Source: Bryobacterales bacterium
GTDB taxonomy: Bacteria; Acidobacteriota; Terriglobia; Bryobacterales; UBA6623
DNA: 64,000 nt
Reading direction: 5' to 3'
NCBI GenBank assembly: GCA_963422375.2
Contig: OY729428.2
Coordinates: 2,240,001-2,304,000 of the forward strand
This document shows, piece after piece, positions 1 to 64,000 of this stretch; positions within the stretch are counted from its first letter, which is position 1; every line of letters starts with the position of its first letter. The position numbers and the translations under genes are program-made. The notes beneath the pieces were generated by a model that was given only the letters and a program-made list of their open reading frames with translations, was not told where the DNA came from and searched no databases.

Positions 1-99
1 CGAGCTTACTTGACGGACACTTGATGGCCGGCAGGACCCGGCTCGCCCAGGCAACCTGTTGCACGGAAGCAGCGTGCGCGGGGACAAGAGCGAATCGGG

Positions 100-520
100 T
101 TCAGCCAAGCGGTGGACCTCGCCTCCGACTACCCCAACACGGCGATCGCGCGGGACGGCAGGCTGGCGCGCACCCCGAACGAGTTCGACGTGTGGGGCTA
201 CATGAAAGGGGGTCAGCGAGTTCGACCAGCCGCACGCCGCGCTGCTCCGGCTAAGTTACTCGGCGCCCGCCCTCAGGGGCCTGCCGAGGCCACTGCGAGC
301 GGTTCTGGACGGCTGGCAGGCGAGTTCGGTGGTGCTGTGGAAGTCGGGCACGCCGTTCGGTCTTCGCTCCGGCTCCGACTCTCCGGGAACCGGAAACGTC
401 GACGGTGCCGGGAGCGACCGCCCGAACTTGCAGGATCCGTCCATCCTCGGCCTCGTCGTCAACCACCCCGATACATCGCGGGCTTTGCTGTCGCGGGATG
501 CGTTCGAGTTCATCGAGCCG
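100..520 (+). pseudogene. C-terminal fragment of a TonB-dependent receptor, frameshifted
   Basis: Joining two frames across the G5 run at 208-212 gives FSQAVDLASDY...KGVSEFDQPHA...GWQASSVVLWKSGTPF...GNVDGAGSDRPNLQDPSILG, which resembles acidobacterial TBDR barrel C-termini. Similarity stops near 520. Confidence 0.6.
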
Positions 521-1234
521 ATGAGGGAATCTCTTCACTTGCCGACCTTGGCCAGCCCCCCTCCTTGCAGGCATCCGCTGCCACCGGTCCCGTTGGCTGA
601 GCTGCGGTGCATGAACGACAAGGGCGACTGGGAGGACATCGACGATTCCCTGTACAGTCCGCATCATTCCGACCGAGTGCAAGTGCGATTCTCCGTACCG
701 CAAGGCACCTTGCTGCTGCTGGACCTGCTTTGCGGGCTCGACCAGGGGCTCGGCGTGGCAACGAGCCATAGCAGTGTCATCGATCGAGCTCTCGAAGAGC
801 TAGGCTCCTGCATTAGCGGGAAGGCAACTTGGGTGCCGACCAATCCCTGCCCCGAGTGCGATCCTAACGCGACAGACTTCTATCTCGGGCCTGCGACGGA
901 ACTAGAGTTGGAACTCCGGGAACCGGGGCTGGCTTTGCTGCACTTCACGACGCAACCCGGAACGATCTCCCTGATTTACGGGATTCTAGGCCAGGAAGGC
1001 CTTGAACCGATTTCGCCAGCGACGCTTCTCACGCACGTGATGTCCACCGGATTCCTCCGCCTGCTCCGGAAGCATTCGCAGCCCCGCGACGAGTCCCAAG
1101 ACCCACTGGACTTTCGAGATCCACCGCACACTCGGGACCCACTGGACCCTCAACGCGCCCCGGAACATACGCCGGCGACCAGACGCAGGCGGAATGCCAG
1201 GCGCCGTGCTCGCAGGAGACGGCTTCGCCGCTGA
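521..1234 (+). CDS. Hypothetical protein with possible ribbon-helix-helix segment and Arg-rich C-tail (start 521 or 611)
   Basis: Distal part of ORF 329..1234; RVQVRFSVP..LLLLD...SHSSVIDRALEE pattern; ends RRRRNARRRARRRRLRR. Confidence 0.4.
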   Translation: MRESLHLPTLASPPPCRHPLPPVPLAELRCMNDKGDWEDIDDSLYSPHHSDRVQVRFSVPQGTLLLLDLLCGLDQGLGVATSHSSVIDRALEELGSCISGKATWVPTNPCPECDPNATDFYLGPATELELELREPGLALLHFTTQPGTISLIYGILGQEGLEPISPATLLTHVMSTGFLRLLRKHSQPRDESQDPLDFRDPPHTRDPLDPQRAPEHTPATRRRRNARRRARRRRLRR

Positions 1235-1549
1235 GCACGGCCCGGCGGAGGTCGGCCGTGCAGGCCCGGCGGCGGCTAAGGTCCGGCGGGTCCAACGGAT
1301 CCCTGCCCCGGCTGCCAAACGGGCCCGGCACCGGCAACCTTCGGCAGATTTCGACGCTCTTGACGGCTTCACGCTGCGCGGGCGGAATCGTCTCGCCGGA
1401 CGCCGCCGCGAACGCCTAGTCCACCGCGGTTCGCGGGGATTTCGACGGCAAACGCTTTCTGCCGACCGTGGGCAATCGGCCCCGGCAGGCCGGCGTCCGA
1501 CCCAGCCGCTAGGATAGACGCAAGGGCGGACGCTCGGCTCGCCGTCAGG

Positions 1550-3130
1550 ATGAAGGCCATGCGGCATTTCAACACGACCGGTCCGGTCGTGGCGGTAGAC
1601 CACTACCTCATCCCCCCCCTGCAGAGATTTGATCTCGGGGAAGTTCTCGCCCTTATCGGCAATAAGAAGTACTTCGTGCTGCACGCTCCGAGGCAGTCGG
1701 GCAAGACTTCGGCTTTGGTAGCACTGCGGGACTTGCTGAACAGCAGCTCGGATAGGGACTACCGATGCGTCTACGCCAGCGTCGAGGAGGCGGCGACTGA
1801 CCGCGAAGACACCGCGGCCGCGATGAAATCGATTCTGGGCGCGCTGGCATCGAAGGCTAGGCGAGATCTTGGAGACACATTTGTCGGGGACGTCTGGCAG
1901 GAGATGCTCCAGCGCTACGGCTCCGGCAGGGCCCTCGCCGAGACGCTTTGCTCCTGGGCGGAGGCCGACTCGCGGCCTCTGGTGCTGTTAATTGACGAGA
2001 TCGACGCGCTGGTTGGCGACACTCTGCTCTCCGTGCTTCGACAGCTCCGCGCCGGCTATCCCGATCGCCCATCCGGGTTCCCGCACAGCATCGTTCTGTG
2101 CGGCATGCGCGACCTGCGCGACTACCGCATCCAGTCGGGATCGAAGGGGAAGGTTGTCGCGAGCCCCTTCAACATCAGCGCGAAGTCCCTGCGGCTCGGA
2201 GACTTCTCGCGAGCGGATGTCGCGGAGCTTCTGGGCCAGCACACGTCGGAAACGGGGCAGGCTTTTGAGACCGGCGCAATTGAGCGGGTGTGGGCCCAGA
2301 CTCAGGGCCAGCCGTGGCTGGTGAACGCCCTCTGCGCAGAGGCATGCTTCAGGAAGGGTGAATTGCGCCACCCCCGCCGCTCGATCCGCGAGGCCGACAT
2401 CGTCCAAGCGCAGGAGGAACTAATCCTGCAGCGGTCGGTGCATCTCGACCAGCTTGCAGACAAGCTCACCGAGGACCGCGTGAGACGCGTGATCGAGCCG
2501 ATCCTAGGCGGCTCCGCAAGCGAGGACTTTTCTGTTCGCGACTTCGAATACGTGCGTGACTTGGGACTCGTCGCCGTCGATGACCCGCTCCGAATAGCTA
2601 ATCCTATCTACGCCGAGGTCGTGCCTCGGGAACTAACCTTCACCGCGCAGAGGCGCATGGTCCAAGACTCGGCATGGTTCGTGCTCCCCGACGGGGGCCT
2701 TGACGCGCCAAGGCTCATGGGAGCGTTCCAAGAGTTCTTCCGAGAGAACTCGGAGCACTGGATCGAGCGCTTCAAGTACAAGGAGGCCGGGCCGCAGCTG
2801 CTCCTGCAAGCGTACCTGCAACGCATTGTGAACGGAGGCGGCCGCATCGAGCGCGAATACGGTCTCGGGCGGGGGCGCACGGATCTGCTGTTGGTCTGGC
2901 CGACCGGGCAGGGGACCCAACGGTTCGTGATCGAATGCAAGATCCTGAGGGGCAGCTTGGAGCGAGCGATCAGCGACGGCGTACAGCAAACCGCTCAGTA
3001 CATGGATCGCTGCGCCGCCGCGTCCGGCCACTTGGTGATATTCCACCGCCGGGAAGGAGGATGGAACGGCAAGGTGTTCCGGCGGCGGGAGCACTCGCCC
3101 GCCGGTCCCGTCGATGTCTGGGGCATGTAG
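1550..3130 (+). CDS. AAA-like ATPase with C-terminal PD-(D/E)XK-like domain
   Basis: N-terminal FNTTGP, Walker A APRQSGKT, Walker B LLIDEID, C-terminal EREYGLGRGRTDLL...VIECK. Confidence 0.85.
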   Translation: MKAMRHFNTTGPVVAVDHYLIPPLQRFDLGEVLALIGNKKYFVLHAPRQSGKTSALVALRDLLNSSSDRDYRCVYASVEEAATDREDTAAAMKSILGALASKARRDLGDTFVGDVWQEMLQRYGSGRALAETLCSWAEADSRPLVLLIDEIDALVGDTLLSVLRQLRAGYPDRPSGFPHSIVLCGMRDLRDYRIQSGSKGKVVASPFNISAKSLRLGDFSRADVAELLGQHTSETGQAFETGAIERVWAQTQGQPWLVNALCAEACFRKGELRHPRRSIREADIVQAQEELILQRSVHLDQLADKLTEDRVRRVIEPILGGSASEDFSVRDFEYVRDLGLVAVDDPLRIANPIYAEVVPRELTFTAQRRMVQDSAWFVLPDGGLDAPRLMGAFQEFFRENSEHWIERFKYKEAGPQLLLQAYLQRIVNGGGRIEREYGLGRGRTDLLLVWPTGQGTQRFVIECKILRGSLERAISDGVQQTAQYMDRCAAASGHLVIFHRREGGWNGKVFRRREHSPAGPVDVWGM

Positions 3131-3989
3131 CAACCCACCGCCCGGCGGCCCTCGTCTAGACATCGAGCCCTGCGGAAGAGGCGGCTTGCCGCTTGCAGGG
3201 AAGGGCAAGGAAGTGCCACCGCCGGGGTGCATACGGCTGCGAGGTCGACCGCGGTCGCACTGCCCCGGGCAGGTTCCGATTCGGACAGGCCGAGGTCGCT
3301 GGTCCGCGCCATGCGCAACGGAGATCTGAGCCGACTCGCGACACCGGGGGCCCCTGCGAGGAGACTGCGCACGACGAGCGGGCCTGCCGCTTCTTGCATT
3401 GATGCTCCTGTAGTTCCGGCGCGTCGCGAGAGAGCATTGAGGGAAGCCGACGCACGGCGGACCTTCGGTTTCGCGCCCGATTGGGCGGCCAGTCCGTCGC
3501 TCCGACAAGCGTCTTCGCAACCCGAGATGACGATGGCGGGGGGGGGCACAGCGGCGTGAGTCTTCCGCGAGGAGGTGCGAGCCCGCTGCTCGGGTCGCGG
3601 TCCAATGGATTCCGGAATTAGGCCTTACATGGCTGCAAGTGCTGACGCACGAGAGCACCACGGAATTCGCTAGCAAGGCCCTCTCGAAGGGCGGGTACGA
3701 AAGGGTTGCTCCGGCGGCGATGCTCGCGCATATCTTGGCGTCCAATGAATTCGGAGCGACGCGACACAGCTGCTTCCAAGCGCCGCTGCCCCTCTCCGAG
3801 CCCTCAGGACCGAGGCAGCTCGCCCCGCCGCAGGGCGCGCCGAAGACACCGCTAAGTCCGGGACCGCCACGGTTGCGTCGCCCGCGTCGGGGCAGACCGT
3901 GCATGCGAGCGGGTGGACTGCGGACAGGGCGAAATCCCGGAATCGGGCTCGTCCTGCGGGCGCGATGAGGACCGCATCGGCCGGTCCAC

Positions 3990-5012
3990 TCAGAACCCTT
4001 CGACGCTGATTCGATAGACTCCCTCCCACGATTCGCCCGGCGGAATGGAAGGCAGGCCCGAGTACACGCCGCGATGGGCCAGGTTGAAGGCGTTGGTGAT
4101 GCCCGACATCGGCTCGAAGCAAACGAACGACTGGCGGTCGCCCGTCGGGGCGTAGACGACTGCCGTGGGATAGCCCGGGCCGTAGGCGACAGTCAGGCGC
4201 TCGCGGAGACCGCGCACATGAAACCTCGTCCAGCCGTCGGCGTCGCGTTTCAGATGGCCGAACACGTGGTCGAGAAAGCTGCCGCGCAACGGCAGGTCTC
4301 CCTTTTCGTCGACCGGAAGGGCCGCGCCAGTCTCGACCGTTGCGCCGGTCGGCGTGAAACGGCTGTCGAGCGCCCAGACCGAGCGCGCCGCCAGCCGGAC
4401 GGTCCAGGAGTCCCGCGGGCAGTCATGCAGGTTGAAGTAGGGATGGAAGCCGACCGACACCGGCATCGCCTCGGCGCCGGTGTTCGTTACGACGGTGCGC
4501 GTCTCGAGCGTCGAGCCCGCGAGGCGGTAGGTCATCCGGATGCGGTGGGCGAACGGGAACTGGGCCATCAGGCGCGGGAATCGAGCGAAGTCCAGGACGC
4601 TCGAGGCTACGGCAGCGTCCGGTCCGGCCCTGAGGGACGCGAGCTCCCAGTGAGGCGAATGGAGCAGCAAGCCATGGATCGGCTGCTGGTCGCTGTCCAG
4701 CAGGTAGTTGTCCAGCCCGCGGTTCAGCTCGTAACGCGTTCCGTTCGCGAAGAACGCATGCTCATCCAATCGATTGGCCCACGGTGCCAAGAACGGGTTG
4801 CCGCACAGATCCGGCGCGCGCACGAACTCGCCGACGGAACCGTGCGGGAACCAAAAGGCGTTCTTGCCATTGACCAGAAACTCGTAAGCGTTGTTCCCGA
4901 GACGAAGGGCGACCGACACGGAGACGCCGTCCGGCCCGGTCAGCTGGACGACATCGGTCCCTTCGATCTCGCTGATGCGGGCGGCATGCGACCGGGCTGC
5001 AGACATGCTCAT
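3990..5012 (-). CDS. Aldose 1-epimerase family protein
   Basis: PFLAPWANRL, IHGLL, GFHPYF and FVCFEPM motifs. Confidence 0.85.
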   Translation of the reverse strand: MSMSAARSHAARISEIEGTDVVQLTGPDGVSVSVALRLGNNAYEFLVNGKNAFWFPHGSVGEFVRAPDLCGNPFLAPWANRLDEHAFFANGTRYELNRGLDNYLLDSDQQPIHGLLLHSPHWELASLRAGPDAAVASSVLDFARFPRLMAQFPFAHRIRMTYRLAGSTLETRTVVTNTGAEAMPVSVGFHPYFNLHDCPRDSWTVRLAARSVWALDSRFTPTGATVETGAALPVDEKGDLPLRGSFLDHVFGHLKRDADGWTRFHVRGLRERLTVAYGPGYPTAVVYAPTGDRQSFVCFEPMSGITNAFNLAHRGVYSGLPSIPPGESWEGVYRISVEGF

Positions 5013-5123
5013 GCGAGGTAGACCAGAGTACCGCACCGACTTCGGCAATGTCCTTGCATCCCAGCGCCTTGGGCTCGCATTGCGAAACTCCTGCCGAAGC
5101 CCGCGGGCCGCGGCGTCCGCGCG

Positions 5124-5543
5124 CTACTCGCCCGGAATCTCCCGCAGGTCCGTGTCGCCCTGGCAGCACATGCAGCGACCCGGCTCGTGGGTCGTGATGT
5201 GGCAGATCACGCAGTAATACGTCACGCGATGGATTTCGCCGTCCTTCACCGTGTACGCCTTCTCGACGGCGAAGCGGCCGTCGTCGCGACGGGTCCCGCG
5301 CACATCCCAGAGGCGGCCGGCCAGCCGCGGGTCACGCATGGCGCGGTCGATCGACTCGTCGGACGCAAGTTCGACGGTCGTGCCGTCAGCCGCCGCCAAG
5401 CGCAGGGGCTCTCCGTCCGCCGGAGGCTCGAGGCGCCCGCGAAGCGAAGCGTCCTGCGCCTGGACGGCCAAGACCGCCACCACGAGCGCCGCACCCAGCG
5501 CGGAGACAGCCCGCAGCGCCCGAGCAAACTTTTCCGATAACAT
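5124..5543 (-). CDS. Secreted hypothetical protein with C-terminal Cys-rich metal-binding-like motif
   Basis: Signal peptide ending AVQA; C-terminal YYCVICHITTHEPGRCMCCQ. Confidence 0.7.
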   Translation of the reverse strand: MLSEKFARALRAVSALGAALVVAVLAVQAQDASLRGRLEPPADGEPLRLAAADGTTVELASDESIDRAMRDPRLAGRLWDVRGTRRDDGRFAVEKAYTVKDGEIHRVTYYCVICHITTHEPGRCMCCQGDTDLREIPGE

Positions 5544-5635
5544 GGATTATGTAAACTAATGGGCTCCCGGCCCACTTAGCCCTCCGAGATTGACTCTAGC
5601 GCATGGGCCGCCGGGCTGCCGGCCCTGCCCGCCGG

Positions 5636-6859
5636 CTACCAGTCTACGGCCGCGCCGTCGAACGCGTCGTAGGGCTGCGGGTTGGTCCAGTCGTGATCGA
5701 TCTTGTCGGCGATCGCCTCGTCGTCGATCTCGATGCCGAGGCCCGGTTTCGTCGGCAGCTCGACGTAGCCGTCTGCGAAGCGCAGCGGCTCCTTGAGGTA
5801 GCCTTCCCCGAGCGACCGGAACTCCTGGCACATGAAGTTGGGAATCGTCGCGTCCAAGTGGACGCACACGGCCGTCGCGATCGGCCCCAGCGGGTTGTGC
5901 GGCGCGAGCGCTGCGTAGTACGACTCGGCCATGCCTGCGATGAGCCTCGCCTCCATGATCCCGCCGCAGTGAGAGAGATCGGGCTGAAGGATCGACGCGG
6001 CGCCCTTCTCCAGGACCTCGCGGAAGCCCCACTTGGTGAAGACCCGCTCGCCTGTCGCGATCGGCAGGTGCGTGCCCCGAGCGATCTCGGCCATGATGTC
6101 GTGATTCTGGCAGTTGACCGGCTCCTCGACGAACATCGGCTGGTACGGCTCGAGCGCCTTGATCAGCAGCTTGGCCGTCTGCGGGCTGATCGCGCCGTGA
6201 AAGTCGATTCCGATGTCGGCCTCGTCGCCGCCGGCCTCCCGCAAGGCGCGGAAGCGCTCGGCGACCTGGCCCACGAAGGCCTTGTTCTCGACAATCCGCG
6301 CCGGGCGCTCCTTGAACGGGCCGACCTTGAATGCGGTGAAGCCGTTGGCCATGTCGGCGCGAATCGTGTCGGGAGTCGTGCCGCCCTTGTAAAGCCGCAC
6401 CCTGTCGCGGGTTGGCCCGCCGAGTAGCGCGTAAACGGGTACGCCCAGCGCCTGCCCGGTGATGTCCCACATCGCCTGCTCCACACCGCTGAGCGCGCTC
6501 GTCAGGACGGGCCCCCCGCGGTAGAACGCGTGGCGGTAGATCGCCTGCCAGTGGTGCTGCACGCGCCGGGGATCCTGGCCGAGCAGGTACGGCTCCATCT
6601 CGCGGATGGCCTCGGCAACCGTCTTCGCCCGCCCTTCGACGATCGGCTCGCCGAGACCCACAAGCCCCGTGTCGGTATGCATCCTCAGAAAGAGCCAGCG
6701 GGGCTTGACCAAGAAGGTCTCAAGTCTGGTGATGCGGAGCGACTCGCCGAAGGGCACCGGCGCGGCGGAGGCGGACGACGACAGGGCGGCGGCGGCTGCA
6801 AGGCCGGCGGCTGCACCCTGCAATACGGAACGGCGCTTGAGGTTGTCGGGCATCAGCAT
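5636..6859 (-). CDS. dgoD: Galactonate dehydratase-like enolase-superfamily enzyme with Tat signal
   Basis: PRWLFL, GEPIVEGRA, FYRGGPVLTSALSG, DFHG, EEP, TGER, APHNPLGP; N-terminal KRRSVL plus hydrophobic stretch. Confidence 0.85.
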   Translation of the reverse strand: MLMPDNLKRRSVLQGAAAGLAAAAALSSSASAAPVPFGESLRITRLETFLVKPRWLFLRMHTDTGLVGLGEPIVEGRAKTVAEAIREMEPYLLGQDPRRVQHHWQAIYRHAFYRGGPVLTSALSGVEQAMWDITGQALGVPVYALLGGPTRDRVRLYKGGTTPDTIRADMANGFTAFKVGPFKERPARIVENKAFVGQVAERFRALREAGGDEADIGIDFHGAISPQTAKLLIKALEPYQPMFVEEPVNCQNHDIMAEIARGTHLPIATGERVFTKWGFREVLEKGAASILQPDLSHCGGIMEARLIAGMAESYYAALAPHNPLGPIATAVCVHLDATIPNFMCQEFRSLGEGYLKEPLRFADGYVELPTKPGLGIEIDDEAIADKIDHDWTNPQPYDAFDGAAVDW

Positions 6860-7046
6860 CTACGGTACAAGAACCCCGCAGGCCGCAACAATCGAACTGC
6901 CGACCGGAGCCGGGCGGCGCTATACTATTCGCAGCGCTATGCTCTTTCGTCGCGGGTTCGTCGGGCGCCCCAGCCCGTTTCTATCGTTCTGAAGACCCCG
7001 CACGCAGGCCGGCCATGCCCGCCGGTCAAGATCAGGCAGCCATCCC

Positions 7047-7706
7047 ATGCGACATGTCACCATCATCGGACACAGAGGGGCCAAGGGCCATCCGGAGAAT
7101 ACCTTGCCGAGCTTCGAGCTCGCCATCGAGCTCGGTGCCGACGGTGTCGAGCTGGATGTGCGCCGGTCCGGCGACGGGCATCTGGTCGTAGTGCATAGCT
7201 CGGTCGTGGGAAGCCTCGCGGTCAAGTCGAATCCGTTCGCGAAGTTCCGGGAACTGCGGGACGGCTACGAGATTCCCTTGTTCGAGGATGTCCTCAAGCA
7301 GCTCTCCGGCCGCACGTTCCTCGATATCGAGCTCAAGGAGCCGGGATTCGAGGAGGAGGCCATCGAACTTATCAAGCGGCACGGCGACCCGAGCAACGCG
7401 ATGATCAGCGGTTTCGATACGACGATGCTCAACAAAGTGTCGGAGTTGCTTCCCGATATCCCGCTGGGATACATCTACAACCGCACGCACGACGAAGGAT
7501 CCCGCCACAACAGCCCGATTGACTTCGTCATACCGCAGTTCCGACTGGCATCGCGCCAGCTGATCGAAGAGGTACACGACGAGGAGCTGCAGGTGTTCGC
7601 CTGGACAGTCAATGAGGAAGCCGAGATGCGGAGGCTCGCGGATCGCGGGGTCGACGGGATCATCACCGACGAGCCGAGCCTCCTGGCCAAGGTTCTCGGA
7701 CGGTAG
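7047..7706 (+). CDS. Glycerophosphodiester phosphodiesterase family
   Basis: GHRGA...PENT, ELDV, IELK, WTVN, GVDGIITD. Confidence 0.9.
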   Translation: MRHVTIIGHRGAKGHPENTLPSFELAIELGADGVELDVRRSGDGHLVVVHSSVVGSLAVKSNPFAKFRELRDGYEIPLFEDVLKQLSGRTFLDIELKEPGFEEEAIELIKRHGDPSNAMISGFDTTMLNKVSELLPDIPLGYIYNRTHDEGSRHNSPIDFVIPQFRLASRQLIEEVHDEELQVFAWTVNEEAEMRRLADRGVDGIITDEPSLLAKVLGR

Positions 7707-7766
7707 AGCTGGCGTCGCGGGGACGGTCCCGCCGGCGCGGCGCCCGGGTTGCCCGAGGACCGACGC

Positions 7767-9590
7767 CTAGCCAGCCCCCGCCTGCTCGACGACCTCGGCA
7801 GCCAGCATCTCGTCGATCTTCTCGTCGTCGTAGTCCAGGGACCGGAGCAGCTGCCGCGTATGCTCGCCCCGTGCGGGTGGGTCGCCTTGGATGTACCCGG
7901 GGGAATCGCTCAGCTTCGGAAACACGCCGAGCTGCTCGTAGACCGCGTTGCCCTTCCCTCGGACCGGCGTGACCATGTCGCGCTCCGCTACGCCGTCGTC
8001 CTGCACGACGCGCGATATCTCGCGGACCTCGGTGACGCAGGCGTCGTACTCAGCGAAGATCTCCATCCACTCGTTGACGTCCTTCTTCTGGAAGGAGCGA
8101 GTCAGCTCCGCCTTCAAGATCTCCTGCGCGTCGCCCTCCGCGTACTGGTCCTCGATCAGGTCCGGACGGTTCATCGCCGTGCAGAGCGCCTCCCAGAACT
8201 TGGGCTCGAGCGCGGCCACGGCGACATACCGCCCGTTGCGCACCGGATAGATTCCGTAGCAAGCGTACCTGCCAAACAGGCGCTCGTAGCCGCGTCGCGG
8301 CCGCCGCTTCGTCGCGGTGTAGTTCGCAACCTGCACCGGCATGAGCCCGAGGATCGAATCGAACATCGAAATGTCGACCATCTGCCCGGTGCCGCTGCGG
8401 GTCCGGTCTTGCAATGCCAGGAGGATGCCGATCACGGTCGGCAGCGCCCCTGCCGCGACATCGGCGATCTGCACGCCCGGCACGGCCGGCATCCCGTCTG
8501 CCTCGCCCAGCAGATCGAGCATGCCGGCCAGCGCGATGTAGTTGAGGTCGTGGCCCGCTTCCTCCGCCAGAGCCCCCGTCTGGCCGTATCCCGTGAGGGC
8601 CGCGTAAATCAGCCTCGGATTGCTCTCGCGGAGGCTTTCGTACCCGAGGCCGAGGCGGTCCATGACGCCGGGCCGGAAACCGTCCAGCACCACATCGGAC
8701 TTGTTGGCAAGAGCGATGAATGCCTCCTTGCCCGCGAGGTTCTTGAGATCGATCGCGAGGCTCTGCTTGCCCCGGTTGATCGTTAGGAAGGCGGCGTTGA
8801 ACCCCTGCGACTTGGGATCGAATTCCCGCATGTAGTCGCCTTCGCCGGGCTTCTCCACCTTGATAACTTCCGCCCCGAAGCTGGCCAGGATGTGACTGGC
8901 GTACGGCCCCGGGAGCAGTCGGCTCAGGTCCAGCACGCGAACACCGTCGAGGGGCCTGCGCCCGCGCTCCGCCTGCCGACGCTCGGCGGTCGCCAGCTTT
9001 TCCTGGGTCGTTGTCTTCTTGGGAGCCTTCTTCGCTCCTCGCTTCACCTCGGGCCCGGGCAGCGGGGCGCGCTTGGAGCGCGACTTGGGCCGCCCGTCGG
9101 CTGCGCGGATGCCTCCTGCACCGGACGGGGCCGCAGGAGCGCCGGCACCACCTGCGGGCACGCCGCTCGCACCGGCGTCCGGCGGCTGCGTCGATGCCGC
9201 CTCGGCGGTCTGGGCTTCCCCGGGCGCGGCAGCCTGCGGGGACCGATCTTCGCTCTCAGGCTGGCCCTCGGCGCCCGCGCCGCCAGCCGAAACACTCTCC
9301 CCCGAGCCTCGCTCGCTGGCCGACGGCTGCGCCGCGCCCTCGTCCGCCGCGCTCCCGGCGTCTGCGGCCGACTCGTCGGTTCCGTCGCGAGACACCTCCA
9401 GCGCGGGGCCGGCCGACGAGGCATTCAAAGAGCCACCGCCGGAGGTCGGCCCGTCCCTAGCGGGATCCCCGGGGGCCGCGCGGCTCGAATCCGCTGCCGC
9501 AGCCTCGGCTGCGGCAGCGTCGCCCCCCGCCAATACCGCGGACTCCGTCGGTTCGGCGTGCTGGCGTTCGCTATCGAATCCGTCTGCCAT
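7767..9590 (-). CDS. CaiB/BaiF (family III) CoA-transferase with long low-complexity N-terminal extension
   Basis: PLDGVRVLDLSRLLPGPY, NRGKQS, FRPGVMDRLGLGY, GHDLNY. First ~200 aa are A/G/S/E/P-rich. Confidence 0.85.
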   Translation of the reverse strand: MADGFDSERQHAEPTESAVLAGGDAAAAEAAAADSSRAAPGDPARDGPTSGGGSLNASSAGPALEVSRDGTDESAADAGSAADEGAAQPSASERGSGESVSAGGAGAEGQPESEDRSPQAAAPGEAQTAEAASTQPPDAGASGVPAGGAGAPAAPSGAGGIRAADGRPKSRSKRAPLPGPEVKRGAKKAPKKTTTQEKLATAERRQAERGRRPLDGVRVLDLSRLLPGPYASHILASFGAEVIKVEKPGEGDYMREFDPKSQGFNAAFLTINRGKQSLAIDLKNLAGKEAFIALANKSDVVLDGFRPGVMDRLGLGYESLRESNPRLIYAALTGYGQTGALAEEAGHDLNYIALAGMLDLLGEADGMPAVPGVQIADVAAGALPTVIGILLALQDRTRSGTGQMVDISMFDSILGLMPVQVANYTATKRRPRRGYERLFGRYACYGIYPVRNGRYVAVAALEPKFWEALCTAMNRPDLIEDQYAEGDAQEILKAELTRSFQKKDVNEWMEIFAEYDACVTEVREISRVVQDDGVAERDMVTPVRGKGNAVYEQLGVFPKLSDSPGYIQGDPPARGEHTRQLLRSLDYDDEKIDEMLAAEVVEQAGAG

Positions 9591-9903
9591 GGTAATCTTG
9601 CGACCGACACACCGCCCGAACGGCGCGCCGTCTGACTAGGATCACTGTCCGGTGCGTATCGCAACCGGTTTCCGCAATCACCGCTGTGAAAGAAGCCAAG
9701 CAATCCCAGCCGCCGGGCCCCTCACGGCCCGTGACTATCCGGCGGTCCCGAACAACCCTTAGCCCCTATGTACCAAATAGTGTAGCACATCTGGACCGCA
9801 TGTGCAGCCGCCCGCCCGGTCCCCTGCCCCGGCGCCTGCGAGGCGACAGAGCCCGTCGAGACGCTACAATGAGAGATTCGTGGCTGCCGACCTGCCAGCG
9901 ACT

Positions 9904-9929
9904 GCAACCGTTCGAGCGGCAAGCGCGTC
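9904..9929 (+). promoter_or_regulatory. Putative ECF-sigma autoregulatory promoter
   Basis: GCAAC (9904-9908), 17 nt, CGTC (9926-9929), just upstream of ATG 9941 of the ECF sigma gene; fits the general AAC/CGT ECF consensus. Confidence 0.45.
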
Positions 9930-9940
9930 GAACATTCCGA

Positions 9941-10618
9941 ATGGCAGCGGCAACGAGTATAATCTCCGGTGAAGGCTACGCGATGCCTCATCTCGGCCCG
10001 GCAGCTTCGAATCGCCACGTGTCGTTCGAGAACGCGTCAGAAGCTGATATCGTGCGCCGGGCGCAGGCCGGCGACGAGCAGGCCTACGCAGAGATCGTCC
10101 AGCGGCATCAGAACATGGTCTTCAGCGTCGTCCACCGCATGGTTCGCCGCCGGATGGATGCCGAGGACCTGGCGCAGCAGGTCTTCGCCAAGATCTTCTT
10201 CAATCTGAACAAGTTCGACATGCGGGCGAGGCTGTCGACTTGGATCTACCGGATCGCGCTGAACGAGTCCTACGACTACCTCCGACGGCTGAAGAGCCGA
10301 CGGGTGGTCTACGAGGGCGACCTCTACGCGACGGAAGAAGACCTCAACCGCGAGCGTCCGGCCTCGGGCGACCGCGAGCCCGATGCGCTGGAGCGGGCCG
10401 AGCAGCGCGATCTCCTCGTGAAGCTGCTAGCCCACGTGTCCGCACAAGAGCGCCTGCTGCTCTTCCAGAAGGAAGTCGAGGGAAAGACCGTCACCGAGAT
10501 TTCCGAAATGACCGGGATCAACGAGAATACAATCAAGGTGAAGCTGTTCCGCGCGCGCAAGAGGCTGGTCAAGGCGGCGAAGAAGCTTGACGCGGGCAAC
10601 GCCCGGGGAACCGACTGA
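9941..10618 (+). CDS. ECF RNA polymerase sigma factor (start 9941 or 9983)
   Basis: GDEQAY, DAEDLAQQVF, STWIYRIALN, EISEMTGINENTIKVKLFRAR. Confidence 0.9.
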   Translation: MAAATSIISGEGYAMPHLGPAASNRHVSFENASEADIVRRAQAGDEQAYAEIVQRHQNMVFSVVHRMVRRRMDAEDLAQQVFAKIFFNLNKFDMRARLSTWIYRIALNESYDYLRRLKSRRVVYEGDLYATEEDLNRERPASGDREPDALERAEQRDLLVKLLAHVSAQERLLLFQKEVEGKTVTEISEMTGINENTIKVKLFRARKRLVKAAKKLDAGNARGTD

Positions 10619-10654
10619 GAGGCTCGCGAAACCGGGGAAACGAGGCACACGGCG

Positions 10655-11152
10655 ATGGACAGGTACCTAAAGGACAACTTGGAGTGCTATCTCTCGGGCC
10701 AGCTCGGCGCGTCTGCCAAGCTCGAATTCAAACGGCGCATGGCGGCGAGGCCGAGGGACCGGGCCGAGATCGAGAGAATGTCTCAGCTGTCGAAAAGATT
10801 CGCTGCGTTCGATCTGCCCCGGGAGGACGGCTTGGGGCCGTTGCCGGGATTCCACAACCGCGTCCTAGGCAGGATCGAGCGCGAGCGCCGGCCTTCGCTC
10901 CTGGACTGCTGCTTGCGCCCGACGGCCATCCGGGGAGTGGCGTTCGCCTCCTGCTCCTGGCTCCTTCTGCTCGTCTCGCTCAGCCTGTACCAAGCGTCCG
11001 CCCGGGCGTCCGTCGAGCATATCGCGGAGACGGTCCTGGCGCAGCCCCCCGAGAGCGCTGACTACTGCAACGTTCGTCTCGGCTGCGACATCGACCTGAA
11101 CCGCAAGTCGATGCTCGCCGCCGTGATCAAATCCGGGCAGGACGGACGCTAG
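10655..11152 (+). CDS. Putative membrane anti-sigma factor
   Basis: Directly downstream of the ECF sigma; ASD-like N-terminus (LECYLSGQL) and one TM segment. Confidence 0.65.
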   Translation: MDRYLKDNLECYLSGQLGASAKLEFKRRMAARPRDRAEIERMSQLSKRFAAFDLPREDGLGPLPGFHNRVLGRIERERRPSLLDCCLRPTAIRGVAFASCSWLLLLVSLSLYQASARASVEHIAETVLAQPPESADYCNVRLGCDIDLNRKSMLAAVIKSGQDGR

Positions 11153-11514
11153 TGGACCAGCTCCGGGCTGTGTCGACGGGCAAGGCCGTCTTCGTCTTCG
11201 CGCTGGTATTCTTCAGCGGCTTCGCGACGGGCCTGCTGAGTTCCAACCTGCTGGAGGCGTTCGGGCCGGACCGGAGCAGGCAGTTCCGAATCGATGCGAC
11301 GCTGCAGGACCTGTCCGACCACCTGGCGCTCGACCCCAGCCAAGCCGAGCAAGTCCGCGTCATCCTGGACGACGTGATCATGGAGGAAGCGGAACTGCTG
11401 AGTGAGCTCAAGTGGAACCAGCTCGAAGCGCGCGAGCGCATCGCCATGTACCTGACGCCGGAGCAGAACCGCGTGTTTAACGAAATGATCCAGCTGGGGG
11501 AGCTCGGCCGGTGA
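11152..11514 (+). CDS. Spy/CpxP-like membrane-anchored accessory protein
   Basis: N-terminal TM, LALDPSQ and LTPEQ motifs; coupled to the anti-sigma gene. Confidence 0.6.
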   Translation: MDQLRAVSTGKAVFVFALVFFSGFATGLLSSNLLEAFGPDRSRQFRIDATLQDLSDHLALDPSQAEQVRVILDDVIMEEAELLSELKWNQLEARERIAMYLTPEQNRVFNEMIQLGELGR

Positions 11515-11858
11515 TCGCCCGGGCAGCCGCGAGTCGAGCGTCGTTCAGTGACGCCAAGATGGGCAAGGCAACCTTGCTCGCGAGCGAGCGGATCTTCTCG
11601 GGCCTCAACTGCTTCCTGCCCGGCCAGGAGCACGCGCTCCACTCGCATGCGGGCCAAGACAAGCTGTACTTCATCCTGGAGGGCTCCGGCGACGTCACCG
11701 TCGGGGAGCGCACGTGGAGGGCCGACGCCGGCGACTTGGTGCTGGCTCGCTCGGGCGAGCCCCACGCCATCAGGAACCCGGGCCCGAGCAATCTCGTGGT
11801 GCTGACCCTGATGGCACCTCCGCCCAAGGCGAAGGGCGTCCCGCCGGGCAGCCGCTAG
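11511..11858 (+). CDS. Cupin domain protein
   Basis: PGQEHALHSHAGQDKLYFILEG and GEPHAIRN motifs. Confidence 0.85.
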   Translation: MIARAAASRASFSDAKMGKATLLASERIFSGLNCFLPGQEHALHSHAGQDKLYFILEGSGDVTVGERTWRADAGDLVLARSGEPHAIRNPGPSNLVVLTLMAPPPKAKGVPPGSR

Positions 11859-11880
11859 AGTCCTTCCCTGCCCCGAGCCA

Positions 11881-13308
11881 TCAGCCAGCGGAACCGGTCT
11901 GGCTGGCGGACGACACGTTGACGGGCTCGCGCCCCATCTGGTCGATCTCGCTGAAGGAGACCTTGCGCTGCTCGTCCATGGCCAGGTTGGCCAGCATGAC
12001 CGCAACCGAGTCACGCAAGCCCACGTCGATGTCCGCGCGCGGCCTGCTGCCGGTGGCGACGTCGGAGAGAAAGCTCGACAGCTCGGCGTACTCGGGGTCG
12101 ATGGACTCGCTCGGCCGCAGGATGCCCTTCCGGTAGGCCCAGGTCTTCGCGAAGAAGAGCTCCTTCTCGAGAAAGCTGACCTGGTTGGGATCGACCGCCT
12201 CCGGATCGATCGGGAAGCCGTCGCCCTGCTCGGCGGTGTCCGCGCCGACCGTCGCGCCCGCAACCCAGTTCTCGGTCGTGCTCTCCTGCTTCGCCTGGTC
12301 CTCCATCTTGACCTTCATCTCGTCGCGGTAGTACATGCCGTCGCCGTAAGGAATCAGCGTGAGCTCGATCGCGCCGTCGGTTCCGAGAATCGTCTCGCGG
12401 CAGCCGTCGCCCGGCACGCGCCGTCCGGCGAGGTGGCGGTTGGTCATGACGGAGCTGTACTGAAGCTTCTGCCCGCCGGGATACTCGAAGATCAGCTGGA
12501 TGTTGTCGTAAATGTCCCGGCCGTCCCGCCAGTAGTCCAAGCCGCCGACTCCCATCACCGAGATCGGATGCTGGTCGAGGAACCAGTCCGCCACGTCCAC
12601 CTGGTGGGACATGAGCTCGGCGCACAGGCCTCCCGAGTACCTTCGGTATAGGCGCCAGTTGAACTGGTCCTCGAACTCCTCGGACGCCTTCCGCCGCCAG
12701 TTGGTGTTGCGGTGCCACTGGGCTTGGATGTGCGTGACGTCGCCGATCACGCCCGCGTCGATCATCTCCTTCGCGCGCTGGTACAGCAGGCTGTACCGCC
12801 GCTGAAGGCCGACCTGGATCGTCAGATCCGGGTGCGCCGCGCGGAGCCTGCGCATCGCATGCACCTCGGCAGGGGCGAAGACGAGCGACTTCTCACAAAA
12901 GACGTGCTTGCCCGCCTCCAGCGCCGCCTTCATCACCGGAAAGTGCAGGTACAGCGGCACGGTGATGAAGACAGCCTCGATGTCGTCCCGCTGCAGCAGG
13001 GTGCGGTAGTCCGTGTAGCCCTCAGGCTCGTTGTTGAAGACCTCCAGCGCTCGGTTGAGGTTCTTCTCGTAGATGTCACACAGGGCCACGCACTTGCCGT
13101 GCCTCATGTGGGCGAGGTGCCGCTCCAAGAGCCGCCGGCCACGGCTGCCCGGGCCGATCATCGCATAGTTGACGACACGGGCCTGGGCCTTCGCCGAGCG
13201 CACGAACGGCCCGTGGCTGACCGCTGCCGCGGCGGCTCCGACCGCGGCGGCGGCGGTCGCAAAGTCGCGCCGACCGATCTGGGGCGCGCTTGATTCCTGT
13301 TCTGCCAT
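11881..13308 (-). CDS. Gfo/Idh/MocA family oxidoreductase with Tat signal
   Basis: GRRDF Tat motif, IGPGSRG, GKHVFCEK, ELMSHQVD. Confidence 0.9.
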   Translation of the reverse strand: MAEQESSAPQIGRRDFATAAAAVGAAAAAVSHGPFVRSAKAQARVVNYAMIGPGSRGRRLLERHLAHMRHGKCVALCDIYEKNLNRALEVFNNEPEGYTDYRTLLQRDDIEAVFITVPLYLHFPVMKAALEAGKHVFCEKSLVFAPAEVHAMRRLRAAHPDLTIQVGLQRRYSLLYQRAKEMIDAGVIGDVTHIQAQWHRNTNWRRKASEEFEDQFNWRLYRRYSGGLCAELMSHQVDVADWFLDQHPISVMGVGGLDYWRDGRDIYDNIQLIFEYPGGQKLQYSSVMTNRHLAGRRVPGDGCRETILGTDGAIELTLIPYGDGMYYRDEMKVKMEDQAKQESTTENWVAGATVGADTAEQGDGFPIDPEAVDPNQVSFLEKELFFAKTWAYRKGILRPSESIDPEYAELSSFLSDVATGSRPRADIDVGLRDSVAVMLANLAMDEQRKVSFSEIDQMGREPVNVSSASQTGSAG

Positions 13309-14448
13309 GTATCTCTAGGGAAACCGGTCCCTTGACTGAGTCTAGACTCTGGCGCCATGAATCGCAAGGGGCGGGAACGGCGGTGCGCGGCCCTACCCTG
13401 CCGACCGTGGCGGAGACCGGGCGAGCCGTGCCCCAAGTCGGCCTCTACCTGCCGGAGACACGCCCACCCGGCGCGGATGCCAGATCCGCCGGGTTCAACT
13501 GGAGTCCGAGCTGCCGCGACCTGGCCGCCCGGATGGTACGTCGTTCAAGGCAGGCTGCCGTTCATGCGGTTGTCCTCTCCTCGGCGGCGGGTCACGGGGG
13601 GCGATGCCTCTAGCCCGCATTATTCATGAATGTGGCGCAGGCTCATGGATCCAGTTGCTGGGCCTTCGATGGCCGCCGAATCTGCTTCCGAAACGCCTGC
13701 GGGCGGGGAATGCGGGGCTTGCGGGGCGTCTCGCGAGCGGCCTGCGGGCCGCGGACACCTCCTCGGCGGCACCCGCCCGGAGGGCAGGCACGGTTTCCCC
13801 CCGGCGGCGCCCGGCGCCTGCCGACACTCTCCGGATGGACCCGGCCCGGCGTCATATCGGCACGGCCCCCAAGCCCCGCGCCACCACCACCCGGGCGTCC
13901 CGGAACGGTGCCGTCCGCGGCACTCGCAGCACGATCCGCTTGGCCGTGGCCGCGACCCGCGCCCCCGGCTTCAGCAGGCCGGGGCGCAACCCGTCCACCG
14001 GCGCTTCCGCAGCGGCGTCTCCCGCGCCTGCCACAGCGCAGTTCCTGCATACGTGCTGTGGAATTCCCGCGCCAGACAGGGCCACGAGCCGCCATGACGC
14101 CCAAGGAGTCGCGACCATCGTCGGTTGGAGGCTCGAGCGAATGGCAGGGCCGGGCCAGCAACTTACCCGCCTCTGCTGCGTTGCTGCTCCATTATATGCC
14201 CTCTTGGTAGGCAAAGCCGTGCCACGCACCTAGGTTGCGCACCTTCGTTGACGGCGGCCGTCTCGGCCGCAGCGGGTTGCGTAACCCCTGTGACATGCGA
14301 TGACTTCAGCTCCCCGCACCTGCGGAGAGCGGCAGGTGCAGCATCGTCACCCGCGCAAGGCACCGGCGTTCCGTCCGCCACGAGACGGCGCAGTGTCCAG
14401 CTCGGGAGTCGCTGAGCGGACTTCTCGAGACGCACGCCCTTCCCCGCC

Positions 14449-14838
14449 CTATCCGAAGAGGCCGCCCTCGGCCTCGAGGGCCCGGAAATAGGCCTCGACC
14501 TGGCTGTCTAGGACCACGCCGCGTCCCGTCGGAGAGGAGCGCGCGGCGATGCCTAGCGCATCCGGGTGGTGATCCCTCTCCAACACCCACCGAACCCTCC
14601 CGCACGGCAGCAGACCGACACGCACGGCGTCCGGGGCATCCTCAGGAATCCGCTTGCATCTTGCTCGGGCATAGCCGAGGTTGCATCCCCACACCAGCAG
14701 TTCTCCTCCGGGCTCGGGAGCCTCGCCGGGCACGGCCCTGCAGACGCCCGCATACAGGCGCCCGAGCGGCGGGGGACACTTGCCGGGCCAATCGGTCCGG
14801 GCCAAGCCGTCTATCGGCTCGAAGAATGCGCAAGCCAC
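14449..14838 (-). CDS. Cys-containing hypothetical protein
   Basis: GTG start (MACAFFEP), LGRLYAGVC, CNLGYARARC, DAVR, ERDH; TAGACT 8 nt upstream. Confidence 0.6.
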   Translation of the reverse strand: MACAFFEPIDGLARTDWPGKCPPPLGRLYAGVCRAVPGEAPEPGGELLVWGCNLGYARARCKRIPEDAPDAVRVGLLPCGRVRWVLERDHHPDALGIAARSSPTGRGVVLDSQVEAYFRALEAEGGLFG

Positions 14839-14905
14839 GACGAACCAGTCTATTCCGTGCCAGACTGGCCGGGCAACTCCAGCGGTGTATCCTTGTGTTT
14901 TCGTC

Positions 14906-15217
14906 ATGAACCGCCTGGACGCGCTTCAAGCATTGCTCCGAGCTGACCCATCGAGCCAGTTCGCACGCTACGGACTGGCCCAGGAACTGTTCAAGGCCGG
15001 CAAGCACGCCGAGGCGGTCGACGAATACGAGCGGATCATCCTGGCGGACAGCGACTATCAGGCCGCCTACTACCACGCCGGCAAGGCCTTGGAGCGGCTC
15101 GGTCGCACCGATGACGCTCTCGCGATGTACGAGCGGGGAGTCGAGGCATCGTACCGGACGGGGAACCTTCACGCTCGCAGCGAATTGCAGGAGGCCATTC
15201 AAGGTCTCTCGGGCTGA
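14906..15217 (+). CDS. Tetratricopeptide repeat protein
   Basis: FARYGLAQE, YQAAYYHAGKALERLGR TPR patterns. Confidence 0.85.
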   Translation: MNRLDALQALLRADPSSQFARYGLAQELFKAGKHAEAVDEYERIILADSDYQAAYYHAGKALERLGRTDDALAMYERGVEASYRTGNLHARSELQEAIQGLSG

Positions 15218-15311
15218 CTGCCCGGGCTTGGCCGGCCGCGCGCTTCCGACCGGCACCAAGCGCTGCGGCAGGCAGTTGGACCGGTCTGTACCTTGGTGAC
15301 GAGCCGCCCCG

Positions 15312-17435
15312 ATGTCGCGAACCAGTTCGTTCGTCGCGCTCGCGACGCTCGCCGGCTGGGCGTCCTTCGCCGCGAGGGCCGACCGCCTCGGCTCGGACCT
15401 CGCCGCTCTAGCCGCGCTTCACGGCGGTCCCGGCGACGAGCGCCGGGTCATCGAATTCATTCGCGAGCGGGTCGGGGGGACACACCGAGAAGGCGCGAAC
15501 GGCTCGCTCCTAGCTGAATTCGGGCGCGGCGACCCCCGCATCCTGCTGATTGCCGGAGTCGACGAGCCGGGATTCGCCGTCTCCGGCATCGACGGGGAGG
15601 GCTATTTGCGGCTGCAGCCGCTTTCCGGCTCCAGGATCCGGGGCGGACTGGCCTCGTACTTCCGCGGGCAACACGTCGGGGTTGCGACCGGCACAGGCGT
15701 GCTTCTGCCCGGAGTCGCGGCTGCTCCTTCGGTGCATTTCGGCTCTGCATACGGGGCTGGCAGACGACTCGGAGAGAACGAGATCTTCGTCGATATCGGC
15801 GCTTCTAGTCCGCTCGAAGCCCGCGCGGCAGGCGTGAGCCTGCTGGATCGGGTCACACTCGAGAAGCGCGTTGCTCGCCTAGCCGGGGACCGGCTCGCGG
15901 GACCTTGGATTTCGAGCCGCGCAGGGGTCGCGCTGCTCCTCTCTCTAGCCCGGCGGCTCGAGAGCGAGCCGCCGGACGGTACGGTGACTCTCGCCTTCGT
16001 GACGCAGCAATACCCCTATTCCGCCGGTCTGAGGAGAGTGCTGGAATCCGTGCCCGCCGACCACGCGGTTCTGCTCGCATCGAACGGGGGCTCCGCCGAC
16101 TCGATCGCTCCGGCCAGCGGGTCAGATCCCGGCGCAATCCCAGGGTACGTCGAACTCGCCGGGAAGGTCGGACTGCGACTGGAGCGGCGGTACTCCCACG
16201 AAATCGCGTTCGGACCGTTCGGCGGCGACCGGCCCTGGGACTCGAGCCGGCGTCTAGCCGTTCTCTCCCCGGGCGTCCGCAATTCGTCGACCCCGGCCGA
16301 ATCCATGAGCCTAGGCAGGCTCGAGGGCCTAGCTCGGCTCTTGGAACTCGTCGCCGGGCTGGAGGAACGAGACTCGCCATCGCCGATGGCGAGCGGATTC
16401 GCGCAGGCAGGCGAACCCAGCGGCGCAAGCCCTGCTGGCAGCGTCTCGTCCCTCGAGGAGACCATTCGGGCCTTAGTGGAGGTGGCGGCGGTCAGCGGGA
16501 GCGAAGGGCGGGTCCGCGAGCGGATTCTCGAGCTCGTCCCGCGCGAGCTGGCTGCGGACCAGAGAGTCGACAAAGCGGGGAATCTGATCGTGCGCGTGGG
16601 CCCTCCCGGAGAGCCCGCCGCCGCATTCCTAGCGCACATGGACGAAATCGGGTTCGAGGTGCAGGACATCCTCCCGCGCGGCGTCGCTACAGCGGCATCA
16701 AAGGGCGGCGGCAACCGCGACTTATTCTCATGGCACCCAGCCGCAGTCCATGGCCGGTACGGAACACTGCCTGCCGTGATGGCCCAGGGACAACTCGATC
16801 TCGGCGCGGATTCGGACATCGGCGTCAAGGCAATGGGCGTGCGGGAAGGGGATACCGTGACCGTCCCGAAGCGCTACAAGCGGCTGCTAGGCAGCCGCGT
16901 CAGCGCGAGGTCGCTGGACGACAGGCTCGGCTGCGCGGCGCTCGTGGAGGCGTTGCGACGGCTGTCGGGGAGAATCCGCCGCGCGACCCGTGCCGTGGAC
17001 TTCGTGTTCAGCGTAGAAGAGGAGACCGGCCTCAACGGGGCCCGTCGCTACGCGGCGAGCGCCCGGCCCGCCCGCGTCTACCCGGTGGACACGTTCGTGA
17101 CATCGGACAGCCCGTTCGGACCCTCCCGTCTCGCGCGCGCTGGGTTGGGAGCGGGCGCGGTCCTGCGGGCGCTCGACCAGAGCGGCATGACGCCGCGGCG
17201 AGAGGTCGAGCGGGTGATCGCGCTGGCGCGCAGGCATCGGATCCCGCTGCAGGTCGGCGTCACGGCGGGAGGCAACGACGGCTCGGTCTTTCCGTCACTG
17301 GAGACCGCGAACATTCCGATCGGATTCCCGCTGCGATACGCTCACACCCCCGTGGAAACCGCGGACTTGCGCGACGCGGAGGCCGTCGCGGCGCTGGTGG
17401 AGAAACTCGCACTCGAAGAGCTGCGCGGGCGCTAG
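15312..17435 (+). CDS. Secreted M42-family aminopeptidase with two tandem M42 domains
   Basis: Signal peptide; C-domain has AHMDE, SLDDR, VEEE, GGND, YAH; N-domain is homologous but degenerate. Confidence 0.85.
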   Translation: MSRTSSFVALATLAGWASFAARADRLGSDLAALAALHGGPGDERRVIEFIRERVGGTHREGANGSLLAEFGRGDPRILLIAGVDEPGFAVSGIDGEGYLRLQPLSGSRIRGGLASYFRGQHVGVATGTGVLLPGVAAAPSVHFGSAYGAGRRLGENEIFVDIGASSPLEARAAGVSLLDRVTLEKRVARLAGDRLAGPWISSRAGVALLLSLARRLESEPPDGTVTLAFVTQQYPYSAGLRRVLESVPADHAVLLASNGGSADSIAPASGSDPGAIPGYVELAGKVGLRLERRYSHEIAFGPFGGDRPWDSSRRLAVLSPGVRNSSTPAESMSLGRLEGLARLLELVAGLEERDSPSPMASGFAQAGEPSGASPAGSVSSLEETIRALVEVAAVSGSEGRVRERILELVPRELAADQRVDKAGNLIVRVGPPGEPAAAFLAHMDEIGFEVQDILPRGVATAASKGGGNRDLFSWHPAAVHGRYGTLPAVMAQGQLDLGADSDIGVKAMGVREGDTVTVPKRYKRLLGSRVSARSLDDRLGCAALVEALRRLSGRIRRATRAVDFVFSVEEETGLNGARRYAASARPARVYPVDTFVTSDSPFGPSRLARAGLGAGAVLRALDQSGMTPRREVERVIALARRHRIPLQVGVTAGGNDGSVFPSLETANIPIGFPLRYAHTPVETADLRDAEAVAALVEKLALEELRGR

Positions 17436-17441
17436 GAGAGC

Positions 17442-18518
17442 CTACTCGAACAGCGACGCGTCGATCCCCGGAATCAGGCGCAGCGCGTTTTTCCAGTAGA
17501 TGTGCTGGAGCGTCTCGTCGGGCAAGCCTAGGCCGTACAGGCGCCAGTGGGCGTGGTAGCGCCGGTAGTACTCGAAATACTCGTCGCGGGTTTCGAGAAC
17601 GCGCCAGTAGTAGGGAAACTCCGCAGGCGCATACGAATCCTTGCCGAACAGCACTCGGTCCTTGTAGCGATTCAGGAACTCCGGGCCGCTGAACGGGACG
17701 CGGCCGAGCTCGTAGAGAACCGCCGCAATGTCCACGTAGACGTTCGGCTGCCGGTCCAGCAGGCGTCCGAGCCGCCGCAGGTCGCTGCCCTGCCAACCCA
17801 TGTGAGCCAGGATGAAGTTCACGTCGGGATGCCTGGCCAGCATGCGGTCCCTCTCGGCCAGCAGGTCGTCGAAGCCCGGAGGCGCGGAGCGCTTCCGCCG
17901 TGATCTCAGCTTCAGCTCGAGCCAGCGCTCGTTGCGGGCATCGTGCGGCGCCCAGAATTCGGCCGGATCCGCGACATGGATCAGCACCGGGATACCTAGG
18001 CGAGCGCAGGCCCGGAACAGGGGTGCCATGGCCGGGTCGTCGACCGGCACGCGTCGGCCCGACACGTCGCGCACGCTCATGCCGAAGTTCTTGAAGATCT
18101 TCAGGCCCTGCGCGCCCGCGGCGACGTCCGCTTCCAGCTGCCGGGCGGCCCTAGCGGGCCAATCCGCGCTGCCGATGCCGCTGAAGTCGGGATTGGCGAA
18201 CACGGCGAACCGGGTCGGGTGGCGCTGCCGGAAGTTCGCGACCGTCGCGCGAAGCCGCTCCCCGTGGCCGCCGCTCAGGTTGACCAAGACGGCGAGGTTG
18301 AGCGCGTCCATCTCGCCGACGATCTCGTCCAGCCTCGCGCCGCTCGTTCCACTCCGGTGATGGCTGTGGACGTCGATCACGGGAAACTTCGCACGCGGCA
18401 CGAGGTTTTCCTCGGCCACCAGCGTCGAGCGGGGCTCCCAGTCCTCGACAGACAGATCCTGCGCTCCGGAGCAGGCGGCCAGCAGCGACAACAGGGCGGG
18501 TCGCAGCCTCATCGCCAC
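17442..18518 (-). CDS. Amidohydrolase_2 family protein
   Basis: VIDVHSH, PVLIHVAD, AHMG, RVLFGKD; N-terminal signal. Confidence 0.85.
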   Translation of the reverse strand: MAMRLRPALLSLLAACSGAQDLSVEDWEPRSTLVAEENLVPRAKFPVIDVHSHHRSGTSGARLDEIVGEMDALNLAVLVNLSGGHGERLRATVANFRQRHPTRFAVFANPDFSGIGSADWPARAARQLEADVAAGAQGLKIFKNFGMSVRDVSGRRVPVDDPAMAPLFRACARLGIPVLIHVADPAEFWAPHDARNERWLELKLRSRRKRSAPPGFDDLLAERDRMLARHPDVNFILAHMGWQGSDLRRLGRLLDRQPNVYVDIAAVLYELGRVPFSGPEFLNRYKDRVLFGKDSYAPAEFPYYWRVLETRDEYFEYYRRYHAHWRLYGLGLPDETLQHIYWKNALRLIPGIDASLFE

Positions 18519-18579
18519 GATCCCCGCTCAGACCGTGACACGTCGGCGTCCGGGATCCGCCGCGGACATCCGCACGTCC

Positions 18580-18912
18580 CTAGCTGTCAGGGAGGAAGAC
18601 CTTGGCGCTGGGAAACTCTCCCAGCGGGCCCAAGCGATCCGCGCCGCCCAATTCAGGCTCGGGCCAAGGCTCGTCTTCCGCAATGATCTGCACCTCGACC
18701 GAGCCGGACCGCACCTCTTCCATCGCGATCTTGGTCGGCTTGCGCGACGTCGTGTTGATCAGGGGGCGGGCGCCCCCTTGGAGCTGGCGCGCCCGGCGGG
18801 CCGCCGCCAGCACGAAGCGGTAGACGCCTTGCTCCTCGTCGTTCGGAATCGTCCAGATCTGGTCGGGCGGCTTGACGTAGCTCGCGAACACTCTCTCGTC
18901 CCGGTCACTCAT
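18580..18912 (-). CDS. rpoZ: RNA polymerase omega subunit
   Basis: YRFVLAAARRARQLQGGA...KPTKIAMEE; ATGA overlap with gmk. Confidence 0.85.
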   Translation of the reverse strand: MSDRDERVFASYVKPPDQIWTIPNDEEQGVYRFVLAAARRARQLQGGARPLINTTSRKPTKIAMEEVRSGSVEVQIIAEDEPWPEPELGGADRLGPLGEFPSAKVFLPDS

Positions 18913-19547
18913 TCGGTTTCCCCGCTCCTGTTCTCCGCGCGCATGCCGAAGCTCCTCAAGACAGGCTCGACCGCCCTCTCCATGCGCACTCGCCTGCTGC
19001 GTTCCGCGACAAGAATCGAATGCAGGACGGCGACTGACTCGTCGATCCGCTCGTTGACCAGCACGTAGTCGTAACGGTCGCCGCCGCGAATTTCCCGCAC
19101 GGCCTCCCCTAGGCGCCGTTCGATGACCGCCCGCCGATCCGCCGACCGTTCCCGCAGGCGCCGCTCGAGCTCCTCTTTCGACGGAGGCAGGATGAAGACC
19201 GTAACTGCGCCGGGCAGCCTCTCTATCAATGATGCACCACCCTGCACGTCGATGTCTAGCACCAAGTCGCACTCGCGGCTCCGAGCCTCGTCCACCGCCG
19301 ACCACGGCGTGCCGTAGAAGTTGCCGAACACCTCGGCCCACTCGATGAACTCGCCGCGGTTGCGCATGCCGAAGAAGGACTCCCTGCTCACGAAGCGGTA
19401 GGCGCTCCCGTCCACCTCGTGCCGTCGCGGGGGCCGCGTGGTCACGGAAACGGCGAATTCAAGGCGGGGATCTCGGTCCACGAGACGGCCGACGAGCGTG
19501 GACTTGCCGGTCCCGGACGGCGCCGAGATCACCAATACGATCGACAT
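18909..19547 (-). CDS. gmk: Guanylate kinase
   Basis: SAPSGTGKST, SVTTRPPR, EWAEVFGNFYGT, LDIDVQG. Confidence 0.95.
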   Translation of the reverse strand: MSIVLVISAPSGTGKSTLVGRLVDRDPRLEFAVSVTTRPPRRHEVDGSAYRFVSRESFFGMRNRGEFIEWAEVFGNFYGTPWSAVDEARSRECDLVLDIDVQGGASLIERLPGAVTVFILPPSKEELERRLRERSADRRAVIERRLGEAVREIRGGDRYDYVLVNERIDESVAVLHSILVAERSRRVRMERAVEPVLRSFGMRAENRSGETE

Positions 19548-19644
19548 GCGGGACAGCGGAGGAAGACGACCCGGCTAGGTCCGCAGAATACGCGCGATAC
19601 GCGGGCGGTTGGGACAGTTTACCCGAACCGGGAGATTCGAACGG

Positions 19645-20541
19645 CTATTCGAGGTTCGGGGCCTGCTCGCGGATCTTTTCGACCGCCGACCGAATGCGAA
19701 GCGCGGCCTCCGTGACCCACAGCCCCGGCTCGCCGAGAACCTGCGCCTTCGCCAGGAGGGTGTTGGCCTCTCGGTTCATCTCCTGCGCTAAGAAGTCGAT
19801 CCTCTTGCCGACCTCGCCGCCATCCTCGAGGTGCCCGCGCAGCTGCTCGACATGAGCGCGGAGCCGCGCCAGTTCCTCGCTGAAGTCGCTGCGCCCCGCG
19901 AGGATCGCAACCTCTTGGGCGAGGCGCTGCGAATCGACGCCTTGCCCGCCCAGAACTTCCGCCAGCCGGTCCTGCACCTTCGCGTGGTAGAGATCGACGG
20001 CCTCGCGGGCCGACAAGCGGAGACGGCCGACCTCGGCCCCGATCGCGTCGGCGTGCTCCCGGATGTCCGCGACCAGCGCCTGCCCTTCCTGTTCCCGCAC
20101 GCGGTCCAGCCGCTCGAGCGTGAGATCGAGGGCCTCGCCGACCAAGGCCTCAAGCGTCTCGTCCGGCATGGCGGCCCTCCCGGTCACGACGGTCCCGGGA
20201 AGCCCGAGCATGGCCTGGGGGTCCGGCACTGCATGGGCGCCGAGCAGCTCCGCGACCTCACGGAATGCTGCCAGCCGAGCCACTACGAGTTCGCGGTCGA
20301 CCTCGGCTGCCAACGGACTGCAGGACTGGACTTCAAGCGTTACCTGAAGGCTGCCGCGTCGAACGCGCCCGCGCAGGTCGCGGCGCATGCCGCTCTCGAG
20401 CCGCGCCGCGCTCGACGGCACGCGTACCTTGAGATCCAAGGAGCGATGGTTGACCGCGCGGATCGCGACTCGGACGGAGTGCTCACCCCTTTCCGCCATC
20501 GCCTCGGCGAAACCGGTCATCGATCGCGGGGAAGGCATCAC
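19645..20541 (-). CDS. yicC: YicC/YloC family endoribonuclease
   Basis: SMTGF, VNHR, EELARL, GKRIDFLAQEMNREANT, EKIREQ..NLE; synteny with gmk-rpoZ. Confidence 0.9.
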   Translation of the reverse strand: MMPSPRSMTGFAEAMAERGEHSVRVAIRAVNHRSLDLKVRVPSSAARLESGMRRDLRGRVRRGSLQVTLEVQSCSPLAAEVDRELVVARLAAFREVAELLGAHAVPDPQAMLGLPGTVVTGRAAMPDETLEALVGEALDLTLERLDRVREQEGQALVADIREHADAIGAEVGRLRLSAREAVDLYHAKVQDRLAEVLGGQGVDSQRLAQEVAILAGRSDFSEELARLRAHVEQLRGHLEDGGEVGKRIDFLAQEMNREANTLLAKAQVLGEPGLWVTEAALRIRSAVEKIREQAPNLE

Positions 20542-22349
20542 GCGGCAACCGATTGAAGCTCGACCAAGCGGCTGTATAGCGGGCTGGACCGCAGGAGCGA
20601 CTCGTGGCTGCCTCGATCCAAGATCCTCCCGCCGTCGAGCACGAGGATCGAGTCGGCGGACCGAACCGTCGCGAGCCGGTGAGCACTGACGACGACCGTG
20701 CGTCCGTGGATCAAGTTCGAAAGCGCGCGCTGGACCAGCGTCTCGGCTTCGCTGTCCAGATGCGAGGTCGCTTCGTCGAGCAGCAGGATCGGCGCGTCCT
20801 TGAGGATTGCCCGGGCGATCGCGATGCGCTGGCGCTGCCCTCCGCTGAGGCGATGGCCCTGCTCTCCGAGACGCGTCTCGTAGCCCCTAGGCAAGTCCTC
20901 GATGAAGTCCGCGGCGTAGGCGGAGGCGGCAGCTGCGTAGACGCGCTCGGGATCGATGCCCGGCCGGCCGTAGGCGATGTTGTTGAAGACCGTGTCGTCG
21001 AAGAGCACCGTCTCCTGCGTCACGATCGCGACCTGGCGGCGCAGCGACTTGACGGTGAACTCGCGCAGGTCGCGGCCGTCGATCCGGATCGCTCCCTCCG
21101 TCGGGTCGAAGAATCGCGGCAGCAGGCTCATCAGGGTGGTCTTCCCCGCCCCGCTGAGGCCAACCAACGCGACCACCTCGCCGGCCCGCACCGTCATGCG
21201 GATGCCCTCGAGCGCACGCCTGCCGGCTGCGCCGGGATAGGCGAAGGTGACGCCGTCGAGCTCGATCAGGTGGCGGAACAGCGGCATCTCGACGGCGTCC
21301 ACGGCATCTCGGACGTCACGCGGCTGGTCCATGTACTGAAACGCCCTCTGCACCGCCCCGAGAGCCTGCTGGAAGATGTTGTAGATGCCGATCAGGCGCT
21401 TTACCGGCTGCAGGATCATCACGAGCGCCACGATGAAGCTCACGACCTGGCCCGCCGTCATCTGGCCAGCCAGAATCCGGCCCCGCACGTAGATCAACAG
21501 GAAGAGGATCATGCCGGCGCCGAGTGTCTCGATGATCGGCGAAACCAAGGCCTGCTGCTTCACCATGCGCATGCTTGCCCCGAACAGGAGGTCGGCGCGG
21601 GCGCGGAAGCGCCGGATCTCGAACGACTCCATGGAGAAGGCCTTGACGATTCGATGCCCGGAGATGGTCTCCTGCATGATCTTGACCAGCTGCGCCAAGT
21701 AGCCCTGCGCTCGCGTGGAGGTCCTGCGGAGCTTCGGCCCGATCCGCGACACCGGCAGCAGCACGAGCGGCAGAACGACAAGGCAGGCAGCGGTCAGGAG
21801 CGGGTCGTGCTGCATGAGGACGAGCAGCAATGCCGCGACCGTGAACAGCTGCCGCATCATGTCCGCCAGAAAGTGCGAGCAGGCGGACTGAATCTTCTCG
21901 ATGTCGCTCACGAGCGACGAGATCAGCTCGCCAGTGTGCTTGGCCTGGAAGAAGGCGGGCGACTGGTTCAGTACGATGCCGAACATTTCGTTGCGTATGT
22001 CGCGCACGGCCGCGAAGCCGGCGAAATTGACAAGGAAACTCCCGGTGAAGTCGGCGAGGCCCTTGAGCATCGAAACGGCAAGGAAGACGGCGCAGAAGAG
22101 TCCGAACGCCTCGCCCGCGGAAGCCGGCAGGAAGTCGTCGAGGTACACGGCGAAGTCCGTGAACGGCACCTTGACCAGTTCGATCGGCTCGGCGCTGGGC
22201 GATGGATTGAGAAAGCGGTCGAGAAGGGGCTCGAGCAGCAGCGCGAAGACCCCGTAGCTGGCCCCGACTACCGCCATGAGGACGACCGCCGTCGCGATGC
22301 GGACCCAGTGCGGGCGGATATATCCGAGCAGCCTCGCTAGGTCGCTCAC
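20538..22349 (-). CDS. MsbA-like ABC exporter (fused TMD-NBD)
   Basis: TM domain plus GLSGAGKTT, LSGGQRQR, LLLDEATS. Confidence 0.9.
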   Translation of the reverse strand: MSDLARLLGYIRPHWVRIATAVVLMAVVGASYGVFALLLEPLLDRFLNPSPSAEPIELVKVPFTDFAVYLDDFLPASAGEAFGLFCAVFLAVSMLKGLADFTGSFLVNFAGFAAVRDIRNEMFGIVLNQSPAFFQAKHTGELISSLVSDIEKIQSACSHFLADMMRQLFTVAALLLVLMQHDPLLTAACLVVLPLVLLPVSRIGPKLRRTSTRAQGYLAQLVKIMQETISGHRIVKAFSMESFEIRRFRARADLLFGASMRMVKQQALVSPIIETLGAGMILFLLIYVRGRILAGQMTAGQVVSFIVALVMILQPVKRLIGIYNIFQQALGAVQRAFQYMDQPRDVRDAVDAVEMPLFRHLIELDGVTFAYPGAAGRRALEGIRMTVRAGEVVALVGLSGAGKTTLMSLLPRFFDPTEGAIRIDGRDLREFTVKSLRRQVAIVTQETVLFDDTVFNNIAYGRPGIDPERVYAAAASAYAADFIEDLPRGYETRLGEQGHRLSGGQRQRIAIARAILKDAPILLLDEATSHLDSEAETLVQRALSNLIHGRTVVVSAHRLATVRSADSILVLDGGRILDRGSHESLLRSSPLYSRLVELQSVAA

Positions 22350-22576
22350 CGGATCACCATGGCGCAGGGCCCTCTACCGCAAGGCACGGGCGGGACCGAG
22401 GCAAGGCGGCAATTCGGTCCCGCAGGAGGATCGCAGTGTTCATCTGAAAGGTGAATCTTTCTCTCGCATACGATTGAATTCATGGAGCTTGAGTGTAGAA
22501 TCTACCCAAGGGTCCCATCTTGCGGAGAGAGCCGCGGCACGCTCGAGGCCCGGCGTCGCTCCCGGCAGCCCGCAGG

Positions 22577-23359
22577 CTAGGGCCCGGGTTCGACGGCCCG
22601 AGCCGCGGCCACATCGGCGGCCAAAGCGGCGCCGTAGACAGAGATATCGGTGCTGTAGGAGACCATGTCGTAGCCGATTTCCATCCACTCCCGAGCTTGC
22701 GCGAGGCTGCCGGGCTGGATCCCGGCCAAGAGGCCGCGCTCCTTGGCCGCGACTGAAACGTCCCGCAACGCCGACAGGAAGCGCGGGTGATGGAACTCGC
22801 CCACTATGCCCATCGAATGGGTCAGGTCCATGTGCCCGACCCAGAGGCAGTCCACGCCCGGCACGGCGGCGATCTCGCGGAGGTTGCGGAGCGCCGTCTC
22901 GCTCTCGATCTGGCAGAGCAGGAGGTTGCTTCGGTTCGCTTCGGCCATGTAGGCCAGGGAGTCCGGCCGGACGAAGTCGTTGTGCGCCGATCCGAGGCCG
23001 AGCCCTCGATTGCCGGCCGGGGCGTAGCGCATCGACTCGTTCAGGTGGCGCGCTTGGTCGGCCGTGCGGACGTTCGGGGCCATGATGCCGTGCGCGCCGG
23101 CATCCATCACCCGCGCCACGAAATGGTACTCGGACGCGGGGATCCGCACGACGGGGCTCGCTCCGGTGGCCTTGAAGCGGGCGATCATTCCCGCGACCTG
23201 GGAAATGCCGTGCGGTCCGTGCTCCATGTCGATGAGGACGAAGTCGAGGTTGGCCAGCGCGCACAGCTTGGCGATCCCCGGGGTGTCGAATTCCATGAGC
23301 ATGTGGCCGAACGCCACGCGCCCTTCGGCTGCCGCTTGGCGGACCCGATTCGGTTTCAT
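22577..23359 (-). CDS. HpcH/HpaI aldolase family protein
   Basis: DFVLIDMEH, VVRIP, QIES, GVDCLWVGHMDL; ATGA-coupled to the upstream dehydrogenase. Confidence 0.9.
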   Translation of the reverse strand: MKPNRVRQAAAEGRVAFGHMLMEFDTPGIAKLCALANLDFVLIDMEHGPHGISQVAGMIARFKATGASPVVRIPASEYHFVARVMDAGAHGIMAPNVRTADQARHLNESMRYAPAGNRGLGLGSAHNDFVRPDSLAYMAEANRSNLLLCQIESETALRNLREIAAVPGVDCLWVGHMDLTHSMGIVGEFHHPRFLSALRDVSVAAKERGLLAGIQPGSLAQAREWMEIGYDMVSYSTDISVYGAALAADVAAARAVEPGP

Positions 23360-24396
23360 CTTGATCTCCGCTTCGCGAGCTTCGCCCGCACTCCGGCCCG
23401 CGTCGCGGCCTCCGGGTTCGCGAGGCAGGGAGGCACCTCGCCGCCGGCGACCAGCAGCAGGTTGCGACAGGCCTCGCGGCTGTTGCCGGCCAAGCACTCC
23501 TGTGTCCAAGCCATTCCGTGGGGCGACACGATGACTTCATCCATCGCAAGCAGGGGGTTGTCCAGAGAGGGCGGCTCGACCTCGAAGACGTCGATTCCCG
23601 CTCCGGCGATCCGCCCCTCGCGCAGCGCCTCGATTAGGGCGCACTCCTGGACGATCGGCCCGCGAGCGGTGTTGATGAAGTACGCGGTCGGCTTCATCAG
23701 CGCGAACTGGGCCGCTCCGATCATGCCCCGGGTCTCGGCACTGAGAAGCGCGTTCACCGTGACGAAGTCGCCCTCCGCCATGACCGAGCGGAGGTCCGTC
23801 AGCTCGACCCCCAAGCGGTCGGCGCGGGCGGGCGGGCACAGCGGGTCGTACGCAAGCAGCCGCCCGCAGCCCACGCCCCTGGCGATCCTGAACATCTCGC
23901 TGGCGATGCGGCCGCACCCGATGGAAGACACCGTCTTGCCGACGACGTCGGTGCCGGCAATCGGCATGCCGTCGCGCCACTTCCCCGCTCTGGTGCGCCG
24001 GTCGAGATGCGGCAGCCTCTTCGCCAAGGCGAACATGAGGGCGATCTCCGCCTCGGCGACAGAGCGCTTGACCGCTTCGGGGGTCAGGGCCACCAACACA
24101 TCGGCCGCGGTGGCCGCTTCGATGTCGATGGCATCGTAGCCGACTCCCCACCGCGCGATGCACGAGAGCCGCTCGACGCCCTCGAAGCTCGCTGCGTCGA
24201 AGCGGGCGCCGAGAATGAGCAATCCTTCGTAGCGGTCGACAACTTCCGGGCGCAAGCCCCCGTCGAAGGGATCTTCGATCATCTCCCACTCGATATCGCC
24301 CCGCGCATCGAAGTGCTCTCGCACGAACCCGCCAACCAGAGAGTCGAACGAGCTGCCCCATCCAGGATCGATCCCGATCTTGAAATGCCGCCGCAT
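23356..24396 (-). CDS. D-isomer-specific 2-hydroxyacid dehydrogenase
   Basis: GVGYDAID, GCGRIA, INTARG, GIDVFEVEP, SPH. Confidence 0.9.
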   Translation of the reverse strand: MRRHFKIGIDPGWGSSFDSLVGGFVREHFDARGDIEWEMIEDPFDGGLRPEVVDRYEGLLILGARFDAASFEGVERLSCIARWGVGYDAIDIEAATAADVLVALTPEAVKRSVAEAEIALMFALAKRLPHLDRRTRAGKWRDGMPIAGTDVVGKTVSSIGCGRIASEMFRIARGVGCGRLLAYDPLCPPARADRLGVELTDLRSVMAEGDFVTVNALLSAETRGMIGAAQFALMKPTAYFINTARGPIVQECALIEALREGRIAGAGIDVFEVEPPSLDNPLLAMDEVIVSPHGMAWTQECLAGNSREACRNLLLVAGGEVPPCLANPEAATRAGVRAKLAKRRSR

Positions 24397-24469
24397 ACGG
24401 TATTCGGACAATTGTACGCACGCCTGTTGACCGCTCTTGAAGGGCCGGGGCCGTGGTATGGTGTCGGCC

Positions 24470-25360
24470 ATGCGGGGACTTCCGGGGCGCGTGATTCTGC
24501 TCTGCACCGCGGCCTCGATGTCGCTCTCGGCGCAGGTCGACGGATTCGGCAAGCAGGAACTGATCAAGTACACCCGCGCCAATCCCTTCGAACGCTTCGA
24601 CGACGGACGGCCCAAGGTGCCCCAGTCCCTGATCGAGCCGCTGCGGAGCGCGAGTTCGGAAATGCTGTGGGGTCCCCTGCGCAGGGCGGGCTTCGAGCAC
24701 CAGTGGTCGGGCGGCTGGCAGATCATTCATCCGGAGAAGAAGCTCCTCGGCCGGGCGGTGACGGCCGTCTTCATGCCGGTGCGCCCCGACGTGGACGAGA
24801 TCATCGAGGAAGACGCCGCCGCCCGGAAGCTCGGGGGGAACGACAACCAGCGTGTCATCGACTCGCTGCAGCCAGGGGACGTGCTGGTCGTGGACCTGTT
24901 CGGAAAGATTGACGGCGGCGCCTTCGCCGGCGACAACCTAGCGACAGCGATTCACGCGGCGACCGGCCAGGGATTCGTGATCGACGGCGCCGTGCGCGAC
25001 CTCGACGGCATCCACCCGATGGAAATCCCAGTCTACGTCAGAGGCATTCATGTCTCGCCCATCCGCGACGTGATGCTCGTGGGCATCAACGTACCGGTTC
25101 GGATAGGGTCGACCACCGTCCTGCCCGGCGACGTGGTTGTCGGCGACCGGGAAGGGCTGACCTTCCTCCCGCCTCACCTGGTCGAGAGCGCCGTGAACCA
25201 AGCGAAGATCACCGAATTGCACGACATCTGGACCAAGGGCAAGCTAGCGACCGGAAAGTACCGCGCCAGCGAGCTCTACCCATCCCCCACGGACGAAGCG
25301 CTGAAGAGGGAATACGCCGACTGGCTGGAAGGCCGGAAGCGCGAGCTCGGGCTTGAGTAG
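24470..25360 (+). CDS. RraA/HMG-aldolase family protein with signal peptide
   Basis: GRAVTA, GDVLVVD, GDNLA, DGAVRD, PGDVVVGD. Confidence 0.85.
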   Translation: MRGLPGRVILLCTAASMSLSAQVDGFGKQELIKYTRANPFERFDDGRPKVPQSLIEPLRSASSEMLWGPLRRAGFEHQWSGGWQIIHPEKKLLGRAVTAVFMPVRPDVDEIIEEDAAARKLGGNDNQRVIDSLQPGDVLVVDLFGKIDGGAFAGDNLATAIHAATGQGFVIDGAVRDLDGIHPMEIPVYVRGIHVSPIRDVMLVGINVPVRIGSTTVLPGDVVVGDREGLTFLPPHLVESAVNQAKITELHDIWTKGKLATGKYRASELYPSPTDEALKREYADWLEGRKRELGLE

Positions 25361-25484
25361 CCCTGCCGTCGAGCCGCCCGCCGGCGCCGAACCCTCATCC
25401 CGGTCGGGGATGCCGCCTTCCAGTGCTGCCAATGCCCTAGAATCTTGTTTCCCGCCCGCACAGGAGGTGAAGGCGGACCGTCGC

Positions 25485-27347
25485 ATGACCCACGCTGCAC
25501 CCGTCCGGGAATTCACTCTCCAAGCGCTCGTCATCGGCCTACTGATCGGCACCGTGCTGACCGCGGCCAACACCTACCTCGGCCTGTACGCAGGGATGAC
25601 GGTGTCGGGTAGCATCCCTGCCGCGATCGTCTCGATGGGCATCCTTCGCGGCCTGCTGAAGCGCGGCACGATTCACGAGAACAACATTGTCCAGACGATC
25701 GCCTCTTCGGGCGAGGCCGTGGCCGCGGGGATCATCTTCACCGTACCGGCCATGATCATCGCCGGCGTGTGGACGGAATTCCCGTTCTGGCAGGTCTCGC
25801 TGATCGGCCTGCTGGGAGGCTCGCTCGGCATCCTGTTCATGATCCCGCTGCGCCGGGTTCTGATCGTCGAGGACAAGGATCTGGTCTATCCCGAGGGCGT
25901 GGCCTGCGCGCAGGTTCTCGAGGCCGGCGACAGCGGCGGGAGTCCGATGCGCAAGATTCTCGGGGCGGTCGGGAGCGGCATCGCCTTCAAGTCGCTCATT
26001 GGCCTCGTCGCGGTCTTCCGCGGCACAGCCGAGCATGCGTGGCGCGTGGCAGGCACGGTGCTCTACCTCGGGACGGACGTGTCCGTCGCGCTGCTGAGCG
26101 TCGGGGTGATCGTGGGCGTAGAGATCGGGGTCGCGGCGCTCACCGGCAGCGTGATCGCGTGGCTAATCGCGATCCCCCTCTATATCCAGCAGAATCCCAT
26201 GCCGGGCACCGCGCCGATGGATGCGGCATGGGAGGTATGGAGCAGCCAGATCCGGTACATGGGCGTGGGAGCGATGATCGTCGGGGGGCTGTCCTCGATG
26301 TGGGCGATCCGCCGCGGGATCGCGAAGGCCATGCGACAGCTCGCCGGGGGATTCGGCCGGGCTCGGCAAGCCGTCGCCCGCACGGATACCGACCTGCCCA
26401 ACAAGGCGGTGGCGGCGGTCTTCCTAGCCGCAGCGGCCGGTACGTTCGCGCTCTACGAGACCGTGACCGGATCGCTCGGGATCGCGATCACGGCGGGGAT
26501 CGTCATGCTGTTCGCCGCGCTGTTCTTCGTCGCGGTCTCCAGCTACATCTGCGGGCTGGTCGGGTCGTCCAACAACCCGATCTCCGGGATGACGATCTGC
26601 GCGCTGATGTTCTCCTCGATCATCCTGCTGCTGCTCGGGATGTCGGGAACCGCCGGTATTCTGGGAGCGCTGGGCGTGGCGAGCATCGTGTGCTGCGCCG
26701 CTGCCACGGGCGGCGACACGTCGCAGGACCTGAAGACCGGGCACCTCGTGGGCGCGACGCCTTGGAAGCAGCAGGCCGCCCAGTTCGCCGGCATCGTGCT
26801 GCCGATCCTCTCCATCGCCCCGGTGCTGGCCCTGCTGCACAACGCCTACGGCATCGGGACGGACGCTCCCGGCGCGCTGCGCGCGCCGCAGGCCACGCTG
26901 TTCGCGTCGATCGCCGAAGCGCTGTTCGGCGATTCCGATCTCCCGTGGACCATGGTGTGGATCGGCGTCGGGATCGCGATCGGCCTGCTGATCCTCGACA
27001 GTTTCCTGAAGCGTGCCGGCAGCAGGTTCCGGGCTCACGTGATGCCGGTGGCTGTAGGGATCTATCTTCCGATCGCACTGATGGTGCCGATCTTCCTCGG
27101 GGGATTGATCGCCCAGAGCCTCAGGAGCCGGTCCGCCGCGGCAGCCCAGAACGGGGTGCTGATCGCCTCCGGGCTGATCGCCGGGGAGGCCTTGGCAGGA
27201 ATCCTGATCGCGGTTCCCGAGACCCTCGCGATCGGCGCACGGATTCCGATTCCAGTAGCGGACAGCCTCCTGCTGTCGCTGGGCGGAGTCGCCGCGGCGA
27301 TGGCCCTGATTCGCTATTTCGCCGCCCGCGACACCGGAGCGGCCTGA
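25485..27347 (+). CDS. OPT family oligopeptide transporter
   Basis: NTYLGLYAGMTVSGSIPAA, ENNIVQT, YPEG, QDLKTG; AGGAGG upstream. Confidence 0.9.
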   Translation: MTHAAPVREFTLQALVIGLLIGTVLTAANTYLGLYAGMTVSGSIPAAIVSMGILRGLLKRGTIHENNIVQTIASSGEAVAAGIIFTVPAMIIAGVWTEFPFWQVSLIGLLGGSLGILFMIPLRRVLIVEDKDLVYPEGVACAQVLEAGDSGGSPMRKILGAVGSGIAFKSLIGLVAVFRGTAEHAWRVAGTVLYLGTDVSVALLSVGVIVGVEIGVAALTGSVIAWLIAIPLYIQQNPMPGTAPMDAAWEVWSSQIRYMGVGAMIVGGLSSMWAIRRGIAKAMRQLAGGFGRARQAVARTDTDLPNKAVAAVFLAAAAGTFALYETVTGSLGIAITAGIVMLFAALFFVAVSSYICGLVGSSNNPISGMTICALMFSSIILLLLGMSGTAGILGALGVASIVCCAAATGGDTSQDLKTGHLVGATPWKQQAAQFAGIVLPILSIAPVLALLHNAYGIGTDAPGALRAPQATLFASIAEALFGDSDLPWTMVWIGVGIAIGLLILDSFLKRAGSRFRAHVMPVAVGIYLPIALMVPIFLGGLIAQSLRSRSAAAAQNGVLIASGLIAGEALAGILIAVPETLAIGARIPIPVADSLLLSLGGVAAAMALIRYFAARDTGAA

Positions 27348-27432
27348 TCCGCTCCCTACGGGCACGCGTCGTGACGGAGACCTTCGCGACAGCGCAGAGG
27401 GCAATCAACGCTCACGGCGCACCCGGGATCCG

Positions 27433-27486
27433 AGTTTTCCACGAAACCCGTGGAAAACTTGCCGGAAGCCTTGAAATTCCAAGGCG
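27433..27486. repeat. Two adjacent inverted repeats (possible terminator or protein-binding site)
   Basis: AGTTTTCCACG-N5-CGTGGAAAACT, then GCCTTG...CAAGGC, downstream of the OPT gene. Confidence 0.45.
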
Positions 27487-28780
27487 TTCGCGCCCCGGGC
27501 ACCCTAGCCCGCAGTCGTAGGCAGCGTCGCGGTCTTGAAGGCGATGTTCCCGAGCCGAGAAGTCTTTCTCTTCGGGGCGCCCCTGTTCGGACGGGCTGTG
27601 CGGACTGCCACGCGCCGGGGACAGCGGAGCCGGCAACGGGTCGGCCTGTATGGGGGGATTCAGTGCGCTGCCCATTATGCGCCTCCAATGTCGCCGTCCG
27701 ATTCGATGACGATCACTTGTCCGGGATAGAATCTGATCGGCTTGGTCTCGCTCGGGCCCAACGGTCCCGGACCGGATGGCAGCTGTAGCTGTCGAACGAG
27801 ATCCGGGAATAGACCGCCCATCACGCAGGCACGCATCCACCCGCGGCAGGTTGGACCGCGGAAGCATGCGTCGAACGCTCTGGACACGCAACGCCGGAAC
27901 TCCACCTGGTTGCCCAGCACCTCCCTGCAGGGAAGGGGGCCATACCCAGCGATTCTCAATTTGGGCATTTGGGGATTTCCAGAGTGTCTGAGAAAGGTGT
28001 CGAAGGCAGTCTGGCACTTGACTTTTCCTAGCGGAATTTGTGAGCTAAGGTGAATGCCTCATGTCCTGGACTCGCTGCTGAGCGCCTTCCGCGAGACGGC
28101 CGCCGGCCGGCCCGACCGGCGCGACGGTCGCAGCAACAAGCGCTACGAGGTCAGCGACGCCGCCGGTTGCGCCCTGGCCTGCTTCTTCACCCAGTGCGAG
28201 TCGTATGGAGCGGGACGGCTCCCGCTGCAACTGCCGGACCCTGTTCGGCGCGGGCCGCATCCCCTGCGACAACCGGATCCGCAACTTGCTCGACGACCTC
28301 GACCCGGCCGCGTTCGACCCGCCGTTCCGGCCGTGCCTCGCAACCGTGGCCGCGCGGGGCGCGCTCGAGCCCTTCCAGCGCCTCGACGAGCGCCTGCCGG
28401 CGGCTCCGGACGGCGTCCGGTTCCACCGCTCCGACAGGGTGCATTGCCCGCAGTGCTCGGTGCGGCGCGCCGGCAGCGAGCGCCGGCCGCATCACTTCCA
28501 CGCCATGGTCGCGGCCACCGCGGTGGCCGACGGCCACGCCACCGTCCTGCCGCTGATGCCCGAGTTCGCGTGCCCGCAGCAGGACGCGGCCGCGACCCGC
28601 GCCGACATGAGCGAGAACGAGCGCAAGCGGGACTGCGAGCGCAACGCTGCCAAGCGCTGGCTCGCCGCTCAGGGCGCCTGGCTGCAGGCCTGCCGCCCCG
28701 TCCTGCCGGGCGACGACCGGTACTGCTGCCAGCCGCTCTGCGCGGCCGCCGCGGCCGCCGGCACGGACTTCATCTTGGAA

Positions 28781-29813
28781 CCTGATTACCCACAAGACTC
28801 AGCCAAGGCTAGGAGGCGGTAAGGCATGGGCGGGGTGCGCACGGAGGCGTGGAGCAGGCGGGGGACCAGCGCCTGCAGATTGTAGCGGCGGTTGAAGCGG
28901 TAGCGGAACTCGGCGAGGTACCGCGGCAGGTGCTTGCCGTCGAGCGCATGGCAGGTTCCCGCCAGGGACTGCTTGACGTTCGCCAGCATCGTGCTGACCC
29001 GGACGAAGCGGGAATCCGCGCAGCTCCGCTTCCCGCCTCCGGTGACGGTCGGCACGTGCTCGCAGCCGGCGCCGGCCACGCCCCGCAAGCAGGCCGGGCC
29101 GTCGGAATGCACCTTCGTGCCGGGCTGCAAGTGCCGCCCGGCCCACGCTGCCAGCGTCTTCTGGCGGAAGCCCGCCACGCCGCTCATGCGCATCCTTGCC
29201 GGCTGGCCGGCGGCGGTGACCTGCACGGCGGCCACGAACGGCGTCTTGCCCGCCGCGCCGCGACCGCGCTTGCCGCCGCTCCGCTCCCCGCCCCAGCAGG
29301 CGTCGTCCACTTGCACGATGCCGTGCAGCGGCACGCGCTCGTCGCGATCCTTCATCCCTTGCAAGAGCTTGTGCTTCATCTTCCAGGCCGTGTTCCGGCT
29401 GACGCCCGGCTGACGCGCCAGTTCCAGCGACGAAACGCCGTGCTTGCCCTGCGTCAGCAGGTGGAGCGCCAGGAACCGGACGGTCAGCGGCAGCTGGGTG
29501 GCGGCGAAGATCGTGCCGGCGACGAGGGAGGTCCGGCGGTGGCAGGCATGGCACTGCCAGAGCTTGCGGGAGCGGATGCGGCAGTGCCGTCGGGAGCCGC
29601 ACTCCGGGCAGCGCAAGCCGTCCGGCCAGCGGGCGTTGAAGACGGCCTGCTCGCATGGCCCCTCGCTGCCGTAGCGCTGCAGGAACTTGCCCGGGCTGAG
29701 TCCCTTCTGGAATTGCACGCGATTGCGTTTCAGCTGCTATCCCCTTTCCTATCAGAGATTTCCGACCTCTTTCAATATAGCATATCCTCGGCTGACGTTC
29801 GTTGGTAATCAGG
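28781..29813 (-). mobile_element. IS1595-family element with CCTGATT ends; transposase 28786-29733 (eroded)
   Basis: Imperfect 28-bp IR beginning CCTGATTACC; Zn ribbon CPEC..CHAC, VDDA, SDG, YLAEF.YRFNRR; 8-bp flanks TCTTGGAA / TCCGGGTA sit at the TSD position but are degenerate. Confidence 0.92.
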
Positions 29814-31059
29814 TCCGGGTATGCAAGCCCGGATCCCGCAAGCACTTGTACGAGGTGCCGGAGAGCCGGCGGGCGAGCGGCGCGGTGCGCTCGACCGGCT
29901 GGCTGCCGCGACGCCCTGCAGGGCACTTGGCTCGAGTACGCCGTGGAGCGCGACGGCAAGCGCACCTGCGCCAGCAGCTTCTTCACCAGTCTCGCGGTCA
30001 GCGCGGACAACGCGGAGCGGATCGCGCGCGCCGGCCGGGCGCCCTGGAAGATCGAGAACGAGGGCTTCCACTGCCTGGCGCGGCACGGCCGCAACTGCAA
30101 GCGCAACTTCGGGCACGGCAAGGAAGGGCCGGCCAACGTGCCGGCCGTGCCGAACCCGTTCGCCTTCGCGCTCCGCGCCGTGGTGCAGTGCGTCTGCGCG
30201 CTGCGGCAGCAGTGCCGGCGCCAGCCGGTCACGCGCCGCGCCCTGTTCCAGGAGCTGTTCCAGGAGCTGCAGGTCGCGCTGCGCTGGTTCCGCTTCCCGG
30301 ACCGGCCGACGCTGCTGGCGGCGGTGCGCGACGGACGCGCGCCTCCGGGCTGCCAGGCGGCCGGGCGGCCGGGGCCTGGACTCGGCGCAGTTTCGTGCCG
30401 GCAGCGTCCGGCCAGCGGCCGACCGTCGCAGCCGGCTACCGCCGGGGTGCGTCCGGCCGCGGGCTCGGCACTCGGCGGACCCGCGACGCGGGCCGCGCCA
30501 CGGCCCTGCCCGCCGTCCGACGCTCCCGCACGGCGGCCTCGGGAGCGCAACCTCTCGGCCAACTTATTCACCTCATCCTCCGAAACAACGTTCACGCACC
30601 CCCTTGACGGCCAAATTTAGGGGAATTATATATCTGAGTGCCGACAACGCCATGGTCCGACTAGAACTGCTGTGAGCAGGGAGGTGGGTGTCGAGCTGGG
30701 GTCATGCGAGTGCGGCCGCGGCGGGCACAGAGGGGTGGGGTGTGGGATCGTATCTGAATCGAGCCTGCCAGCGGATTGGACGAGGAAGGGACTAGAGAGG
30801 CCGCCTCGCCTGCCCCGGTTGCCCCGGTGGAACCCGGTTGGCGGTGGCAGGGCACGCCTTGCAAGCCGCTTGCAGGCCCTGCGAGGGCCGAAGACAGCGG
30901 ATCCCCGGCGCTCGACGGCCTGCATGGACGGTCCGGACCGGACCGGGGTCGCGCCGGGGCATGCCGGATCCGGTGCGACCCTCGTACCGAGCGTGCAGCG
31001 CACCGAGCGTGAAGCGCGCGCCCGCAGCGGGCTGCCGCGCTCGGCGCGGCGGGCGCCGC

Positions 31060-32016
31060 TCAGGCCGCGACCGCGGCCTTGCCGGTCAGCTGCCGGCAGG
31101 TCAGCGTCCGGCCGACCAAGCCCCGCGCCATGCGCCGCATCCGTTCCGCCGTGTCGCAGTCGCGGTCGTTGCGCCGTCCCGCGAACTCCGTGAGGTAGCG
31201 GCCGAGATGACGGACGCTCATCCGGTGATAGGTTCCGTAGAGGCCGCGCTTGAACAGGGACCAAAACGACTCGATGCCGTTCGTATGCGCCGCCCCGCGC
31301 ACGTACTCGCCGCGGGAGTGCTTGACGGCTTCGTGCGGGAACTGCTCCATGCCGGCGCAGGCCGCCGCCTCGTCGGAGCGGACCTGCGCGCCCGGCGCGA
31401 CCCGGCCGCGCGCGAAGCCCTGCAGGTCGCCCTTGGCGGTGCCCGGCAGCGGCCGCGCGGCCACTGCGTTCGCGGCGCGGTCCCGCGCGCCCGCCACGGG
31501 CGTCTTGCCGACGGGCCCGCGCCCGGCGCGGGCCTTCTTCCTCTCGTGCTTGTTGCGCTCCTTGCCGCCGACGCAGGTCTCGTCCACCTCCACCGGGCCG
31601 GCGAACAGGCCCCGATCCCGCTCCCGGCACGCGCGGATGCGGTGCGCCAGGTGCCAGGCCGACTTCCGGCTGATGCCTAGGTCGCGGTGCAGCTTCATGC
31701 TCGAGACGCCCTTGATGCCGGTGGTCAGCAGGAACAGGGCGACGGCCCGGGTGCGGTAGCCGAGCTCGGTGTCGGCCGTCACGCTGCCGGTGCGCACGGA
31801 AAAGCGCTTGCCGCAGCCGCGGCAACGGTACGGCATCGAAGGGTGGGCCGCGCCGGACTGCACGCTGGAGCCGCCGCAGCGGGGGCACGCGGGACCGTCC
31901 GGCCAGCGCATGGATGCGAACCACTTTTCCGCGGATTCGTCATCGGGGAACATGGCGATCACTTCGATCAATGTGATGCCTTTACGGAACCACTTTCCGG
32001 GACCTTATTTCTTCAT
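31060..32016 (-). pseudogene. IS1595-family transposase, copy A, ochre at codon 4
   Basis: ATG AAG AAA TAA (stop 32005-32007) where sister copies read MKQNG/MKQKG; CPRC..CRGC, VEVDET, SDE, HTNGIESFWS motifs. Confidence 0.88.
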
Positions 32017-32039
32017 TTACGGTATCCCCTACTGGAACT

Positions 32040-32069
32040 ATTCTACCAAGAAACACCACAGAATGTCAA
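32040..32069 (-). promoter_or_regulatory. Sigma70 promoter of the IS1595 transposase
   Basis: TTGACA-N18-TAGAAT with TG extension; same layout at 61686-61715 (+) and in copy C. Confidence 0.7.
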
Positions 32070-32158
32070 CGGAAAGTCGGAAGAAATATGAAATCTTATA
32101 ATGGCTTGATAATTTGCCTACTCGATTCCATCGGCACTCAGATATATAATTCCCAAAT

Positions 32159-32425
32159 TTAGAACCGCTGAACTGCGCCCGGACAGGCGCGAATTCGGCC
32201 CTCCGGGCCTTGCTCCGGTCGCTCCGCTCCCTGCGCAAGGCCCGGCAGCGGCTTGTCCGACGCCGCTGGATCTGCTACTATGGTCCCAGCATCCCAGCCC
32301 ACCGCGCCGTACCCTCCTGTCGCACTTCGGAGTTGAATGGGCGAGATGAATACAGCTATCTTGAGTCCTAAACCACCGAAAAATACGCGTAAGCGAAACA
32401 GCATCGTTTTCATAATAATACTCAC
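32159..32425 (-). pseudogene. Low-GC gene start, apparently truncated by the IS end
   Basis: GTGA overlap with the upstream ORF; hydrophobic N-terminus, then runs into GC-rich sequence and the IS IR. Confidence 0.3.
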
Positions 32426-33252
32426 TTAACTACTAACGGATCTCGGAATGATACCCATGCACGAACAGTTGTCTTGTTTGGATATTCGCCAATGACTAAA
32501 AAGATGTTGTAATGACCTCTTGGAGGATACCGAAAAGTAGTTGTGAGATCGATATTCCGAAAGGAATGCTCTGGCTCGAGCCTACCGCTATCTGTGAATT
32601 GTTGAGCAAAGCTTGCCTCAGCCAGCCAATACCCCTCTGTCCCGACCGGATTGGCACCGTCTGTCACAAATATCTTCGCATAGAGTGTCCCTGTTCGCCG
32701 ACGAATTGAGGGATTGTACAATTCATCCATCTCAATTGTGATGGTTCTATTGTTATAGGAGATGCTATATGAACCAATTATTGACAGTTCGGTGATTAAC
32801 TGTTCAGAAAATCTCTTGCTGACGAGTGAGCGTGGCAGCCAGTCGCTCGCATGAATTCGGGCGCGGTCCGTGTCCAGCACCTCGTACAAGCATTTGTGGG
32901 AACTGAGCTTGCACACCAAGATGTAGTCCATGCCGACGGCTTTGGCGACATCGCAGACCGGCTCGCAGCAGTACAGGTCGTCGCCCAGCAGGATCGGGTC
33001 ACAGTCCGCCAGCGTCGCGCCGTGGGCGGCCAGCCAGCGCTTGGTGGGCTTGTTGCGCCCCGTCAGCCGGTTGGGCAGGGCCGCGGCCGTCTCGCGGAAC
33101 GAGCTCAGGAGAACGCTCGCGATCAGCCTGTTGCGACGCCATCGTCGGTCCGTCGCCTGATCGCCCGAGCAGATGAGTAACGATGGGAGCGGGTTGCATA
33201 GATTCGATTCTTGGTGGCATATCAGTTGACTAAGCTTATGGCATGGTAGCAT
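32422..33252 (-). CDS. Chimeric ORF: internally deleted ISNCY transposase relic fused to a low-GC beta-rich domain
   Basis: SFRETAAALPNR/KRWLAAHG..LLGDDLYCC..DYILVCK matches the flanking IS; last ~135 aa are AT-rich and unrelated. Confidence 0.55.
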   Translation of the reverse strand: MLPCHKLSQLICHQESNLCNPLPSLLICSGDQATDRRWRRNRLIASVLLSSFRETAAALPNRLTGRNKPTKRWLAAHGATLADCDPILLGDDLYCCEPVCDVAKAVGMDYILVCKLSSHKCLYEVLDTDRARIHASDWLPRSLVSKRFSEQLITELSIIGSYSISYNNRTITIEMDELYNPSIRRRTGTLYAKIFVTDGANPVGTEGYWLAEASFAQQFTDSGRLEPEHSFRNIDLTTTFRYPPRGHYNIFLVIGEYPNKTTVRAWVSFRDPLVVK

Positions 33253-33264
33253 TTCGTTGCCGGC

Positions 33265-34995
33265 CAGCGGTTCTAAATTTGGCCATCAAGGGGGTGCGTG
33301 AACCTTGTTTCGGAGGATGAGGTGAATAAGTTGACCGAGAGGTTGCGCCCCTGAGGCCGCCCCGCGGGAGCGATCGGACGGCGGGCAGGGCTGTGGCGCG
33401 GCCCGCGTCGCGGGTCCGCCGAGTGCCGAGCCCGCGGCCGGACGCACTCCGGCGGTAGCCGGCTGCGACGGTCGGCCGCTCGCCGGACGCTGCCGGCACG
33501 CAACTGCGCGGAGTCCAGGCCCCGGCTGCCCGGCCGCCTGGCAGCCCGGAGGCGCGCGTCCGTCGCGCACCGCTGCCAGCAGCGTCGGCCAGTCCGGGAA
33601 GCGGAACCAGCGCAGCGCGACCTGCAGCTCCCGGAACAGGGCGCGGCGCGTGACCAGCTGGCGCCGGCACTGCTGCCACAGCGCGCAGACGCACTGCACC
33701 ACGGCGCGGAGCGCGAAGGCGAACAGGTTCGGCACGGCCGGCACGTTGGCCGGCACGTCCTTGCCGTGCCCGAAGTTGCGCTTGCAGTTGCGGCCGTGCC
33801 GCGCCAGGCAGTGGAAGCCCTCGTTCTCGATCTTCCAGCGCGCCCGGCCGGCCCGCGCGATCCGCTCCGCGTTGTCCGCGCTGACCGCGAGACTGGTGAA
33901 GAAGCTGCTGGCGCAGGTGCGCTTGCCGTCGCGCTCCACGGCGTACTCGAGCCAAGTGCCCCGCAGGGCGTCGCGGCCCTGGCGCAGGGGCACCGCGGCC
34001 GTCCGGCGGAAACGGTGCCGCTCGGAGCGCTTGCCCTTCCCGCGCCGCGGCAGCCAGCCGGTCGAGCGCACCGCGCCGCTCGCCCGCCGGCTCTCCGGCA
34101 CCTCGTACAAGTGCCTCTGGGATCGGGGCTTGCATACCCGGATGTAGTCCATGCCGGCCGCCGCGGCGGCCTCGCAGACCGGCTGGCAGCAGTACAGGTC
34201 GTGGCCCGGCAGGACGGGGCGGTAGGCCTGCAGCCAGGCGCCCTGCGCGGCGAGCCAGCGCTTGGCGGCGTTGCGCTCGCAGTCCCGCTTGCGCTCGTCC
34301 TCGCTCATGTCGGCGCGGGTCGCGGCCGCGTCCTGCCGCGGGCACGCGAACTCGGGCATCAGCGGCAGGACGGTGGCGTGGCCGTCGGCCACCGCGGTCG
34401 CCGCGACCATGGTGTGGAAGTGATGCGGCCGGCGCTCGCTGCCGGCGCGCCGCACCGAGCACTGCGGGCAATGCACCTTGTCGGAGCGGTGGAACCGGAC
34501 GCCGTCCGGAGCCGCCGGCAGGCGCTCGTCGAGGCGCTGGAAGGGCTCGAGCGCGCCCTGCGCGGCCACGGTTGCGAGGCACGGCCGGAACGGCGGGTCG
34601 CACGCGGCCGGGTCGAGCTCGTCGAGCAAGTTGCGGATCCGGTTGTCGCAGGGGATGCGGTCCACGCCGAACAGGGTCCGGCAGTTGGAGCGCGAGCCGT
34701 CCCGCTCCATGCGCCGCTGGAACGCGAGGAACGACTCGCACTGCGTGAAGAAGCACGCCAAGGCGCAACCGGCGGCGTCGCTGACCTCGTAGCGCGTGTT
34801 GCTACCCTTGCGCCGGTCGGGCAGGCCGGCGGCTGTTTCGCGAAAGGCGCTCAGCAGCGAGTCTAGGACATGGGGCATACACCCTAGCTCACGAATTCTG
34901 CTAGGAAAAGTCAAGTGCCTGCCTGCGCCAGACTGCCTTCGACACCTTTCTCAGACACTCTGGAAACCCCAAAATGCCCAAATTGAGAATCGCTG
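33265..34995 (-). mobile_element. ISNCY-type IS copy 2; transposase frame open (33286-34914) but missense-eroded
   Basis: IRs CAGCG(A/G)TTCT(C/A)AATTTGG; motifs IPCDN.IRNLLD, DCERNAAKRWL, GRARWKIENE, NFGHG. Confidence 0.92.
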
Positions 34996-35228
34996 GGCCA
35001 TGCCCGAGCGGCACCCATCCATCCTAGGTCGCCCGGCGGCGAGCATCGAGCGCTGCGGAGAACGCCCACTCACAGCAGGCATCAAGGCAGCCTGCGCAGG
35101 TGTTCTCCATGGCCGTGCCACCGCGAGTCCGAGCAGTTTATTGCGCGCCCTCCTTCCTCCTAACCACCAAGACGCAGGCGGAGCCCCGTCAAGCGCACGG
35201 ATTCTCGGGGCTAGGCATTGCCCCGGAA

Positions 35229-36668
35229 TCAGTCCCCTAGACCGGCGGCGAATTCCTTGCGCTTCGATCGCAGCGCCAGGTACTCGCGCGCCTCCTTCGC
35301 AAGGCGCTTTCGCTCCTTGCCATCGAAGAGCGCATTTCGCACGATCCTCCAAGCGGCCCGCGGCCGGAAGTAGTACTCGTCGTAGAAACGCTCCACCCAC
35401 TGCAAGATCTGCTTCTGGTCGAGTTTCTCGTAGCGCACATTCGGCAGCTGGTGGCCCGACTCGTCCGTCATCGGGTCCGAGGCGAGCCAGCCGCCGGCGA
35501 GCGCCTGGCTGAAGAACGAGGTGCCCGGGTAGGGGTGGGCCACGGAGACCTGTATCGTCTCGGTGTCGAGGCGCTTGGCGAATTCCAGCGAGCGCCGGAG
35601 CGTCTCGGGAGTCTCGCCCGGCAGCCCGACGATGAAGTCCCCGTGTATCTTGAGGCCGGCCCTGTGGGCGTCGCGCGTGAAGCGGATGGCTCGGTCCACG
35701 GTCGCCCCTTTCTTGATGTTCCTGAGAATCTGGGGATCCCCCGACTCGTACCCGACGATGAGGAGGCGGCAGCCCGCGCCGCGCATCGCCTTGAGCGTCT
35801 CGTAGTCGACGTTGACGCGCGAGGTGCAGGACCACGTGCAGCCGAGGGGCTTGAGCTTGGCGCACAGTTCCAGCACCCGGTCCTTGCGGATGTTGAAGGT
35901 GTCGTCGTCGAAGAAGATTTCCTTGACTTCCGGAAAGCTCTCCAGCGTCCAGCGCACCTCAGCGACGACGTCATCGGTCGAGCGCGTCCGCCACCTGTGA
36001 CCCGAAATCGTCTGAGGCCACAGGCAGAATGTGCAGAGCGCCGGGCAGCCTCGCGAGGTGTAGAAGGCCACATAGGGATGCTTGAGGAACGGGACGTTGT
36101 ACCGCTCCGGTTCAAGGCACCGCTTGTAAACGGGCGTGACCCAAGGCAGCGCGTCCAAGTCTGCGATTTGGGGCACGTCCGGGTTGTGGGCGATGTCGCC
36201 TGCGGCCGTCCGGTGGCTGACGCCGCCCAGTTCGCCAAACGGCTTGCCGTTGGCGAAGTCGACCGTCTGGTAGTCGAACTCCTTGCGAACGACGAAGTCG
36301 ATCGCGGTGCAGGCCTCGAGGCTCTCGTCCGGACGCTCCCCAACATGCGGCCCGACGAAGCAAATCACGAGGTCGCGATTGGCCGCCTTCATCGACTCCG
36401 CCAGCGCGCAGTCGTTGGCGAATCCGGGTGTGGAGGTGAACAGCACTAGGAACTCGAAGTCACCCGCCATGGAAGTCACGTCATCGGGCGTGACCCTGTG
36501 CGGAGGGGCGTCGACCACCACGCTGTCGGGCAGCATGCCCGCCGGATAGCAGAGCCAGACGGGATACCAGTAGGACTCGATCTCGCGGGTGGCGGGCCAG
36601 CGCGAGCTGGCCCCGCCGTCGAAATTCTCGTACGACGGCGGATTTAGGAAGAGCGTTCGTTTCGGCAT
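35229..36668 (-). CDS. hpnJ: Hopanoid biosynthesis-associated radical SAM protein
   Basis: N-terminus TLFLNPPSYENFDGGASSRWPATREIESYWYPVWL; CPALCTFC motif. Confidence 0.88.
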   Translation of the reverse strand: MPKRTLFLNPPSYENFDGGASSRWPATREIESYWYPVWLCYPAGMLPDSVVVDAPPHRVTPDDVTSMAGDFEFLVLFTSTPGFANDCALAESMKAANRDLVICFVGPHVGERPDESLEACTAIDFVVRKEFDYQTVDFANGKPFGELGGVSHRTAAGDIAHNPDVPQIADLDALPWVTPVYKRCLEPERYNVPFLKHPYVAFYTSRGCPALCTFCLWPQTISGHRWRTRSTDDVVAEVRWTLESFPEVKEIFFDDDTFNIRKDRVLELCAKLKPLGCTWSCTSRVNVDYETLKAMRGAGCRLLIVGYESGDPQILRNIKKGATVDRAIRFTRDAHRAGLKIHGDFIVGLPGETPETLRRSLEFAKRLDTETIQVSVAHPYPGTSFFSQALAGGWLASDPMTDESGHQLPNVRYEKLDQKQILQWVERFYDEYYFRPRAAWRIVRNALFDGKERKRLAKEAREYLALRSKRKEFAAGLGD

Positions 36669-37334
36669 GCCAGTGCCAGCCTGCGGAGCGGACGGGATCG
36701 AGCAGCCCCCGGCAATATCCCACTGTAACCCGAGCTATGCAGGTGGCTTGCCTTGCGCCGAAAACGGGCGGGGCGACCAGCACTCCTTCGTCGGATGTGC
36801 CGTTCAGTGCTGCAAGTGATTCCGCTTGTTCGACCGCGTCGAGTAGGCGAATCGTCTAGGGGCGACTTGAAGTCCGCTGAGCCCGGCGTGCCGGGTCCTT
36901 GAGAAGCTCCAGTGCCGGAAGCGCGGACGCGCGGCTTGCCGCAACTGCTTGCGGCTTTGGTGCGGGACTCCGGAATCCGATGACGTGTTACCTCATTCCT
37001 TGGCCTCATCCTGCATTAGTCTTTGCCAAAGAGGAACAAGCCGAACTCTCGTCTGCGTTTGATAATCTACTTCCGCAATTGAATAATCCAAAACCGAAAT
37101 CCATCCACAAAAGGCCGAAAAATTACCGAAATTCCTAATTAGAAAATGAAGGATTATTCCGGAAATAATAGGAGCATTAGAGCCGAGAAAACCAAGACAA
37201 AAACAGAAGATATACAATTGATAATTCCCAGTATATCGTCGAGTATTTCTCTGTATTATTTCTCAGAAACTTGGGTTGATTAATCAATACAAGTAGCTCA
37301 GAAACATTCTGCGCTAGACCTTCCTACTTCAAAT

Positions 37335-38264
37335 TCAGAACCTGTCAATCGCCTTGAGAATACTCGTTGAAAACTTCCCTGCTCCAGCGTTTTGAGTCGG
37401 GACCATCGGATCCGGTTCGCCTCGCATGATCGCCATCATGCGGACCTCCACCTTGACAGGCTGGATGAGGGCGGATCCGGACCGCTGATTCGCTCCTGCC
37501 CCGATCCTCCACATCAACGCCCCTACGACGTAGATGTCCGTCCACGGCCCGAGCCTTCCATCACCTACCTGCTCGGGTGCAACGAGACCCTCGGTGTAGG
37601 GCGCGAAGGACCTTGTCCGGTCTGCAACCGCTTGCTTCGCCGCGCCGAAGTCAATCAGAACCGGCCGGTCCGCTTCCCGTGCCCCGGTTCGCCGAATCAG
37701 AATGTTGCTCGGCTTGATGTCGCGGTGCGGGACTCCCGCGGCATGGACCCGCTTGAGTGCGGCAAGAAGCGGAAGCACGACTGCGAGCATCTCACGCTGG
37801 TCGAACGGTGCGCCGGACGATTCGCGCCTCGCGAGCAACGCCCCGAGAGAATGTCCGTCCACGTAGTCCATCACGATGTACGCCGTGCCGTTCTCGCGAA
37901 AAACGTCGCGGCAAATCACGATGTTCGAAACGTCCCTGAAGTCCATCAGTCGCTTGGATTCTTCAAGGAATCGGCGCAATCCGTCGCCGAAATCGCTCCT
38001 TAGATTGGCGCTCCGTGGAGGCACCGAGTCGCCATCGCGAACGGCAAGGTCGCTCGGGAGCTACTCCTTGATCGCGACGCTGAAGCCGAGATCCCCATGG
38101 CGTGCCTCGTGAACGATCCCGAAGCCGCCCCGCCCGAAATGTCCCTGAACCACGCATGGTCCGTGCTGAAGCGGGGCTCTCACGGGAAGCGCAGCGCGTT
38201 CCCTGTTCTCTCCGGGCATCGAAAGAGGCCTACCTTCTGGAGAGGTCCCCACCGAATCTCTCAC
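37335..38264 (-). pseudogene. Hanks-type Ser/Thr protein kinase pseudogene
   Basis: GRGGFGIV, VAIKE* (in-frame TAG 38061-38063), HRDIKPSN, LIDFGAA, APEQ, WTDIY; ends early next to an AT-rich patch. Confidence 0.88.
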
Positions 38265-38351
38265 GTACGGGCTGACCGCATAGGTGTCCGCAGATCACGT
38301 AGGCCGTCGCCATTTTGCGCTCTTCGATCGCGCCGGCTGCGGCCGGAGGGG

Positions 38352-39296
38352 TCACGCCTTCGGGTGCGCCGCGTCGTATACCTTCATCAGCTGCTCCATC
38401 GAGAGCTGCGTGTATTTCTGGGTGGTGGACAGGCTCGCGTGGCCCAGCAGCTCTTGGATCGCCCTCAGGTCCGCCCCTTCGGACAGCAGATGCGTTGCGA
38501 AGGCGTGTCGCAGCGAATGCGGATGCAGCGACGGGTCGCCGATGACCGCCTTGGCGTGTTTCTTCAGGATCAGGCCCACGCTGCGCCCGGTCAGGCGTCG
38601 CAGCTGCCCGCCCCATCGGTGGAGGAAAAGCGCCCTCATGCTCGCGGGGGGCTCGAGTTTCGCCCTTGCCTCCAGGTAGCGGTCCAGCGCCTCCGAGGCC
38701 CGAGAGCCGAAGGGCACCTGTCGCTCCTTGCGACCCTTCCCGCGAACCCGGATCCAACGATCGCTTCTGTCTAGGTCGTTCACGTCGAGACCGACCAGCT
38801 CGCTCACCCGCAGCCCAGCACCGTAAAGCAGCTCGAATATAACGCGGTCGCGCAAGATCTTGTCTGGAAAGCGGTCGTCCTCGCCGGTGCATGCGACTTG
38901 GTCCACCAGCTGGTTGGCCTCCTCCGGATTCATGACCGCCGGCAGCTTCTTCGGGATTCTCGGAGTAGCGACGCTGCGGGCGGGATTTCGCGCCAGACCC
39001 TCCTCACGGACTAGGTAGTCGAAGAACACGCGCAGGGCGGACAGCCTACGGGCCAGCGTCGCCGTGGTCAGGCCGCGATTCCGGTCCTGAGCCATGAACT
39101 CGCGGACGGTGAGACGAGTGATCTCGTCGACGCTCGGGGTCGGCCCTCCCGCCTTCGCGACGTGCTCGGCGAAGAGAGCGAGATCCTTCCCGTAGTTGCG
39201 AATGGTGTTGCCGGAGGCGTTGCGCAGCCGCAGGGAGTCTAGGAACCGCCCCGCGGCGGCCTGCACGTTCCGGTCAGGCTGCCGCTCGGTCGGCAT
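38352..39296 (-). CDS. xerC: Tyrosine recombinase XerC
   Basis: GLRVSEL, GKGRKER, HPHSLRHAFATHLL, LLGH, TTQKYT; downstream of trmFO. Confidence 0.88.
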   Translation of the reverse strand: MPTERQPDRNVQAAAGRFLDSLRLRNASGNTIRNYGKDLALFAEHVAKAGGPTPSVDEITRLTVREFMAQDRNRGLTTATLARRLSALRVFFDYLVREEGLARNPARSVATPRIPKKLPAVMNPEEANQLVDQVACTGEDDRFPDKILRDRVIFELLYGAGLRVSELVGLDVNDLDRSDRWIRVRGKGRKERQVPFGSRASEALDRYLEARAKLEPPASMRALFLHRWGGQLRRLTGRSVGLILKKHAKAVIGDPSLHPHSLRHAFATHLLSEGADLRAIQELLGHASLSTTQKYTQLSMEQLMKVYDAAHPKA

Positions 39297-40626
39297 GCAG
39301 AAACCCGTCGAGCGCTTCGAGGCCGAGCTCGCACTGCCTAGCCCGCCGCTCACGCTTTCGCCGCTTGAACTGCCTTCGCAACTCCTCGGAAGCCGGCGGC
39401 AACAGGTCGAACGTAATGTTGGCCGGCTGGTAGTTGGCAGGGCTCGCACTCGAGATGTAGTGGCACAGCGAGCCGTGGGCCGTCTCGCGAGGCCAGACTC
39501 GAGGGGACTTCGAGCGCGCCAGCAGCGCCGCGTTCCAGCCCGCGACCAAGCCAGTCGCCATGGACTCCACGTAGCCCTCGACACCCGAGACTTGCCCGGC
39601 GAACAGCACGTTGGGGTGCTGCTTCCACTGCAGAGTCGGCAGCAGCAGAGCCGGGGCATTGATATACGTGTTGCGGTGAATCTGCCCGTATCGCAGGAAC
39701 TCGGCCCGCTCCAAGCTCGGAATCATGCGCAGCAGCCGCTTCTGATCGCCGTACCTGAGGTGGTTCTGGAAGCCCACGAGGTTGTACGATTCGGCCCTCG
39801 CGTCTTCCTGGCGAAGCTGCACGACCGCGTAGGCAGATGCGCCAGTACGCGGATCCCGCAAGCCGACTGGCTTCATGGGACCGAACCGCAGGGTGTCGCG
39901 GCCCCGGCGGGCCAGCTCCTCGATCGGCAGGCAGCCCTCGAAGTAGTTGGGGTTGTCGAAGTCCGGCGAGAGGTGCTGCTCGGCCGCGAGCAGCGCGTCC
40001 AAGAAGCGGTCGTACCGCTCGCGCGTGAACGGACAGTTGACGTAGTCCGCGCCTCCGTCCAAAGAGTGGCCGTACCGGGACGCTCGATACGCAACCGACA
40101 TGTCGATGGAGTCCGCATCGACGATCGGGCTGATGGCGTCGTGGAAGTACAGCCGGTCGCTGCCCGTCCGCCGGGCGATCGCCTCGGCCAGGGAGTCGCT
40201 CGTCAGCGGACCGCTCGCCACGATCCAGATCTCGTCCGTTCCGGCAGGCAGGTCGGTGATCTCGCCGCGCTCGACTCGAATCAAGGGTTCCGACTCGATA
40301 GCGGCGGTCAGTCCTCGAGCGAAAACGGCGCGGTCGACCGTGAGCGCGGTACCGCCCGGGATCCTCGCCTCCGCCGCGACCCGCATGGAAACGGAGCCCA
40401 TCCTGCGCAGCTCTTCCTTGAGGAGCCACGGCGCGCTGCCGCGCGTCTCGGTCTTGAGCGAGTTGCTGCAAACGAGCTCGCCCAGATCGTCGGTCCGATG
40501 GGCCGGCGTCCGCCGGCCCGGGCGCATCTCGTGGAGTACGACCGGAAGGCCGCACCGAGCGACCTGCGCGGCGGCTTCAGGGCCGGCTAGGCCCGCACCG
40601 ATCACGTGAATGGGCTTCCGTGCCAC
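39274..40626 (-). CDS. trmFO: Folate/FAD-dependent tRNA (uracil-54) methyltransferase
   Basis: IGAGLAG, ELVCSNS, DAISPIV, YFEGCLPIE, FGPMKPVGL, HRNTY, GVEGYVES. Confidence 0.95.
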   Translation of the reverse strand: MARKPIHVIGAGLAGPEAAAQVARCGLPVVLHEMRPGRRTPAHRTDDLGELVCSNSLKTETRGSAPWLLKEELRRMGSVSMRVAAEARIPGGTALTVDRAVFARGLTAAIESEPLIRVERGEITDLPAGTDEIWIVASGPLTSDSLAEAIARRTGSDRLYFHDAISPIVDADSIDMSVAYRASRYGHSLDGGADYVNCPFTRERYDRFLDALLAAEQHLSPDFDNPNYFEGCLPIEELARRGRDTLRFGPMKPVGLRDPRTGASAYAVVQLRQEDARAESYNLVGFQNHLRYGDQKRLLRMIPSLERAEFLRYGQIHRNTYINAPALLLPTLQWKQHPNVLFAGQVSGVEGYVESMATGLVAGWNAALLARSKSPRVWPRETAHGSLCHYISSASPANYQPANITFDLLPPASEELRRQFKRRKRERRARQCELGLEALDGFLHADRAAA

Positions 40627-40795
40627 TTGTGCGCAGGTGAGTCCGGCCCGGTCGCGCGGGAACCATCTCCCGCTAGAACATTCTAGCGAGCGCCGGTTTC
40701 CTCTGGCCAGGAATTCCCGGGCGACTCGGGCCGCGACGTTGCGCGGTCAGCTGCAGGAAGGCGCTGGCGCGTCCGGCGCACAGTCATCGGCCGAG

Positions 40796-41020
40796 CTAAG
40801 ACGCCTTGCTGGCTTCCTTTTGCTCGGTCGGCTGCTCGGGCTCGTCCTCGCCCTTGAGGGACGACTTGAACTGGCGGATGCCGTCGCCGAGGCCTCGTCC
40901 GAGCTCGGGAATCTTCTTGCCTCCGAAGATCACGAGCGCGATCAGGAGGACGACAAGCAGCTCCTGCATGCTGAACGGGCCGAAGATGAGGGCCGCGAAC
41001 GGTTCGAAGGGTGCCATCAC
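40796..41020 (-). CDS. tatA: Twin-arginine translocase TatA/E subunit
   Basis: ELLVVLLIALVIFGGKKIPELGRGLGDGIRQFK. Confidence 0.92.
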   Translation of the reverse strand: MMAPFEPFAALIFGPFSMQELLVVLLIALVIFGGKKIPELGRGLGDGIRQFKSSLKGEDEPEQPTEQKEASKAS

Positions 41021-41222
41021 TCTGTACCTACATTCTAGTACTCCGACAGCCGCGCCGTCAAGGCCGATTGCCCCAGCGCGTGCTGCGATGAGGCAGCGGA
41101 GCCGTTCAGCGAGCTGGCGCCACTGCTATACAGGTCGCGACTTGGTCAGAGCTCCCTGCTGGCAGCGGCGGGCTGCAGCGACCGCGGGAACCGCCAGCCG
41201 CGTCACCGCCCGCGACGGGCGG

Positions 41223-42311
41223 TTAGCCCATCCCGCCGGTGTACGGGCGCAGATCGTCCAAGCCCATGCCGGAGCTGAATCGAGACAATTCGGCGGCGTC
41301 GGCGCGGCACAGAAACAGCGAGTACTCGACACGCACCGACGACCGCGCCGGCACCCATCCGATCGTCCGCTCGCCGAAGAGCCTCCCTCGGTCGATCGCT
41401 TCGCGACGCGTCTCCGGGTACGGCGAGACGCCGAATTCCATCCCCCGAGTGAGCGTCCGGCCGTTCCAAGGGGCGTGCGACCGGGAGTGGTTCTCCTCCC
41501 AGATCCCGAGCCAAGGGAAGTCCGCCCGCCGCCACACGTACCCGAACAGCGTCTCCGTGCCGGGCTGGTAGGTCGCGAAAAAGGCCTCGTCGAGACTCGG
41601 ATCCATCAGGTGGGCCGTGTAAGCGCCCGAAGCATCGCTAGCGACCGTGCGGCGCATGTCGTCCGTACCTCCCGCGGCTAGCGGAGCCATCGGCCAGTCG
41701 AACTCGGCCCCCGCGACGAAGCGGTCGGCGCCGGGGGCGAACTCGGCTTCCATCACCTTGGACCGGGTGGCCGAAATCTCGAACAGCGTCCGCCCCTTCT
41801 CCAAGAACGGCGGCCCGAGGGTCGCGTGCTGCGTCCAGCCCACGGGGCGGTCGATGCCCGTCAGGTTGGTCGCCGCTTCAGTGATCGCGACGCGGCCGCG
41901 GCCGGTCGGCAGCTCTAGGCGCCGCTCCACCTGCATGCCGGCCAAGGGAAGGTCGGCCCTCGCCTCCAGCCAGCCGTCGCCCGCCTCGACCTCCCAGTCG
42001 ACAGACGATGCCTCGCCATGCACTCCTAGGCCGGCCGCCGCTTCCTCGTCGGACGGCACGCCGAATATGTCGAAGCAGAGATTGTGGCCGGCGATGCCGG
42101 CCAGCAGGCGCCCGTCCACGCCCTGCCCGAACTGCGGGTGTGCGACGGGATCGTACGCCGACGGGTCGACGGTATCCCACGGGGGATCCCACAGCGCGTT
42201 GACGCCGTTCTCCTTCAGTTCGACCGCTGCGATGTGCCCGCCGCCCGGAAGCAGCGTGAGCCGGATGATCTCGTTCTCGAGATGGACTTGGCGTCGGTTC
42301 GCGATACCCAT
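41223..42311 (-). CDS. Galactose-mutarotase-like hypothetical protein
   Basis: GGGHIA, GHNLC, VHGEA, WTQHATLGPPFL, FPWLGIWEEN, GMEFG. Confidence 0.65.
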   Translation of the reverse strand: MGIANRRQVHLENEIIRLTLLPGGGHIAAVELKENGVNALWDPPWDTVDPSAYDPVAHPQFGQGVDGRLLAGIAGHNLCFDIFGVPSDEEAAAGLGVHGEASSVDWEVEAGDGWLEARADLPLAGMQVERRLELPTGRGRVAITEAATNLTGIDRPVGWTQHATLGPPFLEKGRTLFEISATRSKVMEAEFAPGADRFVAGAEFDWPMAPLAAGGTDDMRRTVASDASGAYTAHLMDPSLDEAFFATYQPGTETLFGYVWRRADFPWLGIWEENHSRSHAPWNGRTLTRGMEFGVSPYPETRREAIDRGRLFGERTIGWVPARSSVRVEYSLFLCRADAAELSRFSSGMGLDDLRPYTGGMG

Positions 42312-42426
42312 GGCGCGACTCGGAAGCGCCCAAGAGTAGCACGCGCGGCGCCGCGGCCAGGGGCGGACGCGCTTGCGGTAGCGCTGCTGCGGAGAATGGC
42401 CCCGGCCTGAGTCGGCCGCTAAGCCC

Positions 42427-43227
42427 TTACTGCACCCAGGGACCGTTTCCCTTGTCGCGGTCTCGCATGTAGATCTCGAACTTGCGCCGGGCCCGCCGCA
42501 ACTTCCGCTTCCTCAGCCGAGCCTCGATGTCCGACAGGCCGAAGCTCGGCAGGCTGATGTCCGGGAGGTGCGAGCTCCGGCGTACGAAGTAGAAGCCCAA
42601 CGCCATCCCGGCGAGATGGATGGTGAACGCCGTGCCGGACGGGTTCCCCCCGCGAGCCAGATCCTGGACGGCTCCGAGCATGTTGATGGCGGCGTACCCG
42701 ACGGCCACGACCCACGCGGGCACCGGCAGGATGAACGAGATCAGAATCGGCGTGTTCGGATAGGTCACGGCGAACGCCGTCACCACCGCCAGCACGGCCC
42801 CCGACGCGCCGATGGTCGGTACGCCCGCACTTCCCGTCAGCAGCCGCAGGAGCACGTCGGCCAGCGCCGCGCCGGCCCCGCAGACGAAATAGAACCGCAG
42901 GAAGCGAGTCTCGCCCCAGTCGCGGGCCAGCGTCCCGCCGAACATCCAGAGCGCGAATAGGTTCAGGCCGACATGCCACAGCCCCTGAGGGTCGTGCAGG
43001 AACATGTAGGTGAACGGCTGCCAGAGCGCCCCTCGCAGAAACATGTCCGGCGTGAGGCTGAGCCAGCGGAATGCCCACACCAGCGGCCCGAAGCCGACCG
43101 CGAGCCCGAGCGCGAATACCACCCACGCGAGGAAGTTCGCCCACAACAGCCTCTTGAGGAAATAGGGGGCGGGCGGCATCATCCCGAAGCCGGACGGCAT
43201 GCCGGGCCGTTGATACGAGTACGGCAT
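42427..43227 (-). CDS. Rhomboid family intramembrane serine protease
   Basis: WQPFTYMFLH, H...N, GASGA, HLAG. Confidence 0.92.
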   Translation of the reverse strand: MPYSYQRPGMPSGFGMMPPAPYFLKRLLWANFLAWVVFALGLAVGFGPLVWAFRWLSLTPDMFLRGALWQPFTYMFLHDPQGLWHVGLNLFALWMFGGTLARDWGETRFLRFYFVCGAGAALADVLLRLLTGSAGVPTIGASGAVLAVVTAFAVTYPNTPILISFILPVPAWVVAVGYAAINMLGAVQDLARGGNPSGTAFTIHLAGMALGFYFVRRSSHLPDISLPSFGLSDIEARLRKRKLRRARRKFEIYMRDRDKGNGPWVQ

Positions 43228-43293
43228 CGACTCTCCTGAGTCTAGCCGACACGCCCGGATGCCCTGTGCGACCGGAGCGCCGAGAGTGCCCGG

Positions 43294-44343
43294 TCAGCGG
43301 TCTCCGCTTGCGACTCCCCACGCAATGCGGGCGGTCGATTCCACCTCTCGGCCCAGTTCGAGAGCGGTGGACGAACTGGCGTTGCCGTCCAGCCCGCGCT
43401 TGTAAACGCCCTGGCCGATAGCCGCCGAGCGGAACATCGAGAACGCCAAGTAGAAGTTCCAGTGTCGCATGGCATCGCGACCGCTCAGCTCGCAGTAGCG
43501 CTGAAGCTGGCATTCAAGCGACGGGATTCCGGAAACCGCCGGGTCGTTCAGCGCGAGGGTGGGGTTGCGCCGGCCCGGGAGGTAGTAGGTCATCAGGTAA
43601 TAGGCGAGGTCGGCCAGCGGGTGCCCCAGCGTGGACAGCTCCCAGTCCAGCAGCGCGACGACGCGGGGCTCGGTCGGATGGAGGATCATATTGCCCAAGC
43701 GGAAGTCGCCGTGGACCACGCGGGTCTCGTCGGAGGGCGGAATGTTGGCAGGCAGCCATTCCATCAGGCAGTCCATCGCCGGGACCGATGCCGTCTCGGA
43801 CGCCCTGTACTGCCGCGACCAGCGACTGATCTGCCGGGCGTAGTAGTTGCCCTGCTTGCCGAATCCCTCAAGGCCCGCTTCCGCGGGCGGGACGGCGTGG
43901 AGCGCGACCAGGACCTCGCCGGCGTGCCGGTAAACCGCAGCCCGATCTCCCGGAGCTACCTCCGGGAGAGAGGGGTCGTGAAATACCCGGCCCGGCACGT
44001 GCTCCATCACGATGAACGGCGTGCCGATCACGCCGGAATCCTCGCACAGCAGCAGCACGCCACAGACCGGGACGCCGCTCCCAGCCAGTGCCCGCATCAC
44101 GCGATACTCGCGCTCGACAGCGTGCGCCGACGGCAGGAGCCGCCCGGGCGGCTTCTTGCGCAGGACGTACTTCCGATCCGGGCACTGCAAGAGATACGTC
44201 GGGTTCGACTGCCCGCCCTCGAACTGGAGGACCGAGCAGGGGCCTCGGAAACCGTCGACCCGGCGCTCGAGATAGTTCGCGAGCCGCCCTTCGTCAAACC
44301 GGTGCGCTTCCCTGACAGGTATCGTGATCGGGGTCGCGCTCAT
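43294..44343 (-). CDS. APH-family phosphotransferase (ACAD10/11 kinase-like)
   Basis: GGQSNPTY, LRKKPPG, AHAVEREY, HGDFRLGN, LDWELS. Confidence 0.9.
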   Translation of the reverse strand: MSATPITIPVREAHRFDEGRLANYLERRVDGFRGPCSVLQFEGGQSNPTYLLQCPDRKYVLRKKPPGRLLPSAHAVEREYRVMRALAGSGVPVCGVLLLCEDSGVIGTPFIVMEHVPGRVFHDPSLPEVAPGDRAAVYRHAGEVLVALHAVPPAEAGLEGFGKQGNYYARQISRWSRQYRASETASVPAMDCLMEWLPANIPPSDETRVVHGDFRLGNMILHPTEPRVVALLDWELSTLGHPLADLAYYLMTYYLPGRRNPTLALNDPAVSGIPSLECQLQRYCELSGRDAMRHWNFYLAFSMFRSAAIGQGVYKRGLDGNASSSTALELGREVESTARIAWGVASGDR

Positions 44344-44429
44344 CGCCGGAATGCGCTGCGATTGTAGCGAACAGGTCCGTTCAGGCCGGCGCGCCGAGGC
44401 ACGTTGCAGCCACCGCTAGCACCCCGGGC

Positions 44430-46682
44430 TCATAGCAGGGGCGACTCGCCGATCAGCTTGCGGTAGACGGACCGGGCATGGTCGTACGCTTTGCGCGCGT
44501 CCTCGCGCTCCGCCTCGCGAATCCGCGGAGCCTTCTGCGTCCAGCACTGGCTGACCGCGGCGAGGCACCACTCGGCGCTCCGTCGCGACGCCCGGATCGG
44601 CTCGCCGCCCACGGTCACGAATACCGGATTCGTGTGAGAGGACATCGGAATCCGCAACGCGACCCACGCGCTTCGGGCGATCTCTGCACTGAACTCGAGC
44701 TCGTGAATCCGTCCGTCGGCGCGAATCGTTGTGGAATCCCGCACGCGGCCGTTTACGACGAGTTCCACCGGCACGTCGCGGGTTCCGGGGATGCGGGCGC
44801 GTTCGACGTCCCAGTAGGGCTTCTCGTCGGGGCGCAGACCGTCGAACCTGGGATCGGGGTGGCGCGGAAGCATGGCCGCGGCCCGCACAGTCACTTCGAC
44901 CGTGCCGCCCTCGGCCAGTTTGAGCTCGGGGGCACCGGAGCCCAGCGCGATCTCGCCCACCTCGAAGTCCATCAGGTGGCTCTTTCCGTCGCTGACATAG
45001 GCCGCCCCGCGGCGGATGCCCTCCACCCAGCCGGCGTAGGTCAGTTCGTCCAGCTTCACGTAGCTGCGCCCCAGACCGACCCGCTCCTGGTAGATGCAGG
45101 GGAAATCGGTCTCGCCCGAGACTCGCGTCCGGAAGCCCACGTTCAGCGCGTGGTACCAGATGTTCATCTCCCAGAAGTACGGCGTGTCCACGGCCGACAG
45201 GAAGTCAATCACGCCCGGGTGCGTGACGTCGACGATGTACTCGTTTGCCCCGATCCCGTCGAAACCCGGCATCTCGTAGGACGGCAGCGACTCCGCACTC
45301 ACCTGAAGGCCCCAGCCGGAGTGGGAGAATCCGGTCACCGCCCCTTGCGACTTGGCCCACTGCAGGACGGGCAGGTCCCAGGAGGGCCACTCCTCGATTC
45401 TCGTCGTGCCCGGGTAATCGTCCTCCTTCAGCCCCAGCAGGACCAAGTGACCGGCGTGGCTGGAAGGAAAGCCCGAAACCTCCACGTCGTAGTGCATGAC
45501 GCGCCGCGCTCGTGAAAGCGGATGGTCGAAGCTCGAGAAGAACTGCTTCTGGAAGTACCACGAGGGGCCCCAAGTCAGGACGGAGCCAATGTTGAGGTTC
45601 TCGCCCAGAATCTGGCGTAGCATCGCCAGCGGGCCCACCCCTTCCGTCGGATTCTTGTAGTGGGCGCAGCCGGAGGCATGCACGTGGTGGTCACCGGACC
45701 ACCATCCGTAGGCGGACGGGTCGATCCAGCGCTGGAGCTGGACCGCGATGTCGAGCGGGCCCTCGGCTGAAACGGGAAACTCCAAGGTCCGCGTGTGAAA
45801 CTCGGGGCCTCCGCCGTACTCGACCGTGTAGTAGCCCGCTGGAAGGCGGATCTCCTCGCCGTCGAAGCGGTACACGTGCTGCTGGAACGGGAAGTCCGGC
45901 TCCAGCCGCTTCGACGGATTCGGGTACACCCTTCCCTGCCGGTCCCTGAACAGGAGCGAGGCAACCCCCGGCTCGCCGTGCTCGTCGCGCACGCGCAAGG
46001 AGATGGCGCGAGTCGGGGCGATGCGGAAGGCCACTAGGATGTCGTTGCGAAAGCCGATGTCCTGCGTCCCCTGACCGACATCCATCGCGATCTTCGCCGA
46101 GCGCTGGCCTCGGTCCCGGCTGTAGGCCTGGAGAATCTCGTACTCGACCGGCAGGCCGCTGAGCCGCGGCGCCATGGGCGGGTCGGAGTAAATCGAGAGG
46201 TCGGCCCACCGCTCCCGCACGTCCGCTCTGCCCAGTTCCAGCGCCGGCTCGTGCTCGCCGCGCGAACGCAGCGACGTCGGGCCGCTGTTCGGGCTCAGCA
46301 CCCGAAGCGGCGCGGTGACTCCGGCTTGGTTGAGGACCTTGACCAAGAAGAGCCGCGTGCCCCGCTCCACCAAGGAGGGACTGGCCGCGCCCTGCCGGAG
46401 CTTGACGCGACTCTCGGGATTGATTTCGACCTCCACGAGCACGAGTTCGTCCAGCACCTGCTGGATCCGGCGCACCGCGCTCCGCTCGTCGTCGATCGCC
46501 ATCGCCTCGTTGATGGCGGCTGACGCTTCCCGCGACAGAGGCTGCCCCAGATACAGCAACGCCTGCTCCAAGCGCCGCGTCTGTTGCGCTAGAGGCTGCA
46601 AGTCGATCTCGGCCTGGCCCCGCAGCCCGACAGGCGCGGCAAGAGAAAGGGCGAAGCAGGTCAAGATCGCGGGTTTCGTCAC
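44430..46682 (-). CDS. Secreted CehA/McbA-family (PHP-like) metallohydrolase
   Basis: Signal peptide; GWWSGDHHVH, SHAGH, SGETDFPC, HTNPVFV. Confidence 0.75.
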   Translation of the reverse strand: MTKPAILTCFALSLAAPVGLRGQAEIDLQPLAQQTRRLEQALLYLGQPLSREASAAINEAMAIDDERSAVRRIQQVLDELVLVEVEINPESRVKLRQGAASPSLVERGTRLFLVKVLNQAGVTAPLRVLSPNSGPTSLRSRGEHEPALELGRADVRERWADLSIYSDPPMAPRLSGLPVEYEILQAYSRDRGQRSAKIAMDVGQGTQDIGFRNDILVAFRIAPTRAISLRVRDEHGEPGVASLLFRDRQGRVYPNPSKRLEPDFPFQQHVYRFDGEEIRLPAGYYTVEYGGGPEFHTRTLEFPVSAEGPLDIAVQLQRWIDPSAYGWWSGDHHVHASGCAHYKNPTEGVGPLAMLRQILGENLNIGSVLTWGPSWYFQKQFFSSFDHPLSRARRVMHYDVEVSGFPSSHAGHLVLLGLKEDDYPGTTRIEEWPSWDLPVLQWAKSQGAVTGFSHSGWGLQVSAESLPSYEMPGFDGIGANEYIVDVTHPGVIDFLSAVDTPYFWEMNIWYHALNVGFRTRVSGETDFPCIYQERVGLGRSYVKLDELTYAGWVEGIRRGAAYVSDGKSHLMDFEVGEIALGSGAPELKLAEGGTVEVTVRAAAMLPRHPDPRFDGLRPDEKPYWDVERARIPGTRDVPVELVVNGRVRDSTTIRADGRIHELEFSAEIARSAWVALRIPMSSHTNPVFVTVGGEPIRASRRSAEWCLAAVSQCWTQKAPRIREAEREDARKAYDHARSVYRKLIGESPLL

Positions 46683-47332
46683 AGGGTGCCCTCCGTGGCC
46701 AACACTCTACATCGGCCGCCGAGCGAAATCACTTCGCTCCCCGGCTGACGCCCGAGCGCCGCGCTGCGGTCGGGCATCCCTCTGCCGTCCCGCCGAAACG
46801 CCGCCGGCCACCGAGCGCCCCGCGTCACGAGACTTGGCTGCCAAGGGGCGGCGAGCCGGTCCGGCGGTGACTTCGGCCTCGGAACGGAAGCCCCGGAGAC
46901 CGACCTCGAAACCAGGTCGCCGCGTCCGCGCCGACGAGGCAGGACCTGCCGGAAGTCGTCGAATCGAGCACCGGCGGGCGCGGGTCCCCGCGCCGGGGTT
47001 TCGCCCGGCAATGCCGACTGGAGGGAGGGGGACGCAGAGGTCGGGTCGCTGCGCGGGCGGTGCGGTCAGAGAAGTCCGCGCGGGGCACTGGGACATCCTC
47101 TCCCGCGGTCCGCGGCCAGAGTCTCCGGTATGGCCGGAGGCCAAGGGAGACGCGACCGCTGCACGCTCGGTCAGACATTAATCCATTGCTTGAATATGCC
47201 AAGTCTAAACCACTCATAATTTGAGTTTTCCTGTCTTTACGATTTTCTTCCGAACCGACATGCAAGGCGGAATCCCGCTGCGCTTGGTCCGATCCCCTTC
47301 AAGGGCGCGACCGGCGGCGCATTGCCCTTCCA

Positions 47333-47361
47333 TTGACATTCGCAGCGGGTTGCGCGATACT
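47333..47361 (+). promoter_or_regulatory. Putative sigma70 promoter for the ABC operon
   Basis: TTGACA-N17-GATACT, about 220 nt upstream of TTG 47585. Confidence 0.55.
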
Positions 47362-47584
47362 CTAGATCAATGGCGTTGTACGGGTGTCGGAGAGCCCCCG
47401 CGATTAGGCTGCGCTCGGGCTGCGGTCGCCCGTTGGAGTGCCGCTTCGCAAGACGGGGGCCAATTGACCGCCCGTAGCGGAGCTCCGATCCCCTCGCAGC
47501 GTTTCCGGGGCCAAGGCTCCTCGCTAACGCCCGATACCGCACTGGCCCAACGGCGGGCAGGAACCGTTCCCACGGGAGGCAGCG

Positions 47585-48733
47585 TTGCGTAACCATCTCT
47601 TCTTGATCTGGAAGAACCTGCGCCGAAACACGCGCCGGACGGTGCTCACCGTGTTCAGCTCGGCAATCTCGGTGTTCCTCGTCGGAGCGCTGATCTCGGT
47701 CTACGCGATGCTGTACGACCGCGATGTCGCTGAGGAATCGGCTTCCCGCTTGGTGACCCGTCACAAGGTGTCGCTCACACAAGCGCTCCCCTACTTCTAC
47801 GGCGAGCGGATCGCCGCCATCGACGGGGTCGAGAGAATGGCCCCGATGAACTGGTTCGGCGGGAAATACATCGATTACCGTCCGGAAAACATGTTTCCCC
47901 GCTTCGCTGTCGACCAGGAAGAGGTCTTCAACATCTACAGCGAATTCACGGTGCCGCCCGAACAGCTCGAGGCGTTCAAGCGCGACCGCCAAGGCTTCGC
48001 GATAGGCAGGTCGGTGGCGGAGAAGACCGGCCTCAAGATCGGGCAGCGCGTCACTCTGCAGGGCGACATCTACCCGATTAACCCGGAACTGACGGTGCGA
48101 GCCATTTTCGAGGGCAAGGACGACTTCCAGTCCTTCTTTCATTTCAAGTACCTCGAGGAGGGACTGGGGCCTGAATTCGGATCCCAAGTTGGCGTCTTCG
48201 CGATACGCCTCCGGTCGGCGGACGACGCGACGCGCGTGTCCCAAGCTGTCGACGAGATGTTCCGTAACGCTCCGGAGCCGACCAAGACCGAGACCGAGGC
48301 CGCCTTCCAGCTGGCGTTCATCAGCCAACTGGGAAACGTGAAGCTGTTCCTCCTGTCGATCGCCGGAGCGATCGTGTTCACCATGCTGATGGTCTCGGCC
48401 AACACCGTCGCGATGTCCGTGCGCGAGCGCACGCGTGAGATCGGCGTGCTCAAGACACTCGGCTTCCCGTCCCGGTCGGTCCTCGGCCTCGTGCTCGGCG
48501 AAGCGGTGGCCATCGCCTTCCTCGGCGGCGCGCTCGGCGTTGCCGTGACCGCGGGGATCACGCACCTCATGGCGGATGTAATGGTGCAGTTCTTCAGCGG
48601 ATTCACGCTTCCAGGCTGGGGCGTGCTCGCCTGCTTCGGCATGGCCCTTGTCGTGGGCCTCGGCAGTTCCGCCGTTCCGGCCGTCCTCGCCGCGCGCACC
48701 AACACCGTCGACGCGCTGCGCCACGCGGGCTGA
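47585..48733 (+). CDS. MacB/FtsX-type ABC permease
   Basis: KNLRRNTRRTVLT, SVRERTREIGVLKTLGF; GGGAGG RBS. Confidence 0.9.
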   Translation: MRNHLFLIWKNLRRNTRRTVLTVFSSAISVFLVGALISVYAMLYDRDVAEESASRLVTRHKVSLTQALPYFYGERIAAIDGVERMAPMNWFGGKYIDYRPENMFPRFAVDQEEVFNIYSEFTVPPEQLEAFKRDRQGFAIGRSVAEKTGLKIGQRVTLQGDIYPINPELTVRAIFEGKDDFQSFFHFKYLEEGLGPEFGSQVGVFAIRLRSADDATRVSQAVDEMFRNAPEPTKTETEAAFQLAFISQLGNVKLFLLSIAGAIVFTMLMVSANTVAMSVRERTREIGVLKTLGFPSRSVLGLVLGEAVAIAFLGGALGVAVTAGITHLMADVMVQFFSGFTLPGWGVLACFGMALVVGLGSSAVPAVLAARTNTVDALRHAG

Positions 48734-48750
48734 AGGCCGCCGCTACAGTC

Positions 48751-49917
48751 ATGCCCGTTCCAATCTCCTACAACGTCCGCAACCTGCGGGTCCGGAAGAC
48801 AACCACCCTGATGACCGCGATGGGGGTCGCGCTCACCGTGGCCGTGTTGCTCGGAATCTTCACGCTGATCGAGGGCCTCCGCAGCTCCCTTGAATCCGGG
48901 GGCGACCCGCTCCACCTCATCGTGATGCGGCAGGGCTCGACGGCCGAGCTGGTCAGCATCGTCAGCAAGGAGGCCTACGACGTGCTCAAGTTCGACGAGG
49001 GAATCGCGCAGATCGACGGGGAGCCCGCGATCTCGCACGAGGTGATCTCGGTGGTGAACCTGGGCCGCCGGGGCGACCCGTCCAGCGTCGCGAACGTCAG
49101 CGTGCGAGGCTTGTCGAAGGTCGGCATCGGCATGCGCAGGGAGGCCGAGCTCGTGGACGGCCGCTGGCTCGATCCGGGCAGGCGCGAGATGGTCGTCGGA
49201 AAGGGCGTACACAGCGCGAGGGAAGGCACCTCCATCGGCGACAAGATCTACTACGGCCGCGACGACTGGACAGTGGTCGGGGTGTTCGCGGCCGGGCGCT
49301 CTCCCTTCAACAGCGAGATCTGGGTCGACGCCGAACTGGCAAGTTCCGACCTCGGGCGCGGGTCCACCCGCAGCAGCATTCTCGTGCACGCGAGGGACGA
49401 AGCTGCCGCGGAGGCCCTGATCAAACGCGTCGGGGACGACCAGCGCCTAGGCCTCGAGGCGGAGCGCGAGAGCGAGTACTACGCCAAGCAGATGACGTCG
49501 GCCGAGCCCGTGCGCTACCTAGGCACGTTCGTCGCGATTATCATGGCCCTAGGGAGCTGCTTCGCGGCGATGAACACGATGTTCGCGGCGGTCGCCAGCC
49601 GCGCCCGCGAAATCGGCGTCCTCAGGCTGCTGGGCTTCTCGCGCTTCAGCATTCTGAGCAGCTTCATGCTCGAGTCGCTCCTGCTCTCGCTGCTCGGCGG
49701 CATTCTGGGATGCATTCTCGTGCTGCCCCTGAACGGACTGGAGGGGCGCATCGGAAACTTCGTGACATTCGCCGAGACCACCTTCGAATTCGCGGTTACC
49801 CCGGCCCATTTCGCGGTCGGGCTGGCGTTCGCCGCCTTCATGGGCGTGTTCGGCGGCTTCGTTCCGGCGCGGATGGCGGCGCGCAAGGAAGTGCTGCAGG
49901 CTCTCGGCGATCGGTGA
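48751..49917 (+). CDS. MacB/FtsX-type ABC permease
   Basis: YNVRNLRVR, NTMFAAVASRAREIGVLRLLGF. Confidence 0.9.
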   Translation: MPVPISYNVRNLRVRKTTTLMTAMGVALTVAVLLGIFTLIEGLRSSLESGGDPLHLIVMRQGSTAELVSIVSKEAYDVLKFDEGIAQIDGEPAISHEVISVVNLGRRGDPSSVANVSVRGLSKVGIGMRREAELVDGRWLDPGRREMVVGKGVHSAREGTSIGDKIYYGRDDWTVVGVFAAGRSPFNSEIWVDAELASSDLGRGSTRSSILVHARDEAAAEALIKRVGDDQRLGLEAERESEYYAKQMTSAEPVRYLGTFVAIIMALGSCFAAMNTMFAAVASRAREIGVLRLLGFSRFSILSSFMLESLLLSLLGGILGCILVLPLNGLEGRIGNFVTFAETTFEFAVTPAHFAVGLAFAAFMGVFGGFVPARMAARKEVLQALGDR

Positions 49918-49926
49918 GGATGAACG

Positions 49927-51288
49927 ATGCCGGATTCGCCTTCCCTCAAGCGGGGGCTAGACAACCTGAAGATCGATCGGTCCAGCCGCTTCGACTCGCG
50001 CAAGCCCAAAGTCTCGGCTCTCTGGATCGTTTGCGGCTCGGTCCTTCTCGCCGCGCTCGCCGGATGGCGCATCGCCTCCGGCCTGCTCGGAGCGACCGAG
50101 GTGCAGGTGCATCGCGTGGTTGTCCCGCGCGCAGGCGACGCCGGCCCGGCGGTCGTCCTGCAGGCGGCGGGCTACGTTGTGCCGCACTACCGCATCGAGG
50201 TCGCTTCCAAGGTCGTCGGCCGCGTCAAGTGGATGGGAGTCGAAAAGGGGGACTTCGTCAAGGGGGGCCAGCCGATCGTCCGCCTCGAGGACGAGGAGTA
50301 CCAAGCGCGCCTGTCGGAGGCGCAGGGCGCCTCCGAGGCATGGAACGCGCGCCTTGCGGAGCTCGAAGCAGGTTCGAGACCCGAGGAGATCGCCCGCGCG
50401 GAGGCCAACCTCGCCGAGGCGAAGGCGCAGCTCACCCAAGCCCAGATCGACTACGAACGGGCCAGCGAGCTCAAGGCTGACGGCGTGATCTCCGTGGCCG
50501 ACTACGACCAGGCGCGCTACGCGCTCGACGCGCTCGCGAACCGCGTCGACTCGCTCGGCAAGACCTTGGACCTGCTTCGGATCGGCCCGCGCAAGGAGGA
50601 GATCGACTCGGCGCGAGCCGAGCTCAGGCAGGCAGACGGCAGGGTCGCGTTCAACCGGACCCAGGTCGCGGCGACCGTTATCCGCGCTCCGGTCACGGGG
50701 ACCGTCCTGGAACGCAACGTAGAGGTCGGCGAACTCGTGACGACCGGCTTCGTCGGCGACCGCGGCGCGAAGGGGTACGTGATTGCGATGGCCGACCTGA
50801 ACGATATCCAAGTCGAGCTCGATATCAGCCAGAACGACTTCGCACGCGTGTTCATGAACCAGAGGGCGGTGATCTCCACGGACGCCTACCGGGACCGCGA
50901 CTACGCGGGCCAAGTGGTCGAGATTTCGCCGGAAGCGGACCGGCAGAAAGCCACCGTTCAGGTGAAGGTGCAGATCCTCGAGCCGGACGAGCTGATCCGG
51001 CCCGAAATGAACGCGAACGTCTCGTTCCTAGCCGCGTCGGATGGACAGGATGCCGGGACGTCCGAAGGCGCGTCGCCTCGCGTGCGAGTGCCGCCAAGCG
51101 CAGTCGTAGACGGGAACAGCGTCTTCCTGGTGGTCCAAGACAGGGCACTTCGGAGGCCGATTCGGGTCCTGCGGACGACGTCCGACGGCGTGGAGATCGA
51201 GCAGGGTCTCGCGGGAGGCGAGGACGTCATCCTCTTCCCTCCGGACGGACTCGAAGACGGGGACCAAGTCAAGAGGAGCGAGTCATGA
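49927..51288 (+). CDS. Membrane fusion (periplasmic adaptor) protein
   Basis: TM anchor, lipoyl halves VASKVVGRV and IRAPVTGTV, coiled coil, [12 protein letters not shown]. Confidence 0.9.
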
Positions 51289-51977
51289 ACGCCAACGGGG
51301 CAGCAGTTTCCCTGAGCGAGGTCGACAAGGTATACAAGCGGGCCGACTTCTCGGTGGTGGCGCTCGAAAGCCTGACGCTCGAGATTCCGCGGGGCGAGTT
51401 CTTCTGCCTCATGGGTCCCTCCGGCTCCGGCAAGTCCACGCTGCTGCACCTGATCGCCGGCATCGACCGGCCCACCGGAGGCAGCATTCGCGTGCTGGAC
51501 GCCGAGATCGGGGCGATGAGCGAGCGAGCGCTGGCGACTTGGCGCAGCGAGAACATCGGGTACGTGTTCCAGACGTTCAACCTGATCCCGGTCCTGACCG
51601 CGCTGGAGAACGTCGAACTGCCGCTTCTGCTCACCCGGCTCGGCAGGAAGGACCGCCTAGAGCGGGCCCGCACGGCGCTGGAGATCGTGGGCTTGGGTGA
51701 CCGCATGGACCATCTCCCAAAGCAGCTCTCGGGCGGCCAGGAGCAGCGAGTCGCGATCGCTCGCGCCCTCGTGACCGATCCTTCAATCGTCCTGGCCGAC
51801 GAGCCGACCGGCGAGCTCGACGCAGCCTCGGCGGACGAAGTGCTGTCGATCCTGAAGATTCTCAACCAAGACCACGGCAAGACCGTCATCATGGTCACGC
51901 ACGACCCGCGCGCGCAGCGCTACGCCCGCACGAGCCGGTACCTCGACAAGGGCCGGATGACCGAAATGCCCTCCTGA
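51285..51977 (+). CDS. ABC ATP-binding protein (LolD/MacB-type)
   Basis: [28 protein letters not shown]. Confidence 0.95.
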
Positions 51978-52087
51978 CGGGCGGATTCGCGCATAGCGGA
52001 ATCCCCTGCCCGGCCGGCCCGGTGCCGCGCCGGATCGGCAGGACGGGTGCGTCTTCCATGCGCCCTCCTGTCGTAAGCTTTCACTTC

Positions 52088-53359
52088 GTGCCGGCCCGCT
52101 ATCGCACGCTCGGGTTCCTGGTCGTCCTGATGATGATCACGTACATCGACAGGGTCTGCTTCAGCACCACCGCGAGCCCCATGGCCGAGGAGCTGGATCT
52201 GTCCCTCGAGCAGGTGGGGCTAGCCGGCTCGCTGTTCGTTCTCGGCTACGTTCTCTTCGAGATTCCCGGCGGCTGGCTGGCGGACCGGTTCGGTGCCCGG
52301 CGGATGCTGGCCCGCATCGTGATCTGGTGGTCGGCCTTCACCGGGATCTCTTGGAGCCTGGCCTCGCTAGCCACGATTCGCTTCCTGTTCGGATGCGGCG
52401 AGGCGGGAGCGTTTCCCGGCGCGACCTCGGCCATCGCGCGATGGTTCCCTCGCAACGAACTGGCCCGCGCGCAGTCCCTCGTGATGTTCGGAAGCCGGAT
52501 CGGATTCGCCATGACCTCGTGGATCGTGATCGCGCTGATGGCGAGCTACGGATGGCGGGGCGTCTACTGGATCTTCGCGGTGCTGGGGCTGATCTGGGCT
52601 CTGGCGTGGACATCGTGGTTCCGCGACGCCCCGGAAGAGCACGGAGCGGTAGGGCCCCGCGAGGCCTCCCTGATCCTCGAGCACCGCGCGGCCTCGAGCG
52701 GGCGCACGAAGGTGCCCGTCGGCGCCCTGCTCGCGAGTCGCAACGTGTGGGCTCTGTGCGGCATGTACTCCGGGTACACCTGGGGCCTCTACTTCTACAT
52801 CCAGTGGCTGCCGACCTACCTCGAGCAGGAACGGAACCTGGACCTTCCGGAGGTGGGCCCGACGGCGGCGGCGGTGCTGCTGTCGGGAGCCGTTGCGAAT
52901 CTAGCCGGCGGGTGGCTGAGCGACTACCTGGCCCCAAGACATGGCATCCGCGTCGCACGCCGGCTTCCCGCGATCACGGGCCTTCTGGCGGCGGGGGCGT
53001 TCCTCGCGCTGGCCGCCACCCTCGAGAGCAATCTCTCGGCGCTGGCGTGCCTAGGCCTGAGCTTCGGCTGCGCCGAGCTGATCCTGGCAGTAACCTGGGC
53101 TACCTGCCTCGACATCGGGGGATCGGCCGCCGGCGTAGTGTCCGGGACGATGAACTCGCTCGGACAGGTCGGCGGCGCGCTCGCGCCCTGGCTGATCGGA
53201 CTGATGGTGGACCGCACGGGAAGCTGGGAGATCCCCCTTCTTGTGTCCGCTGGCTACTACGTCATCAGCGCCCTGCTCTGGATGGGAATCGACCCCGCGA
53301 AGTGCCTGCGACTTGGAGCGGCGTCGGCTCCAGGCGCCTCCGCACCAGCGACAAGCTGA
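52088..53359 (+). CDS. MFS transporter, ACS (sugar-acid) family-like (start uncertain, 52022-52088)
   Basis: ITYIDR, EIPGGWLADRFGAR, RFLFGCGEAGAFP, SGTMNS. Confidence 0.88.
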   Translation: MPARYRTLGFLVVLMMITYIDRVCFSTTASPMAEELDLSLEQVGLAGSLFVLGYVLFEIPGGWLADRFGARRMLARIVIWWSAFTGISWSLASLATIRFLFGCGEAGAFPGATSAIARWFPRNELARAQSLVMFGSRIGFAMTSWIVIALMASYGWRGVYWIFAVLGLIWALAWTSWFRDAPEEHGAVGPREASLILEHRAASSGRTKVPVGALLASRNVWALCGMYSGYTWGLYFYIQWLPTYLEQERNLDLPEVGPTAAAVLLSGAVANLAGGWLSDYLAPRHGIRVARRLPAITGLLAAGAFLALAATLESNLSALACLGLSFGCAELILAVTWATCLDIGGSAAGVVSGTMNSLGQVGGALAPWLIGLMVDRTGSWEIPLLVSAGYYVISALLWMGIDPAKCLRLGAASAPGASAPATS

Positions 53360-53712
53360 TGCCGCCTGCGCGATTCGAAGACGCCCCGTACAGGAGGGCG
53401 CCCGACGAGGCCGATGTGAACCTGCGGGCGCACTTCGACTCGCTGAGCGAGGAGAAGCTGGCCCGGCTGGACCTCGATTGGGGGGATGCCGCTCTGATGG
53501 AGTGGGACGGAGACTTCCGCGACGACGGCTGCCTGATGATGGTCTGCTGCGACCGGGATGTCGGGATCAACGAATACCGGCGAGTGCTCGCGGAATTCCT
53601 CGAGTTCAGGAAGGCGCCAGCGACTGATCCGGAGCGGGTCCTCACGCGCCGGGCCGCTCCGACTGGAGAGAGTAGACTGATTCCTGGCGTTCGCTACCGC
53701 GGGTCGGGTTAG
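53359..53712 (+). CDS. Hypothetical acidic protein
   Basis: TGATG-coupled to the MFS gene; MEWDGDFRDDGCLMMVCC. Confidence 0.6.
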   Translation: MPPARFEDAPYRRAPDEADVNLRAHFDSLSEEKLARLDLDWGDAALMEWDGDFRDDGCLMMVCCDRDVGINEYRRVLAEFLEFRKAPATDPERVLTRRAAPTGESRLIPGVRYRGSG

Positions 53713-53749
53713 GACGCGCGGGCCCAAATGGAGTCTCCCACTACCCCTG

Positions 53750-55690
53750 ATGCGCGCAGCCCTTCCCATGACAAGACTTCGGTTTCCCTTCCCTGCCGGA
53801 CTGCTGCAGCTGCTCACGCTCCTCTGCCTTCAAGTCCTGCCCGCAAGCGGGCAGATCTACGACCCCGTCCAATGGACCCTGGAACTCGAAGCCGAGCAAG
53901 CGCCTCCGGGCAGCAAGGTGCTGGCGCGCCTGACAGCGGAGATCGAAGACAGCTGGCACATCTATTCGTCCACCACGCCTGCCGGAATCCCGTTGGACAT
54001 AGCCGTCGCCGCATCCGAAGCGGTTGCTGGCTGGCAGGCGTTCCAGCCCGACCCGGAGGTCGTGTTCGACCCCAACTTCCAACAGAACGTCGAATGGTAC
54101 TCCAGCGAGCCCGAGTTCCTCATTGAGCTGGAACTGTCCCCGGAAGCCTCCGGCCGGGTCGATGTCGAGGTCGCGGTCGGATACGGCGCGTGCGACCCGC
54201 GCCAGTGCCTGCCCCCCAAGCGCAAGAGCGCGAGCGCGCAGCTCGACATCGTTCGGAGCGCCATGGCATCGGCGCACGAAGTGCCGGACAGCTACCAGCC
54301 GGCCGCACGTAATCAGCGAGGCCAGCCCGCCTCCGCCCAGGCCGCCGTCGCAGCGGTCCTCGCGGAGACGCCAGCGCAATTCGAGTCACCGGAACAAGGG
54401 CTGTTCCGCTTCGCCTTGGTCGCGCTCGGGTTCGGTTTCGTCGCAGTCCTGACCCCGTGCGTGTTCCCGATGATCCCGATCTACATGGGCAGCTTCCTTG
54501 GCGGGGGCGCACGCCCCTGGCGGGCGGTGCTGCGGCAGGCCGGAACGTTCTGCCTCGGAGTCATCCTGCTCTTCACGGGGATCGGCGGGGCGCTCAGCGC
54601 ATTCCTCGGGCCGTTCGGACTAGGCCAGATCGGCTCCAGCCTGTGGGTCAACCTTTTCATCGCCGCCGTGATGTTCGCGTTCGGCGCGAGCATGCTCGGG
54701 GCGTTCGAGCTCTCGCTGCCCAGCCGCTGGACCACCGGGGCCAGCACCCGCTCGACCGGCAGCGGCCCCGTCGCCACGCTGATGCTGAGCCTCGTGTTCA
54801 CGCTGGCCTCCTTCGCATGCACCGGTCCGTTTGTCGGTTCGCTGCTGGCCGGGTCAATCGGGGAGGGGGGGATGGCGTACCCGGTGCTAGGCATGGGGGT
54901 GTTCGCGACCGGCCTCTCGGCCCCCTTCTTCGTCCTAGCGTTGTTCCCGAAGCTGATGGACCGGCTGCCTCGGAGCGGGGGCTGGCTTGCGATGTCCAAG
55001 CGGGCCGCAGGGCTAGTGCTTCTCGCAGTCGGCCTGAAGTATCTGGGCATCGCCGACCGCCTAGTCGGGTGGGACCTGCTGACGAGGGAACGGTTCCTGG
55101 CGATCTGGATCGTGCTGTTCGGCACTGCCGCCCTGTACCTGTGGGGCGTTCTCCGCATGGAGCACGACGGGCCGACGGAAGGGATCGGTCTCGTGCGGCT
55201 CGGCACCGGCGGGGCGTTTCTGGCCCTCGCCATCAGCCTGGTCCCCGGCATGTTCGGCGGCCGCCTGGGAGAGCTCGACGCGTACGTCCCGGAAGGGGCG
55301 GCCGCAGGCCTGGCGGCTCCGGGAGGAGGCGGCCTCTCCTGGATCAAGAACGATTACGACGGGGCGAGCGCCAAGGCGACCGCCGAGGGCAAGACGCTGC
55401 TCGTCAGCTTCACGGGGTACTCCTGCTCCAACTGCAAATGGATGAAGGCCAACATGTTCACCAGGCCGGAGGTCGGCGAGCTGCTCGAGAAGACGGTCCT
55501 GGTCGAGCTCTACACCGACGGATTCGACGAAGCAAGCGAGCGTCACCAAGAGATGCAAGTCGAACGTTTCCGGTCGTCCAGCACCCCGTTCTACGCCCTG
55601 ATGCGTCCGGACGGCACAGTGGCGGCCACGTTCTCCGGCCAGACAAGGGACGTCTCGGAGTTCCGCAGCTTCCTGCAAAGCGCGTCCTGA
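53750..55690 (+). CDS. dsbD: DsbD-type thiol:disulfide interchange protein
   Basis: N-domain CDPRQCLPP, TM LTPCVFPMIP and FACTGP, thioredoxin CSNC. Confidence 0.85.
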   Translation: MRAALPMTRLRFPFPAGLLQLLTLLCLQVLPASGQIYDPVQWTLELEAEQAPPGSKVLARLTAEIEDSWHIYSSTTPAGIPLDIAVAASEAVAGWQAFQPDPEVVFDPNFQQNVEWYSSEPEFLIELELSPEASGRVDVEVAVGYGACDPRQCLPPKRKSASAQLDIVRSAMASAHEVPDSYQPAARNQRGQPASAQAAVAAVLAETPAQFESPEQGLFRFALVALGFGFVAVLTPCVFPMIPIYMGSFLGGGARPWRAVLRQAGTFCLGVILLFTGIGGALSAFLGPFGLGQIGSSLWVNLFIAAVMFAFGASMLGAFELSLPSRWTTGASTRSTGSGPVATLMLSLVFTLASFACTGPFVGSLLAGSIGEGGMAYPVLGMGVFATGLSAPFFVLALFPKLMDRLPRSGGWLAMSKRAAGLVLLAVGLKYLGIADRLVGWDLLTRERFLAIWIVLFGTAALYLWGVLRMEHDGPTEGIGLVRLGTGGAFLALAISLVPGMFGGRLGELDAYVPEGAAAGLAAPGGGGLSWIKNDYDGASAKATAEGKTLLVSFTGYSCSNCKWMKANMFTRPEVGELLEKTVLVELYTDGFDEASERHQEMQVERFRSSSTPFYALMRPDGTVAATFSGQTRDVSEFRSFLQSAS

Positions 55691-56208
55691 TGACCGCTGG
55701 GACGACCTCGGCGATGCGACCGGAGCGCGAAGGGACCAGCGTCCCCAGCCCCAGGCGGCGCGGCCTGACCTGCCTAGCCGCAGCGGCGCTTCTCGCGAAC
55801 GCGCAGGCACCCCCAAGCCAGCACGAGGAGTCGGGGGCCGACAGCGGCCAGCGCCTCTTCGAAAGCTACTGCTCAGCCTGCCACCAATACGACCGGCAAG
55901 GCATGGGCGAGGCGCCCCCGCTCGACAGCTCGCCGTGGGTCGCGGGCCCGCCCGAGCGCTTGATCCGGATCGTGCTCCACGGCGTCGAAGGCCGCATCGA
56001 GATCGAGGGCAAGGTTTATGACCGGGAAATGCCTGGTTTCGGCGGCACGCTCTCGGACCGCCAGACAGCCGCGCTAGCCACCTACGCACGGTCGAGATTC
56101 GGGGCTGGCCCGGAGCCCGTCCCGGTGGCGGAAGTCCGGCGGGTCCGCCAAGCCCACGCCGGCAGGACCCGCTACTGGCCGGCCTCGGAACTGCTTGAGC
56201 TGCGCTAG
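55690..56208 (+). CDS. Monoheme cytochrome c
   Basis: CSACH, PPL, distal MPGF; TGATG-coupled to dsbD. Confidence 0.88.
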   Translation: MTAGTTSAMRPEREGTSVPSPRRRGLTCLAAAALLANAQAPPSQHEESGADSGQRLFESYCSACHQYDRQGMGEAPPLDSSPWVAGPPERLIRIVLHGVEGRIEIEGKVYDREMPGFGGTLSDRQTAALATYARSRFGAGPEPVPVAEVRRVRQAHAGRTRYWPASELLELR

Positions 56209-57299
56209 TCGATGTGCTTGCGGCCCAGTCCGAACTCGTTGCCGATCCGCACGAGCTTCCCGTCCCTCATGTGGACTTCCACGAACTTCGAACCGCTGAC
56301 AGGCTGACCGGTCTCGTCCTTCAGCGTCGCCACCAGCTGCTTGGTCTTCACATCGAACACGTCGGGCGTATGGCTCCAAGCGTACTTGCCGTCCAAGCTG
56401 AAGGTCACCCAGCCGTGTCCGACCTGAGACAGCTCGACATGGCCCTTGGGGGCCGGCGGCATTCTCGTCGAGTCGAAGATGAAGAGCTTCCGGCCCTTCT
56501 GGTCGCTGATCCACAGCTCGGTCTCGTCGGGCGTCAGGCCGACGCCGTGCGTGCGGTGCGGGATCTTGTCCTCGCCGGCGAAGACCCGGTGGATCGCCTG
56601 GCCGGCCTTCAGGTCCACGACGTCGAAACCGACGTGGTTGCCCAAGCAGACGTACGCGTAGTCCTCCCTGCTGTCGATCGTGAACGGAAAGATGCCGCGC
56701 TCCCCGACGTCATTGACCTGCATGATCATCTCGTCCGTGCCTGTGTCGAAGACCGACAGCGTGGTCGTCGTCCCGAGGTAGACCTTGGTGCCGGAGAGGT
56801 TGACGATGCTGTTGTGCGCTTGGAGCCCGACCTTGAGCCTCTTGATGATCTTGCCCGTCTCGCCGTCGACGACGAGAAATCCGCTGTCCTCGCCCTTGTA
56901 CCACCATCCGGTCGGGACGTAAATCTTCTTTCCGTCAAGCGTCACCGAGGATCGGTCGCACCCCGCCTCGTAGAGCTGCTCCCAGACCACCTCCTCGCTC
57001 TCGATGTCGAACCGCCCCAGCCGGTGGTTGGTCGATGAGTAGTAGACGCTGTGCTTCTCGAGGTTCCCGGCAAACCCACGCAGACCCTCCTCGAAGACCG
57101 GCATGTCGATCCGGCGCACGAACTTGTGAGCGTTGTCGATGTCGAAGATGAGGATGCCGGGCTTGGAGCGCCCCTCCTTCTGTGCGCCGTCGGGCATGCT
57201 CATGTAGAGGTACCGCCTGACCTCTCCTGAGCCCGCCCCGGCCAGCAGGGGCAATGCAATGCAAAGGGCGAGGGCTAGGGAGAGCACGAGGCGTCGCAT
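56205..57299 (-). CDS. Secreted YncE-like beta-propeller protein
   Basis: Signal peptide; repeats such as SVTLDGKKIYV, LTPDETELWI, FSLDGKYAW. Confidence 0.75.
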   Translation of the reverse strand: MRRLVLSLALALCIALPLLAGAGSGEVRRYLYMSMPDGAQKEGRSKPGILIFDIDNAHKFVRRIDMPVFEEGLRGFAGNLEKHSVYYSSTNHRLGRFDIESEEVVWEQLYEAGCDRSSVTLDGKKIYVPTGWWYKGEDSGFLVVDGETGKIIKRLKVGLQAHNSIVNLSGTKVYLGTTTTLSVFDTGTDEMIMQVNDVGERGIFPFTIDSREDYAYVCLGNHVGFDVVDLKAGQAIHRVFAGEDKIPHRTHGVGLTPDETELWISDQKGRKLFIFDSTRMPPAPKGHVELSQVGHGWVTFSLDGKYAWSHTPDVFDVKTKQLVATLKDETGQPVSGSKFVEVHMRDGKLVRIGNEFGLGRKHID

Positions 57300-57485
57300 G
57301 GCACAATCTTACCTGCCCGCAGGCTGGAGGTCAAGGCTCCCCTGCCCTCGATTCTTTCGTCCGTCCCACCCATGTCGTGCAAGCAAGTCTTTTCTTGACA
57401 ACGGTTTATGCGAGCATTGCAGAGGTGGATTTTCAGCTTCCGAAGCCCTTGCATCCCAACACCGGCCCATGAGTCCAACTCTCAG

Positions 57486-57589
57486 TGCGCACTTCGGCCG
57501 CACACAAATGACCCGAGCTAGACGCCGACCTTCCCGATCAGAGCAGTTCTAGCCGAATATGGCGTTGTCGGCCCTCAAATATAATTTCC
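57486..57589 (+). mobile_element. Degenerate solo right end of the GGGAATTAT-type IS1595 element
   Basis: Matches the reverse complement of 61774-61880 with substitutions. Confidence 0.75.
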
Positions 57590-57635
57590 AAACGAATGCT
57601 ATTGGTCTCAGCCGGGGATCTGCTATACTGCTGGT

Positions 57636-58122
57636 ATGAGACAACTTGCAATGGCGCTGCTCGGAGCGACCCTAGCCGTTCCCGTCACCGCACAGCACAA
57701 GCTCTTCGTCGAACCCGCGGATCTTGCGGAGCCCCCCCCCCCCCGACGCGCTCTGGGTTCCGGCCAACTTCAGCGGTGAGCTGAAGGCGTCTGTCGGTCA
57801 GTTCGTCCCGCAAGTGCAATTGGTCGCGGACGCGGACGACGCGAATTTGGTGCTGCGGCATACCGCCACGGAGCGAAGCCGGGGACAAAGCACCGCCAAG
57901 CGCCTGCTGGTAGGTCGCGGCGCAAGCGCCCGCGCCTCGGCGGAGCTGGTGGACGGCTGCGGCGTAATCCTGTGGACAACGACTGCCAAGGACACTTCCC
58001 GCCTGCTGGCGGCTACGGTCGGCGATTTCGCCAAGTCGGGCCCCGGCAAGGTAGCGGACCGAATCGCGAATCGACTTAGGGGCGCCCTGCTCAAGGGCGG
58101 CATCAATCCCTGCTCGCGGTAG
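57636..58122 (+). pseudogene. Secreted hypothetical protein frameshifted at a C13 tract
   Basis: MRQLAMALLGATLAVPVTA signal peptide; C13 at 57732-57744; removing one C joins ORF 57724..58122 to give 161 aa. Confidence 0.7.
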
Positions 58123-58297
58123 TCCGCTGGCTCCGGCGAACTAAGTGGTGCTTGTGACAGAACGAGCAAGCCCTTAGTTTCCAGGCGGTTGCAGCAGGTC
58201 CATGGGACGAAGATCGGGCCGATCCGGGGCGGCTTGCGCGACAATCTTCGTTGAGGAACCCCCCGTGAGGACCGTTCAGGAGAACCAGCTCACCCTT

Positions 58298-58630
58298 CTT
58301 CCGAAGGCTATGGGTCTTGGAGACACACCCCCACGGTCCGCCCCGGCGAGACGTTTCGACGGCCCGGTGGTTGGATTGACGTCAAGGACCGGCGCGGGGC
58401 GCCGTTCGTGCGGGCCTCCCTTTCGCTCGCGCTGAGGGACCGGGCATCCGGGCAGGGCCCGTCCTAGGCGAATGCCGGCCCCTCAGCGGCTCCGGACCCC
58501 GGCTCCAGGGCCGGAGCGGACTCGGCCAGCCGCCGCTTCTCGCACGCCGTCGGCGCTTCCGGGTCGATGACCGGATCGCGTTAGGGCACGCCGTCGCACA
58601 GCATCGCGAACGCGATGCGCACGATCTTGC
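58298..58630 (-). mobile_element. IS110-family 3' remnant
   Basis: Minus strand reads KIVRIAFAMLCDGVP*RDP, resembling the IS110 C-terminal K..RI..AML..G.PY motif, followed by a non-coding tail. Confidence 0.5.
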
Positions 58631-59747
58631 CGACGGGACCGCGCCACGAACGCAGTGGCCGCGCGGCCGCTGCCGGGCACCGCCAAGGGCGACCTGCAGG
58701 GCTTCGCGCGCGCCCGCGTCGCGCCGGGCGCGCAGCTCCGCTCCGACGAGGCGGCGGCCTACGCCGGCATGGCGGAGTTCCCGCACGAAGCTGTCAGGCA
58801 CTCCGGCGGCGAGTACGTGCGCGGGGCGGCGCATACGAACGGCATCGAATCGTTTTGGTCCCTGTTCAAGCGCGGCCTGTACGGCACCTATCACCGGATG
58901 AGCGTCCGTCATCTCGGCCGCTACCTCACGGAGTTCGCGGGACGGTGCAACGACCGCGACTGCGACACGGCGGAACGGATGCGGCGCATGGCGCGGGGCC
59001 TGGTCGGCCGGACGCTGACCTACCGGCAGCTGACCGGCAAGGCCGCGGTCGCGGCCTGAGCGGCGCCCGCCGCGCTGAGCGCGGCAGCCCGCTGCGGGCG
59101 CGCTCTTCACGCTCGGTGCGCTGCACGCTCGGTACGAGGGGCGCACCGGATGCGGAATGCCCCGGCGCGACCCCGGTCCGGACCGTCCATGCAGGCCGTC
59201 GAGCGCCGGGGATCCGCTGTCTTCGGCCCTCGCAGGGCCTGCAAGCGGCTTGCAAGGCGTGCCCTGCCACCGCCAACCGGGTTCCGCCGGGGCATGCGAG
59301 GCGGCCTCTCTAGTCCGTTCCTCGTCAAGTCCGCTGGCAGGCTCGATTCAGATACGATCCCACCCCACTCCACCCCTCTGTGCCCGCCGCGGCCGCACTC
59401 GCATGACCCCAGCTCGACACCCACCTCCCTGCTCACAGCAGTTCTAGTCGGACATGGCGTTGTCGGCACTCAGATATATAGTGCCCGTGACAAAACTCGT
59501 ATGCCCTTGACAACAAAGGCGTTAGGTCCAATCTCTCAAGGCGAAGATTTCGTTGGAATGCTACGACTAATCCGCAATCCTGGCGATTCTGGGTAGAGCG
59601 CGGAAATCTTCGCGATGGGCGTCTGAGCAACTTCCGACCTTGGGCCCTATATGTTGTGTTTGGAGATCCATCCGACATCAGGATGTAGTATGAAATGCTG
59701 ATCAGGCCAGAATTCAGGGGTTTTGTCACAAGCACTACATAATTCCC
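58631..59747 (+). mobile_element. IS1595-family copy B (5'-truncated; transposase remnant ends 59059)
   Basis: Near-identical to copy A 3' half; terminal IR split by a MITE and completed by ATTCCC at 59742-59747. Confidence 0.9.
59481..59735. mobile_element. 255-bp MITE with ISDol1-like ends
   Basis: Ends GTGCCCGTGACAAAAC and GTTTTGTCACAAGCAC; flanks TATATA / TACATA. Confidence 0.85.
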
Positions 59748-59968
59748 AAATCAATCAGCTGGTCGTGCAGGCAGGGCACGCGCTGGCGGGGTACGAGGAA
59801 GGCGATCCGCTGAAGGCGCGGTGCGACTCGTTCGTGGTGGGAACGAGCGTGCATTACCCGACGGACGTAAGTCTGCTGTGGGACGCGTTGCGCTGCCTGA
59901 TTCGCTCTATTGCGCCGCTGTGCAAGGGGCGCGGTATCGCGGGCTGGCGGCAGAGCGCGCAGATGCTC

Positions 59969-61600
59969 AGAGTTCCGAACATAGGCAGTTTTACGTTGTC
60001 CAAGAGGCTCGCGTCGGAGGGGCGCGGGACGGTGTGGCCGGGGCGATGGACCGGCCGCAGGGACTCGCGGACGGCCTTGGGGCGAGCAGCCGCGGAGGCA
60101 TGGATCGGGGCCGTGGTACCGGCACGTTCGAGCGGGAGAGCGGTGTCGCCGGTAACTGCGCCGGCCAGCCGGCGGGGACGGGTGCCGGGAGCGGTCCGGT
60201 CACCTCCGGGGAAGGCCGTCGGAGGCGACCGCGGACGCTCCGCGCGGAACCCGCCGCGGTTGGTCGCGGCTGGCTCGGGACCCGGCCGGGGGCCGCGGCC
60301 GGGCCGCCGGGGAGGCCCGCGCTTCCAGCGCTCCGCCCGAGGAGCCGCGCTAGGCCCCCGCCGGGCGCGTCGGAGCGGCCGGCAGGATTTCGTAGACCAA
60401 GCGCAGGTCCGTGCCGGGGAACACCGCCCGGGCGCGGTTGAGATCCGCGATCAGCGGTCCGAGCGCCTCGTCGCGGGCCCGCCTGGATTGGTGCAGCAGG
60501 CTCACGGCGAGGGTGCCCGCGGCCGGGTCCGGGCGCAGGCCGGCCGCGCTGCGGAACAGCGCCTGCAGCAGCTCGCGGGCCGGCTCGGGCGCGACCACGG
60601 CCGCCATGGCCGTCTCGGCCCGGCAGGCCGCCATGCGCGCGGTCTCGAGACAGGTGGCGCAGCGGCGCGGGCAGGACCGTCACGCGGTCCTCCGGGTCCA
60701 GCTCGCCCGCCGGGACGTGCTGCCGGCAGTGGCTCATGCCCCATGCCAGGCCCTTCTCGAGCGTGTCGGCCGCGGCCGGCTGCGCTTGCAGCCGGCGGCG
60801 CAGCCGGCCGAGGCACTCCTCGGTCCTCTCGCGCAGGTTCCCGGCCACGCGCCAGGGCGAGTTGGTCACCCGCGTGTCCGGAGCGACCTCCGCCAGGGCG
60901 TGCTCGGCCAGGGTGTCGAGGCCGAACTCGCTGCGCATGTACTTGAAGAAGTTCTCCTGCGTCCAGCGCGAGCGCAGCAGGCCCGCCACCTGCTCGGCGG
61001 ACAGGCTCGGGTGCGTCGTCAGCGCGGACGGCTGGCGCCGGCCCGGGCCCGGCGCGCCGGCGCGTTGCAGGGGCTGGCGCGGCGGTCGCCCGCGCCCGGC
61101 TGGCGCCGGTCGATCCGGAAGCGGATCTCGCGCGCCTTGACGCCGCCGCCCGGGGCGAAGGGCCGCTCGGCGATGCAGCCTGCCAGCTGCACCGGGCCCG
61201 AAGGGGCCTGCGCGGTGATCGCGGCCGCCTTGAAGTCGGCCTCGGGCCAGCGTTGCTCCCGCTCGTCCTTGATCCACGTGACCACGGCCACGACCTGCCG
61301 CCACAGCTGGCGGAACCGTTCCGGGCTCCAGCCGTCGCGGTCGAACACCAGCGTCAGCCGCGGCGGCGGCTCGCCCTCGGGCGGGTCCGAACCCGCCGGC
61401 AGCAGGCCCTGCGCGAGCAGCGACCGCACCAAGTCCGCCAGCGCCCGGACCATGCCGGGGTCGGCCTGGCAGTGCAGGCACGGCAGGGGCGCGCCGCCGA
61501 GAGCCGCGACCCAGTAGCTGACCGAGGCCGGCAGGGCCAGCCTCAGCCGCGGCACGCAGTGCTTGAGCAAGTTGCCGCGGCCGTGGTAGACGATTTCGAG
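59969..61600 (-). mobile_element. Degraded DDE-type element; transposase pseudogene about 60350-61600
   Basis: VYHG..LLKH, YWV, LTLVFDRDGWSP, SRWTQENFFKYM..EFGLD, VFPGTDLRLVYE spread over three frames. Confidence 0.8.
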
Positions 61601-61773
61601 GGGAATTATATATCTGAGTGCCGAGGCAACCGATTTTGCAAATTATCAGTCCATAAATTAATTTCATATTTCTTCCGGAGATCTGTTGACATTCGGTGGA
61701 TTATTTTGGTAGAATAGTTCCAATATATGAGGTCGTCTATGAAGCAGAAAGGTCCCGGGAAGTGGTTTCGTAA
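61601..61773 (+). mobile_element. IS1595-family copy D, left end only (interrupted by copy C)
   Basis: 24-bp IR, promoter 61686-61715, ATG 61739 MKQKGPGKWFRK. Confidence 0.9.
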
Positions 61774-63170
61774 GGGAATTATATATCTGAGTGCCGACAA
61801 CGCCATGTCCGACGAGAACTGCTCTGATCAGGGAGGTCGGCGTCTAGCTCGGGTCATTCGAATGCGGCCGCGGTAGGCACAGCAAGGTGGGATCGTATCT
61901 GAATCGAGCCTGCCAGCGGATGTGACGAGGAAGGGACTAGAGAGGCCGTCTCGCATGCCCCGGTGGAACCCGGTTGGCGGTGGCAGGGCACCCCTTGCAA
62001 GCCGATTGCAGGCCCTGCGAGGACCGAAGACAGCGGATCCCCTGCGCTCGACGGCCTGCATGGATGGTCCGGGCCGGACTCGGGTCGCACCGGGCCATGC
62101 CGGATCCGGCGCGCCCCTCGCACCGAGCGTGAAGCGCATCGAGCGTGAAGAGTGCGCCCGCAGCGGGCTGCGGCGCTCGGCTCGGAGGGCGCCGCTCAGG
62201 CCGCGACCGCGGCCTTGCCGGTCAGCTGCCGGTAGGTCAGCGTCTTGCCGACCAAGCCCCGCGCCATGCGCCGCATCCGTTCCGCCGTGTCGCAGTCGCG
62301 GTCGTTGCACCGTCCCGCGAACTCCGTCAGGTAGCGACCCGGATGACGGACGCTCATCCGGTGATAGGTTCCGTACAGGCCGCGCTTGAACAGGGACCAA
62401 AACGACTCGATGCCGTTCGTATGCGCCGCCCCGCGCACGAAGCCCTGCAGGTCGCCCTTGGCGGTGCCCGGCAGCGGCCGCGCGGCCACTGCGTTCGTGG
62501 CGCGGTCCCGCGCCCCCGCCACCGGGGTCTTGCCGACGGGCCCGCGCCCGGCGCGGGCCTTCTTCCTCTCGTGCTTGTTGCGTTCCTTCTTGTTGCGCTC
62601 CTTGCCGCCGACGCAGGTCTCGTCCACCTCCGCCGGGCCGGCGAACAGGCCCTGATCGCGCTCCCGGCACGCCCGGATGCGGTGCGCGAGGTGCCAGGCC
62701 GACTTCCGGCTGACGCCCGGGTCGCGGTGCAGCTTCATGCTCGAGACGCCCTTGAGGCCGGTGGTCAGCAGGAACAGGGCCACGGCCCGGGTGCGGTAGC
62801 CGAGGCTGCCGGTGCGCACGGAAAAGCGCTTGCCGCAGCCGCGGCAACGGTACGGCATCGAAGGGTGGGCCGTGCCGGACTGCACGCTGGAGCCGCGGCA
62901 GTGGGGGCACGCGGGACCGTCCGGCCAGCGCATGGAGGCGAACCACTTTTCCGCGGATTCGTTATCGCGGAACATGGCGATCACGTCAATCAGAGTGAGG
63001 CCTTTACGAAACCACTCCCCGGGACCATTCTGCTTCATAGACGACCTCATATACTGGAACTATTCTATCAAGAAAATCCACAGACTGTCAATAGATATCC
63101 GGAAGAAATATCAAATTAATTTATGGATTGATAACTTGCCAAATCGGTTGCCTCGGCACTCAGATATATA
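61774..63170 (-). mobile_element. IS1595-family copy C; transposase 62196-63038 with in-frame deletions
   Basis: IR at 61774; second IR cut after TATATA at 63170; lacks the SDE segment present in copies A and B. Confidence 0.92.
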
Positions 63171-64000
63171 GTGCTTTTGACAGAACGTCGAAGCCCTTAG
63201 TTCCCAAGCGTTTGCAGCAGATCCGTGGGACAAAGATCGGGTCGATCCGAGCCGGCTTGCGCATTTCCGGGGCATTGTGCGACAATCTTCGTTGAGGAAC
63301 CGCCCGTGAGGACAGTTCAGGAGATCCAGCTCACCCTTGGCCGGACTGCAATCGAGGATATCGATCCCGACGTCCGTTCCCGCGACGATATCCCGGCCAT
63401 CTTGCTAGGAATACAATCCATCTATCGCACCGAGGAGTTGCGGGACAGGGTTTTCGGACTGCTCGAGAGCCGTATCCTCGGCCTCGGCGAGAGTAGCGGG
63501 AACGGCGGGAACGGAAGCGATCCTTCCGCAGGCGAGTCCGGCAGGATCAACCCTGCCCTCGGTCGTCCCGGCATGCAGCTGTGGAACATTCTCGTCCCGG
63601 GCCTGCTCAAGCAGGGATTGAATTGCGACTGCGGCCGCGTGACGGAGCTGGCGAACAAGCACGCGGACGTCCGGCGCTTCCTCGGTCTGAACGCGACGCT
63701 CGACGAGCGGGTCTTCAGCTACCGGACAGTCAACCGGAATCCGAAGCTTCTCACGCCCGACCTCCTCGCGGAAATCAATCAGCTGGCCGTGCGGGAAGGG
63801 CACGCGCTGGCGGGGTGCGAGGAAGGCGATCCGCTGAAGGCGCGGTGCGACTCTTTCGCGGTGGAAACGAACGTGCATTGCCCGACGGACGTGAGTCTCC
63901 TATGGGACGCGTTGCGCTGCCTGGTTCGCTCTATTGCGCCGCTGTGCAAGCGGCGCGGCATCGCCGGCTGGCGGCAGAGCGCGCGGCTGCCGAAGACGCT
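63171..64000 (+). mobile_element. ISDol1-like (ISNCY) element Y; transposase from GTG 63306 runs off the window
   Basis: End GTGCTTTTGACAGAAC; SRDDIPAILLGIQ, GRPGMQLWNIL, ELANKH, CDSF.VETNVH.PTD. Confidence 0.85.

What the first reader, a model, noticed from the sequence alone, without database searches (positions are those of the whole stretch)
27947..64000. Directional A:T->G:C erosion across four IS types: possible RIP-like or biased-conversion inactivation of repeats
Seen in sister-copy comparisons. ISDol1-like X (59825-59857) reads DSFVVGTSVHY and Y (63849-63881) reads DSFAVETNVHC. Against the implied DSFVVETNVHY, all four deviations are A->G or T->C (GAA>GGA, AAC>AGC, GTG>GCG, TAC>TGC), two private to each copy. 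By hand, about 13 of about 20 differences in the 220-nt overlap are A/G or T/C. ISNCY copy 1 vs copy 2 shows C/Y, R/W twice, P/L twice, A/V, G/D, R/K, A/T, T/M and R/Q. IS1595 copies show AAAC/AAAY, LTC/LTY, GPA/GPV and DPG/DLG. Against family motifs recalled from knowledge: VDETC (Y), DDAC (Y), GTCH (Y), DNRIR (Q), PANVPAVPN (L), shared between copies where copies exist. Few stops are gained, as expected because these changes cannot create stops. The changed bases mostly sit in CAG/CTG or NAC/GTN contexts, while AT-rich IS ends remain AT-rich. Housekeeping genes nearby look normal. Most bacteria mutate toward AT, so the direction is unusual. Inference: (a) a repeat-targeted mutagenic defence, a mirror image of fungal RIP; (b) GC-biased gene conversion among copies through T:G->C:G repair; or (c) a genome-wide mutator spectrum such as mismatch-repair loss, visible only in unselected DNA. 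No candidate enzyme is in this window.
Basis: partly seen in the sequence, partly recalled or inferred. Interest (0 to 1): 0.88.

Follow-up and report, generated by a model that had tools for sequence, protein, structure and literature searches.

The report
GC-biased swapping erodes transposon copies
In this bacterium, about a hundred copies of each jumping gene appear to swap single DNA letters, and letters that raise GC content spread even when they look set to wreck the gene, which offers a way to study GC-biased gene conversion inside one bacterial genome.

Summary
The erosion is real, but mostly not private mutation of each copy. I polarised 223 copies of four IS families against proteins from relatives. 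Damaging A:T>G:C alleles reach at least 10% of copies at 78 of 619 sites, G:C>A:T at 5 of 793; rare alleles are balanced (53 vs 86). The bias is strand-symmetric and strongest after a pyrimidine (CC[A] 39/91), and A:T>C:G also rises (31/656). Common alleles assort almost freely beyond 10-25 nt. Sister copies switch between them 17-fold faster than other sites change, mostly one site at a time. Read-derived contigs carry the same alleles (r=0.91). Best reading (0.55): micro-patch gene conversion among copies with GC-biased mismatch resolution. mutS, mutL, mutY, an orphan vsr and a family-5 UDG are present. Against it: recent switches show no direction (9 vs 8), and single-copy IS relics show the signature at about 4-fold. 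Codon third positions carry the same context pattern, so a genome-wide mutational bias remains a live rival (0.25). A RIP-like defence is unlikely. One relative shows an A:T>C:G-only version. My look-ups found no earlier scan note of this on other DNA.

The parts
27946..28774 (+).
   Evidence: BLAST family coordinates; 36 near-full copies genome-wide; no NCBIfam family, weak Pfam DDE_Tnp_1_assoc below cut-off
28783..29815 (-). IS1595 family element 'B' (97 near-full copies); start codon changed to CTG in this copy; carries DDAC and GTCH
   Evidence: NF033547 176.9 bits, cut-off 75
29814..30620 (+). Long DDE element copy 1, 3' part
30620..32156 (-). IS1595 family element 'A' (100 near-full copies, recombining subfamilies); VDETC
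   Evidence: NF033547 158 bits
32873..34996 (-). Long DDE element copy 2 (full copy 33262-34996 plus an internal fragment from 32873)
57475..57583 (+). IS1595 'A' end fragment
58148..58297 (+).
58634..59486 (+). IS1595 'A' 3' half
59748..59966 (+). Internal fragment X of the NF033593 element (DSFVVGTSVHY)
61601..61779 (+). IS1595 'A' 5' fragment
61774..63170 (-). IS1595 'A' copy with internal deletions; VDETC
63161..64000 (+). Copy Y of the NF033593 element (16 near-full copies); runs past the window end
   Evidence: NF033593 361.9 bits, cut-off 325
38100..57300 (.). Control: 12 single-copy housekeeping genes; proteins normal, synonymous T before GG the lowest of 21 genomes

Best explanation
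Each high-copy IS family behaves as a recombining population inside one genome. Shown: copies exchange sequence in very short patches, mostly one polymorphic site at a time and sometimes 4-113 nt. Shown: alleles that turn A:T into G:C rise to high copy frequency while C:G>T:A alleles stay rare, whatever the damage to the transposase. Inferred: the exchange goes through brief heteroduplexes between copies. Inferred: T:G (and A:G or A:C) mismatches in them are resolved somewhat more often towards C:G, most strongly where T is followed by a purine (TGG, TAG). Inferred and untested: short-patch enzymes do this (orphan Vsr and/or family-5 UDG for T:G, MutY for A:G). Inferred: the same repair bias, acting on allelic recombination or replication errors, shapes third codon positions genome-wide. 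The result is that nearly every copy carries radical substitutions, as a by-product and not a targeted defence.
For: (1) Polarised spectrum: alleles at 10% or more, A:T>G:C 78/619 vs G:C>A:T 5/793; rare alleles 53 vs 86; same direction in all four families (p=3.7e-18 for common vs rare). (2) C>T alleles: 72 singletons but 1 at 4 copies to 88%, against 41 and 18 for GC-neutral changes (p=1.2e-6). The two reciprocal transitions are pushed in opposite directions. (3) Strand-symmetric: A>G 30/283, T>C 48/336, p=0.18. (4) Near linkage equilibrium: IS1595B r2 0.195 at 3 nt or less, 0.07 to 25 nt, 0.015-0.018 beyond 100 nt, expectation 0.01. (5) Shared 8-12-bp duplications occur in all four combinations, e.g. 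70/13/10/4. (6) 12 sister pairs with unrelated flanks differ at 124/1456 common-polymorphic sites vs 64/13173 others (17.5-fold). Spacing at 15 and 40 nt fits one-site events and rejects mean tracts of 5 nt or more at 15 nt, with a small excess within 5 nt. Linked double changes switch as units. (7) Subfamily mosaics: in one IS1595A region 72 isolated and 20 multi-site swaps against 23 third-base cells. (8) The same 7-mer shows 0/83 at one site and 26/28 at another; no donor elsewhere in the genome and no hairpin explains which. (9) 63 low-copy tile pairs show no hot spot: 0.0134 vs 0.0116 differences per site. (10) Contrast rises with copy number: 23% vs 1.3% in genes with more than 12 copies (copies not independent); 10% vs 2.5% in single-copy segments. 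(11) A copy-population model with bias beats an unbiased one by 80-229 lnL units at four ages. (12) Contexts that spread in IS rank with those depleted at third positions, rho=-0.79, p=8e-4, 14 contexts; the third-position pattern is strand-symmetric, r=0.999 over 8 contexts.
Against: Direction in recent switches is not biased: 9 gains vs 8 losses in 5 nested trios (p=0.81) and 213 vs 224 in 29 loose trios. The fitted bias (grid edge, s=0.3) predicts about 1.9:1; the trios are few or poorly rooted. Single-copy IS relics show the signature too (26/256 vs 27/1092, including one housekeeping gene), which needs either a multi-copy past or a mutational component. All 12 scored CCC[A] sites are common (rare-allele sites were left out of that count), which looks like a hot spot. 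Diverged subfamilies share the A>G alleles even where flanks differ (61/158) but few A>C alleles; recurrent mutation explains this as well. Favoured sites are not more decoupled from their neighbours than others (p=0.36). The model gives each class one mutation rate. Vsr is in 30 of 31 genomes of the genus, so its presence does not explain why this genome is extreme. Among the four main families erosion does not track copy number (mean A>G frequency 0.110 at 28 copies, 0.057 at 97).
Confidence: 0.55

Rival explanations
1. Context-specific mutation bias plus unbiased shuffling. T>C before purines arises several-fold more often genome-wide (for example by misdirected Vsr- or UDG-type repair of replication errors). 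Unbiased micro-conversion and founder effects during transposition bursts then spread the alleles.
For: Single-copy relics show about 4-fold enrichment. Third positions and short intergenic DNA show a similar context order. CCC[A] is common at 12 of 12 scored sites. Recent switches are two-way. Alleles are shared across diverged subfamilies.
Against: Singletons show only 2.84 vs 2.37 per 1000 for favoured vs other contexts. Low-copy pairs allow about 2-fold and at most about 3-fold (my arithmetic); CCC[A/G] differs at 9 of 876 sites. 120 favoured-context sites have no derived copy while 64 have 4 or more. C>T alleles fail to rise in every context.
Confidence: 0.25
2. Unbiased conversion supplies the changes, and weak selection on base composition or DNA physics (favouring CG and GC steps) decides which become fixed in the cell population.
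For: Any fixation bias gives the same frequency spectrum. Common alleles preferentially create CG (68/695) and GC (59/598) steps. Third positions follow strand-symmetric rules.
Against: The favoured mismatch class differs between relatives: A:T>C:G 12/157 with A:T>G:C 0/148 in one G042 family, vs 13/135 A:T>G:C in this genome's IS1595B. That fits enzyme specificity better than selection for GC. W/S sites in favoured contexts switch about twice as fast as other sites (0.34 vs 0.165).
Confidence: 0.1
3. A repeat-targeted mutagenic defence, the mirror image of fungal RIP, actively writes A:T>G:C changes into repeated DNA.
For: Contrast is highest in high-copy families. 0 of 97, 0 of 84, 0 of 29 and 1 of 14 copies lack radical common alleles.
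Against: New private changes in repeats are balanced. Alleles are shared and revert. Transversions are included. The signature exists outside repeats. The three deaminase-domain genes resemble TadA, a dCMP deaminase/ComEB-type protein and RibD (all below cut-off on the partial stretches scanned). Degenerate copies still appear at new sites.
Confidence: 0.05
4. Assembly or polishing artefact: errors or allele mixing in repeats that unique DNA escapes.
For: Near-random assortment of alleles is what mixing would give. The best read set (X3) may be the source sample, and its technology is not on record. The two raw Illumina runs gave no test (0 and 5 reads laid).
Against: X3 contigs match unique flank with 0 differences over 1471 nt and carry both alleles. 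Allele shares correlate with the assembly at r=0.91 over 34 sites. Three of five single-copy-depth records match an assembled copy's difference count; one had no match and one could not be judged from the output. Sister pairs, nested clades and subfamily tracts have a biological structure.
Confidence: 0.03

Closest known systems
GC-biased gene conversion in bacteria (Lassalle et al. 2015, PMC4450053; I read passages and section 15)
   Same: W>S fixation bias linked to recombination; the paper notes that strong gBGC drives fixation of deleterious mutations and could enrich acquired AT-rich genes in GC.
   Different: That work compared recombining and non-recombining genes across strains. Here the evidence is an allele-frequency spectrum among paralogous copies in one genome, with a sequence context, near single-site patches and a mismatch class that differs between relatives. 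[quoted passage not shown]
Gene conversion among non-functional IS copies in Wolbachia wBm (as cited in PMC3196728, passages; original not read); conversion suggested for Sodalis SOPE IS (PMC3914690, passages)
   Same: Conversion acts among dead IS copies; mobilisation in trans is invoked.
   Different: Those cases describe high similarity among copies. Here copies stay 4-5% apart pairwise, alleles assort freely and there is a directional base bias.
Concerted evolution of rrn, tuf and nifH (as summarised in PMC8223754, passages)
   Same: Intragenomic non-reciprocal exchange in patches.
   Different: Reported patches are several hundred nt (50% co-conversion at 600 bp for tuf). Here most events change one site, and multi-site swaps span 4-113 nt.
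Very-short-patch repair by Vsr (PMC6116569, passages)
   Same: T:G is resolved to C:G; multispecific Vsr enzymes exist and CTGG/CCGG is a listed substrate. An intact vsr is present.
   Different: No methyltransferase lies next to this vsr. The context here is broader (T before a purine). A:T>C:G and C/G switches are not Vsr substrates. Activity is untested.
Fungal RIP (recalled, not read)
   Same: Repeats decay by a directional, context-dependent base change.
   Different: Opposite direction; alleles are shared and reversible instead of independently imposed; not confined to repeats.

Membership tests
GC-biased gene conversion | Non-reciprocal exchange between homologous copies | tested here: met
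   Four-gamete duplications, subfamily tracts and unit switching of double changes. Non-reciprocity is inferred from isolated patches between unrelated flanks.
GC-biased gene conversion | W>S derived alleles at higher frequency than S>W, with balanced or AT-biased new mutation | tested here: met
   78/619 vs 5/793 common; 53 vs 86 rare
GC-biased gene conversion | Independent of protein function and strand | tested here: met
   Radical changes at conserved residues; strand p=0.18
GC-biased gene conversion | Biased transmission per conversion event | tested here: inconclusive
   9 vs 8 in 5 nested trios; 213 vs 224 in 29 loose trios
GC-biased gene conversion | Stronger where recombination partners are more plentiful | tested here: inconclusive
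   18-fold in families with more than 12 copies vs about 4-fold in single- and low-copy relics, but no trend among the four main families
RIP-like repeat-induced mutation | Elevated, directional new point mutation in duplicated DNA | tested here: not met
   Singleton A>G 2.48 vs G>A 2.30 per 1000; low-copy duplicates show no context excess
RIP-like repeat-induced mutation | Confined to repeats | tested here: not met
   Same context at third positions and in single-copy relics
RIP-like repeat-induced mutation | Dedicated enzyme required | not testable with these tools
Mismatch-repair-deficient mutator | Loss of mutS/mutL (or nucS) | tested here: not met
   MutS 844 bits (cut-off 480), MutL 517 bits (cut-off 180), open frames without stops. 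NucS not found with PF01939 in a 96% complete genome. Expression is untested.
VSP repair (Vsr) | Intact vsr gene | tested here: met
   TIGR00632 154 bits, cut-off 97.85; aligns to E. coli Vsr 1cw0
VSP repair (Vsr) | Cognate C5-methyltransferase beside it and a matching motif | tested here: not met
   None within 4 kb each side; two relatives keep one at this locus; motif unknown
VSP repair (Vsr) | Nicks T:G mismatches in the favoured contexts | not testable with these tools
   Needs a biochemical assay
Diversity-generating retroelement or RNA-templated editing | Strand-specific adenine changes | tested here: not met
   Strand-symmetric. The two reverse transcriptases score best as group II intron type, below cut-off.

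The most novel reading that the evidence does not exclude
Bacteria of this genus run a mismatch-by-mismatch conversion between repeated sequences, in which short-patch repair enzymes act on brief heteroduplexes. Each lineage's enzyme preference (T:G>C:G before purines here, A>C in a relative) both drives its IS families into decay and sets its genome-wide GC content and dinucleotide signature. IS copy populations would then be a single-genome read-out of the conversion bias behind bacterial base composition.
Probability: 0.3. Interest if true: 0.88.

Novelty: new variant of a known kind. Interest (0 to 1): 0.72.

Why it matters
Whether gene conversion in bacteria is GC-biased is disputed (PMC4450053 for; a contrary report is cited in PMC8223754). 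A family of about 100 paralogous copies gives a polarised allele-frequency spectrum from one long-read genome, free of codon selection, with context resolution. The same count can be run on other IS-rich closed genomes and compared with repair-gene content and third-position composition, which makes the question directly testable. It also suggests a route by which IS families decay without a dedicated defence. A practical point: majority consensus sequences of such families are degenerate and hide the bias.

Tried and rejected
Majority-consensus polarisation shows no GC bias and is misleading here. Raw Illumina runs X8 and X9 gave no test: 0 and 5 reads laid, about 1 in 100 of each run read. 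X1 holds only a small share of the stretch (0.16); its contigs were laid at low depth and are weak support only. Templating by near-matching DNA elsewhere in the genome and hairpin correction: no difference between common and untouched favoured sites (p=0.47 and 0.98). Mismatch-specific decoupling from neighbours: not significant. Direction of recent switches: no bias seen, trios few or poorly rooted. An equilibrium frequency-spectrum fit gave B of about +2 to +5 for A>G and about -10 for C>T, but neutral classes also fitted negative, so only the contrast is meaningful. Vsr presence as the explanation of the difference between genomes: rejected, 30 of 31 have it. Relatives: G042, 70 of 73 copies. 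One family (25 copies) shows A>C 12/157, of which two lie in a divergent tail shared by 4 copies and one is nearly fixed. A second (32 copies) shows no clear bias and keeps linkage. A third (11 copies) is nearly uniform. G007, 20 of 31 copies: no common damaging alleles. G008, 20 of 47 copies: three, all A>C. Rows dropped: copies beyond a divergence threshold (16 of 100, 8 of 36, 2 of 16, 0 of 97); codons where no copy retains the outgroup residue; 6 of the 40 listed read sites (32215-32309), with 60 more not shown by the tool. Rfam found nothing in the window. Literature: ten searches. None of the listings described a GC-biased allele spectrum among IS copies; the library lacks most subscription papers and I read no supplements. 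One search used guessed habitat and taxon words and returned nothing. That family-5 UDG removes T from T:G and that MutY removes A from A:G is recalled; one search gave a listing only.
Full report
Setting. The window is C2:2240001-2304000 of a 6.0-Mb, 67% GC genome in three contigs. Its RecA is closest to a Bryobacterales (Acidobacteriota) genome at 87% identity. Repeats cover 12-20% of each contig. Median distance to consensus is 2.4-3.7%.

Checking the observation. X and Y differ at 18 of 219 nt, 12 by transitions. Against the majority consensus there is no GC-ward bias, but the consensus itself carries W>R, L>P and Y>C at conserved residues. I therefore polarised with transposases from relatives of the same genus. 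I kept codons where at least 75% of at least 6 distinct outgroup rows agree, and scored all 4897 possible non-synonymous single changes in 97, 84, 28 and 14 copies. Alleles in at least 10% of copies: A:T>G:C 78/619, A:T>C:G 31/656, C:G>G:C 15/1100, C:G>A:T 9/1070, A:T>T:A 2/659, C:G>T:A 5/793. Four of those five are at 85% or more and are probably family-specific. Rare alleles in the same order: 53, 50, 45, 26, 12, 86. So mutation input is roughly balanced and spread is biased (p=3.7e-18). The bias is strand-symmetric (p=0.18). It depends on the 5' base: CC[A] 39/91, CT[A] 8/14, AC[A] 6/29, GC[A] 8/119, GG[A] 1/64, GA[A] 0/60. Almost no copy escapes: the median load of radical common alleles is 6, 5, 16 and 4 per copy.

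Is it real? Logan contigs of run X3 match unique flank exactly and carry both alleles at IS sites. Their shares correlate with the assembly at r=0.91 over 34 sites, and three of five single-copy-depth records match an assembled copy's difference count. X3 may be the source sample, and the raw Illumina runs gave no coverage, so this is support and not proof.

The copies recombine in tiny patches. Common alleles are close to linkage equilibrium beyond 10-25 nt. Shared 8-12-bp duplications occur in all four combinations. IS1595A subfamilies exchange tracts of 4-113 nt and many single sites, more often than third bases appear. Twelve sister pairs at unrelated insertion sites differ 17.5-fold more often at common polymorphic sites than elsewhere. 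A simulation fits one-site events and rejects mean tracts of 5 nt or more at the 15-nt scale. Linked double changes switch as units, and in one trio a copy has reverted to the ancestral base. Published bacterial patches are several hundred nt (PMC8223754, passages).

Drive or mutation? For drive: C>T alleles stop at 1-3 copies (72 singletons, 15 at 2-3, 1 between 4 copies and 88%), while GC-neutral changes continue (41, 13, 18; p=1.2e-6). Identical 7-mers are either untouched or common. Singletons and 63 low-copy tile pairs show little context effect. A copy-population model with bias gains 80-229 lnL units, though the bias sits at the grid edge and mutation rate is uniform per class. Against drive, or neutral to it: recent switches show no direction (9 vs 8 in 5 nested trios; 213 vs 224 in 29 loose trios). 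All 12 scored CCC[A] sites are common. Diverged subfamilies share the A>G alleles. Fifteen single-copy segments, 14 IS relics and one housekeeping gene, show 26/256 favoured A>G against 27/1092 C>T. That is about 4-fold, against 18-fold in high-copy families. The relics may once have been multi-copy, but a mutational component of a few-fold cannot be excluded.

Beyond the repeats. In 2570 single-copy genes, third-position A/(A+G) after XY equals T/(T+C) before the reverse complement (r=0.999, 8 contexts). The contexts depleted there rank with those that spread in IS (rho=-0.79). Singleton rates predict about 0.5 for most contexts; observed values run from 0.03 to 0.38. In 12 orthologous genes, T before GG is 0.049 here and 0.097-0.319 in 20 relatives, while protein-level deviations are ordinary. 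One IS family of relative G042 (T before GG 0.289) shows the same free assortment but with A:T>C:G only (12/157, A:T>G:C 0/148). Other families in G042 and G007 show little or none, and G008 shows three A>C alleles.

Enzymes. MutS, MutL, MutS2, Nth, a family-4 UDG and Vsr pass curated cut-offs; MutY scores 279 against a cut-off of 286.5. RecA is present. A second UDG matches the Thermus enzyme 2d3y, which I recall as family 5. NucS was not found. The vsr sits at a core locus shared with several relatives; two of them keep a C5-methyltransferase there and this genome does not. Multispecific Vsr enzymes that cut CTGG/CCGG are known (PMC6116569, passages). Vsr is in 30 of 31 genomes of the genus, so presence alone does not explain the difference between genomes. 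The enzyme assignment is inference only.

Verdict. The pattern works like GC-biased gene conversion and meets most of its testable features; per-event bias remains unshown. It is not RIP-like and not mismatch-repair loss. Bacterial gBGC has been proposed from recombining genes (PMC4450053, passages and section 15), and IS conversion is known from Wolbachia (as cited in PMC3196728). In ten searches of an open-access library I found no description of a context-specific, near single-site, lineage-variable bias read from IS copy populations. I also read passages of PMC3205602 and PMC3914690; no supplements were read. Scores: new variant of a known kind; interest 0.72; best explanation 0.55.

Noticed in passing
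IS1595B, IS1595A and long DDE element copies genome-wide: Tandem duplications of 8-12 bp are shared by up to 17/97 and 14/28 copies. Among shared indels in IS1595B, insertions outnumber deletions 6 to 2, which may indicate insertion-biased conversion or transposon footprints.
   Followed up: partly
G000 C1:1182972-1184845 and C2:254886-256777: Two identical full-length copies of the NF033593 element with unrelated flanks share 13 rare variants. With near-identical IS1595B pairs, this suggests recent movement of degenerate copies, presumably in trans.
   Followed up: partly
L043:1285-1722 (G000 C2 near 2578600): Orphan vsr between a purine-salvage phosphorylase-like gene and a membrane-protein gene. 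The same neighbourhood occurs in at least 9 relatives, with a C5-methyltransferase in G034 and G017.
   Followed up: partly
L044, L045, L046 and others: A C5-methyltransferase has three copies with identical scores on three contigs; several other copies are broken or split.
   Followed up: no
genome-wide third codon positions: Synonymous composition is almost perfectly strand-symmetric by context (r=0.999), pointing to a DNA-level process and not translational selection. T before C is unusually tolerated (T/(T+C) 0.454 before CCC).
   Followed up: partly
window 13601-14060: A 440-460-bp repeat with about 22 near-full copies and no family hit for its ORFs; its copies also share polymorphisms.
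   Followed up: no
window 59991-61667: Very GC-rich relic of another transposase (Pfam Transposase_29) with few copies.
   Followed up: no
window 1550-3130: AAA plus PD-(D/E)XK-like gene with about 14 paralogous matches at about 69% identity.
   Followed up: no
window 37335-38774: Ser/Thr kinase gene that appears split, beside AT-rich DNA; another AT-rich island lies at about 32300-32850.
   Followed up: no
L210 and L211: Two group II intron-type reverse transcriptases, both below the curated cut-off.
   Followed up: partly
whole genome: GC skew is weak and disordered, consistent with frequent IS-mediated rearrangement.
   Followed up: no
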